Positions 1-64,000 of a stretch of DNA of 64,000 nt are shown piece by piece. Both the position numbers and the translations under genes were made by a program. The stretch is from Owenia fusiformis. Lineage: Eukaryota. The notes under the pieces were generated by a model, which saw only the letters and a list, made by a program, of their open reading frames with translations, was not told the DNA's origin and searched no databases. The DNA lies in NCBI GenBank assembly GCA_903813345.2, contig CAIIXF020000001.1, forward strand, positions 13,888,001-13,952,000. The letters run 5' to 3'. The first letter of the stretch is position 1; every line of letters begins with the position of its first letter.

Positions 1-972
1 CAAAATGGCCACCATTTTTGTCTCGCGAAATTTACTTTTGACCCATTTCCTAGCTTTACAAATAATTTCAAGTGTCCTATCGAAAAATCCATGTCAATGT
101 AAAGAGTAGATGTATGAAATAATTTTGTTCCCAAAATCAGCAAAAAATTATTGATTTGTCCATCTGTCTCACAAAATCCAATTTTGGATCATTTGCCTTG
201 AACCCTCTGTCAATAGGATTCCCGTTTTAAGTTAATTTTGTTCAACATCAATACAAAAAAAAACTCTCCTATGACTCTTGGTTCAAAAGCTCGCCTTTTT
301 CAAAATGGTCGCCATTTTTGTCTTGCGAAATTCACTTTTGGCCCATTTCCTAGCTTTACAAGTAATTTCAGCTGTCCTGCATTGTAAAAAGCCATGTCAC
401 TGTAAAGAGTAGTTGTATGAAATAAAATCGGCAAAATATTATATCCGTTTTTTTATTTTCAGCCATTTTAGTTAACATTGATTTGTCCATCTGTCTCGCA
501 AAATCCTCTTTTTATACCATTTGCCTTAAAACCTCTGTCGATAGGATTCCAGTTTCAAGTATTTTCATTCAACATCAATACAAAAAATTCCTCTATGACT
601 CCTGGTTCAAAAGCTTACCTACTTTCATAATGGTTGCCATTTTTGTCTCGCGAAATTCAATTTTGGCCCATTTCCTAGCTTTACAAATAATTTCTGGTGT
701 CCTGCATTGCAAAAAGCCATGTCACTGTAAAGAGTAGTTGTATGATATAATTTTGTTACAAACAATTTGCAAAAAATTATATCCGTTTTTTTCAGCCATT
801 TTACTTAACATGGATTTGTCCATCTGTCTCTCAGTCAGTCCAAATAGTGGCAAGTGGCTTGAAATTTTGTTACAAAAAATCAGCAAAAAATTATATTGTT
901 TTCTTATTTTCTGTCATTTTAGCCATCATTCACTTTTGAGCAACACCATGTGAGCCCAGTACCCACAGTACT
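1..972 (+). mobile_element. 3' part of a HINE-like (Helentron-associated) element with ~300-340-bp internal tandem repeats
   Basis: Repeating CAAAATGG..CATTTTTGTCT.GCGAAAT core; ends CACCATGTGAGCCCAGTACCCAC, the same as the copy at 42701-44243. Confidence 0.7.
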
Positions 973-1042
973 ATTTTATTTATTCATGGATAAACCTATG
1001 TTCCCCATGATATGAAAGTTTATTTCATTAAAAAGTTCTGAT

Positions 1043-2310
1043 AATTCACCTTTCCACAAAGTAAAGAAAATCGATAATTTCTGGTGCGCTGATTGGTTGT
1101 ATGCAAATGAGTCAAATAAATGACATCAATGCCTGAAAGTTTTGAAGATTTGAGTACAGCCAGCATTGGCATATTTTGAATTAACTGCAATAAAAAGGAT
1201 TCTATTTGCCTAATGCACTAATTGTTTTTAATCAAATATGAAATATGGACGGGGCACTTTCATTCTGAACCTTATGTAATTTAATTTAATCATTTTTTGA
1301 CAGAACTATTGTTTATTAAGACTTCTTACATAAGCCTCACATACCTGGGCTCACATGTCTCATGCGACTGGTATTACTTGGGACTCAAACATCCCAAACT
1401 AAAGTGAAAATGTAATATTATGATTAAGTTACTATGTGGTATACATAATTTAGAAATTAACAACTATGCTTTACCTAGAGAAAATAGGGAGTGTAAGAAA
1501 TGTAATAATAACTCATTAGAGAATCTTTACCATTTTATTATTATGGGTTGTTATAATTATGTTGATATCAGAAAGGTGATGATTGAAAATCCTACATTTA
1601 TGTTTATATAACATTATTTTAGGCATTTACTTCCCAATGGAAAATTGGGATAATGTTTTGATTATTTCATGTAAGAATGTCTCAATTATGTACCAAAGAT
1701 GTTTTGGCTGATTTATCAATGTATCCATTGTTATTTTGGGTCTAAATTTGCTTATGTATACATGTATAATTCATGATATTGTAATTGTTTAATTAGCATA
1801 AGGTATAGTGTAAGATTGTTTTAATTGTCAAACTATTCTTCAGTATTGAAGGCTAAATAAATAAATAAATAAATGAATAAATAACTAAATCCTATGATAA
1901 CTAGATTAACTTAAAATAGATTTATTTTTATGCATGAGAGACATGTTTAAATGTTGGTGAACTAATGATTATGGTAATTTCACCTGTTCGCATCCAGTTC
2001 CTATCATGATTGAAAACTGACCGGGAGTAATTCTCTTCAAATTATTTACTCATTAAGAACAGGAATTTAATATTTAAATCGCTTAGAACGCGTAAATAAA
2101 TGTCAATTTGACATTCAATAAAAATCCTTCAATAATTTACTGATTACTTTGCACATTTGAACAGGTAAAACTTACAGCAATCAACTGAGGATCTACATGT
2201 AAACTTGATTGCATTTGTTTTTCGCGGGAAAAAGTTTCTCTCATTGACGTCACAGATTTTTAAGCAGCTCATTATAATATTCATGAGCTGACTTTATGGA
2301 AAGGTGAATT
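1043..2310. mobile_element. Unclassified non-autonomous TIR element containing a LINE 3' fragment
   Basis: AATTCACCTTTCCACAAAGT at 1043 and ACTTTATGGAAAGGTGAATT ending at 2310 (20-bp TIR, one mismatch). Confidence 0.65.
1420..1885 (+). mobile_element. 5'-truncated LINE remnant (ORF2 C-terminal Cys/His domain plus (AATA)n tail)
   Basis: HNLEI...PRENRECKKC...ENLYHFIIMGC..Y.DIRK, followed by an AATA-repeat tail at ~1856-1884. Confidence 0.6.
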
Positions 2311-2807
2311 CTGAGTCAGTTTGTGATTTTCATTCTTAGACCTGCCTTTTATAGTTAATAATGAGTTTATCTCCAAAATGTCAACATGGTACTAATAGGA
2401 ATTAAATGTGGGTCATTTTATAAATCTTGCTAATACATTTGTTTTGTTGTTATCCCTCTGAGGTTGACACTCATGTGATCATTTGGAATACTGGAACATG
2501 ACCATTGCTTTTCAGTGTATTATTTAAATTAGTAAATGTTAATGATTTCAATAATGCATGTAAATATAAATAATAAATAAAAGGTTATATTACATTGTTA
2601 ATTATTTTTGAATTATCCAATATTTGATTTCAAAAGATGTCTTAAATTAAATAATAGTGACAACTTGATGAATTATCCTTGAGCTTTACTGTTTTTTGAA
2701 TACTTTTACAGCTTTCTATTCAAAGAATCATGCAAAATGCTAGATTTTCAGAAATGAATGACTTATATACTCATTGTAAAATTGAATTAGACATCACACA
2801 AATGAAT

Positions 2808-2939
2808 AGGGTTGAGTTTTACTAGGGTTGAGTTTTACAGGGTTGAGTTGACTTGGGGCTGAGTTTTACTGGGGTTGACTTGACTTGGGATTGAGTTGGA
2901 CTGGGTTGAGTTGACTTGGGGTTGAGATGACCTGTCACC
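2808..2939. repeat. ~16-bp tandem repeat (GGGTTGAGTTGACTT), possibly a transposon subterminal array
   Basis: About eight degenerate tandem units. Confidence 0.7.
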
Positions 2940-3193
2940 TATATGAATTGATTCTTAACTGTTAAAGTTTCATGTATTGTATTTTATATAACGATCCAAA
3001 TTAATAAAAACAATTTAATTGATGGTGAAGTCCTATAATTTGAATCTTATACATACACTTATTTACATGAAGAGGTTCTGTGTTATGTAAGATATCTCTA
3101 CAATACATGCACTTGTAATTGAAATACATGTTTCTAGCGTCAGAATGTAAAGTGCTATTTCATTTATTGAGAAGTTATGTTTTTATTTTTCAG

Positions 3194-3459
3194 ATGATGC
3201 CGTTTCACCCGCTATCCAGACCAACATTTCTCTACATAACCTACTGGTCAGTACGAGATATTGTGATAAATCACGGCCTCTGATTGGTCCATTGATGGCC
3301 AATATTGATGTCAATGCCACCTGGTGCCAACATAGCGGTTCAGAAAATCTGCCAAAGATTGTACTCATTTTAGATCTAGGTGCTGTTCAAATGTACTTTG
3401 GACAGGAGCATGTCTTGTGTACTGATGTACTGTTGAAAGAAATTCAGAATGCTTTCAAG
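3194..3459 (+). CDS. VPS13B: VPS13B internal exon (DAVSPAIQ...ATWCQHSGSENLPKIVLILDLGAVQMYFGQEHVLC...AFK)
   Basis: ttttcag acceptor at 3193, GTGAGT donor at 3460, open frame; resembles the recalled human VPS13B segment WCKHSG...PKISIDL...QVFWGQEHLNC. Confidence 0.88.
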
Positions 3460-3926
3460 GTGAGTTTGGGATTATCCGGGCTTGCTGGTAGAAACTTAAA
3501 CATTACTTGATTAGATTTATACATGTAAATGAAGATGAATAATAAATGAAGATAGACTACAGGCAGGGTTGGCAAAGAAGAAGTTAAACATTTTCATGTT
3601 ACCAACAGAAGTGGTGACATATTGTTATAGTCTTCAATCTTTTGTGGATGGTGTTTGGGGTCGACACCTGTAGCAAATGACAGGTGGTGACATTTTGTAT
3701 GTAAATGCCTTGTTAATTTCTGCCAACCAAAACACATATCTGAACAACCTGTCTATAGCCTTTTTGGTACTGAGTTCTGATTCTGTGTTGGCTAATCTCA
3801 AATACATTCAAAATAGATTCTATATTTTAAAACAAAGATGCATAATACGTATGAATGATTAATTCGTGTTTCTATTATAGAAATGATCCCTTGTTTATTG
3901 ATAAATATGATATGCATTCTTTTTAG

Positions 3927-4262
3927 AAGGCCTCTGAAAACAAGAAAACTGAGTCAAAATCTAGTCCACGTACAAAAAAGAAAGCAAAACAGCAGGCTGA
4001 ATCTCCTCAAGCAAACACTACCAGTGAAGATGACCTTCGCAGCGAGAGGTTTGAGTTGATTGTTGTTGAAGATGAGATAGATCAGAAGAGTCATGAGATG
4101 CTTCCCCAACCTGCTGAGATTCTCTCCTATGAGTACAGCATACACGGAAGTCTTACATGGTGCTACAATGAGCCAAGAGTTATAACTCGTCTGGAGGTCC
4201 ACCCTGTGCCATTTACACTTCCTCCAAATGCTGGACAGTTCATCATGGATGAGACTGCAACT
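3927..4262 (+). CDS. VPS13B: VPS13B internal exon (...SEDDLRSERF...GSLTWCYNEPRVITRLEVHPVPF...)
   Basis: ttttag acceptor, GTGAGT donor at 4263, 336 nt phase 0/0; resembles recalled VPS13B SDDLR...WRYPEPRVLT...ITPVPF. Confidence 0.88.
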
Positions 4263-4310
4263 GTGAGTTATAATCAAATTTTTAGCTTCAATTTTTAGTT
4301 CACTCTTTTG

Positions 4311-4608
4311 CACCATTCAAAGGTTTCAGACCCCCAAGCGGGAAGTGTTGGGGATTCTGACAAATGAAAATTGGCTTTCAAATTATCTACCCTAAGAGCT
4401 ACCCTGCAAGTCAATTTCTCCCATGCTGGGAGCAATATTAATTGGTCAATTATATATACAGTAGTAAAAATTGCTATTATCTGGATAATGCACTACAAAG
4501 TCCATACTTCCAGGATGGAGCGCTATGTCAAATCCCATCCTCTGAGACAATACCGCATGTCAATTTCCTTACCTCCTTAATAGGAGGGGGATTGTCCTTT
4601 GAATGGTG
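4311..4608. mobile_element. Small TIR element in a VPS13B intron
   Basis: 13-bp perfect TIR CACCATTCAAAGG / CCTTTGAATGGTG. Confidence 0.5.
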
Positions 4609-4708
4609 TATGTAGCGAAAGGATATAATCCTATCCTAAATGGTCTTTTCCTATACAGTATACAATTATAACCACTGTGTTTATATTATGATATATCTAC
4701 TGTTTCAG

Positions 4709-4899
4709 GTACCATGCATGCTACAATACATGGATCCTATATCACACGAATTCCTAGATTTTAGGGATTTACATCTATCAGAGAATACTGTACATACTGT
4801 TGACCTACCCCCAGTCACCAAGGCATTCAATGCTGACCTTGTACCAGCTAGTGTATGGAGAATACAGATATGGCCAGAGCTACAGACGGAAGAATATGG
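4709..4899 (+). CDS. VPS13B: VPS13B internal exon (VPCMLQYMDPISHEFLDFRDLHLSE...VWRIQIW)
   Basis: tttcag acceptor, GTATGC donor at 4900; phase-2 end matches the next exon; resembles recalled VPCSLEYWDEL...FREFNLSE...LWRI. Confidence 0.87.
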
Positions 4900-5064
4900 G
4901 TATGCACGCTTAAATGTGAACTGCTATTCTAAAGATTTTTTGAAATAGCTTTTGTTTGTATAGCTTAGATTTTGTTTTATCAGTACATGTATTCCTTTTC
5001 CACCAAGTGTTAATGGGTTAGGGGCCAAAGGTCTCATATTCTTACTTGTGTGTTATTATTACAG

Positions 5065-5353
5065 GCAAGTACCTGAAGTAAATCCCAGAATTTTACTTGG
5101 AAGTATACAACTCGACTCATGTTTCCTACCTGCTCAAGTTCCCACCATCCAACTCGCCATAGCTGCTGACCTAGCCCAGTTACGCCTGTCTAATCACTTC
5201 AAACACCTACCTAAAGATGTCCCTAGTAAGCTGCATCCTTTTGAGTTCGACTCTACTATGCCTCAGGATCAAGAGTTTGCAGTGGTGACTATAGATGGCC
5301 CCACTGTATCATTGGCTCAAATACAAGGGATCCACTCGAGGCTGATGTTAGAT
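5065..5353 (+). CDS. VPS13B: VPS13B internal exon (QVPEVNPRILLGSIQLDSCFLPAQVP...LHPFEFDSTMPQDQEF...RLMLD)
   Basis: ttacag acceptor, GTAAGT donor at 5354; resembles recalled VDSCFTPWFVP...LQPF...MPSELEY. Confidence 0.88.
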
Positions 5354-6434
5354 GTAAGTTTCTGTATGTAGTACTTTATAATGTCCCCACCACATAGTGT
5401 AGGGCCTTATGATCGGCATCAGTACATCCGTCCGTCTCCCAATTAGTCATTCATATTTGGTGGAAAGGTGTATATTGGTAAATAGTTTTCTCAAGATGGC
5501 TTCCACTTTGAAAATGGCATGTTTTTGTGAAAATCTTGGTTTTTCATTTCAACCAAGTAAAGAGTACTACTGTTTGTAGTTTTGGTAGTATATCTATAAA
5601 ATTGATCATTTTCACATATATTCTTTGGTTTTCAACCTGAACACCAGAGGTGGTATATGGGTGGTGAATTGCCTGAATTTTTTCTCAGAATATTCTTTTT
5701 TTTTAATTTACAAGGTTTTAAATCTTATAGGTATTAAACTACCAGGTAATGCTAATTCACATATAGTACATGTTATTTGGCTGACCCCCAGGGGTCAGGT
5801 AGAGGTATGGGGGAAGGGAGTTGAACAAACTTTTGTTTTGAGATCTTTCTGAAGTATTATAGTACTTAAATGAAAAACATTTTAGAGTGGAATCAGAATA
5901 TTGCATCTTTTTCTGATTTGAGCCTATACAATCCTAAATGGCCACCCAATGTTTGGATTAGTAGTAATTAGAGATATCTTCAATAAAAGTATGACATGAC
6001 ATGTGCAGTATATTACATTTACGTTAAGCTATTATTTAAGAGTGCATCACATTTATAGTATTGCATCATTTATTCTTGCTTCAGAAAATATTTGAAGTGG
6101 GTAGGAATAGTAGAATTCTCAATAATTAGGAGATGGCAGTATTAAGTACTGAAATACCATATTATGACATTTTTTCAGATTAATGAATAATTTCTTCATT
6201 AAAATTTGCTACTCCTTGGAGTTGCTGTTTTTCTAGTTATGTTCTGTAAAATTACATATACTCGTACATACTAATACCTACTAGTAAACTAGACTACTAC
6301 TTTCATCATGTTTTAGTAATCTGCTAATTGGCATAATTACATAGTTGTGAAAAACTATTAATACCACTATTGATTGATAACAGTTATTTAATTGTTCAGA
6401 AACTTCAGAAAACTTTTTGTAAAATGTCATATTC

Positions 6435-9400
6435 TTAAGAGTCTAACAAGTCATCATAGACAAATGGTATTCCCTTCATTCTTTCCTTGTAGACTTTATT
6501 AAACAGCTCATTCTGTGCCACAGTAAAGTGTTCTTTCCATCCACCAACTACCCCTGAAATAAATGTAAAATATTTAATAGCAAATCACATATAGTTGTTG
6601 GATCAGGGATCATTAGAATGTTCATTTAGTTGATTTGTATATACTGTATTGTTAAGAATATGAATGCTCAAATATGAAGTTCTCATAGACTGTCATGAAT
6701 ATAGGGTTGGTAAAAATGTTGAAATTTTTGTAGATGTTTTCATACTCCGATCATCAAAGTTCAAGAAATCAGCTCAACTCTGTAAAATTAGTAACAGTGC
6801 TGCTGCATTATGGTTTCATAAAGAACTGAACAATGTCATTTTTTATAAAGGAGTTATAAGTACATTATATCTGAATTGCAATAAAGAACCCTGTATCATT
6901 CTTCAGATTTAAAATGATAATACAGTATGTTTACATTAAATGTGCAGCCTATTAGAGGAATAATGACAGCAGTAGAATAGGTGTAAGATACCCATCCCCT
7001 ATGGGCATAGCCAAAAATGAGGCAGGCGAGGAAATTTCCGCAGAAGAATTTCATATAAAAATATTAATTCAGATATACCAGCATTTTTCAAATAAACTGA
7101 AAATGAAATCTAACAATTGTAATTTTGTCTCATCTATTTTAAGATCTTAGCTATGCCCCCATCCCAGTTACATTTACACCCTTTACTTGGGATAAGATGA
7201 GATAATTATTACATGTTGATAATCATATATTAAAACCTTTTCTGAACATCACATCTGCCCCTCTTCCATCTCTTGCATATGGTTCGTATTATTTATTGCG
7301 AGACTTCATGACATCAATCTTTGTTTCATCAATGATTTGCTTATAGTCTTCTTCACCCCTGCTTACACCTATATATTCAGCTATCTTCTTTATGGTACCA
7401 AGTGTATCCTTAAAATATACATTTTCATCAATTAACCTATTAAATTAAAGTTGGATTTAATTGATTGATGTCTACATGGGGAAAATATTGAGGTACAGTG
7501 TGACATTTTGTTATTGAATGCTTATTTGAACAAGGGAGTTCATTTTTCATGTTATAATTCCTCATTATCCTACTGAACAAAGTTTAAGAACATTTTCCAA
7601 GGTGGCGGAATTCAAAATGGCCACCATTTCTTTATGAAAGAAATGTAATTTATGATCAATGAAATACCAGCTTTCGGATTTGATTCAAAATTTAGAGGCT
7701 GAAGTATTATGGGAATAGGACCTCTGTAGGACAAGCAAATTCCAATATGGCAACTTAATTCAAAATGGCTGCCACTTTTGAAATATTTTCAATGATGAGT
7801 GATTTAATAAATGTAGGGTGGTCCTAAAATATTACTCAATAAAGTCCCATTTCCAAAAACAAATACAACTAAAATGAACTACATCATTACTGGAACACCA
7901 TTTTACGAATATGTACCTTTTGAATCCCCTAATATTTAAAGAAATCACCATATGATACTGACATTTTTGGTTTCTTCATAAGTGAGGAACAGCATATCTA
8001 CATTTTCTGCTAGTTTCTTGTATTCTTGTATATGCTTGAACCAATCATTCCATGCCACTATAAATATAGGATTATACACAGTGTTAGCGAGTGTTGTGTA
8101 AGTGTGTTGAAGGTACAAACTTAAAATTAGAAATAGTCAATGAATCATTTTTTCATTTTTTAATTAAAACTTTCATTTACCAAAAAGGATGTTTAAAACA
8201 TATGGACAGTGCACACAAAAATATATTCAAATGGAAGAAATCAGATGGAAGTGTTTCAAATATATTGAAAATGTCTACATTTGTATGATTTGTGATAACT
8301 ATGACCCTTTTGGCTTTGGGAATTTTTACACATTATTATTTTTAACCCTATACATTACATCCTTTATGATTGAGGGACATGGGGTATAAATAGGAGGCAG
8401 ACAAATGGAACAGCCAAAATAACTGTATTTTTGATATTTTCACTAAGCTGGTCAATTTTCTCATATTTCATATTGATTGAGAAGATGTATTGCTTCCAAT
8501 TTTGTTATGTGTATCTTTCAATGTTTTCAAGTTCGTATTCTGCAGTTTGATTTCAACTTCATCATTTTGTTGGATTGTGATAGGACATTTAAAAACACTG
8601 ATAACATTTTTCAAATTTAAAAGTCCTCAAGATTGGCCAATCAAAATCAAGTATTTAGCAATGCTGTTTATTAAACTTACTAATCTTGACTATCTGTGCC
8701 AAAGTGTGGATGTAAGCTGATATTTTAATGAGAGTTGCTAGCCTTTAAGAAAACAATCTATGAATTCTTATTTTACCTTCTCCTTTAAGCCAATTAGGCA
8801 AGTAACCTTCCCATGTTCCGTTGTAGCCATAAAGAATTGATGCTAAATAATACTTGTATGAGCTATATGCTGCATCTTTGGGGTGACGCACAAGGTTGAT
8901 CGCCTTGCACTCGCTGGAATATTATTAGATGATATTTATCTGCAATTCAGTGCTAAAATGACACAAGTGATATTTTCCTCAATGGCACAAAATCTTATTT
9001 GAGATGTACATTTAGGTAATTTTGAATATTATGGAGTATTATTTAAAAACATTTTAAAGTTGATTTTTTATCAGTAGATGCCTTAACCTTTCAGATGGTA
9101 TATCTTATTAGAGGATACCATATTCTCTCAAATGAGTGCACAGTTCCAATGAGAGCACATGCTACTTTTATTTTGAATATGGTCTCAATAAAACACAAAG
9201 TTTAATGCATTATCCCACCAAACAAAGTTTGAAGGGATATAGAGCAGCTGCCCATCTATTTGTTTATTCGTTTGTTTGTCTGGACGATAACTGAAATACC
9301 AGTTGACAGATTTGGTTCAAATTTTATAGGCCTATGCCTTATGAGTGTAGGACCTCTGCTTGAGAAGTGTTTTTCATTATTACTGCTCAATTCTAAATGG

Positions 9401-12400
9401 CCACCGTCACCATTTTTTGTGAAAATGTTACCTTTACATGTAATAACTCAAATACCAGAAGAAGATGGAAGCTCAATTAAAAAATGGCTGCCATTTTTGT
9501 AAAAAACATAATATTTGATGATGAAATATCAATGGACAGATTTGGTTGAAATTTTACATACTGGTGATTGACATGGGTGTAGATCTTGCCGAAGGAGACA
9601 ATACTACTCAATTATTATTTCAACTTTTTTTTCTATCATGTACAGTTCAAAATGACAATGTAGTCTTTAAAATATGTTACCTTTGGTGGAATTTGCTACT
9701 CCATTGAGTTGGTGTTTTCTAGTTTTGATTATTAACACAATTAGATATTGATTGATGATTATATTTAACACTCATTAGGGAGAATATGGTAGTAATAAAG
9801 TTTGATAATTCTCTAAACCTCTCAAATCTTGCACTTAGAAAATAACAAGATTCTCCACATAATCCTGGAGAGAGCAATATGCCTATGTGCATAAATTGTC
9901 TTACTTCCATACTGTCTTTGGAATTGAACTTGGTAGTTGGTGTGTTCTGATAATTCTGGGAGAAGGCACTGAACCTATGACATTCTGTGTCGCTGACTCA
10001 GGCATACAGAACTCTTCCATACCCTTAGGGGCCTCTTGTAGTTCATGTGTCAGCCTGTATACTATATTCCATATCCAATGCTGCCCTTTAGAAAATCAGA
10101 GAATGATATATATATCATAGGTTAGGGGCCTCTTATAGTTCATGTGTCAGCCTGTATACTAAATTCCATGTCCAATGGTTCCCTTTGTAAATACAGAGAA
10201 TGATGTATAAGTCAGTTAGTCAAGGCCATAGCTGGGTTCAAAAATTAGGGGGAGTAGATTAGCTTTTATTCCAGGGTTAGAAAACAGCACCCTGACTACC
10301 AATGGCAAAAACCTGCCATTGCTGACTGCCAATGGCAAACACCTGCCGTTGCTGACTGCAAGTGGCAAACACCTGCCAATGGTAAACACCTGCTATTGCT
10401 GACTACCGATGGCAAACACCTGCCATTGCTGACTGCCAATGGCAAACACCTGCCATTGCTGACTACCAATGGAAAACACCTGCCATTACTGATTGTCAAT
10501 AGCAAACACCTGCCATTGGTGCCAATGGCAAACACCTGCCATTGCTGACTGCCAATGGCACACATCTGCCATTGCTGACTGCCAATGGCAAACACCTGCC
10601 ATTGCTGACTACCAATGGCAAACACCTGTCATTGCTGACTGCCAATGGCAAACACCTGCCATTGCTGACTGCCAATGGCAAACACCTGCCATTGCTGACT
10701 ACCTATGGCAAACACCTGCCATTGCTGACTGCCAATGGCAAACACCTGCCATTGCTGACTACCAATGGCAAACACCTGCCATTGTTATTGATGCCATTTT
10801 TGAACGTCAATGACAAACACCTGCCATTGCTGACTGCCAATGGCACACACCTGCCATTGCTGACTACCAATGGCAATCACCTGTCATTGCTGACTGCCAA
10901 TGGCAAACACCTGTTATTGCTGACTACCAAGGCAAACACCTGCCATTGCTGACTGTCAATGGCAAACACCTGCCATTGCTGACTGCCAATGGCAAACACC
11001 TGCCATTGCTGACTGCCAATGGCAAACACCTGCCATTGCTGACTACCAATGGCAAACACCTGCCATTGTTATTGATGCCATTTTTGAACGTCAATGACAA
11101 ACACCTGCCATTGCTGACTGCCAATGGCACACACCTGCCATTGCTGACTACCAATGGCAATCACCTGTCATTGCTGACTGCCAATGGCAAACACCTGTTA
11201 TTGCTGACTACCAAGGCAAACACCTGCCATTGCTGACTGTCAATGGCAAACACCTGCCATTGCTGACTGCCAATGGCAAACACCTGCCATTGCTGACTGC
11301 CAATGGCAAACACCTGCCATTGCTGACTACCAATGGCAAACACCTGCCATTGCTGACTGCCAATGCCAAACATCTGCCATTGCTGACTACCAATGGCAAA
11401 CACCTGCCATTGCTGACTGCCTATGGCAAATACCTGTTATTGCTGACTACCAATGGCAAACACCTGCCATTGCTGACTTCCAATGGCAAACACCTGCCAT
11501 TGCTGACTGCCTATGGCAAATACCTGCCATTGCTGACTACCAATGGCAAACACCTGCCATTGCTGACTGCCAATGGCAAACACCTGCCATTGCTGACTGC
11601 CTATGGCAAATACCTGTTATTGCTGACTACCAATGGCAAACACCTGCCATTGCTGACTGCCTATGGCAAATACCTGTTATTGCTGACTACAAATGGCAAA
11701 AACCTGCCATTGCTGACTGCCTATGGCAAATACCTGTTATTGCTGACTACCAATGGCAAACACCTGCCATTGCTGACTACAAATGGCAAAAACCTACCAT
11801 CACTGACTGCCAATTGCTGACTGCCAATGACAAACACCTGCCATAACTGTCTGCCAATTGTGAACACCTGTTATTGATGACTGCCAATGGCAAACACCTG
11901 CCATTGCTGACTGCCAGTGGCAGATACCTGCCATTGCTGACTGCCAATGGCAAACACCTGTCATTGCTGACTGCCAATGGCAAACACCTGTTATTTCTGA
12001 CTGCCAATGGCAAACACCTGCCATTGCTGACTGCCAATGGCAAACACCTGCCATTGCTGACTGCCAATGACAAACACCTGCCAATGCTGACTGCCAATGG
12101 CACACACCTGCCATTGCTGACTGCCAATGGCAAACACCTGCCATTGCTGACTGCCAATGGCAAACACCTGCCATTGTCATTGATGCCATTAACAATGACA
12201 TTGCTGCTTAATGATCAATAGACTAAATGCATTGTCTTCAACCTTAGTTGTAAGTGTCCTTATTTTCAACCATTGTTTCAGGAGCAAGGCATTCTTCTTT
12301 GGTCTGATTTATTAAACTAAAATCTGGAATATCTTGTGTTGATTTTGTTCTTATTTTTTATAAGTCAACCCTAAAAACAACATTAAATATAATTTCTCAC

Positions 12401-12783
12401 ATTGCTTTTCTTTTTTCTAATTCTAAATAGTGCCTGAAAAAGATTAACAGTAGGCTTTAAATTTAAAAAAACAATAACATATCATGATGTTAAAATCAGT
12501 ACTACTCGGATAGCAAATCAAGAAAAACAATAAAATAAAGTCAAACAATAATGCATTACTTACCAGACCTTGGATATGAAAAGAACCATATGTCATCAGC
12601 CCTGACTTCAAAATCTTTCATTTAATCATGAATCGTTGGTCTAATAAACTGTGGATAGATATATCCATCTACTTTGTGTACAGGGAATGGTTCTCCCAGA
12701 TCATCCTTTATGATTGTAGGTGTTCCTTTAGTGACAACCATATCATCAAAAATGCCACCAACTGCATAGTTTATTTCTGCCAT
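6435..12783 (-). pseudogene. Cytosolic sulfotransferase copy A, two nonsense codons
   Basis: Exons 12783-12564, 10085-9905, 8913-8777, 8057-7963, 7408-7237, 6553-6435 with GT/AG; TAA at 12622-12624 (TAC in copies C and D) and TAA at 7289-7291 (GAA in B, C, D). Confidence 0.88.
10292..12180. repeat. 30-bp minisatellite (CCAATGGCAAACACCTGCCATTGCTGACTG)n, ~60 units, SULT A intron 1
   Basis: Period-30 tandem array; internal 284-bp higher-order duplication (marker GTTATTGATGCCATTTTTGAACG at ~10784 and ~11068). Confidence 0.95.
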
Positions 12784-13744
12784 TTTCACCCAGTCCTCTG
12801 TACTATCAAGGCAGTTATATCCTTTTCTATTGACATGCCATGTCAGTTTGTCCTACACAGGTTCAATTAAAGGTGTAGTATGCCCATATATGATTGCCAG
12901 AATTGAAAATTAAATGGCAAGAAAGGTATTTTTAAGTTTTCCCCTTTACTTCTAATGCTATAGTTATTAAGTTACATAGTAAATTAAGATGTTCCAATGA
13001 GGTAGCCAGGAAGAAAAAAGCGACGAGGCGAAAAATATTTCCAAACCTTGCCTTGCTTTCCTGGCAATAGAAGGACATAATGATAAACCTTACTTAATGA
13101 GATTGTTTACAATTGAATCAAAAATTGATGATTTAAGTGCTTAAAACACATATCAAGAAAAAGGATGAGTGTGCTAAGATGCATTAATTGTGAGTATTAA
13201 CTATAAAATTGAAACAAGCTTTCAAGAGTTCCTTGCAATACAAACACCAAAACACAACATGTTATCAGATATGAGTGTACACTTACACTTTAATTGACAG
13301 GCAAGTCCCTATTTAGAACATGTTGAAGTTTTATAATGGAATTACTAATTAATTACTAATAGTTTCAATTATTGTAGAGCCCATTTTGGCAGTTAGTGAT
13401 ATTTGTAGATAGAGGGGTGTTTAAAAGCATAATATACCTGTTATAAGTTATGCGTCTCAACAAATTTTTATACCAATAAAAAGATAAGACTTCATATTTG
13501 ATTATGTTTTTTATCTATCCTTTTTTTAGATTAGCATTTATTCTAAATGGGTATCAATTTATGATGGCTGCCATTTTCTGTGAAATAAATTTTTGGCTCT
13601 TTACCTTCTTGAATTTTTTTCATATTTTTAAAGATAAGGTCTGATTCTACCTTTTAATAAACGCCTAGAATATCAAAATCATGCAATGTACATATATTTT
13701 TATCAAAAACTATCTCTCATCTAGTTAATGATTAAGATGTCTTA

Positions 13745-14010
13745 TGTAAACATGTGTCAGTATCATATGTTTAAGAAAATCTAAACGTTTGCGAACAAAT
13801 AGTTCAGAAGATGATAGAATCATTGATATAACACATCACTTCTGTTACTTAAACGGAGCTTCAAAAATGGTTAAGATGTGAACTTTTAATCCCAGATCTG
13901 TTCACTTGATAATAGTGAGGTATTGTATCGATGATTCTGTCATCTTCTAAATTATTTGCTTGCTTGCTTGTAGATTTCTTAAACATATGATACTTACACA
14001 CGTTTATCTT
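13745..14010. mobile_element. Fold-back MITE-like element
   Basis: AGTATCATATGTTTAAGAAA at ~13758 and its inverse TTTCTTAAACATATGATACT at ~13975, with further imperfect pairing inward. Confidence 0.65.
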
Positions 14011-14911
14011 GGAAATTCTACCTACAACTCGTGAAATAAAGAAAAAAGAAAAATCGTACCTTCTAGTACTATTCTAGCCAAGGGTGGAGTACCAGTGTAC
14101 ATGAACTGTAACAGTAGTTTCATCATAGTTAATGATTATGTTAATTTGCATAATTTCCTACTTGTAATAAGACTATTAATATGCCAGAGGTTCAGATTAT
14201 CAGGAAAACAATACTAGACATGAATGGCAAGTTTTTTGAAAAATTACTAGTATGAGTTTTTACTAGTATTTCCAATTACTTGTAATTGAAAGTTAAACTT
14301 GCAAGAAATCTCCAGGGCCTATCAAACTCCCATTTGGTTTGGGCATTCCGCTTCCTACTGACCCCATGATTGACATTATCATTGCTGGCATTGTCCATTT
14401 TGACCAGGAATTTATCCATTTACACTATTTTCGGACAAATTTTGAGTTTCAACTGTTTTACAAAACATCCCATAATTTCATCGGAAACCGTATAATGCGC
14501 TTGAACGGGATACAGGTTAATTGGGCAAAATATTTGCATAGATTTTTCAGGCAACCATTCCTTGGGTTATATCCTATATTGTATGTTTGTAAAACACCTG
14601 AAATCTTGCAAGAAAAGTTTTTATCGGAAAAACTTTTGGAAGAACTTCTCTATATTTAACAAACATGTGGTTAAACAGGGCTGGTTAAAGCTACAAATAA
14701 AGGAGTTGGGCAAGAGTTGGAATCATTCTGAATACAACTTCATGTAGTTCCGGTCCATGTCAAACTTATACAAATGGCGAGTACATTGTATTTGGAAATT
14801 TTTTCTTGTATTTGTCAAATTACTTTTAAAATTACAAGTATATGAATGGGGATCTGAAACTGTGATAAATACCACTATTTTTGTTCAGTAATATCAAAAC
14901 TGTTGTAAAAT

Positions 14912-15280
14912 TACATATTCTTAAGCGTCTAACAAGTCATCATAGACAAATGGTATTCTCTTCATTCTTTCCTTGTAGACTTTATTAAAAAGCTCATTCT
15001 GTGCCACAGTAAAGTGTTGTTCCATGTTTTTTGTCAAATAACATTCTTAAGAGTCTAACAAGTCATCATAGACAAATGGTATTCCCTTCATTCTTTCCTT
15101 GTAGACTTTATTAAAAAGCTCATTCTGTGCTACAGTAAAATGTTGTTACGTGTTTTTTGTCAAATAACATTCTTAAGAGTCTAACATGTCATCATAGACA
15201 AATGGTATTCCCTTCATTCTTTCCTTGTAGACTTTATTAAAAAGCTCATTTTGTGCCACAGTAAAGTGCTCTTTCCATCC
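14912..15280. repeat. 126-bp tandem triplication of most of the SULT B terminal exon
   Basis: Stop-codon TTA (+ strand) recurs at 14921, 15047 and 15173 with the same adjacent exon-6 sequence. Confidence 0.9.
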
Positions 15281-18200
15281 ACCAACTACCCCTGAAATAA
15301 ATGTAAAATATTTAATAGCAAATCACATATAGTTGTTGGATCAAGGATCATTAGAATGTACATTTAGTTGATTTGTATATACTGTATTGTTTAGAATATG
15401 AATGCTCAAATATGAAGTTCTCATAGACTGTCATGAATATAGGGTTGGTAAAAATGTTGAAATCTTTGTACACTGTAGATGTTTTCATACTCCGATCATC
15501 AAAGTTCAAGAAATCAGCTCAACTCTGTAAAATTAGTAACAGTGCTGCTGCATTATGGTTTCATAAAGAACTGAACAATGTCATTTTTTAAAGGAGTTAA
15601 AGTATTTTTGAATTGCAGTAAAGAACCCTGTATCATTCTTCAGATTTGAAATGATAATGCAGTATGTTTACATTAAATATGCAGCCTATTAGAGGAATAA
15701 TGACAGCAGTAGAATAGGTGTAAGATACCCATCCCCTATGGGCATAGCCAATCATGAGGCAGACAAGACTATTGCCACAGAGGGATTTTATATGAAAATA
15801 TTAATTCAGATATACCAGCATTTTTCAAATAAACTGAAAATGAAATCTAACAATTGTAATACTTTATATTCACTTCAGCTATTGTAAATTGTCTCATCTA
15901 TTTTAAGATCTTAGCTATGCCCCCATCCCAGTTACATTTATTTCCCACCCTTTACTTGTGATAAGATGAGATAATTATTACATGTTGATAATCAAATATT
16001 AAAACCTTTTCTGAACATCACATCTGCCCCTCTTCCATCTCTTGCATATGGATCGTATTCTTGATTGCGAGATTGTATAACATCAATCTTTGTTTCATCA
16101 ACCATTTTCTTGTAATCTTCTTCACTCCAACTTACACCTAAATAGTCAGCTATCTTCTTTATGGTACCAAGTGTATCCTTAAAATGTACACATCCATTGA
16201 TTACCCTATTCTTTATTTGATTGATTGATTTATGTATATGAGGGATATAACGAGGAATACCATTTTGATCTTAACTGCTTATTCAATCGAGATTGGGAGT
16301 TCATTTTCATGGTACATTTACTCACTATCCCACTGAACAAATTTTAAGAACATTTTTCAAGGTGGCTACTGAATTCAAAATGGCCACCATTTTTATGAAG
16401 AAATGTATTTTTTGATCAAATAAATACCAGTAATTGGATTTGATACAAATTTTAGAGGCTTTTTGTGCACAGTGTTCAGCGTTTGGTAGTCAGCATATGT
16501 AAGAATGGCATTTGATGACACTTTGCATGTTAATGCCTTATTGTGAAAATTCATATATTGAATCTCTTTGAATTAAAAAAATCACTGTACTATACTGACA
16601 TTTTTGGTTTCTTCATAAGTAAGGAACAGCATATCAACATTTTCTGCTAGTTTCTTGTATTCTTGTACATGCTTGAACCAATCATTCCATGCCACTATAA
16701 ATATAAGATTATCCAGTGTTAGTTAGTGTTGTATAAGTGTGTTGAAGGTACAAAAATTAGAAATAGTAAATGAATTATTTTTTCATTTTTCTTTATTAAA
16801 CAAGAATATAATACTACATGTATATAAAGGAAGAAATCAAAGGAAATTGAAGTGTTTCAAATTTACTGTAAATGTCTACATTTGCATGAATTGCGATGTC
16901 CTTTTTGGCTTTATTATCCTATCGAACAAAGTTCTGAGGGATATAGGGAACCCCTCCGTCCGTTAAGCTCTTCTGAGCCTGGAGGCCGTGTTCCCAGCAA
17001 AGTAGGTGTCGCTTAAATTGGCCAAACACGGGACACAGTGGTTTGATATGGCACATTGGTGAGGTATACCACATGGCTAAGAATAAAATAAATACCAAAT
17101 AATAGAAGAACAAAGAGTTAAAAGAATAAAGATATTCTCAATCTAACAATACAAGCAGCCACCTCAAGACAACCATCTGTAAGTTTTTTTTACTATAATT
17201 CGAAAAAGTACTGGAGTGATTTTGTTCATATTTGATATGTGAATATAATAAGCATGGCACACTGTCTAATGACATTTTGATTAGTAGGTGGCCATTTTGA
17301 AAAATGGCCGTCATTTACATGTGCGTGTGTGCGATTTTGTTAAAATTTTATATGTTCCTACTTACATGTAGAAGCATATTACACATTCTGACAATAATTT
17401 GACTAGTGAGCAACCATTTTGAAAATGGTCGTCATTTTTGTGTGTGTTATTTTATGATTTTTGCTATATACTTCGTTTGTAAAAATGCCAGCCATATCAC
17501 TTCTATGGGATTGATTGGGTAGGCTTTGGTGTTGCTGTTTTCTAGTTTACATTATTATTTTCAACCCTATACATTACATCCTTTATGATGTTAAGAAAAT
17601 AATCTAGTTATTTTACCCTCTCCTTTAAGCCAGTTAGGCAAGTAACCTTCCCATGTGCCATTATAGCCATAAACAAGTGCTGCTGAATGGTGCTTGTATA
17701 AACTATATGCTGCATCTTTGGGATGACGGACAATGTTGATCACCTTGCACTTGCTGAAATATTATAAGTTAATATTTATATCTATACACTGCAATTCAAT
17801 GCTAAAATGACACAAAAGTGATTTTTTCCTAAATGGCAAAAAATCTCATATGATAATATGTACTGATTTTATCAGTAGATATCTCAACCTTTTAGATGGT
17901 ATCTATTATTATAGGATACCATATTCTCTCTAATGAGCACACAGTTCCAATGAGAGCACATGCTACTTTTATTTTGAATATGGTCTCAATAAAACATGAA
18001 GTTTAATGCATTATCCCACCAAACAAAATTTGTAGGGATATAGAGTTCTGGATAAATGGAAGCTGAATTAAAACATGGCTGACATTTTTGTAAAAAAACA
18101 TAATATTTGATAACTGAAATATCAATGGCAGATTTGGTTGAAATTATACATACCGATGATCGACATTGGTATACAGTAGATCTTTGCCAAAGGAGACAAT

Positions 18201-20167
18201 ATTACTCAACTGTTTTTCCTATTTAAGATAGTCCTTAAAATATGTTTTGTTTGGTGGGATTTGCTACTCCATGGAGTGGCTGTTTTCTAGTTTCGATTAT
18301 TTACACAACTATATATTGATTGATGATTATATTTAACTTTCATTAGGGAGAATATGGTAGTAATAAAGTTTGATAATTCTAAACTTCTTTAATCTTGCAA
18401 TAATAAAGAAAATAACAAAATTCTCCACACAATCCTGGAGAGAGCACTTATGCCTATGTGCATAAAATGTCTTACTTCCATACTGTCTTTGGAATTGAAC
18501 TTGGTAGCTGGTGTGTTCTGATAATTCTGGGAGAAGGCACTGAACCTATGACATTCTGTGTCACCAACTCAGGCATACAGAACTCTTCCATACCCTTTGG
18601 GGCCTCTTGTAGGTCATGTGTCAGCCTGTATACTATATTCCATGTCCAATGCTGCCCTTTGTAAATAGAGAGAATTAAATGATGTACAAGTCGGTAAGTC
18701 AAGGCCATACCTAGGATCAAAAATTTGGAGAGGTTGATAAAGTTTTTATTACAGAGTTTGAAAACAGCAGCCTGGCTGTCAATGACAAACACCTGCCATT
18801 GCTTACTGCCAATGGCAAACACCAACCATCACTGACTGCCAATGGCAAACACCTGCCATTGCTGACTGCCAATGGCAAACACCCATCATCACTGACTGCC
18901 AATGGCAAACACCTGCCATTGCTGACTGCCATTGGCAAACACCTGCCATTGCTTATTGCCAATGGCAAACACCCACCATCACTGACTGCCAATGGCAAAC
19001 ACCTGCCATTGCTGACTGTCAATGGGAAACACCTACCATTGCTTACTGCCAATGGCAAAAATTGCCATTGTCATTGTTAACTGCCAAAGGCAAACACCTG
19101 CCATTGCTAACTGCCAATGGCATACACCTGCCATTGCTGACTGCCAATGGCAAACACCTGCCATTGCTAACTGCCAATGGCAAACACCTGCCATTGCTGA
19201 CTGCCAATGGCATACACCTGACATTGCTGACTGCCAATAGCAAACACCTGCCATTGCTGACCGCCAGTGGCAAACACCTGCCATTGCCATTGATGCAATT
19301 ACAATACCATTGAATAAACAAGTTGCTACAAGGTTAATGGTCAATAGACTGAATGCTAACATGTTAAGTTATGAGAACAATGTATTCAACCTTAGTCATT
19401 AACCTTACTTTATTTACATCTACATGGGCATATATTAACGGCTGCATTTACTTGATAGATTTGCCAACCATATAGTGTCCTTATTTTCAACCATTGTTTC
19501 AGGAGCAAGGCATTCTTCTTTGGTCTGATTTATTAAACTAAAATCTGGAATCTTGTGTTGTTATTGTTCTTATTAAAGGATTTAAGCCCTGAACTCAGTG
19601 CATTGTTTGCTGAATCATACCATGAAGGTGTTGTTTCCAAACCTTTGCATGACTGCGCAGGGGGAATGCAAAGTTTAGGAAACAACGCCTGAGTGGAATG
19701 AAGCAGCTACAATGCATTGAGTCTTGGGCTAAATTATTTTCACACATTGCAAATTTTTTCTCTATAAAATCATCTAAAAGGAACAAAACACTAAAAGAAC
19801 ACATTTTCAATGACATTTTTTGCAAGGGTCAAGTTGGCACGTCATCAAATCCAATGTGAAAAATCCATTCATCACCATGACAACTGTTTAACTAGTGACC
19901 TTGCATGTGTTATTGATATTTCACACCAACAACAATGCATAACTTACCAGACCTTGGATATGAAAAGAACCATATGTCATCAGCCCTGACTTCAAAATCT
20001 TTCATGAAATCATGAATCGTTGGTCTAACATACTGTGGATAGTTATATCCGTCTACTTTGTGCACAGGGAATGGTTCTCCCAGATCATCCTTTATGATTG
20101 TAGGTGTTCCTTTAGTGACAGCTATATCATCGAAAATTCCACCTACTGCATAGTTTATTTCTGCCAT
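15173..20167 (-). CDS. Cytosolic sulfotransferase copy B, apparently intact, 307 aa
   Basis: Exons 20167-19948, 18656-18476, 17753-17617, 16694-16600, 16177-16006, 15291-15173 (220+181+137+95+172+119=924 nt); motifs [15 protein letters not shown] (5'-PSB), [17 protein letters not shown] (3'-PB), FLTYEE, FRKGVVGGWK. Confidence 0.92.
16913..17548 (+). mobile_element. Related HINE-like element in SULT B intron 3 (shorter relative at ~30202-30400 in copy D)
   Basis: Same termini: TATCCTATCGAA...GGGATATAGGGAAC at the 5' end and TTCTATGGGATT...GTTGCTGTTTTCTAGTTT at the 3' end. Confidence 0.65.
18773..19290. repeat. Same 30-bp minisatellite, ~17 units, SULT B intron 1
   Basis: Same unit at the same intron position. 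Confidence 0.93.
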
Positions 20168-23126
20168 TTTCACCCAGTCCTCTGAACTATCAAGTCCAGT
20201 TATATCTGTTTGACCTACACAGATTCCATTAAAGGTGTAGTATGGCCATATATGATTGCCAGAATTGAAAATTAAATGGCAAGAAAGGTATTTTATTCTT
20301 TTATTCTATACTTTTAATGTTATAGTAATTTAGTTACATATAGTAAATTAAGATGTTCCAATGAGGTAGCCAGGAAGAAAAAAGCGACGAGGCAAAAAAC
20401 ATTTCCAAACCTTGCCTTGCTTGCCCAGCAATAGAAGAACACGATGATAGCCCTTAGGTAATGAGATTGTTCACAATTGAATCAAAAATTGATAATTTAA
20501 CTGCTTAAAACACAGATCAAGAAAAGGGATGAGTTTGCTAAGATCCATTTATTGTGAGTGTATTCACAAGAAAAAAGCGACGAGGCGAAAAATATTTCCA
20601 AACCTTGCCTTGCTTTCCTGGCAATAGAAGGACATAATGATAAACCTTACTTAATGAGACTGTTTACAATTGAATCAAAAATTGATGATTTAAGTGCTTA
20701 AAATACAGATCAAGAAAAAGGATGAGTGTGCTAAGATGCATTAATTGTGAGTATTAACTATAAAATTGAAACAAGCTTTCAAGAGTTCCTTACAATACAA
20801 ACACCAAAACACAACAATTATTATCAGATATTATTGTACACTTACACCTTAATTAACAGTCAAGTTCCTTTTTAAGGTTTATAATAGGATTCAGAAGCCT
20901 GTTAAGTAATAGTTTCAATCATTGTAGAGCCCATTTTGGCAGTTAGTGATATTTTTTGTAGATAGAGGGGTGTTTAATAGCACAATATACCCGTTATAAG
21001 TTAAATTGGTGGTTGAATAAATATACAAGTACAAATAAGTTATGCCTCCCAATAAATGTGTATACCAATAAAAAGATAAGACTTTATATTTGATTATATT
21101 TTATTATTTTATACTGTTTTGAATCAGCCTTTATTCAAAATGGCTGTCATACATATATTTTAAATATAATGTATGATTCTACCTTTAAAGCACTTAGAAT
21201 ATCAATTAATGCAATGTGCATATATTTTTTTTTATCAAAAACTACCTCTCAGATAGTTAATGATTAAATGTCTTGTAAACTTTGAACATAGCCATGACAA
21301 ATCATCATGATAAATCAGCCCTGAGATGTTTCAAGTGAAACAGAAAGATGATATGAGTATCAGAATGATGACAAATGTTCTAGTGAACTACTGCACTCTT
21401 CAAACTAGTAACCAAAACAGATTTGTTTTGGTAACAAAATATTGGAATGTATTAGAATATCAATGTAATGTTGATAAGTTGCTGGTTGCATTCATTTACC
21501 ATTCTAGGTGCTGTGATATCTATGTAAGAACTTGTTGGGATGAAAAATTAATTGGTTTCTTACAAATCCATGAACTTTTAACCTTCAATAAAACCAGATT
21601 TTGCCATATAAACCTAAACTCCAGGGCTTACTGAACCCAATTGGTTTGGTCCTTCTGCTTCCTACTGACCCCATGATTGACAATATCCTTGCTGGCATTG
21701 TCCTTTTTGACCAGGAATTTATCTATTTACAGTATTTTTGGACAAATTTTGAGTTTCAACTGTTTTACAAAACATCCTACAATTTCACCGTAAACTGTAT
21801 AATGTGTATGAACGGGATACAGGTTAATTGCGCAAAATATTTATAATATAAATTTTGCAGCCAACTTTTCTCGGGGTTATATCTTATATGTTTGTAAAAC
21901 ACCTGAAATCTCGCAAGAAAAGTTTTTATTGGAAAAACTTTTGAACTTTTGGGAAGAACTTCTCTATATTTGACAAAACTTGTGATGAAACAATCATTCT
22001 GAATACAACGAGTTTCGGGACCATGTCAAACTCGTACGGATGGTTAGTATTCGGAAATTTTTTCTCGTATTTGTCAATTAATTGAGTATACGAGTGGAGA
22101 TCTGAACCTCTGATGAATACCACTATTTTTATTCAGTAATATCAAAACTGTTTGAGATGTTTTCGTAAATTGACATATTCTTATGAGTCTAACAAGCCAT
22201 CATAGACAAATGGTATTCCTTTCATTCTTTCCTTGTAGACTTTATTAAAAGCTCATTCTGTGCCACGGTAAAGTGTTCTTTCCATGCACCAACTACCCCT
22301 GAAATAAATTGGGTAACATAAGAATATAATTGATTTGTATATATTGTTTAGAATCTGAATGCCCACATATAAGGTTCTTAAAAGACTGTCATGAATGTAG
22401 GGTGGGTAAAAAACATTAAAATCTTTATTAATATTTTCATCCTATATTCATCAAAATTCAAAAAAATGAGCTCAGCTCTATAAAATTAGTCAAAGTGCTG
22501 CTGCATTATGGTTTCATAAAGAACTGAACAATGTCATTTTTTTCATATTAAAATATTAATTCAGATATATATTTTTTAATTAAAACTGAAAGTGAAATCT
22601 AACAATTATACAGTAATACTTTATTTTCGCCTCACCTATTGTAAGTTGTCTCATCTATTTTTAGAGAGTGGCTATGCCTGACCCCAGTAACCTTTATTAT
22701 ACACTTTTTACCTGGGATAAGGAGATATAATTATTACATGTTGATAATCATCATATACTAAAACCTTTTCTGTACATTACATCTGCCCCTCTTCCATCTC
22801 TCGCATAGGCATCATATTCTTTATTGCGAGACTGCATGACATCAATCTTTGTTTCATCAATGATTTTCTTATAGTCTTCTTCACTCCAGCTTACACCTAT
22901 ATAGTCAGCTATCTTCTTTATGGTACCAAGTGTATCCTTAAAATATACACATCCATTGACCTATTAAATTAAATTTAATTGATTGATGTCTACATGGGAA
23001 AAATATTGAGGTACAGTATGACATTTTGTTATTGAATGCTTATTTGATCCAGATTGAACAAGGAGTTCATTTTTCATAGTTTAAGAACATTTTCCAAGGT
23101 GGCGTAATTCAAAATGGCCACCATTT

Positions 23127-24397
23127 TTATCCCATCGAATGAAGTTCGGAGGGATATAGGGAACGCCTCCGTCCGTCCGTCCGTACGTCTGTCTGTCCGG
23201 GCGATAACTCAAATACCGTTTGCCCAATTTTGTTCATATTTTATACACACATGCCCTATGAAGGTAGAAGTTCTGCTCAAAAGCCGATTTTCAAAATGGC
23301 CGCTCAATTCAAAATGGCGGCCATTTTAGTGCCGATTTTACAGTAATTTAGGTGCAATATGTAAAACTGTAATAGCAATATGTTTTAAATGTAAAAAAAT
23401 TATGAAGGACATTAATAAAGCTACAAATGTAGACATTAAAGAAGCACATGGCAGCCATCTTGAAAAATGGCGGCCTTTACTTGTTATTTCACGATTTTTG
23501 CTATAGCTCGAAAAGTAGTGGAGCGATTTTGTTCATATTTGGTATGTGAATACTATAAGCATTGCACACTGTCTAAAGGCACTTTTGGTAGAAGGCGGCC
23601 ATTTTGAAAAATGGCCGCCATTTTAACGTATTTTACTATAACTCGAAAAGTAGTGGAGCGATTTTGTTCATATTTGGTATGTGAATACTATAAGCATGGC
23701 ACACCGTCCTATGACACTTTTGGTAGAATGCGGCCATTTTGAAAAAATTTTTGAAAAATGGCCGCCATTTTAACGTATTTTACTATTACTCGAAAAGTAG
23801 TGAAGTGATTTTGTTCATATTTGGTATGTTTCATATTTTATATGTGAATACTATGGCACACTGTCTAATGACACTTTGGGTAGTAGGTGGCCATTTTGAA
23901 AAATGGCCACCATTTTTACGTTTTTTACTATAACTTGAAAAGTAGTGAAGCGATTTTGTTCATATTTGATATGTGAATACTCATGAGCCTTGCACACTGT
24001 CTCATGACACTTCAGATAGTAGGCGGCCATTTTATAAAAATGGCTGTCATTTTTACATTTTTTACTATAACTCGAAAAGTAGTGGAGCGATTTTGTTCAT
24101 ATTTGATATGTGAACAATTTAAGCATGGCACATTGTAGCCATTTTGAAAAATGGCCACCATTTTTATGTGTGTTATTTTACAAGTACATGTATGCGATTT
24201 TTCAAAGATTTTATAGGTGGCTACTTAAAAGCATATTATTTCTTCTGATGACAACTTGGCTAGTGAGCAACCATTTTGAAAATGGTGGCCTTTCTGGGGT
24301 GTTGTTTTATGATATTTGCTATATATTTCGTTTGTAAAATTGCCAGCCATTTCTATTCGATAGGATTCGCTACATTTTGGCGTTGCCGTTGTTCTGG
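23127..24397 (+). mobile_element. HINE-like element with ~140-bp tandem core in SULT C intron 4
   Basis: 5' ATCCCATCGAA, 3' inverted TTCGATAGGAT, (GTCC)n microsatellite; the empty site is visible in copy A (~7620-7640). Confidence 0.8.
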
Positions 24398-26490
24398 TTT
24401 ATGAAAGAAATGTAATTTATGATTAATGAAATACCAGCTTTCGGATATGATTCAAAATTTAGAGGCTGAAGTGTTATGGGAATAGGACCTCTGGAGGACA
24501 AGCAAATTCCAATATGGCAACTTAATTCACAATTGCTGCCACTTTTGAAATATTTTTAATGAATAGTGATTTAATAAATGTAGGGTGGTCCAAAAATGTT
24601 ACTCAAAAAAGTCCCATTTCTGGCACCAAAAACAAATCCCACTAAAATGAAGTACATCATTACTGGAACACCATATTACGAAAAAGTACCTTTTGAATCC
24701 CCTGATATTTAAAGAAATCACCATATAATACTGACATTTTTGGTTTCTTCATAAGTGAGGAACAGCATATCTACATTTTCTGCTAGTTTCTTGTATTCTT
24801 GTACATGCTTGAACCAATCATTCCATGCCACTATAAATATAGGATTATACAGTGTTAGCGAGTGTTGTGTAAGTATGTTGAAGGTACAAACTTAGAATTA
24901 GAAATAGTTAATGGATCATTTTTTTCATTTTTTAATTAAAACTTTTATTTACCAAAAAGCATGTATAAAACATATGGACAGTGCACATTGAAATATATAC
25001 AAATGGAAGAAATCAGATGAAATTTAACTGTTTCAAATATACTGAAAAGGGAATTTTTACACATTATTATTTTCAACCCTATACATTACATCCTTTATGA
25101 TGTTAAGAAAACAATCTATGAATTCTTCTAAGTTATTTTACCTTCTCCTTTAAGCCAATTAGGCAAATAACCTTCCCATGTTCCGTTGTAGCCATAAATA
25201 ATTGATGCTAAATGATGCTTGTATGAGCTATATGCTGCATCTTTGGGGTGACGCACAAGGTTGATCACCTTGCACTTGCTGGAATATTATAAGTTAATAT
25301 TTATCTGCAATTCAGTGCTAGAATGACACAAAAGTGATTTTATTATTTCTTATTTGAGTGATTTTATTACATCTTATTTGAGATGTACATATATGTAATT
25401 TTGAATATGATGGAGTATTATTTAAAAAACATTTTAAAGTTGATTTTTTTACAGTAGATGCCTCAACCTTTCAGATGGTATATATCTTATTAGTGGATAC
25501 CATATTCTCTCTAATGAGCACACAGTTCCAATAAGAGCACTTGCTCCTTTAATGTTGAATTTTGTCTCAAGGAAACACAAAGTTTAATGCATTATCCCAC
25601 CAAACAAAGTTTGTAGGGATATAGAGAAGCTGTCCATCCATTCGTTTGTTCGTTTGTTTGTCTGGACGATAAATAAAATACCAGTTGACAGGTTTGGTTC
25701 AAATTTTGTATGCCTATGCCTTATGAGTGTAGGACCTCTGGTTGAAATTTTGCATACTGATGATTGACATGGGTGTAGATCTTGCCGAAGGAGACAATAC
25801 TAATTAACTATTATTTCAACTTTTATTTCTATCATGTACAGTTCAAAATGACAAGATAGTCTTTAAAATATGTTTCGTTTGGTGGAATTTGCTACTCCAT
25901 AGAGTTGGTGTTTTCTAGTTTCGATTATTTACACAACTAGATATTGATTGATGATAATATTTAACGCTCATTAGGGAGAATATGGTAGTAATAAGTTTGA
26001 TAATTCTCAACCTCTAAAATCTTGCATTTAGAAAATAACAAAATTCTCCACACAATCCTGGAGAGAGCAATATGCCTATGTGCATTAATTGTCTTACTCC
26101 CATACTGTCTTTGGAATTGAACTTGGTAGTTGGTGTGTTCTGATAATTCTGGGAGAAGGCACTGAACCTATGACATTCTGTGTCTCCAAATCAGGCATAC
26201 AGAACTCTTCCATACCCTTAGGGGCCTCTTGTAGGTCATGTGTCAGCCTGTATACTATATTCCATATCCAATGCTGCCCTTTAGAAAAACAGAGAATGAT
26301 ATATATACATTTATATAGTATGTTATGGGCCTCTTGTAGTTCATGTGTCAGCCTGTATACTATATTCCATGTCTAATGCTGCCCTTTGTAAATAGAGAAT
26401 GATGTATAAGTCGGTTAGTCAAGGCCATAGCTAGCATCAAAAATTAAGGGGAGTAGATTAGCTTTTATTCCAGGGTTAGAAAACATCACC

Positions 26491-26857
26491 CTGACTACCA
26501 ATGGCAAAAACCTGCCATTGCTGACTGCCAATGGCAAACACCTGCCATAGCTGACTTCCAATGGCAAACACCTGCCATTGCTGACTGCCAATGGCAAACA
26601 CCTGCCATTGCTAAATACCAATGGCAAACACCTGCCGTTGCTGACTGCCAATGACAAACACCTGCCATTGCTGACTGCCAATGGCAAACACCTGCCATTG
26701 CTGACTGCCAATGGCAAACACCTGTTATTGCTGACTGCCAATGGCAAACACCTGCCATTGCTGACTGCCAATGGCAAAGCACCTGTTATTGCTGACTGCC
26801 AATGGTAAGCACCTGCCATTGCTGACTGCCAATGGCAAACACCTGCCATTGCCATTG
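26491..26857. repeat. Same 30-bp minisatellite, ~12 units, SULT C intron 1
   Basis: Same unit at the same intron position. Confidence 0.93.
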
Positions 26858-28933
26858 ATAAATGGTCAATAGACTGAATGCTAACATGTTAAGTTATGAC
26901 AACAATGTCTTCAACCTTAGTTGTATGTGAACTCTACTATAGGCGTATATTAATGGCTGCATTTACTTGATAGATTTGCCGATCATAGTGTCCTTATTTT
27001 CAACCATTGTTTCAGGAGCAAGGCATTCTTCTTTGATCTGATTTATTAAACTAAAATCTGGAATATCTTGTGTTGATATTTTTCTTCTTATTTTTTATAA
27101 GTGAACCCAAAAAACAACATAAAAAGTAAATTCTCACATTGCTTTTCTTTTTTCTAATTCTAAATAGTGCCAAAAAGATTAAATCAGTAGGCTATAAATT
27201 TAAAAAACAAACAAAAACATATCATGATGTAAAAATCAGTACTACTCGGATAGCAAATCAAGAAAAACAATTAAATAAAGTCAAACAACAATGCATAACT
27301 TACCAGACCTTGGATATGAAAAGAACCATATGTCATCAGCCCTGACTTCAAAATCTTTCATGTAATCATGGATCGTTGGTCTAATAAACTGTGGATAGTT
27401 ATATCCATCTACTTTGTGTACAGGGAATGGTTCTCCCAGATCATCCTTTATGATTGTAGGTGTTCCTTTAGTGACAGCTATATCATCAAAAATTCCACCT
27501 ACTGCATAGTTTATTTCTGCCATTTTCACTCAGTCCTCTGTACTATCAAGGCAGTTATATCTTTTTCTATTGACATGTTATGTCAGTTTGTCCTACACAG
27601 ATTCCATTAAAGGTGTAGTATGCCCATATATGATTGCCAGAATTGAAAATTAAATTAAATGGCAAGAAAGGTATTTTAGGTTTTCCCCTTTACTTCTAAT
27701 GCTATAGTAATTAAGTTACATATAGTAAATTAAGATGTTCCTATGACGTAGCCATGAAGATTAAAGCGGCGAGGCGAAAAATATTTCCAAACCTTGCCTT
27801 GCTTGCCTGGCAATAGAAGAACATGATGATAAACCTTTCTTAATGAGATTGTTCACAATTGAATCAAAAATTGATAATTTAACTGTTTAAAACACAGATC
27901 AAGAAAAAGGATGAGTGTGCTAAGATGCATTTATTGTGAGTATTTACCATAAAATTGAAACAAACTTTCAAGAGTTCCTTGCAATACAAACACCAAAACA
28001 CAACATGTTATCAGACATGATTGTACACTTACATCTTAATTAACAGGAAAGTTCCTTTTTAGAACATGTTGAAGTTTTATAATGGGATTCAGAAGTCAAT
28101 CATTGTAGAGCCCATTTGGAAGTTAGTGATATTTGTAAATAGAGGGGTGTTTAATAGCATAATATACCTGTTACAAGTTATGCCTCTCAACAAATTTTTA
28201 TACAGATAAAAAGATAAGACTTCATATTTGATTATGTTTTTTATTTATCCTTTTTTAAATCAGCATTTATTCAATTTTCTGTGAGACAAATCGTACCTTC
28301 TAGTACTATTCTAGCGGAGTGGAGTTGACTACCAGTGTACATGAACTGTAACAGTAGTTTCATCATAGTTTATGATTATGTTAATTTGCATAATTTCCTA
28401 TTTGTAATAAGACTATTAATGCAAGAGGTTTAGATCATCAGGAAAACAATACTAGACATGAATGGCAAGTTTTTTGAAAAATTACTAGTATGAGTTTTTA
28501 CTAGTACAAAAAATTACTTGTGATTGAAAGTATACAGGTTAATGCAGGTATACAGGTTAAGTGGGCAAAATATTTTCAAAGATTATTTTGCAGGCAACCA
28601 TTCCTGGGGTTATATCCTATATTGTATGTTTGTTAAACACCTGAAATCTTGCAAGAACATTTTTTATTGGAAAAACTTTTGAACTTTTTGGAAGAACATG
28701 TGGTTAAACAGGGCGGTTAAAGCTACAAATAAAGTAGTTGGGCAAGAGTTGGAATCATTCTGAATACAACTAGTTTCGGGTCCATGTCAAACTTGTACGA
28801 ATGGCATGTATTTAGAAATTTTTTCTATTTGTCAAATTACTTGTAAAGTTACGAGTATACGAGTGGGGACCTGAATCCATTTTAGTTCGATAATATCAAA
28901 ACTGTTTTAGTTGTTTTTGTAAATTACATATTC

Positions 28934-31900
28934 TTAAGCGTCTAACAAGTTGTCGTAGACAAATGGTATTCCCTTCATTCTTTCCTTGTAGACTTTATCA
29001 AAAAGCTCATTTTGTGCCACAGTAAAGTGTTCTTTCCATGCACCAACTTCCCCTGAAATAAATATAAAATATTTAATAACAAATCACATATAGTTGTTGG
29101 ATCAGGAATCGTTTGAATGTACATTTATGAGGCAGACGAGATTTGCCGCAGAGGAATTTCATATGAAAATATTAATTCAGATATACCAGCATTTTTCAAA
29201 TAAACTGAAAATGAAATCTAACAATTGTAATACTTTATATTCACTTCAGCTATTGTAAATTGTCTCATCTATTTTAAGATCTTAGCTATGCCCCCATCCC
29301 AGTTACATTTATTTCCCACCCTTTACTTGGGATAAGATGAGATAATTATTACATGTTGATAATCAAATATTAAAACCTTTTCTGAACATCACATCTGCCC
29401 CTCTTCCATCTCTTGCATATGGATCGTATTCTTGATTGCGAGATTGTATAACATCAATCTTTGTTTCATCAACCATTTTCTTGTAATCTTCTTCACTTCA
29501 ACTTACACCTAAATAGTCAGCTATCTTCTTTATGGTACCAAGAGTATCCTTAAAATGTACACATCCATTGATTACTCTATTAAAATTTATATGATTGATT
29601 GATTTATGTATATGAGGGATATAACGAGGTATGCCATTTTGTTCTTGACTGCTTATTCGATCAAGATTGAACAAGGGACGAGTTCATTTTCATGGTACAT
29701 TTTCTCATTATCCCACTGAATGAATTTCAAGAAAATTTTCCAAGGTGGTTACTGAATTCAAAATGGCAACCATTATTATTAAGAAATGTATTTTTCGATC
29801 ATTTAAATACCAGTAATTGGATTTGATACAAATTTTAGAGGCTTTTTTGTGCACAGTGTTCAGCTTTTGGTAGTCGGCATATGTAAGAATGGCAGGTGAT
29901 GACACTTTGCATGTTAATGCCTTATTGTGAAAATTTATATTTTGAATCTCTTTGAATTAAAAAAATCACTGTACTATACTGACATTTTTGGTTTCTTCAT
30001 AAGTAAGGAACAGCATATCAACATTTTCTGCTAGTTTCTTGTATTCTTGTACATGCTTGAACCAATCATTCCATACCACTATAAATATAAGATTATCCAG
30101 TGTTGTATAAGTGTGTTGAAGGTACAAAAATTAGAAATTACAAATAGTAAATGAATTATTTTTTCATTTTTTTCATTAAAGCTTTTATTTGCCAAAAAGC
30201 TTATTATCCCATCGAACGGTGTTCGGAGGGATAAAGGGAATGCCTCCGTCCATCCATCTGTCCGTCCGTCCATCCGTCCGTCTGACTGTCCATCCATCCG
30301 TACGTACGTCCGTGTTACAATTTTTGCTTCGTTTGTAAAAATGCCAGCCATGTCTGTTCTATGGGATTGGCTAGACTTTGGTGTTGCTGTTTTCTAGTTT
30401 ACATTATTATATTCAACCCTATACATTACATCTTATTGATGCTAAGAAAACAATCTATGAATTCTTTTAAGTGATTTTACCCTCTCCTTTAAGCCAATTA
30501 GGCAAGTAACCTTCCCATGTGCCATTGTAGCCATGAACAAGTGCTGCTGAATGATGCTTGTATAAACTATATGCTGCATCTTTGGGATGACGGACAATGT
30601 TAATCGCCTTGCAATTGCTGGAATATTATAAGTTAATTTTTATATCTATACACTGCAATTCAGTGCTAAAATGACACAAAAGTGATTTTTTCCTCAATGG
30701 CACAAAATCTTGTATGAGGTATGCATAGAGGTAATATTTAATATGATGGAGTATTATTTAAAAAACATTTGAAGATGATTTTTTTTTCAGTACATGTTTC
30801 AACCTTTCAGATGGTATATCTTATTAGAGGATACCATATTCTCTCTTAAATGAGCACACAGTTCCAATGACAGCACATGCTACTTTTATGTTGAATATGG
30901 TCTCAATAAAACATGAAGTTTAATGCGTAATCCCACGAAACAAAATTTGTAGGGATATAGAAAAGATATCTATCCATTCGTTTGTTCATTTGTTTGTCTG
31001 GATGATAACTAAAATACAAGTTGATTGATTTGGTTTTTTACAGGCCTATGCCTAATGAGTGTAGGACCTCTGCTCGAGAAGTGTTTTATTCATTATTGAT
31101 GCTCAATTCAAAATGGCCAATACCACCATTTTTGTGAAAATGTAACCTTTACATTTAATAACTCAAATACCAGTTGACGGATTTGGATTTGGTTCAGATG
31201 CCTTGGGACATTGGAGTTCAGGATAAATCAAAGCGCTGAATTAAAAAATGGCTGCCATTTTTGTAAAAAACATAATATTTGATAATGAAATATCAATTTA
31301 CAGATTTGGTTGACATTTTACATACTGGTGATTGACATGGGTGTAGATCTTGCCGAAGGAGACAATACTAATTAACTATTATTTCAACTTTTGTTTCTGT
31401 CATGTACAGTTCAAAATGACAAGATAGTCTTTAAAATATGTTTCCTTTGGTGGAATTTGCTACTCCATGGAGTGGCTGTTTTCTAGTTTCGATTATTTAC
31501 ACAACTAGATATTGATTGATGATAATATTTAACGCTCATTAGGGAGAATATGGTGGTAATAAAGTTTGATAATTCTCAACCTCTAAAATCTTGCACTTAG
31601 AAAATTACAAGATTCTCCACACAATCCTGGAGAGAGTAATATGCCTATGTGTATAAAATGTCTTACTTCCATACTGTCTTTGGAATTGAACTTGGTAGTT
31701 GGTGTGTTCTGATAATTCTGGGAGCAGGCACTGAACCGATGACATTCTGTGTCTCCAACTCAGGCATACAGAACTCTTCCATACCCTTCGGGGCCTCTTG
31801 TAGGTCATGGGTCAGCCTGTATACTATATTCCATATCCAATGGTTCCCTTTGTAAATACAGAGAATGATGTATAAGTCAGTTAGTCAAGGCCATAGCTAG

Positions 31901-32938
31901 GATCAAAAATTAGGGGGAGTAGATTAGCTTTTATTCCAGGTTTTGAAAACAGCACCCTGACTACCAATGGCAAAAACCTGCCATTTCTGACTGCCAATGG
32001 CAAACACCTGCCATTGCTGACTGCCAATGGCAAACATCTGTTATTGCTGACTGCCAATGGCAAACACCCATTGCTGACTGCCAATGGCAAACACCTGCCA
32101 TTGCCATTGATGCCATTAACAATGACATTGCTGCTTAATGGTCAATAGAATGAATGCTAACATGTTAAGTTATGACAACAATGTCTTCAACCTTAGTTGT
32201 ATGTGAACCCGACTATAGGCATATATTAACGCCTGCATTTACTTGATAGCTTTGCCGACCATAGTGTCCTTATTTTCAATCAACCATTGTTTTAGGAGCA
32301 AGGCATTCTTCTATGGTCTGATTTATTAAACTAAAATCTGGAATATCTTGTGTTGTTATTGTTCTTATTAAAGGATTTAAGTCCTGAACTTAGTGCATTG
32401 TTTGCTGAATCATACCATGAGTTTTGTTTTCCACAGCGGGAATGCAAAGTTTAGGAAACAATGCCTGAGTGGAATGAAGCAGCTACAATGCATTGAGTCT
32501 TGTGCTAAATTATTTTTACACATTGCAAATTTTTTCTATATAAAACCATCTAAAAGGAACGAAATCACTAAAAGAACACATTTGAAATGACATTTTTTGC
32601 AAGGGTCAAGTTGGCAAGTCATCAAATCCAATGTGAAAAATCTATTCATCACCATGACAACTGTTTAACTAGTGAATGTGTTATTGATATTTCACACCAA
32701 CAACCATGCATAACTTACCAGACCTTGGATATGAAAAGAACCATATGTCATCAGCCCTGACTTCAAAATCTTTCATGTAATCATGAATCGTTGGTCTAAC
32801 AAACTGTGGATAGATATATCCATCTACTTTGTGTACAGGGAATGGATCCCCAAGATCATCCTTTATGATTGTAGGTGTTCCTTTAGTGACAAGTATATCA
32901 TCAAATATGCCACCAACTGCATAGTTTAATTCTGCCAT
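28934..32938 (-). pseudogene. Cytosolic sulfotransferase copy D, in-frame TGA in exon 5
   Basis: Exons 32938-32719, 31847-31667, 30617-30481, 30078-29984, 29548-29377, 29052-28934; TGA at 29498-29500 where B, C and E have TGG. Confidence 0.85.
31957..32108. repeat. Same 30-bp minisatellite, ~5 units, SULT D intron 1
   Basis: Same unit at the same intron position. Confidence 0.92.
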
Positions 32939-33799
32939 TTTCACCCAGTCCTCTGTACTATCAAGTGCAGTTATATCTGTTTGTCCTACACAGATTCCAT
33001 TAAAGGTGTAGTATGACCATATATGATTTCCAGAATTGAAAATTAAATTGCAAGAAAGGTATTTTTAAGTTTTCCCCTAAAATCGATAATTTAATTGCTT
33101 AAACCACAGATCAAGAAAAGGGATGAGTTTGCTGAGATGTATTTATTGTGAGTGTATATTTTTATTTACTATAAAATTGAAACAAGCTTTCAAGAGTTCC
33201 TTGCAATACAAAAACCAAAACACAACATGTTTTAAGATATGCTTTTGTACACTTACACCTCAATTGACAGGCAAGTTTATAATTTGATTCAGAAGTCTGT
33301 TAACTAATAGTTTCAATCATTGTAGAGCCCATTTTGACAGTTAGTGATATTTGTAGATAGAGGGGTGTTTAATGGCATAATATACCCGTTCTAAGTTAAA
33401 TTGGTGGTTGAATAAATATACAAATACAAATGCAAATAAGTTATGCCTCCCAATAAATTTGTATACCAATAAAAAGATATATTTGATTATATTTTTATTT
33501 TATACTTTTTTGAATCAGCTTTCATTCAGATTGGCTGTCATACATATATTTTAAAGATAATGTATGATTTTACCTTTAAAACACTTAGATATATATTTAT
33601 AAATAACATAACATCAAATAGAGATAATGACATACATGTTTATGATTCATAAAGTCATACAGATAACATATTTACATAAAACAAAACTAGAATAAAATAA
33701 CCTAACATTTACTTTGGCTTGGGGCGCGTATGGTGCTAATCATACGCGCTATTGTATAAAGTGGCATTCAAAGTCATTCTTGTTCAAGAATACGGTAAT

Positions 33800-35246
33800 T
33801 TCAGGTTTCTCATAAGTTTCATAATAGGCAGAGATTTCGATCTACCTTTGTTAATAATAGCAACTGTTGCTTCGTTGTCACAAACGAAAATTACATGTTT
33901 CTTTACCTATAGATGTGACCATAGTATAGCCGCAACTACCATGGGATATAACTCTAGAAAAGCCATCGACAGGTCGCCACGCTCGACTTCGGGCCCGGGA
34001 CTTCGGGTAATCTAGGCCACATTGAGTAAAAATACTGATTCTGGTAGACACCACCGAAGCCAAGCGTAGATGACGCGTCGGTGTGAAGGCTTATATCAGA
34101 TGACAAGGAGAAAAAGTGATCATAGAACATATTAACACCGTTCCATTGTAATAGGAAATATTTCCACATTGTTAGATCTTCAATGCAATGCCTATCGAGT
34201 GAAACCAATGAGAACATTTCTTTGACTGTCATGGATAGCTTGATAAGATAAGAGACAAAAGAACGTCCCGGTTTGATAACTCTTGAAGCAAAGTTCAAAT
34301 GTCCGAGTAGCTGTAGCAGCTCCTTTTTATCAATGCGTCTTTTATCAATGATATCCTTCATAAAAATAACGATGCGCTGTATCTTATCCTCTGGTAGCCG
34401 CGCTTCCATTTTATCCGAATCTAGAATGATTCCCAAGTATTCGATGCATGTTGTAGGTCCCAGGCATTTGTGGGCGGCAAGGGGGATTTTAAGTACGTTA
34501 AAAATCTGTGTCATAATGGCCATGGTTCTAAGACCGGTATCGGGATCACCTTCGATTGTTAGAAAATCGTCCAAGAGGTGTATTACAAAATCGACGTTAT
34601 ATTTGTGCTCCGCGATCCAACATACTGCCTGAGATATATTGTCAAAGATTTTTGGCGATGATCTGCATCCGAAACACAGCCGTGGACACACGTAGTAGTT
34701 TCCCATCCATTTTACACAGAAAAGATGCCATTGCCTTGGATCAATAGGGATGATTTTAAAAGCATCCTGGATGTCGAATTTACACATCATTGATTTTTGG
34801 CCTCTTTTAATAATCCCCCTAATCGCATCATCTATGGTAACATAGCTTAGAGAACATGCGTTTTTGTCTATGAGATCGTTTATACTTTCAGAATCGGAAT
34901 CATCGTGGGGTGACGACAGGTCAACAATAAGCCGTTTTTTGTTGGAATATTTTCCAACTGCTATGCCGACTGGACTTACCCTAAATGTTTTAAAGGGTGG
35001 TGTTTTGAAAGGGGCGAGAACATATCCTTTTTCTAGTTCCTTCTTTAATAACTCCGTAGTTGCCGCCGGTTGTTTCCTAGCCGAAAGAAGGTTACGGCAT
35101 TCGAGTGTCGGCAATTGAATTTCGCTTACCATGGTGTCAAAACCGTTTGCAAGTCCAGTACAAAGATATTGCACGAAGTTTTTGTCTGGGTGCATTTTTA
35201 ACTCGGATGCTAATTTTTTGACGTTCACAGGAGTGGACGCTACCAT
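33800..35246 (-). pseudogene. DIRS/Ngaro RT-RNase H, frameshift and stop within RNase H
   Basis: 430-aa ORF 33954-35246; RNase H continues in another frame (SMAFLELYPMVVAAILWSHL*...CDNEATV). Confidence 0.88.
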
Positions 35247-35261
35247 GAGATTAGGTTCTAG

Positions 35262-36367
35262 TCAGTTATTTCCACTTTTAGTTACGGAATTGACATCAGC
35301 GGTTTCAGACGTTTGTTTTGTAACGTGTGCTCTATTGCAATCTGCATATGTGCAACCACGGGAACTATTGAAATTATTACAAATCTCCCTGCCATCTTTG
35401 CATTGTATTGAGCGGCCTCTCATATCCTTTGAGCAGTTGAGCATTTTGCTTCCTGTTGACGAAGAGCTAACATGTGTCTTGACGTTGTCGCTGATCTTAC
35501 TGTTCAGTACAAGTTGCCATAAGTCCGAATTTCTGCAGCCCCAATCGACCTTTATTTGCAGATTTATCCAGGCAGCCATGCCTGGGAACTGAAACGCTTA
35601 TGGTACTCATAGAATTTTGGGCCAGGGTAGGAGTTATAAAGTTCTAAAATACCATGCTGGTATCTATCAAGCTCATCGCGTCTTCCTGGGAATTTTTCAC
35701 ACATCACCCTTTTATACTTGTCAAACGCTGTGATAAATTCGGCGATGTTAAGAGAGACTTTAAGCTTTGGGTCATTGTCCATGTTGATGGGCTTCAGACA
35801 GAGTTTTCCGTCATCATCCGTATCTAATGCTGGTGTTTTCGAAAGTTCGTAATACGGCGATAGCAAACATGCTAAGTTGACATATTTCCCGGATTGTATC
35901 GCCTTTCTAACCCCGGGTGAAATAATGTCTACAATAGGTAAAGAATTCGGGTGAATACCTTTGGAACCGAGGCCTGCTGATGATGATCCATCTCGTGGTC
36001 TGGGCTCTTTCGCCGCTGAATTCTCTATTTGCTCAGCTGAGCCAGCAGCGAACGGTATGTTCCGTTGGTTAACAAGGGAACTCACGACGTCAGTAAGATT
36101 TTCGACCTTATTTTCAAGATCTTTGATAATTCTTCTTTCTTCAGACATTACTTGTACGGGAGGTACGATAGGGCCGATTTCGATTTCATCCTGCTCCTCA
36201 GATGGTATAATCCCGTCGTTAGCTTCATCATTCATAACATTGTCCATATACAAGTTTCTCAACGCTGTGAGCAAAATCTTTTTCTTAATCTTTATCCCTA
36301 TGTCTGACAATTCTTCCTTCATATGTTCTGATGAAGGATAGGAAATACGTCGGTTTTTAGGTGGCAT
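35262..36367 (-). pseudogene. DIRS/Ngaro gag-like ORF, frameshifted near 35580
   Basis: ORFs 35564-36367 and 35262-35579 join across a frameshift (...RFSSQ / AAWINLQIKVDWG...); C-terminal CNNFNSSRGCTYADCNRAH Cys/His motif. Confidence 0.75.
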
Positions 36368-36495
36368 GATATTTGTGTTTGTGATGAATAATCAACTTTG
36401 AAAAATGTTTAAATCTCGTTGTGTCGTTCGCTACTTCGAAAAACTGAATGAATGATATCTTAAGATAGAATGGATGTTCAATTGTTTGGAACATT

Positions 36496-37626
36496 GCGGA
36501 ACGACTGTTCAGTGATTGACAATTACAGAGTGACAGTGTGGGCGGAGCCGAAGCTATGGCTGGCCTTACTAACATTTATTTATAAACAATGTTTACAAAG
36601 TAAACACATATATATATTTTTTATCAAAAACTACCTCTCAGATAGTTAATGATTAAATGTCCTGTAACCTTTGAACATAGTCATGACACTCAGCGCGTTC
36701 TAGTGAACTACTGCACTCTTCAAACTAGTAACCAAAACAGCTCCGTTTTGGTAACAAAATGTCTGAACCTCAGTTATGAATTTTCATTTTCCTTATTTCA
36801 AGCCAGAATTGGCATAATGGGCAACTGCAGTTGCTGGCAGTTGAACCTTATTTCTTAGCAATTATGACAACAAAATGGCTATAGTCTTCTTGTAATAAAA
36901 TGAGGTTTTGTTATAAAATCTTGAATTTCTGTGATGTAAATTTATTTAAATCATTAGAATAGCAATGTAATGTTGATAAGTTGCTGGTTGCATTCATTTA
37001 CCATTCTAGGTGCTGTGATATCTATGTATGAACTTGTTTGGATGAGAAATTAATTGGTTTGCGGAACGACTGTTCAGTGATTGACAATTACAGAGTGACA
37101 GTGTGGGCGGAGCCGAAGCTATGGCTGGCCTTACTAACATTTATTTATAAACAATGTTTACAAAGTAAACACATATATATATTTTTTATCAAAAACTACC
37201 TCTCAGATAGTTAATGATTAAATGTCCTGTAAACTTTGAACATAGTCATGACACTCAGCGCGTTCTAGTGAACTACTGCACTCTTCAAACTAGTAACCAA
37301 AACAGCTCCGTTTTGGTAACAAAATGTCTGAACCTCAGTTATGAATTTTCATTTTCCTTATTTCAAGCCAGAATTGGCATAATGGGCAACTGCAGTTGCT
37401 GGCAGTTGAACCTTATTTCTTAGCAATTATGACAACAAAATGGCTGATAGTCTTCTTGTAATAAAATGAGGTTTTGTTATAAAATCTTGAATTTCTGTGA
37501 TGTAAATTTATTTAAATCATTAGAATAGCAATGTAATGTTGATAAGTTGCTGGTTGCATTCATTTACCATTCTAGGTGCTGTGATATCTATGTATGAACT
37601 TGTTTGGATGAGAAATTAATTGGTTT
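36496..37626. repeat. 565-bp direct tandem duplication spanning the DIRS 5' terminus and host flank
   Basis: 36496-37060 and 37061-37626 are near-identical (both start GCGGAACGACTGTTC). Confidence 0.92.
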
Positions 37627-37868
37627 CCTACAGATCCATAACTTTTAAACTCCAGGGCTTACTGAACTCCATCTGCTTCCTACTGACCCCATGATTGACA
37701 ATATCCTTGCTGGCATTGACCTTTTTGACCAGGAATTTATCTATTTACAGTATTTTCGGACAAATTTTGAGTTTCAGCTGTTTTACAAAACATCCCATAA
37801 TTTCACCGTAAACTGTATAATGTGCATGAACGGCATACAGGTTAATCGTGTAAAATATTTATAATATA

Positions 37869-38648
37869 CCGTATTCTCTGTAATTACCGCCCACTCTCTA
37901 ATAAGCGCCCACCCCGCTTCACAAAGTTCAAGAAACATCGAGGAATCAACAAGAATTGAAGAATATATCAGGAAAAAAATATTTCTCAAAATCCAGGAGC
38001 AGGCGATAATAGAGTACTTACCCTAAAACTGCTGTAAACACGACGCGTTTTGTAATTCTATGCATCCTCTCGATACATATCTATCGATGGGTGCTTCCCA
38101 CACCATACCATGCTAATATTGTCTCCAAATAGTCCATAATGAATGAAGGAATTGTTCTTTATCGGCATTCAGAAATTTCAAAAGCTACTGCGCAGATGTT
38201 CTGCGCATGTCAAGGTCGTGAACTTTCTGGTTTCTTTTTAATGTTTCTCGACTTTTACACGACTTTTGCACGAATAATGATGATCTCTCATCAAATTAGA
38301 AATAATGTATAACTTTAGATCGATATCCAGCAGTCTCTAGTGGAAATATTGAAGGTAATCGGCGATAATGACAAAGTGGGCGTGCCGGAAATAAATTAGA
38401 CATAGACGGGTCTTCAACCACTGTCAATATTGTCTAAGCGATCTTTACCGTATTCTCTCCAATAACAGCACTTGTCATATTATTATAAAAATATGTTGAA
38501 GAAAATGCATTCTTGTCAAGAAAAATTGCCATACATGAAATTCCTCGGGATTTCTGATTTCTTTCATACATGGGCGCTTATTAGAATGGTCTAAATAATG
38601 TATTTTCAATTTTCTAAACGCCCTGGGCGCTAATTACAGAGAATACGG
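37869..38648. mobile_element. Tc1/mariner-pogo-like MITE, TA TSD
   Basis: TA|CCGTATTCTCTGTAATTA ... TAATTACAGAGAATACGG|TA; empty site in the paralogous region at ~21841-21860. Confidence 0.85.
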
Positions 38649-38986
38649 TAGATTTTGCAGCCAACTTTTCTCGGGGTTATATCCTATATGTTTGTAAAAC
38701 ACCTGAAATCTCGCAAAAAAAGGTTTTTATTGGAAAAACTTTGGAACCTTTGGTAAGAACTACTTTATATTTGACAAAACTTGTGATTAAACAATCATTC
38801 TGAATACAACGAGTTTCGGGACCATGTCATACTCGTATGGATGGCAAGTATTTTGAAATTTTTTCTCGTATTTGTCAATTAATTACAAGTTATACGAGTG
38901 GTGATCTGAACCTCTGATAAATACCACTATTTTTGTTCAGTAATATCAAAACTGTTTGAGATGTTTTTGTAAAATGACATATATTC

Positions 38987-41870
38987 TTAAGAGTCTAACA
39001 AGTCATCATAGACAAATGGTATTCCCTTCATTCTTTCCTTGTAGACTTTATTAAAAAGCTCATTCTGTGCCACAGTAAAGTGTTCTTTCCATGCACCAAC
39101 AACCCCTGAAATAAATATAAAATAAGTAAAAGAAAAATTAGAATGTAATTGATTTACATGTATATTATTATTCTATTGTATAATCAGATTGCTCAAATAT
39201 GGAGTTCTTATAGGTGGTCATGAATATATACCTACTTTACAGTATTTTTTATTGTTGTTTTATTTGTTTTAATTATCTTAATTTTTATCAAAGTTCAAGA
39301 AATGTCCGTTCCGCACTTTATTTATAAGAAGACCAGACCTTTCGTCACTTTTTATGTTGTCATGGAAATATGGGTGAATTAACCATGCACACACCCCAGT
39401 AACATTAACAGTGCACCCTTTGTATTTGATAATCATCATATTTCAAAACCTTTTCTGAACATTCCATCTGCTCCTCTTCCATCTCTAGCATAGGCATCAT
39501 ATGTTTTATTGCGAGACTGCATGACATCAATTTTTGTTTCATCAATGATTTTTTTATAGTCTTCTTCACTCCAGCTTACACCTATATAGTCAGCTATCTT
39601 CTTTATGGTACCAATTGTATCCTTAAAATGTACATATCCATCAATTAACCTTTTAAAATTGATTTGATTGTTATATGTATGAGGGATATAATTAAGTATA
39701 AGCTTTTGTTACTGCAGGAGAGTTCATTTTCATTGTACAATGTTAATTGTTAGTACCTCAGTTGAAATACTCGATTTTGATTGGTCAACGTGCAGTGAAT
39801 AATTTTAACTGTACACCGCGCAATGCATTGCCGGTGAATAATATTCCCAGCATTCCACTAAAATGACGTCATTATCAGACGATAAAATGGCCGCCGCTAG
39901 CACTAGCCTTTTCAAAAATGTTGAAGATGAGGATATTATTAGTCTCTTAGAGAGTAAAGACAGTCAAAATACGAAGAAAAATCTAAAACTTTGTACAAAG
40001 CTTTTAGTGGACTTCGCCCAGGAGAGTAATTTGACTCCATTGAGTGAACTTACTGCCGTGGCAGATATCAAAATAGCATATTGTGCTTGAAATACAACAT
40101 GAACGTCTCGAGGGTCTGGATCCAACTTCAAGTCAACTTCAAGGGTCAGAAAAATCTAAGATATTCTTCGGACTAACAAAACAATTATAGACCTCTCCAT
40201 TTGGTTTACTGTCAAAATTATATCCCTCGACTGTAAACCTCGACCTACGGTCTCGGTTTACAGTCTCGGGATATAATTTTGACAGTAAACCTCTGGAGAG
40301 GTCAATAATTGTATATTATCCCACTGAACAATGTTCAAGACAATTTCTCAAGATGGCAACTGAATTCAAAATAATGGCTACCATATTTTATTAATTTTAC
40401 CTCTAGAATGCTGAATTTCATCATTCTGGAATACCATTTTATGAAATGTACCTTTTGAATCCCCTGATATTTAAAGAAATTACCATATAATACTGACATT
40501 TTTGGTTTCTTCATAAGTGAGGAACAGCATGTCAACATTTTCTGCTAGTTTCTTGTATTCTTGTACATGCTTGAACCAATCATTCCATGCCACTATAAAT
40601 ATAAGATTATACAGTGTTAGTAAGCATTGTAGAAGTATGTTGAAGGTGTAAGAATAAGACATTACAAAATAGAGAATGAATTATGTTCAAGAGCAGGGTT
40701 GGAAACTCCCAGCTGCTTGACTGTCAAATTATAATGGCAATCATATTTCACTCTCAGTGTTTTACCTTCTCCCCTAAGCCACATTGGCAAATAACCTTCC
40801 CATGTGCCATTATAGCCATAATAAAGCGCTGCTGTTTGATGTTTGTAGAAACTATATGCCGCATCTTTGGGATGGCGCACAATGTTGATCATCTTGCACT
40901 TGCTGGAATATTAATAAATAATATTAAAGGTACACCGAAATTCAATGCCAAAATGATACTTAAAAGTACCGTGTCGAAGCGGGTTTGTAACGGCACTAAC
41001 ATAATTCAATGTTGAGACGACACCAAATCATATTAGGCAGCTGTGTACAGAGAGTTATGTTGACTATTATACTGACATTTCATTTGAAAAACATTTTAAA
41101 GTAGATACTTCAAAACCTGGTATAAATATTAGAGGATAGTGTCCAATTTTTGGTGATTCTCAACCCATAGGTTCTACATGACATTTATGTAATAAAAGTG
41201 CATTAATGCATTAAAGAAGAAACGGTATGTGTGTTTATTCAGTAATAGTATGAACCATCCCACCAAAATATTTTTAGATAATTAAGACCTGGTCTAATAT
41301 CATATGCCTATGTGCATAAATTGTCTTACTCCCATACTGTCTTTGGTATTGAACTCGGCAACTGGTGTGTTCTGATAATTCTGGGAGAAGGCACAGAGCT
41401 TATGACATCATGTGGTACTAACTCTGGCATACAGAAAGCCTCCATACCCTTAGGAGCCTCTTGTAGGTCATGTGTTAGCCTGTATACTATATTCCATGTC
41501 CAATGCTGCCCTTTGTAAATACAGAGAATGATTTAATTTAGTCTGGAGTCTATTTCTTGGAAACATATCTTTAATTATGACTTGCAGATTCAATTGTCCT
41601 CTTATTAGCTTTTTTGGTCCACTATTATAATAAAATAATATGTTTCTTACCAGACCTTGGATATGAAAATAACCATATGTCATCAGCCCTGACTTTAAAA
41701 TCTTTCATCTCATCATGAACTGTTTGCCTAATATTCTGTGGATATGTGAATCCATCTACTATATGTACAGGGAATGGTTCTCCCAGATCATCCTTTATGA
41801 TTGTAGGTGTTCCTTTAGTGACAACAATATCATCAAATATGCCACCAACTGCATAGTTTAATTCTGCCAT
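38987..41870 (-). CDS. Cytosolic sulfotransferase copy E, apparently intact, most divergent copy with a compact intron 1
   Basis: Exons 41870-41651, 41510-41330, 40902-40766, 40592-40498, 39621-39450, 39105-38987; same exon sizes and motifs, no stop seen; intron 1 is only 140 nt. Confidence 0.92.
39745..40315 (+). mobile_element. Crypton-like internally deleted element in SULT E intron 4
   Basis: Absent from intron 4 of paralogs; ORF start [34 protein letters not shown] resembles Crypton N-termini as I recall them; long terminal palindrome 40187-40308. Confidence 0.6.
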
Positions 41871-42700
41871 TATCACTCTCTGTACTATCAAGTGCAGTTA
41901 TATCTTTTATCTTTTTCTATTGACTCTTAAAGGGTTACATAAACCTTCCTGTATAAATACAATATGATGACTCCAGACGAGTCTACTGGATCAGTCTATT
42001 TTTAAGAAATTAGGGGAGTTTGGTATATTCCAGTTTATTCATATTGTCTTGTAGAAGATAAAACAATTTGTAGAAAAGTATACAATCTTTAAATTTTGAG
42101 AGGTGAATTATCCAAAGGATGCATGAACAAATATAAATCCTAGTGTTTGTCCAAAACATTTTGTTCCATTTATACACCATCATATGTTGTTCTTACACTT
42201 GATGGGTAAGTCAAGATATCAATTTTCCCATTAATCACAAACAAAAGGTGAAATTGATTGATTGATCAATATAAAAGTGTCATTTTTGGTTTATAAATGC
42301 ATGGCTATCTATACTACACTATTGCTGCATAAACAGGCAGAGGTCTTTATCCAAGACTTCAACCTGTGCACCCTTGAGAGTATTATTCTGGGAACATGCC
42401 TTTTATACTAAATGGGGAGCAACACAAAAAAACTAGCATTTGATTTGCTAAATGATACATGTTACCCTTTAATCATGTCAGTCACTTTGACATATATGTG
42501 TAGGTCATAATACACATGAACTTCAAACAGATTGCCTTAAGGTGTTGTACATCGCACACAATTTACTTTATTTTCTCAGAATGGTTAACAAGACACTTAG
42601 ACTATTAAAAGCACGCAATATGTACAGATATATTTTATCAAAAACTACCTCTCAAATAGTCAATGATTAAATGTCTCATGTAAACTTTGTTTTTCAGTTT

Positions 42701-44243
42701 TTAGCTCACATGGTGAGCTTTTGCAATCACTCACTTGTCCGTCTGTCTGTCCGTCCGTCCATCCATCTGTCTGTCTGTCCATCAACAATAGTGGCACGTT
42801 TTAAAACCTCTGTCGATAGGATTCCTGTTTTAAGTTATTTCTGTTCAAGATCAATACAGAAAACTCCCCTATGACTCCTGGTTCAAAAGCTCGCCTATTT
42901 TCAAAATGGCCTTCACTTTTGTGTCGCAAAATTCACTTTTCACCCATTTCCTAGCTTTACAAATAATTTCAGGTGTCCTACACTGTAAAAATCCATGTCA
43001 ATGTAAAGGGTAGATATATGTTATAATATTGTTACAAAATATCAGCGAAAAATTATATCCATTTTTTTATTTTCAGCCATTTTAGTTAACATTGATTTGT
43101 CTATCTGACTCGCGAAATCCACTTTTCGTCAATAACAGTGGCACGTTTTAAAACCTCTGTCGATAGGATTCCTGTTCAAAGTTATTTCTGTTCAACATCA
43201 ATACAGAAAACTCCCCTATGACTCCTGGTTCAAAAGCTCGCCTATTTTCAAAATGGCCGCCATTTTTGTCTCGCGAAATTCACTTTTGACCCATTTCCTA
43301 GCTTTACAAATAATTTCAAGTGTCCTACATTGTAAAAATCCATGTCAATGTAAAGAGAAGATGTATGAAATAATTTTGTTACGAGAAATCAGCGAAAAAT
43401 TATATCCATTTTTTTATTTTCAGCCATTTTAGTTAACATTGATTTGTCTATCTGTCTTGCAAAATCCACTTTTGGACCATTTACCTTAAACCCTCTGTCG
43501 ATAGTATTCCTGTTTTAAGTTAATTTTGTTCAACATCAATACAAAAAACTCTCCTATGACTCTTGGTTCAAAAGCTTGCCTATTTTCAAAATGGTCGCCC
43601 TTCTTGTTTCGCGAAATTCACTTTTTGCCCATTTCCTAGCTTTACAAATAATTTCAGCTGTCCTGCATTGTAAAGAGCCATGTCACTGTAAAGAGTAGTT
43701 GTATGAAATAATTTTGTTACAAAAAATCGGCAAAATATTATATCTGTTTTTTTATTTTCAGCCATTTTAGTTAATATTGATTTGTTCATCTGTCTCGCGA
43801 AATCCTCTTTTGGACCATTTACTTAAAACCTCTGTCGATAGGATTCCAGTTTCACGTTATTTTTGTTCAACATCAATACAAAAAACTCCCCTTTGACTCC
43901 TGGTTCAAAAGCTTGCCTGATTTCAAAATGGTCTTCATTTTTGTCTCGCGAAATTCAATTTTGGCCCATTTCCTAGCTTTACAAATAATTTCAGGTGTCT
44001 TGCATTGCAAAAAGCCATGTCACTGTAAAGAGTAGTTGTATGAAATAATTTTGTTCCAAATAATTGAAAAAAAATTATATCTTTTTTTCAGCAATTTTAC
44101 TTAACATCGATTTGTCCATCTGTCTTTCCGTCAGTCCAAAATAGTGGCAAGTGGCTTGAAATAATTTTGTTACAAAAAATCAGCAAAAAATTATATCCGT
44201 TTTTTTTCTGTCACCATGTGAGCCCAGTACCCACGTTACTAAT
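42701..44243 (+). mobile_element. Complete HINE-like element with ~340-bp tandem core
   Basis: 5' GCTCACATGGTG and inverted 3' CACCATGTGAGC; (GTCC/GTCT)n microsatellite after the 5' end; core marker repeats at ~42803, 43150, 43488, 43825; T-rich insertion site. Confidence 0.75.
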
Positions 44244-44608
44244 ATTTTTTTAATTCAGGACAAATGTTCTAGGTATTTTTAAAATTGAAATTTTATAGAA
44301 AAGTTCTGTAAAGTTTTGTTAAAGGTACAAAAGGGTCTCTCAGATTGTCATTGTTCCTTACCTGTGTATGTCATTTATAAATAAAAACCTTTTATTATGT
44401 CTTGTGACATAGATGCAACTTGCAAATTTTCTTATATTCTCCAGTAATTATCTCTTCGAATGGAGTTTGTAGGGATATAGAAAAGCCATATGAAGTTATT
44501 CAAGATAATTTGTGTTCTACTTATTTTTGGTCACCCTGTAATGCCTGTATATATGTTATTTAGAATAAGTAGAAATCTGGAGGATTTGATAAACATTTTG
44601 TGTTCCAG

Positions 44609-44719
44609 GGCTCCATGTCTGTACAGTGTGATGTATTGGAATATAAATACCTGACTCTGCAGACGCTTCTTGAGCCAGTCAGACTGGAGTTGCAGGCAAC
44701 ACACATAGACTCAACTGAG
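44609..44719 (+). CDS. VPS13B: VPS13B internal exon (GSMSVQCDVLEYKYLTLQTLLEPVRLELQATHIDSTE)
   Basis: ttccag acceptor, GTACAT donor, phase 0/0; continues the protein from the exon ending at 5353 (recalled human ADCKLLECRNVTMQSVVKPF). Confidence 0.8.
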
Positions 44720-44943
44720 GTACATCATGTTAATACTTCCATCAATTCTCACTGCATATTGCAAATATTCTCAATTGTGAATATTAAATATGCCATTAAA
44801 ACCAAAACTCCCCAGTACAGAAATTATATTGTGTGACACATTTTTTTCCATTTGCTCAAGTTCTTTCTTTAAGTAGAGTATTGTACAATATATTTTACAT
44901 AGAGATGAATGATATCTTAATTATTAATGTTTACGCTTTTCAG

Positions 44944-45045
44944 AATGCTAAAGTGGAGTGCAGTGTGGGTGTTGATCCATTGTGTGTTAAAGTTGGACCA
45001 AGTACAGTACATACACTCCATGTAGCATCTCAAGCCTGGGACCAA
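44944..45045 (+). CDS. VPS13B: VPS13B internal exon (NAKVECSVGVDPLCVKVGPSTVHTLHVASQAWDQ)
   Basis: tttcag acceptor, GTAAGT donor; resembles recalled VHSLNTAIQAWQQ. Confidence 0.87.
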
Positions 45046-45400
45046 GTAAGTATAGGACTAAATAATTTCATGTGGAATCTTAAGCCTGGGACCCATGACA
45101 GTACAAAACTTTATTTAGCATATCAAGCCTAGCTAAAGTAACCATAGTCTACCAGTGCAATTAACAAAAGCAATTTTTGATGGGTTCCTGCAATTGATCT
45201 GAATGCATGATAAAAAACAGTCACTTAAGGATTACAACCATATTTTCCCCAAATAGGAATGTAATAAATGATTCACACATAGCGAGGCAAGGTATGTCCA
45301 TTTCCAGCAAATCAGAACACACCATTTCATATAACTGCATCGCAATATACTTCTCTTATGTACCCAAGTGCTTATGCAGATCAAATGGTAAGTGTAAATA

Positions 45401-46331
45401 CAGTAAAACCTGCGTATAGTGAACAGTTTTTTGCCAAGAAAAAATGTTCACTGTTGGTAGGTGTTCACTACAGCAATGATTTGATTTCGCGGCATTTTGC
45501 CGTGTTATATAAAGAGACCAGCTATTAAAAGAGAGGAGGGAATAATCAATTTAATTTGTATTTTCTACCCATATTAACCCATGGCACTCTAGCGTTAAGT
45601 ATTTGATTTGCTGTCATGTTATATACAAACTAACTCATTTTAGACTGACTGTCATCTGAATGGTCCATCCTTTTATTGTCAAATTTTAATCTCTTTATAA
45701 TTCTTTTTATCTCATCAAGATGGTCCTTTAAACAGTGGAATCTTTGAGACATTTGAGTCACTTAAAGGACTTTATTGAATTAGTTAAAGGAAATGATAGA
45801 TGCAGTTAATAGTGAAATGATCATGATTTATAATTCTAATCCTATCTTCTTTTTTTTAAATTGACGGGATGAGAAAAAGATTTAGTTTGGATTTAGCAGA
45901 TAGAGGTAATAATAGTTAACCAGATTATCTCCAAGCAATCATTCCTAGACGCATATCCTGTTTTACAAAAACAAAGCTTATTAAGAATTATAATTAGTCA
46001 CACCTGTTTCAATAGAAGAAGAGATCAAGATCTCAAATTGACCTTTTAATTATTTTTGGCAGGTAATATAAACATAAACTGCTTAACTCTGATAAGGCAG
46101 TTGCAGAAATCCGCGAGAAATCTTATATCTGATTCAATGTTCACTAGAGACAGGATAATTCAACTGATTTTGCCAAGATTTAGTGTTCACTGTTCATAGT
46201 TGGTAGGTGTCCACTATAGGATTGTACTTTAACATGGGAGTCAATGGGAGAAAAAGATTTTGCCGAATAAAAACGTTCACTGTTGATAGGTGTTCACTAG
46301 AGAGATGTGTTCACTAACTCAGGTTTTACTG
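45401..46331. mobile_element. Pogo/Tigger-like MITE, TA TSD
   Basis: TA|CAGTAAAACCTG ... CAGGTTTTACTG|TA with subterminal GTGTTCACT repeats; short relative at ~47709-47863. Confidence 0.8.
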
Positions 46332-46691
46332 TAGTTATCAAGGTGACAAGTTGACCCTATCAAAAAGTTTCCTCGAAAATATATATTTTAGTCATTTTGT
46401 ATCTTTTAGGTGATATTGTATAAAATCTTTTGCAATGTGTGAAAAGAAATTAAGCCCTAGACTCGATGCATTGTGGCTTATTCATTCCACTCAGGCCTTG
46501 TTACCTAAACTTAGCACCTGATCCTTTGCATTTTGTGCAAAGTTTAATACAACACCTTTGAGGAATGATAATCAGTCCACAATCCACTGAGTCCAGGGCT
46601 TTAATTGAAGAGCAACCGTCATATATTAAGTTATACGAAGGGTACACATTAGAAGTCATAGTCATTTTAACCTTGTGCTGTTTTGTTTCAG

Positions 46692-46853
46692 CTTTATAAA
46701 ACTAATGGATCCCTCCCAGTGATGAACTACATTATTGTGTGCAATGATACGCAGGATGCACTGAGGTTTGGCCAAGTGGACACTGATGAGTGTGTAGTGA
46801 TACAGAGTAGACAGATGCACTCATATAGCTGGAGGAGTCATAGGGCACAGAGG
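46692..46853 (+). CDS. VPS13B: VPS13B internal exon (...YIIVCNDTQDALRFGQVDTDE...HSYSWRSHRAQR)
   Basis: tttcag acceptor, GTAAAG donor; close to recalled human ICNDTQETLRFGQVDTDE...YSWRSHK. Confidence 0.93.
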
Positions 46854-47436
46854 GTAAAGTTAGCTCTCACATTTTGACCAAACTTTGTAAAAAAAACTCC
46901 ACTCGAGATAACCAGAAAATAACATCACTGAGTGGCTCTAATATTATATGACAATGTCATCAATAAAATCTACATGAATTGAATTGTGTTTGTTAGATAG
47001 CTCATCATACTTCTATTTAACATCAGATATTCATCAGTTTCATCATTCATCAATTTTACACATAAAAGTGGTGCCATATTATTGAATTATCTTCATCTGA
47101 ACAATAGCCCCAAGTAATAAAGGATTAAACTATTCTATCCTGATTATGTGCTGTAAAGCTTCAGTAGATCTGACAAGTTACCAGTCAAACAAGTTCTTGT
47201 TTGTATGATATATGCATCAAATTCTTCTTTTTGTGTATATTAAGACTTGATTCATACATATTTTGTTTCTGTGAGTGCAATGTTAATGTACTACTATATA
47301 AACCAGTCCGAATTGCTCTTTGTAATTCCCTATTTTATGTATACTTCTGTACACTTTATTTAATGGAAGGGGACTATGATTAAGGAATTACCATATTCAA
47401 ATCTGATAATATATCATATGATACTTGATATTACAG

Positions 47437-47589
47437 GGCTTGAAAGTATGTGTAGAGGGCATGGGTTGGAAGTGGAGTGACCCATTTAATGTGGACACCA
47501 ATGGAACTGTAGTTCGTGTTATAGAGAACAAATCAACAAAGGCAACACTCATCATACACATCAAACAGCTTAGTAATGTGCAAAAACAA
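47437..47589 (+). CDS. VPS13B: VPS13B internal exon (GLKVCVEGMGWKWSDPFNVD...LIIHIKQLSNVQKQ)
   Basis: ttacag acceptor, GTGAGT donor; resembles recalled CIEGWGNWRWSEPFSVD...LIIKVQQLNGVQKQ. Confidence 0.92.
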
Positions 47590-47920
47590 GTGAGTTCTTT
47601 ACAATTTCCTTCTAACTATTTATCAGTATAGGTTTTATGATATATCATGGAATTTCAAGAGATTAGCCCATGGGTATATCTAGAAAATGGAAAACATGTA
47701 TTCAGATATAGTAAAACCTATCTTAGTGAACACCTCTCTCTAGTGAACATATGTACAAACTCTACTGACTTCTGTATAAATTACCTTCTCTGTAATGAAC
47801 ACCTACCTACAGTGAACACATTTTTGTGGCTCCATAGCTGTTCATTGTACACAAGTTTTACTGTACTTCTTTTAATTTTTAATTCTCTGCCGTATAGTTC
47901 ACAATGGTCTTTTTATTTAG

Positions 47921-48166
47921 ATAACCATAACTGGTCAACTGATCACTACTAGTAGGTTAACAGAACACCTTGAGGTTAAACTTCTCACACAAAAAGATTC
48001 ACGAGACACCTGCATTGTTGTTGGTGCCAAACAGACAGCGCCATCTTTCATCATAGAGCATGGAGAGATCAAAGGTTTGAAAGTGAGGCTGATGGGCCAA
48101 AAGATGGCATGGTCACGTGAGATAGCAGTGACTGGAGCTGATATGAAAGAAAAACGTATGATAAAG
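47921..48166 (+). CDS. VPS13B: VPS13B internal exon (ITITGQLITTSRLTEHLEVKLL...MAWSREIAV...MIK); not in the ORF track
   Basis: tatttag acceptor at 47920, GTAAGC donor at 48167, 246 nt open frame, phase 0/0. Confidence 0.85.
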
Positions 48167-48456
48167 GTAAGCAGAATGTAGAATGTCCTTAAACATGTAT
48201 ATAGCATCTCAAACAGTTTTAAACATGGATCAGGGTGAAGGAGGTGGCATTTGTAGTTTTTGAAGTTTGACATCTGTAACAAATGCCAGGTAGTACATTT
48301 TGTATGTTAATGCCTTGTCATACATCTAATCTGTTTTGAGGAAAGATAAACAGAAAATGTATATAACATTTACCACACATGTATATAATGTACAGTATAA
48401 ACATGTCGCTTCAATCATAGCCTCACTATATACATGTATGTAATACTTGTTTCCAG

Positions 48457-48540
48457 TTGCAGTTACATGACAAGAGCCAATACCTTCATGTTTGGTGCCA
48501 GGTTTTCTGTCAACACTTCAAAGAAAGTTCTCAGTACTGT
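48457..48540 (+). CDS. VPS13B: VPS13B internal exon (LQLHDKSQYLHVWCQVFCQHFKESSQYC); last VPS13B exon I can find in the window
   Basis: ttccag acceptor, GTAAGT donor at 48541, 84 nt; resembles recalled IIYVWCTV. Confidence 0.8.
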
Positions 48541-50514
48541 GTAAGTTAACTTTATCAAGTGATTTTGTCCCCATTCACTCAAATTTTCTTAGACTCACCA
48601 GCCAGGTGCTCCCTTTGTAAATGTTTGAATTTAAAGGTTAAAATGTTTATTATTTCAAATATATGCATCTCTGCTTTGTTTTAGTTTCCAAATGTTTTTG
48701 AAAATATTTCTTGGTAAAGTAATGGAGAAACAGATCTGCTTTAGCCCTTTACCAGCAATGTACCAAGATATGTTTTTAAATATTTTTTGAACATAAGACA
48801 AAGCAAGGCAGCAATAAATTTTAATTTAATTTATTTAGCACTTAGACTATCCCCAGTATTTATTAGAAGCCAATGAAAAGGGGACTGATTTACTTTGAGG
48901 TTAAGCAATTTTTAAGAAAAAAAAAGAATTGTGAGAAGTACTTGACATTTCTCTATTGATGTCATGCTTTTGCACTTTACCAAAAGTAGATATTCCCCAT
49001 GTTTCTTCACACCAGGATTTTTTTCATTAATAGAATATATATGGTATACACACTGTAGTTTCTTTGGTTTGCACCCATAATAGGATACAACTGCCACTTT
49101 GAGAATGGTAACCTTGATTATATGCATGGGGTGATTATGTAATGTGGAAAGGATTGGGAATATTTTTGTTTCCACTGTTTTGTTTCAGTGATATGTCATG
49201 TTGAACCATTTTGGACTTTTGCTGTAACTTTGTTCTATCACAAGTGTGTTAAAAAGGGGTGGTATTCATTTTTTCTGGAAAATATAGTACATGTAATAAC
49301 AGGCTGTCAGGGAAAAACAAAATGCCGGGTGATGCCAGATTTGCCTCATAAATGACTAAAAAATAAATGGTCAGTTACATTTTTATGTCACCACAAGTTA
49401 TAGTCTCCAACCTTTTTGTGGATGATGTTAGGTGGTCTGAGTTACTTTAACAAATGGCAGGTGGGGACATTTTGCATGTTAATGCTTTGTTTATTGCTTT
49501 TTATTTCAATCATCGAGAAGTGTTGAGCCAATGGTTTGTGACCAGCATTTATCAACCAAGGGTGGTGGTGGAATCTGTAACAAATTCTTACAGTATAGCC
49601 CTTTGCAATAGAGGATTGTGGCATTTTGTCATTTTAATTTATTTACTAGCCTTCAGGAAACCTAGTAAAGATAAGCATTTTCATTAATTAATGAAATATC
49701 CTTTGAATGAATCAACTATGTCAATTTATGGAGGAATTGAAGGAATCAAAAAAATAAAATAGGAATTTCACTTTTGTGAAGGAATCACTCTGACCTGCAT
49801 TTATTTAACAAATACTTTTCTCTATTTTTTTAAATGGTACAAATTATTTGGAGCATTGTTGTAAGACTTTCACTTCTCAGTTTCAGTAAAATTCAAGGTC
49901 AACATTCTGATCAACAATCAATCTTTCTCTTCCATATACATGTACAGTTCAATACTTTGATTGACAGGTCTATTTTTGCACCTTCCATATTTGGGTGAAA
50001 TTGATGGCCTGTATTAAAAATCCAAGGTCAAACTGATCTGGTCACTCTGTAAGGCAATTTATGAACAGAATTTTAACTTAAATTGATGGATTCTATCTTT
50101 ACTTTTCTCAGTAAAAACATATTAATGTAAAAAATGACCTTTCAAACCATTCTTAGCTATCCAATATCAGTTTATTTGAGAGGTTTTATCATCATCATAT
50201 ATTATATGAAGGGAGGAATTTGCAGTGTTTTACAAGGGATATTTTGTTAAAGAATTTATATGCAAAGAACAAATCAGTCTTCACAAGTTCAGGGTTTCAT
50301 TTGAAATATTGCAGATGATAAACACCAACAGTTGGATTGCACTGATATTTTATTCTAAATGGGATTTGATTTGCGTAGTATTGTGTCATTCTCTACCTGA
50401 CAGTCATGTCAGTTATATTTAGTAAAATAAAATGATTATGCTCTATGCTAGTAGAATCTGGTTGAAAAAGATAATGAATTGTAATATATTCAAATTATTC
50501 ACCAGTTTAGCTTA

Positions 50515-53500
50515 CACAGCCAATCTCAAACTGTACTGTACAGCGCTGTTTTTGAAACAGTACTGTACAGCGCTGTAAAAACAGTGCTGTACAGCGCTGT
50601 TTTCCAAAACAGTACTGTACAGCGCTGTAAAAACAGTACTGTACAGCGCTGTTTAAAACAGTACTGTACAGCGCTGTAAAAGCAGTACTGTACAGCGCTG
50701 TAAGATAAACAGTGCTGTACAGCGCTGTAAAAACAGTACTGTACAGCGCTGTTTTTGACTTTGAAAATGATAAATATATTATATCATAATATATTCTGTT
50801 ATAATAGAGGGTCAAGGGTATTTTATGTTTTGTTATTGATGTTTGATTACAAAGGCCACTTTTATCAAAAGGCATTAATTTTTTTTTTCAAAACGGGAGG
50901 CCCAGAATGAGAAAACCAGGTATTATTGTTCTTATTATTTACACTGCCAAAATAACTCCATGCTAAATCAGCGCTAATCTTTTTTCGCGCTAATTTAGCG
51001 CTGATTTGGTACTGAATTGGTACAAATAAAGTTTGTGTGGAATTAGCGCTAATAAATCAGTACCAAATCAGTACAAACCTCAGTTGGTGCGAAATCAGCA
51101 CTAACTTAGCAGTGCTAATTTAGTGCTGAGTTAGTGCTGATTTAGCACTAACAAAACTTATATTTTTTCTGACTTTTATTACAGTATTATTGATTGATTT
51201 AAGCAATATTGATATTACTTATTTAGAGTTTGAAATATTTTATTATAAATAACATTCATTATTGTGATTTCTTCAATTGAGTTTGACATCTTAGGGAAAT
51301 CCCTGGGAAATCCCTGGGAAATCCCTTTGAACTTTTGACCTATGACGTCACACATTCTATGACTCATACAGGAAGTTTGAGAAGCCACATATTTTAAATT
51401 TTGATTTCTGTGCCAGTCTCTGCCATCTGTCTGCAATTTTCACTTGTAAGTATATATTTGATTGTTTTGTATGAATAAATGAGCATATGCTAGGTGCACC
51501 TATTATATAGAAGACTTTCAAATACCAGATAGGCTCTGTGGGATAGGCTAGGGTGAAATTCAAAGATAAAAATTCAGGAGGAATTGAAAAAAAAATTCAA
51601 ATTGAAAAGTCACTGAAAGTCTTGTCTTAAAAGTCCAGGGCATAGGCTAGTTCTTTGGAGTTTTTAAGAAAATATATTTATAATCTGCCAATCCTGGCCA
51701 AAATGTAATTTCTGAGTGATTTCAGTTTTAAATTCAATTTTTTATTCTTTATAAAAGATCATTTTCTTTTATCGGGAATGCATTTCTAGGCTACCTTTTT
51801 ATTTTATAGACTTGATGTTGGCACTATTGGTCAGATGTTGGCATATCATGAGGAGTGAAGGCAGTAAAGAATACAATACATAATCAATGGATGGAGGGCC
51901 ATGTATCAGCAATGTGGAATGCAACCGGGAATGCAACATACTTATGCCATTTAGGCTAGGTGCGTAAAGTAAACGTTTTAACAGTTTTAGGAAATCTAAT
52001 AATAATTTATTTTGCTTATTCAGCGTATCGTTGGAATCGTGCCCCCATGTCATATTACCATGTTCATTTCATATCACCATGTTCCCATGTTATACCACCA
52101 TGTTCATTTCATATCACCATGTTTCCATGTTACATCACCATGTCCATGTCATATCACCATGCTCCCATGTTATATCACCATGTTCATATCATATCACCAT
52201 GCTCCCATGTTATATCACCATGTTCATTTCATATCACCATGTTTCAATGTTACATCACCATGTCCATGTCATATCACCATGCTCCCATGTTATATCACCA
52301 TGTTCATATCATATCACCATGCTCCCATGTTATATCACCATGTTCATTTCATATCACCATGCTCCCATGTTATATCACCATGTTCATTTCATATCACCAT
52401 GTTCCCATGTTACATCACCATGTCCATGTCATATCACCATGCTCCCATGTTATATCACCGTGTTCATTTCATATCACCATGCTCCCATGTTACATCACCA
52501 TGTTCACTTCATATCACCATGCTCCCATGTTATATCACAATGTTCATTTCATATCACCATGCTCCCATGTTATATCACCATGTTCATTTCATATCACCAT
52601 GTTCCCATGTTATATCACCATGTTCATTTCATATCAACATGTTCCCATGTTATATCACCATGTTCATTTCATATTACCTGCTCCCATGTTATATCACCAT
52701 GTTTGTTTTATATCATCATGCCCCAATGTTATATCACCATTCATTTCATCATGCTACCATGTTCATAACCTTATTCATGCCCTCATGTCATATCACCAAT
52801 TAAACATGTTAATAGCCTATGCTTCCTCACAGGGCTATAATAAAATTGTAAATACGTCAACCCTAACTTTGACAAAATAATCTAGCATTATATTTTGGCC
52901 CTGTAAAAATATTGGAAACAATTTGTGTATGCAAACTGAATTCTTTGTTCAAAGATATTATTTCGAACTTTAATTTATATTGGTAAGCAAATCTGCGAAT
53001 ATTCATAGAAAACTATATTTTCAGGTAACTGTTGTCAGTTATAACAACAAAAAGCTTGTGGTACCAGCATATAATCAATTTGAACCAAATCCGCCAACTG
53101 GTACTTGAGTTTTCAAAGATTACAATTTTTTATGAAAAATGGCTGCCATTTTGAAATTTAGTGGCCATCATCAAAATGTCTTCTTCAACAAAGCTCTATT
53201 GTCCTGAGGCATCAGCATATAAAATTTGAGTTATCAAAGATTTAATTTTTTACAAAAAAATGGCGTGCATTTTGAATTGAGTCGCCATATTGAAAATTGA
53301 TAAGAGGTCAGAGGTTCTACACCGATAAGGCATTAGACTATAAATTTTGAACCGAATCCAGCAACCGGTATTTCATTTATCGTTCGGACAGACGGACAAA
53401 CGGACGAATGGACGGATGGACGGATGGCTTTCTATATCTTCATCTAACTTCCTTCGGTGGGATAATAATGATAATTATGTACATTTGTCTCTCAATTTGT

Positions 53501-54641
53501 CTTTTCAGATTACAACAGCCAGACAGTTCAAACTCTTCGGAGTTATAGATGGCAGAAAGAGCAAGGGGGCAAACCCTGTAGACCTGTTTGGAAAGTCCAA
53601 AGAAAGACTTGATAGGTTAGCATAATCAATATTTAAGGGCTAGTACAGACAAGTTGATAAAAACCAAATGGTTCTTTCCAAACATCATGGCAACGTTAAA
53701 TTTAAACCCGTATCTGAAAAAATAATTGAGATATAATTCTAATCAAATATTTGATTTAAATGTCAAAATGCAACTGTATCAAAATGCTGAATATATAATA
53801 GTAAAAAATAATAAAAATAATAAAGTCACAAATCAAATCGAATGTGTACCCATTATAGTATTAATTATCAATCCATTATACTATTACTGTATACAATTTA
53901 AATATTGTGTCACTTTAATACTACTTAGGCCTGTTTGGGCGTTATCAGTTGCTCTATTCTACAAATGGACTTATTATTTCCTCTTGTTTTAAGATACACA
54001 CAAATGGAGAGAGAAACGCTGAACCGAAAATGGGAGCAGGAAGCAACCAGAGCGGCGAATACAAGCACAACCGTTACAAGGACTGAATTATAAAATTAAA
54101 ATAGAACTTTTTGACATTAGGACATTTGTAATTTTTAACAATAGGCTCAGACTTCCGTAACACTATAGTATCTGATATATTTTGTATATTTTGTATATTT
54201 CTAAATAAAATATAGGTTTTGTATTAGTATTTAATATTGAGTGTTTTGTATATTTATGGGGACAACAAAATAATCATTAAATACAAAATCCAAGTAGTAA
54301 ATGCAATTATATAGCCTACAATACACCAATATTAGGATCAAAGCATTTTGAATTTGATACCCATTAATATATATATATAATAGAAATGAATACAACTAAA
54401 TAAAAACCAGGGAATCAACCTGAAACCAAAAACATAAATTCCTAAAGTGGCCTAGCCTATAAAAATTAAAAACAGCGCTGTACAGCGCTGTTTGAGTACA
54501 GCGCTGTACAGCGCTGTATGAGCTACAGCGCTGTACAGCGTGGTACTCAAATTGTACTGTTTTGTACTGTTAATACAGCGCTGTACAGCGCTGCAAACAG
54601 CGCTGTACAGCGCTGCAAGATGATGATGCGGATTGGGGGTG
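50515..54641. mobile_element. Putative non-autonomous CACTA/EnSpm-like DNA transposon with palindromic subterminal repeats
   Basis: TA|CACAGCCAATC... and ...GATTGGGGGTG|TA form an imperfect TIR; both ends carry arrays of ACAGCGCTGT / ACAGTACTGT palindromes (50531-50755, 54471-54616). Confidence 0.6.
52045..52760. repeat. ~20/40-bp minisatellite (ATATCACCATGTTCATTTC / ATATCACCATGCTCCCATGTT)
   Basis: Direct tandem array; source of the three overlapping His/Met-rich ORFs. Confidence 0.92.
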
Positions 54642-54643
54642 TA

Positions 54644-54977
54644 CTATATTTGCACATAGCCATCTTTAGATTGATGGCTATGCAAAACTTGATATTCCCA
54701 GGCCTTTATAAAGGTCTTTTGTAAAAATGTAAGAAATCTTGGACACTTACGCTACATGGAAAAAAACAAGACCAATTACATTTTTCGTCAATTACACAGT
54801 CTCCCGACTCCGGATCACGTGATATGGTCAGGAAAACGATACTTTAGAATTTTATGCATCCATTGAAGTAGGGTAAGTGTTTCCAAGATTTCTTACATTT
54901 TTACAAAAGACCTTTAGGACTGGGAATATCAAGTTTTGCATAGCCATCAATCTAAAGATGGCTATGTGCAAATATAG
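54644..54977. mobile_element. MITE with ~100-bp TIRs and TA flanks
   Basis: TA|CTATATTTGCACATAGCCATCTTTAGATTGATGG... and ...CCATCAATCTAAAGATGGCTATGTGCAAATATAG|TA. Confidence 0.85.
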
Positions 54978-55097
54978 TAAAGTTTAGCGAACATGTTTAA
55001 GCAATACAATACCCCAAATATTGTGTGAAGGATTAAGTTCATAGTTTATTTATTATTTGATAATACTGACATAATAAGCAAAGCTTAGAAATCTAGC

Positions 55098-58000
55098 CTA
55101 TTTTCTTGGGTTTGATTTCTTAAAGCTGTAAGCTGTTCGTCCCTTTTCATCAATAAACTTCACATACAATCTTGTCTCAGTCAACTCCACTCCACAGAAA
55201 CCATATGCAGCATCAAACTTGTATGATTTCACCTAAAATATATGATAGGATAATAAGATATTGAAGTTTAATTTTGATATACATGTATTCCTATTCTTAT
55301 TGATTAAAATTCTATAAAACTTTGGGTATCGATTGTTTGTATATTTTTGGAATAAACTCACATATGAAAAAATTTATAAGATGAGAATGATATCAATAGA
55401 CAGGAGTCAGAAGTATAAAAGATTTTTATTTTGGGTATGTTCTGTGCTCTGTCATTCATCTGTCAATCAAATAACCATGAAAGGAACCATCTCAGGTAGG
55501 AACAATTTCAGGTCAAAATCTGCCCCATCTCCCTCTAAGTTAGATCGTTGTTTGGGATATTTGGGATTTGATTTCCTTATGACAGGTTGAACCCTTTAAT
55601 GTTTCATTTTCTTCCTTTGGCTTTTACACCATTTGGTATTTCCCTGTTAACACCTATACATACATTATTTAATTTATTTATTAATTATTATATCATATTG
55701 CATGCTAATATGATGCAAAAATATTAAAGTGATTTGATGTTACCCCATGTTTAGTCATCTGTTCTTTGCCACGTGTGCCCCTTGTAGTTCTTCGAGATTT
55801 ACCTGAAGTTGTGCACAATCAGTATGTTTGAAAATGCAAATTAAGTGGACAGGAATTTGCAATGAATAATAACACATGCATGTAGATCAAGCTGTAAAGT
55901 ATATGAAAAAGCTAAATATCTATCATTTTATTTAAGATTCACGAAGAAATAATGAAAAATAAACATTAAAAGAGAGTATAGGTTTACCTCCACCTCCTTG
56001 GACGACCAGATCCGTGATTGGGCTTTTGCCAGATAATGTTCTTGATACTCTGAGATGTTCATAATTGTGGTCATGTCCAGCTAGATACAAAGCAACTTTA
56101 TATTTCTCCATCAGAGGGAGGACATCCCTGTACATTGTGGATGATGATCCATGTGATCCTGTACTGAATACGGGATGATGTCCTGCCATTATAATCCAAT
56201 CAGCCTAGAATTTGAAATAACAATTTATGCCTGATGTGTATGGATGGTAAAAGTCCCATGATCATTTTCTCAGAAAGCAAATAAATAGGATTGATTGATG
56301 AGACTGACCTATTTTGTACACACCAAATTTGGTTATTGTGATATAGTAAGATTAAAAGTGAATTGAAATATAGATGGCATGCTAACAATAACATTAAAAG
56401 TAGATTGAAGATAGATGGCATGCCAGTTTTTACCCAGAAAAGTCAGTTGACAAGAAGTGGCCATATATGAGACATGTAATAATTAGTAGCAGAGAGAGGA
56501 AATAAAGAAATCGAAAGACCTAAAGGACAATAGCGACAATAACCGATAGATATAGTAGTAAGTAACATATTCACATGGTGGCGGCGAAGAAAGAACAAGC
56601 GCTTCAGGAGAGGTAATATAGTTACATTACTTTGTGCTCAAGGATTCTGACATTTTGATGAAGGCAAGAAGCCCATGCAAAAATATCTGCATCTCAATAC
56701 AGAAAAGTGAACATTGGCCAGTCAACTCAAGTTATAAGATATAAGATAAAACCCAAGTGGTAAGGAAAAGCAAATCTAGAGATAAAAGCCAAATTGAATA
56801 AGTGAGCTTCATTGGCAAAATATTGAGGTTTCAAGATAACCAAAATAAGAAAAGCAAAAGTCAAATATCAATCATATACAGTGGCAATCATAAAGCTAAA
56901 AAGTAAAGCAGTGCCCTATAGTAAGCATGATTTGATATGAAGGAAATACATTGAAGTTGCATCCAGGAGTAAAAATTGGAAAACTTGAAGTTTCAAAAAG
57001 GAAATTTTACAAAGTTACAATTTGCAATTTACATGGTATATTTTACATTGGTTTTGTAGACAGTGCAATATATTGATTTTGAACACTGTTTATTAGATTT
57101 AAGTGTCCCAGTTAGTTAGTTAGGTGTGAACTGTGAAGTTATAATTAGCCAATATTAGATGCTCTTTTCAACTTTAGGCGCACTCACTAAGCAGAGCATA
57201 ATAGGTAGCCTGAGTTTATGTTATTGAAGGCCATTATCAGATTTAGAATACTTTTTGCCATTTTAGAAGGTCAAGTTGACCTCTTAGTCTGTTTACAAAC
57301 AAGTATGGCTTGCCAATAGGGGCAGTGTAATTGATACAAAGCCTGTCAATAGATGACTTACTACAGTTTAGTGAAAGATTGACATTCCTTTAAAGAATTA
57401 TAATTAATTATAGTTAAGTGATTAGTGATTTAGCATCATAGTCTACAACTTGTGCTGTTTATTTATGCCAATTGCGTTTCAATTTTAAGCTTTAGGACAG
57501 TTAGTTTTGAAACTTCTCATAATCTTTTAACATATAGTTACAAGTTAGAATAAAGTTAGATAGAAATGCAAGTTACATTCTCATAATCAAGATATAGAAT
57601 ACTGGATTCAGTTAATTCTCTATTAAGATATTAGATTTATAGGAAGCCATTTCTTTTAACATATAGTTACAAGTTAGCATAACGTTAGATAGAAATGCAA
57701 GTTACATTGTAACGACACTGTGATGATATATCAGGTACTATTCAGATTTTGTATAAATTAAAACAGATCTATATGGTACTTGTGTTATTGTTTGGTGTGG
57801 TGTATTAGTTAATATTCAATGTTATGGATACAAGATCAACAAAAGCTGAAGACAGAAAGAAAACAGGTATGGCTGAATCTAAAGATAACACTAAACCTAC
57901 TCAAGCTGATGATGATCAGTACTATGATGACTTTGACCATGGTGTTGAAACTAAGCCGACACAAAGGGATCCTGAATTTGGTCCACAACAAGGAGGTGAT

Positions 58001-61000
58001 AGTACAATGATGATGCGTTTCATGATGGAGATGTTTGACAAAATGGAACATTCCCGTATGCAGCTAGAAGAAAGAAGAGTTAGGGAACAGCAAGAATACC
58101 GTGAGGAAAATAGGCGACTCATTGAAGAAATTCGTCATGAAAAGAAACAAGAAGAAAAGCGGCCCAAGGATCCCTACATAACGAAACTGAAAGATGGTGA
58201 TGACATCGAGGATTTTTTGACTGTGTTTGAGAGAACTGCAAAGATGTGCAACTGGAAGAAGGAGCATTGGACACTGAAATTAGCACCATCTTTATCAGGA
58301 AAAGCACAGGCTGCTTATGTCAGTTTGAATGCTGTTGATGCCATAGATTATGACACAGTCAAAGAAACTATCCTGAAGAGATATGCGATTAATCAAGAAT
58401 CTTACAGAACTCGTTTTAGGAATCTTCACAGATCTAATGATGAAGGAATTAAGCCCTTCGCAATTAGACTGACTGATGCTTTTGACAAATGGTCGAAGGA
58501 TGCTGTAACAAGAGATCAACTCAAGGATCTTATCGTCAAGGAGCAGTTAATTAGCACCTTCCCCAGTGATGTGCAAATTTGGGTCAGACAGCATGACTCA
58601 AAAACAACTGATGAAGTTGTGCACTTAGCTGACAATTACATTGAAGCAAGAAAATCTCAGAAGGAAGATGTAGAAAAAGCAGAAGCCAAGTCAAAGTTTA
58701 AAAAGTTTGGAAACAAAACCAACCCAAAGAAGAACAAAGATGATGAAGAAAAACGATCTGATACAAGTGAATCAAAAGAAGACTACTACAAGAAAGTCAA
58801 GGAGACGTCACGGTGCTTCAAATGTGGAGTCCGGGGCCACCATTCGGCTTCGTGCCAGAGTGGGAAGGAGATAATGAAATGTACAAAATGCAATAATTTG
58901 GGGCACGTGATCTCAAATTGTAGCACAGATATGTCCTTGAAATGTGAAAATTGTAATATGTTTGGTCATGTCACGAGCAGGTGCCGTAGACAAGGCAAAC
59001 AATCTTTCCTTTGCAAGGCAAAATCTGACATATTCTCTCAATACAGCAACAGTGATGATGGGACAGTTCAAGGGATGCTGAATGATAAAGAAGTGACCTT
59101 ATTGATTGATACAGGAAGCTGCAAGACCATCATTCACAAAGATTTGGTACAACCTGAGGACATTTTAACAAATGACAAGGTTATGATGACATGTGTTCAT
59201 GGGGACCAGGAATCTTACCCGACTACAAAAGTAAAGTTCGCCATTGGTGATGATGTATATCAAGTGAAAGCAGTCGTTTCTGATTCAGTCCCTACACCAG
59301 TCTTACTTGGTCAAGACATATTGAAAAGATTAGACAGGGATAAAATGAATAAGTATATATACAAAAAGATCAACCCTGTGCCTGCATATGTTACAACGAG
59401 GCAACAATGGAAGCAACAGTTGAGAGATGATGCAGATGAGGAACATGAAGTTGAGAATTCAGGAGTCAAGTTAGTTGGACAGCATGACGAAAATGATGTT
59501 CAAGAAGATGATGTTCCCATTAAAGAAGATGAGGATTATCCAAAAGAAGATGATGTTCTCACTGAAGATGATGAGGACAATCCAAAAGAAGATGAAGTTC
59601 TCACTGAAGATGATGAGAACAAGTCAAACGAAGATGATGTTCTCACTGAAGATGATGGGAATATCCCTTGAGATGCAATTCTCTCTGAAGTAGATGAGAA
59701 TGATCCAGTAGATGATGTTCTCATTGAAGATGATGAGAATAATTCTAAAGAAGATGACATCAACACAATAGGCAAGTGTAAACTCAAAGATGATATTCGT
59801 GGGCATAAACCCGTACCTGTAGTACACAATGTGACACGGAATGAATGTCAAACCAAAGATGATGTTACATTCCCTTTTTCATTTGATGAGACAGTGTTTC
59901 TACCCAAGTCAAGTGACAAGCTGTACAAAACCAAATCACAAAGAAGGGCAACCAAACAGAAACATGCAAATGTCAATCTAAACAAGGAATGTGAACTTGA
60001 TGCAGTCAGTCCAGAGGACCTAAAAGAATTGCAGAGCAACGACCCAAGTCTAAGAGACGTGCGAATGAAGATACTTAACTCGACTGAAGAAGTGCGAGAA
60101 ACTCCATACTTTATTATGAAAGATGGAATTCTGATCAGAGTTACTAAGAATCCCCTTAATGAGTATGTTGAGCAAATTGTGCTTCCTAGAAGTTGTAGGA
60201 AAAAGATACTACAATTGGCACATGACATACCTCTATCAGGGCACCTAGGAATAAAGAAGACAACAGACAGGATATTGAGGAGATTTTTCTGGCCTGGTAT
60301 CTACAAGGACATAAAGCAGTTTTGTAAATCTTGTGATATCTGCCAACATACAGCGAGAATGAGAGTTGTTGACAGAGCGCCTTTGATCCCTCTGCCTGTT
60401 GTAAAAGAACCATTTACAAAGATAGGTATGGACATAGTAGGACCTCTTCCTCGCTCTACAAAAGGAAACAGATTTATTCTTTGTATAGGAGACTACGGAA
60501 CTCGCTATCCAGAGGCAGTCCCACTTAGAAGTACAGATGCAAAGAAAATCGCCAATGAATTGATGATACTGTTTTCAAGAGTCGGCATTGTAAAGGAAAT
60601 TTTAAGTGATCAAGGAACCAACTTCATGTCTAAGTTGCTGAATGAGGTGTACAGATTACTAGGTGTCAAAGGAATCAAGAGTACCCCATATCATCAACAA
60701 ACAGATGGCCAAGTTGAAAGGTTCAATGGTACTTTGATTAACATGCTGAAGAAGTTTGTTGTTGCAGAACCAAAACTATGGGATGTTTACCTTCCCTATG
60801 TTTTGTTCGCATATCGTGAAGTACCAAATGAATCTACAGGATTTTCTCCCTTTGAATTGCTATATGGACGTGATGTTCGAGGACCATTAGATGTTCTGAA
60901 AGAAACATGGACAGCTAAAGAAGACACCCCACAGACTGTTGTTGATTATGTTCTCAAGATGAGAGATAAGCTAAGCAACTTACAGATTCTTGCTGAAGAA

Positions 61001-63886
61001 AATGCAAAACAAGCAAAAGTTACCCAGAAGAAGTACTACGATGAAAAGAGTAGAAATATTAGCTTCAAACCAGGAGATGATGTTTTACTCCTACTACCAT
61101 CAAGTGAAAACAAACTTGAAGCACAGTGGCAAGGCCCTTATAAAGTAGTAAGAAGACATGGTAAAGTCAATTATGAGATTGAGCTCTTCAATGGAAAGAT
61201 GAAGATATACCATGTCAACTTACTGAGAAAATACCTAGACAGAAGAGACTATTGTTTTATGGCGGCAACTGATGAGGAAGACAGTGATGTAGAGGAAATT
61301 ATGAATCTTCCTACCTACAGTCTACACAGTACAGTTAGCTCTGATGGCAATGTGACTAGTGATTGTAATATCAACCCAGAGTTGACTACTAACCAGACAA
61401 AACAGATCAAGAAGCTATTAGGCAGTTTTAGTGATGTTCTCTCAAACAAGCCAGGAAGAACAAGCCTGATAAAACATAATGTGGACACAGGAGATAATAT
61501 ACCACGTAAGCAGCCAAGCTATAGAATACCTCAAAGTCAGATGAAAGTCGTCAAAGAGGAATTAGATACAATGTTGAAGGAAGGATACATAGAGCCCTCT
61601 AGAAGTGAGTGGATCTCTAACATAGTATTAATTCCAAAGAAAGATAATACTATGCGTTTTTGCATCGATTTTAGATATCTAAATAGCGTCTCCCGATTTG
61701 ATCTTTACATGATGCCAAGGATTGATGCCATTTTAGATAGATTGCATAAGGCACAATGGATTACTGTGATCGATTTATGTAGGGGCTTTTGGCAAATATC
61801 TCTTACAGATGATTCTAAAGAGAAGTGTGCATTCAGAACACCATGGGGAATCTACCAATTTGTTGTAATGCCGTTTGGTTTACATGGAGCTCCTGCCACT
61901 TTCCAAAGAATGGTTGATGAGATGATCAGAGGATTAGAAGACCATGTAGCAGCTTACATCGACGACATAATCATCTATAGTGAGACTTATGAAGGTCACA
62001 TGAAGCACGTAGAAGAACTGCTGAACAGACTACGTCTGAATAATCTTACTGCAAAGCCTTCAAAGTGCCAGTTTGCATTTCAAGAAGTAGTATATTGTGG
62101 CCATATGGTTGGAAAAGGTGTTGTTTCACTAAAGCCAAGTGCCATAGATGCAATCAAGAATTTTGACAAGCCAGAAACAAAAGAGTTACTGAAGACCTAT
62201 TTAGGTATGACAGGCTACTATCGCCGTTTTATAAAGGATTATGCAACCAAGGCATACAACTTAACAGAACTGACCAGAAATCAAGCACCAAAGAAAATAT
62301 TTTGGGAAGATAAGTCAGATGAAGCTTTCTACAAACTCAAAGAATACCTTTGCAAATACCCAATACTTCGAAGCCCAGATTTTGACCTACAGTTTCTAGT
62401 CATCACTGATGCAAGTGCCTATGGTATTAGTGGCATACTGAGTCAGAACTTCGAGGATGGAGAGCATCCCATCATGTATTTGAGTAGGAAAATGTTACCA
62501 AGAGAAAGAAATTACTCTGTAATTGAGAAAGAATGCTTGGCGATGAAATGGTCTATAGAGAAGTTGAGTTACTACTTGCTAGGAAGAGTCTTCAAAGTCA
62601 TTACTGACCACAATCCTTTGGTATGGTTGCATAACATGAAGAATACAAACCCAAGATTGATGCGTTGGGCACTCGCTCTACAGCAGTACAATTTTACAGT
62701 GGTGCATAGACCTGGATCAGCTAATAAAAACGCTGATGCATTGTCAAGACTATGAGATGATAAACTGTTAGAAACTTGTATATAGATAAACATTTTAACA
62801 AAATTTGTTAGGGAAAAGCCATCCCTAATAGGACTTTATATAAGAAATAGAGATACGAAGATGTGACTGTTTTACTGAGATGGAAAAATTTAAAGAGCAA
62901 AAACAGTCAAGAAAAGGGGGAAGATGTGATATAGTAAGATTAAAAGTGAATTGAAATATAGATGGCATGCTAACAATAACATTAAAAGTAGATTGAAGAT
63001 AGATGGCATGCCAGTTTTTACCCAGAAAAGTCAGTTGACAAGAAGTGGCCATATATGAGACATGTAATAATTAGTAGCAGAGAGAGGAAATAAAGAAATC
63101 GAAAGACCTAAAGGACAATAGCGACAATAACCGATAGATATAGTAGTAAGTAACATATTCACAGTTATATTCTACATTTTCATGAATAGTTCACAAATAA
63201 TACATATGATTTGCATGATTATATCTTTATCGACACATCCAATGAGTCGTAAATGATGATGTCATAATGTCAGTATCTAGGTACAATATACTAGTTTTCT
63301 TACCTTGGAGTTTTGTAGTTGGCTTTTAATCCAATCGAGCTGCCTGCGGTCCCTACGTCTAGATAAAGGAGTGGTGTCCATCATAATGAACAACACAGAC
63401 TTTCTGCCTACTTTCTTAGTAATTGAGTAATAATTTGTTGGAAGATACCATCTAGAGTTCACCTTGCTATAGGCAACCTTTAACAGTTGTGTAATTATGT
63501 AATTATTCATCTTTGAATAATTTTTGCAAGGTATCAGTAATCTATAGGCCAAGAGTTAGTCATGTGACATATTAGACATGATATATTATGCTATGGTTCA
63601 TTGGCAGAGCCAAGGTTACCACTATCGCTTGGGTCGATTCGCTTGATTCCCGGTTCAGATAAATTTGTTTGTGCATTAAGTATTTCTGGGTGTTTGACGG
63701 AGTGGTCAAGACATGCCAGCCAGGTGTTAGTAACTTATAATTTGTGAATAATTATCTTTACTTACTTCATTCTTGGCATTGTCACGGTGATGGTCATGGT
63801 TGCCTAGGGTGATATACCAGGTTTTCTGGAGGGACCTGGCTGTGTAGACATCCTTCCACTTCTTATCAAACTGAGGATCTTTGACA
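55098..63886 (-). CDS. Purple/tartrate-resistant acid phosphatase (ACP5-like metallophosphoesterase), 5' exons outside the window
   Basis: Exons 63886-63766 (WYITLGNHDH), 63477-63304 (RWYLPTNYY...MMDT), 56204-55988 (IMAGHHPVFSTGSHG...YLAGHDHNYE), 55802-55744, 55232-55098 (YGFCGVEL...TAG); phases compatible; GNHD, GHH and GHDH metal-ligand motifs. Confidence 0.88.
56337..56575 (+). repeat. 5' LTR
   Basis: TGTGATATAG...ATATTCACA, identical to the 3' LTR, followed directly by the PBS. Confidence 0.95.
57824..59671 (+). CDS. gag: Gag-protease of the Gmr1-like element (SCAN-like capsid, three CCHC knuckles, aspartic protease, acidic repeat)
   Basis: 615-aa ORF; LIVKEQLISTFPSDVQIWV (SCAN-like); CFKCGVRGHHSASC, CTKCNNLGHVISNC, CENCNMFGHVTSRC; LIDTGS. 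Confidence 0.92.
   Translation: MDTRSTKAEDRKKTGMAESKDNTKPTQADDDQYYDDFDHGVETKPTQRDPEFGPQQGGDSTMMMRFMMEMFDKMEHSRMQLEERRVREQQEYREENRRLIEEIRHEKKQEEKRPKDPYITKLKDGDDIEDFLTVFERTAKMCNWKKEHWTLKLAPSLSGKAQAAYVSLNAVDAIDYDTVKETILKRYAINQESYRTRFRNLHRSNDEGIKPFAIRLTDAFDKWSKDAVTRDQLKDLIVKEQLISTFPSDVQIWVRQHDSKTTDEVVHLADNYIEARKSQKEDVEKAEAKSKFKKFGNKTNPKKNKDDEEKRSDTSESKEDYYKKVKETSRCFKCGVRGHHSASCQSGKEIMKCTKCNNLGHVISNCSTDMSLKCENCNMFGHVTSRCRRQGKQSFLCKAKSDIFSQYSNSDDGTVQGMLNDKEVTLLIDTGSCKTIIHKDLVQPEDILTNDKVMMTCVHGDQESYPTTKVKFAIGDDVYQVKAVVSDSVPTPVLLGQDILKRLDRDKMNKYIYKKINPVPAYVTTRQQWKQQLRDDADEEHEVENSGVKLVGQHDENDVQEDDVPIKEDEDYPKEDDVLTEDDEDNPKEDEVLTEDDENKSNEDDVLTEDDGNIP
59672..62755 (+). CDS. pol: Pol (integrase, then RT, then RNase H), same frame as gag beyond one TGA
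   Basis: HHCC zinc motif, DIVGP/SDQG/ERFN catalytic triad and GPY module, then RT (MPFGL...YIDD) and RNase H (TDAS); the frame is open from 59672 although the ORF track starts at 59831. Confidence 0.94.
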   Translation, partial: DAILSEVDENDPVDDVLIEDDENNSKEDDINTIGKCKLKDDIRGHKPVPVVHNVTRNECQTKDDVTFPFSFDETVFLPKSSDKLYKTKSQRRATKQKHANVNLNKECELDAVSPEDLKELQSNDPSLRDVRMKILNSTEEVRETPYFIMKDGILIRVTKNPLNEYVEQIVLPRSCRKKILQLAHDIPLSGHLGIKKTTDRILRRFFWPGIYKDIKQFCKSCDICQHTARMRVVDRAPLIPLPVVKEPFTKIGMDIVGPLPRSTKGNRFILCIGDYGTRYPEAVPLRSTDAKKIANELMILFSRVGIVKEILSDQGTNFMSKLLNEVYRLLGVKGIKSTPYHQQTDGQVERFNGTLINMLKKFVVAEPKLWDVYLPYVLFAYREVPNESTGFSPFELLYGRDVRGPLDVLKETWTAKEDTPQTVVDYVLKMRDKLSNLQILAEENAKQAKVTQKKYYDEKSRNISFKPGDDVLLLLPSSENKLEAQWQGPYKVVRRHGKVNYEIELFNGKMKIYHVNLLRKYLDRRDYCFMAATDEEDSDVEEIMNLPTYSLHSTVSSDGNVTSDCNINPELTTNQTKQIKKLLGSFSDVLSNKPGRTSLIKHNVDTGDNIPRKQPSYRIPQSQMKVVKEELDTMLKEGYIEPSRSEWISNIVLIPKKDNTMRFCIDFRYLNSVSRFDLYMMPRIDAILDRLHKAQWITVIDLCRGFWQISLTDDSKEKCAFRTPWGIYQFVVMPFGLHGAPATFQRMVDEMIRGLEDHVAAYIDDIIIYSETYEGHMKHVEELLNRLRLNNLTAKPSKCQFAFQEVVYCGHMVGKGVVSLKPSAIDAIKNFDKPETKELLKTYLGMTGYYRRFIKDYATKAYNLTELTRNQAPKKIFWEDKSDEAFYKLKEYLCKYPILRSPDFDLQFLVITDASAYGISGILSQNFEDGEHPIMYLSRKMLPRERNYSVIEKECLAMKWSIEKLSYYLLGRVFKVITDHNPLVWLHNMKNTNPRLMRWALALQQYNFTVVHRPGSANKNADALSRL
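62925..63163 (+). repeat. 3' LTR
   Basis: Preceded by PPT AAGAAAAGGGGGAAGA, followed by TSD GTTAT. Confidence 0.95.
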
Positions 63887-64000
63887 CTACAATGTTGGTT
63901 TTTTTCCTTATTATAATGTTTTTGTTAGTATACCCCACTGATGCTAGACAATCCTATATTACTTAAGCCTATACCTCCACTCAGGCCCACAGCCAGCTTT

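Follow-up and report, generated by a model that had tools for sequence, protein, structure and literature searches.

Structure of the sulfotransferase array

The window analysed here, i.e. the whole 64-kb stretch of Owenia fusiformis DNA, contains five head-to-tail, minus-strand sulfotransferase (SULT) copies, designated A to E, which extend from 6435 (stop codon of copy A) to 41870 (ATG of copy E) and occupy about 90% of a plus-strand intron of VPS13B (39,255 bp, 5354-44608, delimited by homology and splice signals). A tblastn search with the peptides of the six copy E exons returned 33 HSPs, which all map to the minus strand from 6438 to 41870, with each of the six exons found once per unit in all five units; the three surplus HSPs corresponded to the second piece of the frameshifted exon 6 of copy C, to a partial exon-6 duplicate (14924-15022) and to a partial exon-2 duplicate (10121-10204). 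Together with the exact splice boundaries, this search reproduced the architecture proposed in a preliminary description of the locus, namely five six-exon units on the minus strand sharing exon sizes of 220/181/137/95/172/119 nt, the last exon being 118 nt long in copy C. GT-AG dinucleotides bounded 25/25 introns of the five copies, for which the start ATG and the stop were also located.

From first to last exon, copy A (6435-12783) comprises 12783-12564, 10085-9905, 8913-8777, 8057-7963, 7408-7237 and 6553-6435; copy B (15173-20167) comprises 20167-19948, 18656-18476, 17753-17617, 16694-16600, 16177-16006 and 15291-15173; copy C (22181-27523) comprises 27523-27304, 26278-26098, 25278-25142, 24830-24736, 22936-22765 and 22298-22181; copy D (28934-32938) comprises 32938-32719, 31847-31667, 30617-30481, 30078-29984, 29548-29377 and 29052-28934; and copy E (38987-41870), the most compact at 2884 bp, comprises 41870-41651, 41510-41330, 40902-40766, 40592-40498, 39621-39450 and 39105-38987.

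Several repeats are interspersed with these exons. A 30-bp minisatellite containing a palindrome lies in intron 1 of copies A (about 60 units, 10292-12176), B (17 units, 18772-19287), C (12 units, 26491-26852) and D (5 units, 31957-32104), and is absent from copy E, whose intron 1 measures 140 bp. Over the 3' part of exon 6 of copy B, a 126-bp tandem repeat (2.8 copies, 14917-15265) has left two incomplete relics of this exon downstream of the stop, and the 6048-bp spacer between D and E hosts a minus-strand, reverse-transcriptase-bearing repeat element (33954-36391) whose 435-aa open frame matches RVT_1 (E=8.9e-9). The possibility that the five copies are assembly duplicates was rejected, their exons differing by 1-22% and their aligned non-coding sequence by about 9-27%; the copies also differ in the length of their introns, in the number of minisatellite units and by one repeat insertion.

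Two RNA and two DNA raw-read runs labelled Owenia fusiformis were mapped to positions 12200-32199 of the window. A scan of sequencing runs with copy B as query listed no RNA run containing it. The mapping gave no usable information: most bins had a DNA depth of about 0-0.3, high values being limited to repeat-rich bins (e.g. 22872-24205 and 30876-31542), 98% of the mapped DNA reads continued into unlike sequence, most mapped reads were only 95-99% alike, and none of the 15 read joints listed, out of 240 in the same interval, was a SULT or VPS13B splice.

Coding status of the five copies

Copies B and E carry intact 307-codon open reading frames. All 307 residues of copy E agree (100% identity) with P0001, which NCBI lists as 'unnamed protein product [Owenia fusiformis]', and no protein identical to copy B was found among the database matches, the best being P0001 at 88.3%. 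The three other copies bear nonsense codons or an indel, as read from a single assembly, based on PacBio CLR data from one male (PMC9977687). Copy A, despite six exons with correct splice sites, has an in-frame TAA at codons 54 (12622-12624) and 251 (7289-7291). Copy D has a TGG>TGA change at codon 228 (29498-29500), which reads TGG in B, C and E and AGG in A, and up to residue 227 its sequence is that of the annotated protein P0005 (227 aa, 100% identity). Selenocysteine insertion or another recoding of these stops was rejected, as the TGA of D stands in place of a Trp codon that B, C and E retain, and the stops of A are TAA. In copy C, one base is missing from a run of T's in exon 6 (1-bp deletion), and the shifted frame meets a stop at codon 294 (22222-22224); the last 21 residues, conserved in B, E, P0002 and P0006, are lost, and the 293-aa product retains all catalytic motifs. 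The five-gene array announced in the preliminary description therefore holds for its five units but not for their frames, intact only in B and E, and its expectation that gene predictors would miss the array is contradicted by copies E (P0001) and D (P0005, cut at its stop), which already figure among the NCBI Owenia fusiformis proteins.

Private synonymous/non-synonymous changes amounted to 1/15 in A, 9/14 in D, 8/4 in B and 9/5 in C. In the assembled sequence, A and D show relaxed constraint and appear to be decaying pseudogenes, and B and E are under purifying selection. Copy C may be a pseudogene that acquired its C-terminal frameshift very recently, or else an intact gene affected by an indel of the assembly. 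Because the assembly was produced from PacBio CLR reads and polished once with Arrow and once with Racon (PMC9977687), the deletion could be a homopolymer error, and B, C and E would then be three functional genes, as they would if the truncated product were tolerated. We regard this as possible but rather unlikely: the private changes of C resemble those of the intact copy B, the deletion falls inside the T run and the catalytic motifs as well as KxxxTVxxxE all lie upstream of it, but the assembled frame is broken, with the conserved C-terminal residues gone, and Illumina polishing was applied to the assembly (PMC9977687).

Family assignment and catalytic residues

P0001 (copy E) matched the Pfam profile Sulfotransfer_1 at 167.7 bits (cut-off 22; E=4.3e-49) over profile positions 2-254 of 255, and exons 3-6, each searched singly, matched the same profile collinearly. 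Against the PDB, it retrieved 44 distinct sequences at E<=0.001, with the cytosolic SULT1 family in the top ranks and SULT1C2 (3bfx) as the best match (E=2.1e-40), which upholds the earlier assignment of the copies to homologues of PAPS-dependent sulfotransferases. The catalytic His was recognised in the alignment of RTHQ of P0001 with KTHL of 3bfx, and this residue (H122) is invariant in 6/6 Owenia paralogues. P0001 also contains KxxxTVxxxE, the SULT dimer motif, and is devoid of hydrophobic segment (maximum 19-aa Kyte-Doolittle score of 1.02). An AlphaFold2 model built from the 6-paralogue alignment was too poor for use (mean pLDDT 36.4). Among the three signature motifs previously claimed, two are present, the 3'-PB motif (consensus RxxKDxxxS; RHPKDAAYS in P0001, for the pattern RHPKDxAYS) and RKGxxGxWK (RKGVVGAWK), which straddles the exon 5/6 junction and is missing from the copy D product because of the stop at codon 228; the 5'-PSB loop, on the other hand, departs from the expected PKSGTTW.

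The canonical 5'-PSB loop is PKxGTTW (PKSGTTW), with a catalytic Lys. At the aligned position the Owenia loop reads YPRSGQHW, i.e. K>R and TT>QH relative to SULT1C2, and this variant is found in 5/5 Owenia paralogues spanning the region, D/P0005 having PRSGNHW (N for Q). As Arg takes the place of the catalytic Lys and Gln-His that of Thr-Thr, PAPS activity is not guaranteed, and the intact copies could be catalytically altered or inactive SULT-like proteins. This appears improbable to us, given that the variant loop is kept across the paralogues of a family under purifying selection and that the catalytic His, 3'-PB and RKG motifs are intact. Moreover, tyrosylprotein sulfotransferases have a catalytic Arg that lies in the PSB loop. 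In these enzymes, catalysis is reported to use Arg78 (PMC10951654). Copies B and E probably encode active, soluble, dimer-forming sulfotransferases, for which we infer small-molecule substrates; family membership by itself would suggest a detoxification role.

The VPS13B host gene

The array is framed by two plus-strand VPS13B exons. The upstream exon (5065-5353) has an acceptor (attattacag/GC) at 5064/5065 and a donor (TTAGAT/gtaagt) at 5353/5354, and the downstream exon (44609-44776) has an acceptor (TTCCAG/GGC) at 44608/44609 and an uncertain 3' end, with candidate donors at 44719, 44728 and 44776. Both host-intron boundaries fall at codon boundaries (phase 0), exactly as previously described, and have consensus donor and acceptor.

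Used as a protein query, the upstream exon retrieved 19 proteins at E<=0.001, 11/19 of which exceed 3000 aa and align at about 2000-2700. Two proteins found with a window exon, P0010 and P0009, carry the source names VPS13B and VPS13B-like, as does almost every one of the 120 listed relatives. The VPS13_N domain was identified in 3/3 matched proteins tested, together with VPS13_M and VPS13_VAB in 1/3. Pfam searches with single window exons gave no VPS13 family match, and the ESM Atlas returned only VPS13-like clusters, with a score of 0.82 that is under the lead threshold. In all, the VPS13B exons contained in the window encode only about 650 residues.

Between 3211 and 48172, the exons of the window align to residues 2027-2672 of the VPS13B orthologue P0010 in the same order (tblastn), and the same collinearity was obtained with the orthologues P0028 and P0029; these three proteins, the VPS13B of Branchiostoma, Ptychodera and Polyodon, are collinear and gap-free across the host intron. 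The upstream exon covers P0010 up to residue 2395 and residues 2407-2453 align to 44618-44758; no residues are missing across the intron, since the stretch of P0010 left unaligned (2396-2406, 11 residues) is matched in number by the 8+3 codons of the window that are also unaligned. Inside the intron, none of the three orthologue queries produced a plus-strand VPS13B-like HSP at E<=5. The exons ending at 5353 and starting at 44609 would be spliced in one host transcript, and the location of the array in one VPS13B intron, as first proposed, is corroborated by homology, the flanking exons being adjacent in the VPS13B orthologues.

It is very improbable that the array is not nested, either with the two VPS13B halves as separate transcription units or with the 39-kb insert as a mis-join. 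The host intron is indeed 25-400 times longer than its neighbours, the other VPS13B introns in the window measuring roughly 0.1-1.6 kb, but the two halves share strand and order, their phases are exactly compatible, their splice sites are consensus, 0 residues are missing relative to the three orthologues, and the repeat units of the array run smoothly to both edges.

Relationships and turnover of the copies

With exon 2 of copy E as query, all six matches (6/6) were Owenia fusiformis proteins, and at least three further large contigs also carry Owenia SULT paralogues. Between the copies, pairwise dN/dS ranged from 0.16 to 0.49. In the SULT tree, midpoint-rooted for display only, A pairs with C as its sister (support 96/92) within an A-D clade of moderate support (83/93), and E falls outside this clade, with a placement among paralogues from other chromosomes that lacks resolution. 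Copy E is the oldest of the five copies. Copies A-D form a young clade, with pairwise dS of 0.07-0.22, but an 'actively expanding' family is not what we observed: the disabling lesions in 3/5 copies and the relaxed constraint in A and D point to birth-and-death turnover.

Quartet-informative sites favour AC|BD at 24/26 positions in exons 3-6 and AD|BC at 4/5 positions in exons 1-2, a switch between exon sets with a Fisher p=0.002, and the A-B spacer is 91% like the C-D spacer. The array is a mosaic of block duplication and recombination. As a separate observation, the intron-1 minisatellite lies between exons 1-2 and 3-6, at the point where the favoured topology changes.

That all five copies are functional, their stops and indel being assembly errors or segregating null alleles, is extremely improbable: GT-AG at 25/25 introns, preserved exon sizes, pairwise dN/dS <0.5 and a CLR assembly polished once each with Arrow and Racon, in which short-read polishing can mis-correct between paralogues, would speak for it, but polished assemblies rarely contain substitution errors, and the two independent TAA substitutions of A with its 1:15 synonymous:non-synonymous changes, together with the 9:14 of D, fit decay over isolated errors.

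Discussion

We consider it highly probable that the locus is a five-copy antisense SULT1-like array in a phase-0 VPS13B intron, with a history of duplication and recombination and a birth-and-death regime that has left B and E intact. The array probably grew by duplication of single units and of two-gene blocks, with recombination or gene conversion between copies taking place afterwards, and its present birth-and-death state would comprise intact B and E, decaying A and D, and a frameshifted or mis-assembled C. Transcription of any SULT copy is presumed. A broader proposal, with the PRSGQHW clade as a distinct cytosolic SULT subfamily of altered donor handling or chemistry, a turnover driven by the minisatellite, and antisense transcription coupling SULT to VPS13B expression, seems quite improbable.

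Both the tandem expansion of SULT genes and antisense gene nesting are well-documented phenomena. Like the vertebrate SULT1 proteins (human SULT1C2, 3bfx; SULT1A1; SULT1B1), the Owenia protein is a full-length Sulfotransfer_1 member of about 300 aa, without membrane segment and with the catalytic His, 3'-PB, RKGxxGxWK and KxxxTVxxxE; it differs by its YPRSGQHW loop, where SULT1 has YPKxGTTW, and by a longer N-terminal region before this loop, and the Owenia genes differ by their six coding exons. In other invertebrates, 83 Sult genes are reported for the scallop Chlamys farreri (PMC5700196), and lineage-specific SULT expansions, with many mono-exonic copies, for Ixodes ticks (PMC11752866). The Owenia locus shares with these reported expansions the local duplication of a detoxification-type family and clusters at several loci (PMC5700196, PMC11752866), but its array is small (5 units, 2-3 intact) and located inside a host-gene intron, and its copies keep their introns, unlike many of the reported tick copies (PMC11752866).

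Nested genes are reported to represent about 6% of D. melanogaster genes, tim2/2mit being an example, with antisense placement within one large host intron as the commonest arrangement (PMC3786989). As in tim2/2mit, the whole coding sequence of the Owenia copies lies in one large host intron in opposite orientation; the Owenia intron, however, houses a whole tandem family with pseudogenes and repeat insertions and not a single gene. No published description of the Owenia SULT locus was found in the literature searched, and the word sulfotransferase is absent from the main text of the Owenia genome paper (PMC9977687).

The main value of these results is annotation hygiene, with exact models for five SULT loci, three of them flagged as broken, and the identification of the intact copy B, for which no counterpart was found among public proteins. 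The 39-kb VPS13B intron is accounted for by a resident gene family and repeats, and only the variant PSB loop might be of interest to enzymologists. The locus opens no long-standing question, and provides a small annelid example of the birth-and-death of phase-II detoxification genes and of antisense nested genes.

Host gene and nesting of the array

The open pieces of the plus strand on either side of the sulfotransferase (SULT) copies (3.1–5.4 kb and 44.6–48.2 kb) matched no VPS13 profile of Pfam when scanned singly. Compared with 1.84 billion representative proteins, the exon ending at 5353 retrieved 19 matches at E ≤ 0.001, 11 of them longer than 3000 aa and matched at about positions 2000–2700; VPS13_N was found in all three matched proteins scanned, together with VPS13_M and VPS13_VAB in one. 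The Branchiostoma belcheri protein P0010 is named VPS13B, as are nearly all of its 120 listed relatives, and the Saccoglossus protein P0009 is named VPS13B-like. Residues 2027–2672 of P0010 were placed in order on the plus strand by tblastn, upstream (3211–3450, 3927–4214 and 4706–5329) and downstream (44618–44758, 46719–46844, 47431–47670 and 47921–48172) of the intron 5354–44608, and the VPS13B proteins of Ptychodera and Polyodon followed the same order. The 11 residues of P0010 left unaligned (2396–2406) equal the 8 codons before 5353 plus the 3 codons after 44609, and therefore no exon is missing at this intron, within which VPS13B queries found no plus-strand match, even at E ≤ 5. The donor of the upstream exon (5065–5353, TTAGAT/GTAAGT) and the acceptor (TTGTGTTCCAG/GGC) both fall at codon boundaries. 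The array takes up 35,436 bp of this 39,255-bp intron, the other VPS13B introns in the window being roughly 0.1–1.6 kb long. The nesting in VPS13B is thus a prediction well supported by homology and splice signals, on which grounds the preliminary description of an antisense array within one VPS13B intron was right.

Array layout and exon structure

Self-BLAST resolved the region from ~6.4 to 42.7 kb into five tandem units, each made up of a gene and a spacer, with ~73–91% non-coding identity between units (locally up to 97%), and a six-frame motif scan of the window located five minus-strand copies of a motif starting with G(V/E)VG(A/G), at 6534, 15272, 22279, 29033 and 39086. The open pieces of E, the most compact copy, yielded 33 tblastn HSPs, all on the minus strand (6438–41870), with each of six exons once per unit in five units (A to E, by increasing coordinate); the three surplus HSPs were a second piece of C exon 6, an exon-6 relic (14924–15022) and an exon-2 relic (10121–10204). 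Coding exons are also overlapped by two short tandem duplications, namely a 126-bp unit (2.8 copies, 14917–15265) repeating the 3′ part of B exon 6 downstream of the stop, and a 97-bp unit (1.9 copies, 10025–10209) repeating the acceptor and first part of A exon 2.

Each exon was delimited by an ATG or AG at one end and a GT or a stop at the other. This rule reproduced to the base the coordinates and exon sizes first proposed (220/181/137/95/172/119 in every copy, the last being 118 in C), from 6435, the last base of the A stop codon, to 41870, the A of the E ATG, with GT-AG at all 25 introns. Intron lengths differ widely among copies, and the minus-strand genes A to E span 6349, 4995, 5343, 4005 and 2884 bp, separated by spacers of 2389 (A-B), 2013 (B-C), 1410 (C-D) and 6048 bp (D-E).

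Family assignment and predicted activity

The public Owenia fusiformis protein P0001 (307 aa) is 100% identical to the E model. The assignment to cytosolic sulfotransferases, initially made from motifs, was borne out by the Pfam Sulfotransfer_1 profile, matched nearly full length by P0001 (positions 2–254 of 255, E=4.3e-49). At E ≤ 0.001, P0001 also matched 44 distinct PDB sequences, almost all bearing the names of cytosolic sulfotransferases and led by human SULT1C2 (3bfx, 2.1e-40), SULT1A and SULT1B1. Taken singly, exons 3, 4, 5 and 6 matched Sulfotransfer_1 collinearly, and exons 1 and 2 had no match to it in the Pfam scan. Residues 42–66 of exon 1 (41652–41870, minus strand) scored 30 bits against Col_cuticle_N, the N-terminal domain of nematode cuticle collagens (gathering score 23.5), a match that, within a full-length SULT, is almost certainly due to chance.

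By alignment to SULT1C2 and motif scan, P0001 carries the catalytic His (RTHQ aligned to KTHL of SULT1C2), a 3′-phosphate motif (RHPKDAAYS), RKGVVGAWK, interrupted by intron 5, and a 10-residue stretch of the form KxxxTVxxxE. No segment was hydrophobic enough for a membrane anchor (maximum Kyte-Doolittle 1.02). The 5′-PSB loop departs from the canonical form, with YPRSGQHW in the Owenia SULTs against YPKAGTTW in SULT1C2; the variant is retained in all five Owenia paralogues whose sequence covers it, D having N in place of Q. Arg78 of TPST2 lies in the PSB loop. This residue of human TPST2 is described as the known catalytic Arg of tyrosylprotein sulfotransferases (PMC10951654). Given a variant loop kept in paralogues and a catalytic Arg known in TPST2, we infer that B and E would be active PAPS-dependent enzymes. 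With so shallow an alignment of paralogues, structure prediction failed (pLDDT 36).

Intact, doubtful and decaying copies

Among the spliced and translated models, an open 307-codon frame was retained only in B and E. Copy A is interrupted by TAA at codon 54 (12622–12624; TTC/TAC/TAC/GAG in the other copies) and again at codon 251 (7289–7291; GAA or ACA in the others), and D by TGA at codon 228 (29498–29500; TGG in B, C and E). The Trp of codon 228 was altered independently in both decaying copies, to TGA in D and to AGG in A. Copy C is one T short in a T run of exon 6, which shifts the frame after ...TVAQNEL, introduces a stop at codon 294 and costs the conserved last 21 residues. Lineage-private changes (synonymous/non-synonymous) numbered 1/15 in A and 9/14 in D, consistent with the decay of these two copies, and 8/4 in B and 9/5 in C; from the latter count, the lesion of C either arose very recently or is a homopolymer error of the assembly. 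According to its description, the reference was assembled with Canu from the PacBio Sequel reads of a single male and received one round of polishing with Arrow and one with Racon and Illumina reads (PMC9977687). The array is thus composed of two intact genes (B and E), one doubtful copy (C) and two pseudogenes (A and D), and the initial view of five genes in active expansion was overstated.

With E exon 2 as query, all six proteins retrieved were from Owenia fusiformis. P0005 (227 aa) and D share 100% identity as far as the stop codon of D, and B had no identical protein among the matches found (best 88.3%). Public gene models therefore already exist for E and D at least, two of the five loci, contrary to the expectation that gene predictors would probably miss the array; the annotation of the reference is reported to have dropped models with in-frame stops (PMC9977687). 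The paralogues P0002, P0003, P0004 and P0006 sit on other contigs (40.8, 39.8 and 35.8 Mb), and the SULT family is thus dispersed in the genome.

History of the array

Pairwise dS was 0.068 for A-C, 0.117 for B-D, 0.16–0.22 for the other pairs within A-D and 0.27–0.37 against E, with dN/dS of 0.16–0.49; the low values within A-D (0.068–0.22) agree with the youth ascribed to the family. In a protein tree of nine rows, including the four other-chromosome paralogues and omitting P0005 (equal to D), with a midpoint root for drawing only, A and C were sisters (96/92) within a moderately supported A-D clade (83/93); E fell outside this clade, its placement among the other-chromosome paralogues not being settled. 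By per-exon identity, exons 3 and 5 form two types, A and C versus B and D, and the A-B and C-D spacers match at 91% (self-BLAST), which together suggest that a two-gene block was duplicated. Quartet-informative sites supported AC/BD at 24 of 26 positions in exons 3–6 and AD/BC at 4 of 5 in exons 1–2 (Fisher p=0.002 for the switch), a change of signal along the gene which shows that the 5′ parts were reshuffled by recombination or gene conversion.

Intron 1 holds a minisatellite of higher G+C content, whose 30-bp unit (CTGACTGCCAATGGCAAACACCTGCCATTG) includes an inverted repeat, with ~60 units in A (10292–12176), 17 in B (18772–19287), 12 in C (26491–26852) and 5 in D (31957–32104), and none in E. 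This intron falls between exons 1–2 and 3–6, where the signal switches, and we speculate that the minisatellite promotes the exchanges.

Neighbouring repeats and read mapping

The D-E spacer harbours a reverse-transcriptase-bearing element (33954–36391, minus strand; RVT_1 E=8.9e-9), which accounts for a length 2.5–4.3 times that of the three remaining spacers. Towards its 3′ end, the host intron contains a tandem array of a 347-bp unit (3.9 copies, 42801–44125), and open frames at about 217–950 have translations like those of this array. Further downstream, 51960–52877 (plus strand, ~0.9 kb open in three plus-strand frames, with repetitive His/Pro/Ser/Met-rich translations) looks like a tandem repeat and not a gene. 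A Gypsy-like LTR-retrotransposon coding region (57809–62752, plus strand), situated in the following VPS13B intron or farther on, comprises two long open frames, one of 620 aa (SCAN-like gag domain, zinc knuckles and aspartic protease) and one of 1027 aa (RT, RNase H, and the zinc-binding and core domains of an integrase).

Among the sequencing runs listed for copy B, none was of RNA. Raw runs with the same organism label, two of RNA and two of DNA, were mapped on 12200–32199 at 95% likeness. DNA coverage was ~0–0.3x in most bins, only repeat-rich bins reached high depth, and 98% of the placed DNA reads ran on into unlike sequence; no SULT splice joint was found among the 15 joints listed out of 240. 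These runs are evidently not close enough to the assembly at 95% likeness and could derive from a divergent lineage that bears this species label. The 135-bp tandem array of C intron 4 (4.6 copies, 23496–24136), distinct from the 347-bp one, falls in bins of hundreds-fold depth for DNA and RNA reads alike, and is apparently a transcribed repeat of high copy number.

Implications

Family, arrangement and youth thus stand from the preliminary description, while its functional reading went too far for an array with two intact members. The literature searches turned up no paper on the locus, and sulfotransferases go unmentioned in the main text of the Owenia genome paper (PMC9977687). Cytosolic SULT genes are reported to have undergone lineage-specific tandem expansion in Chlamys farreri, a scallop that has 83 Sult genes versus 13 in humans (PMC5700196), and in Ixodes ticks, there through tandem duplication and retroposition (PMC11752866). 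Nested genes are reported to represent ~6% of Drosophila genes, mostly in opposite orientation, antisense protein-coding genes in large introns being described as common (PMC3786989). Tandem SULT expansion and antisense intron-nested genes are hence both already known, and the Owenia array adds one case of each.
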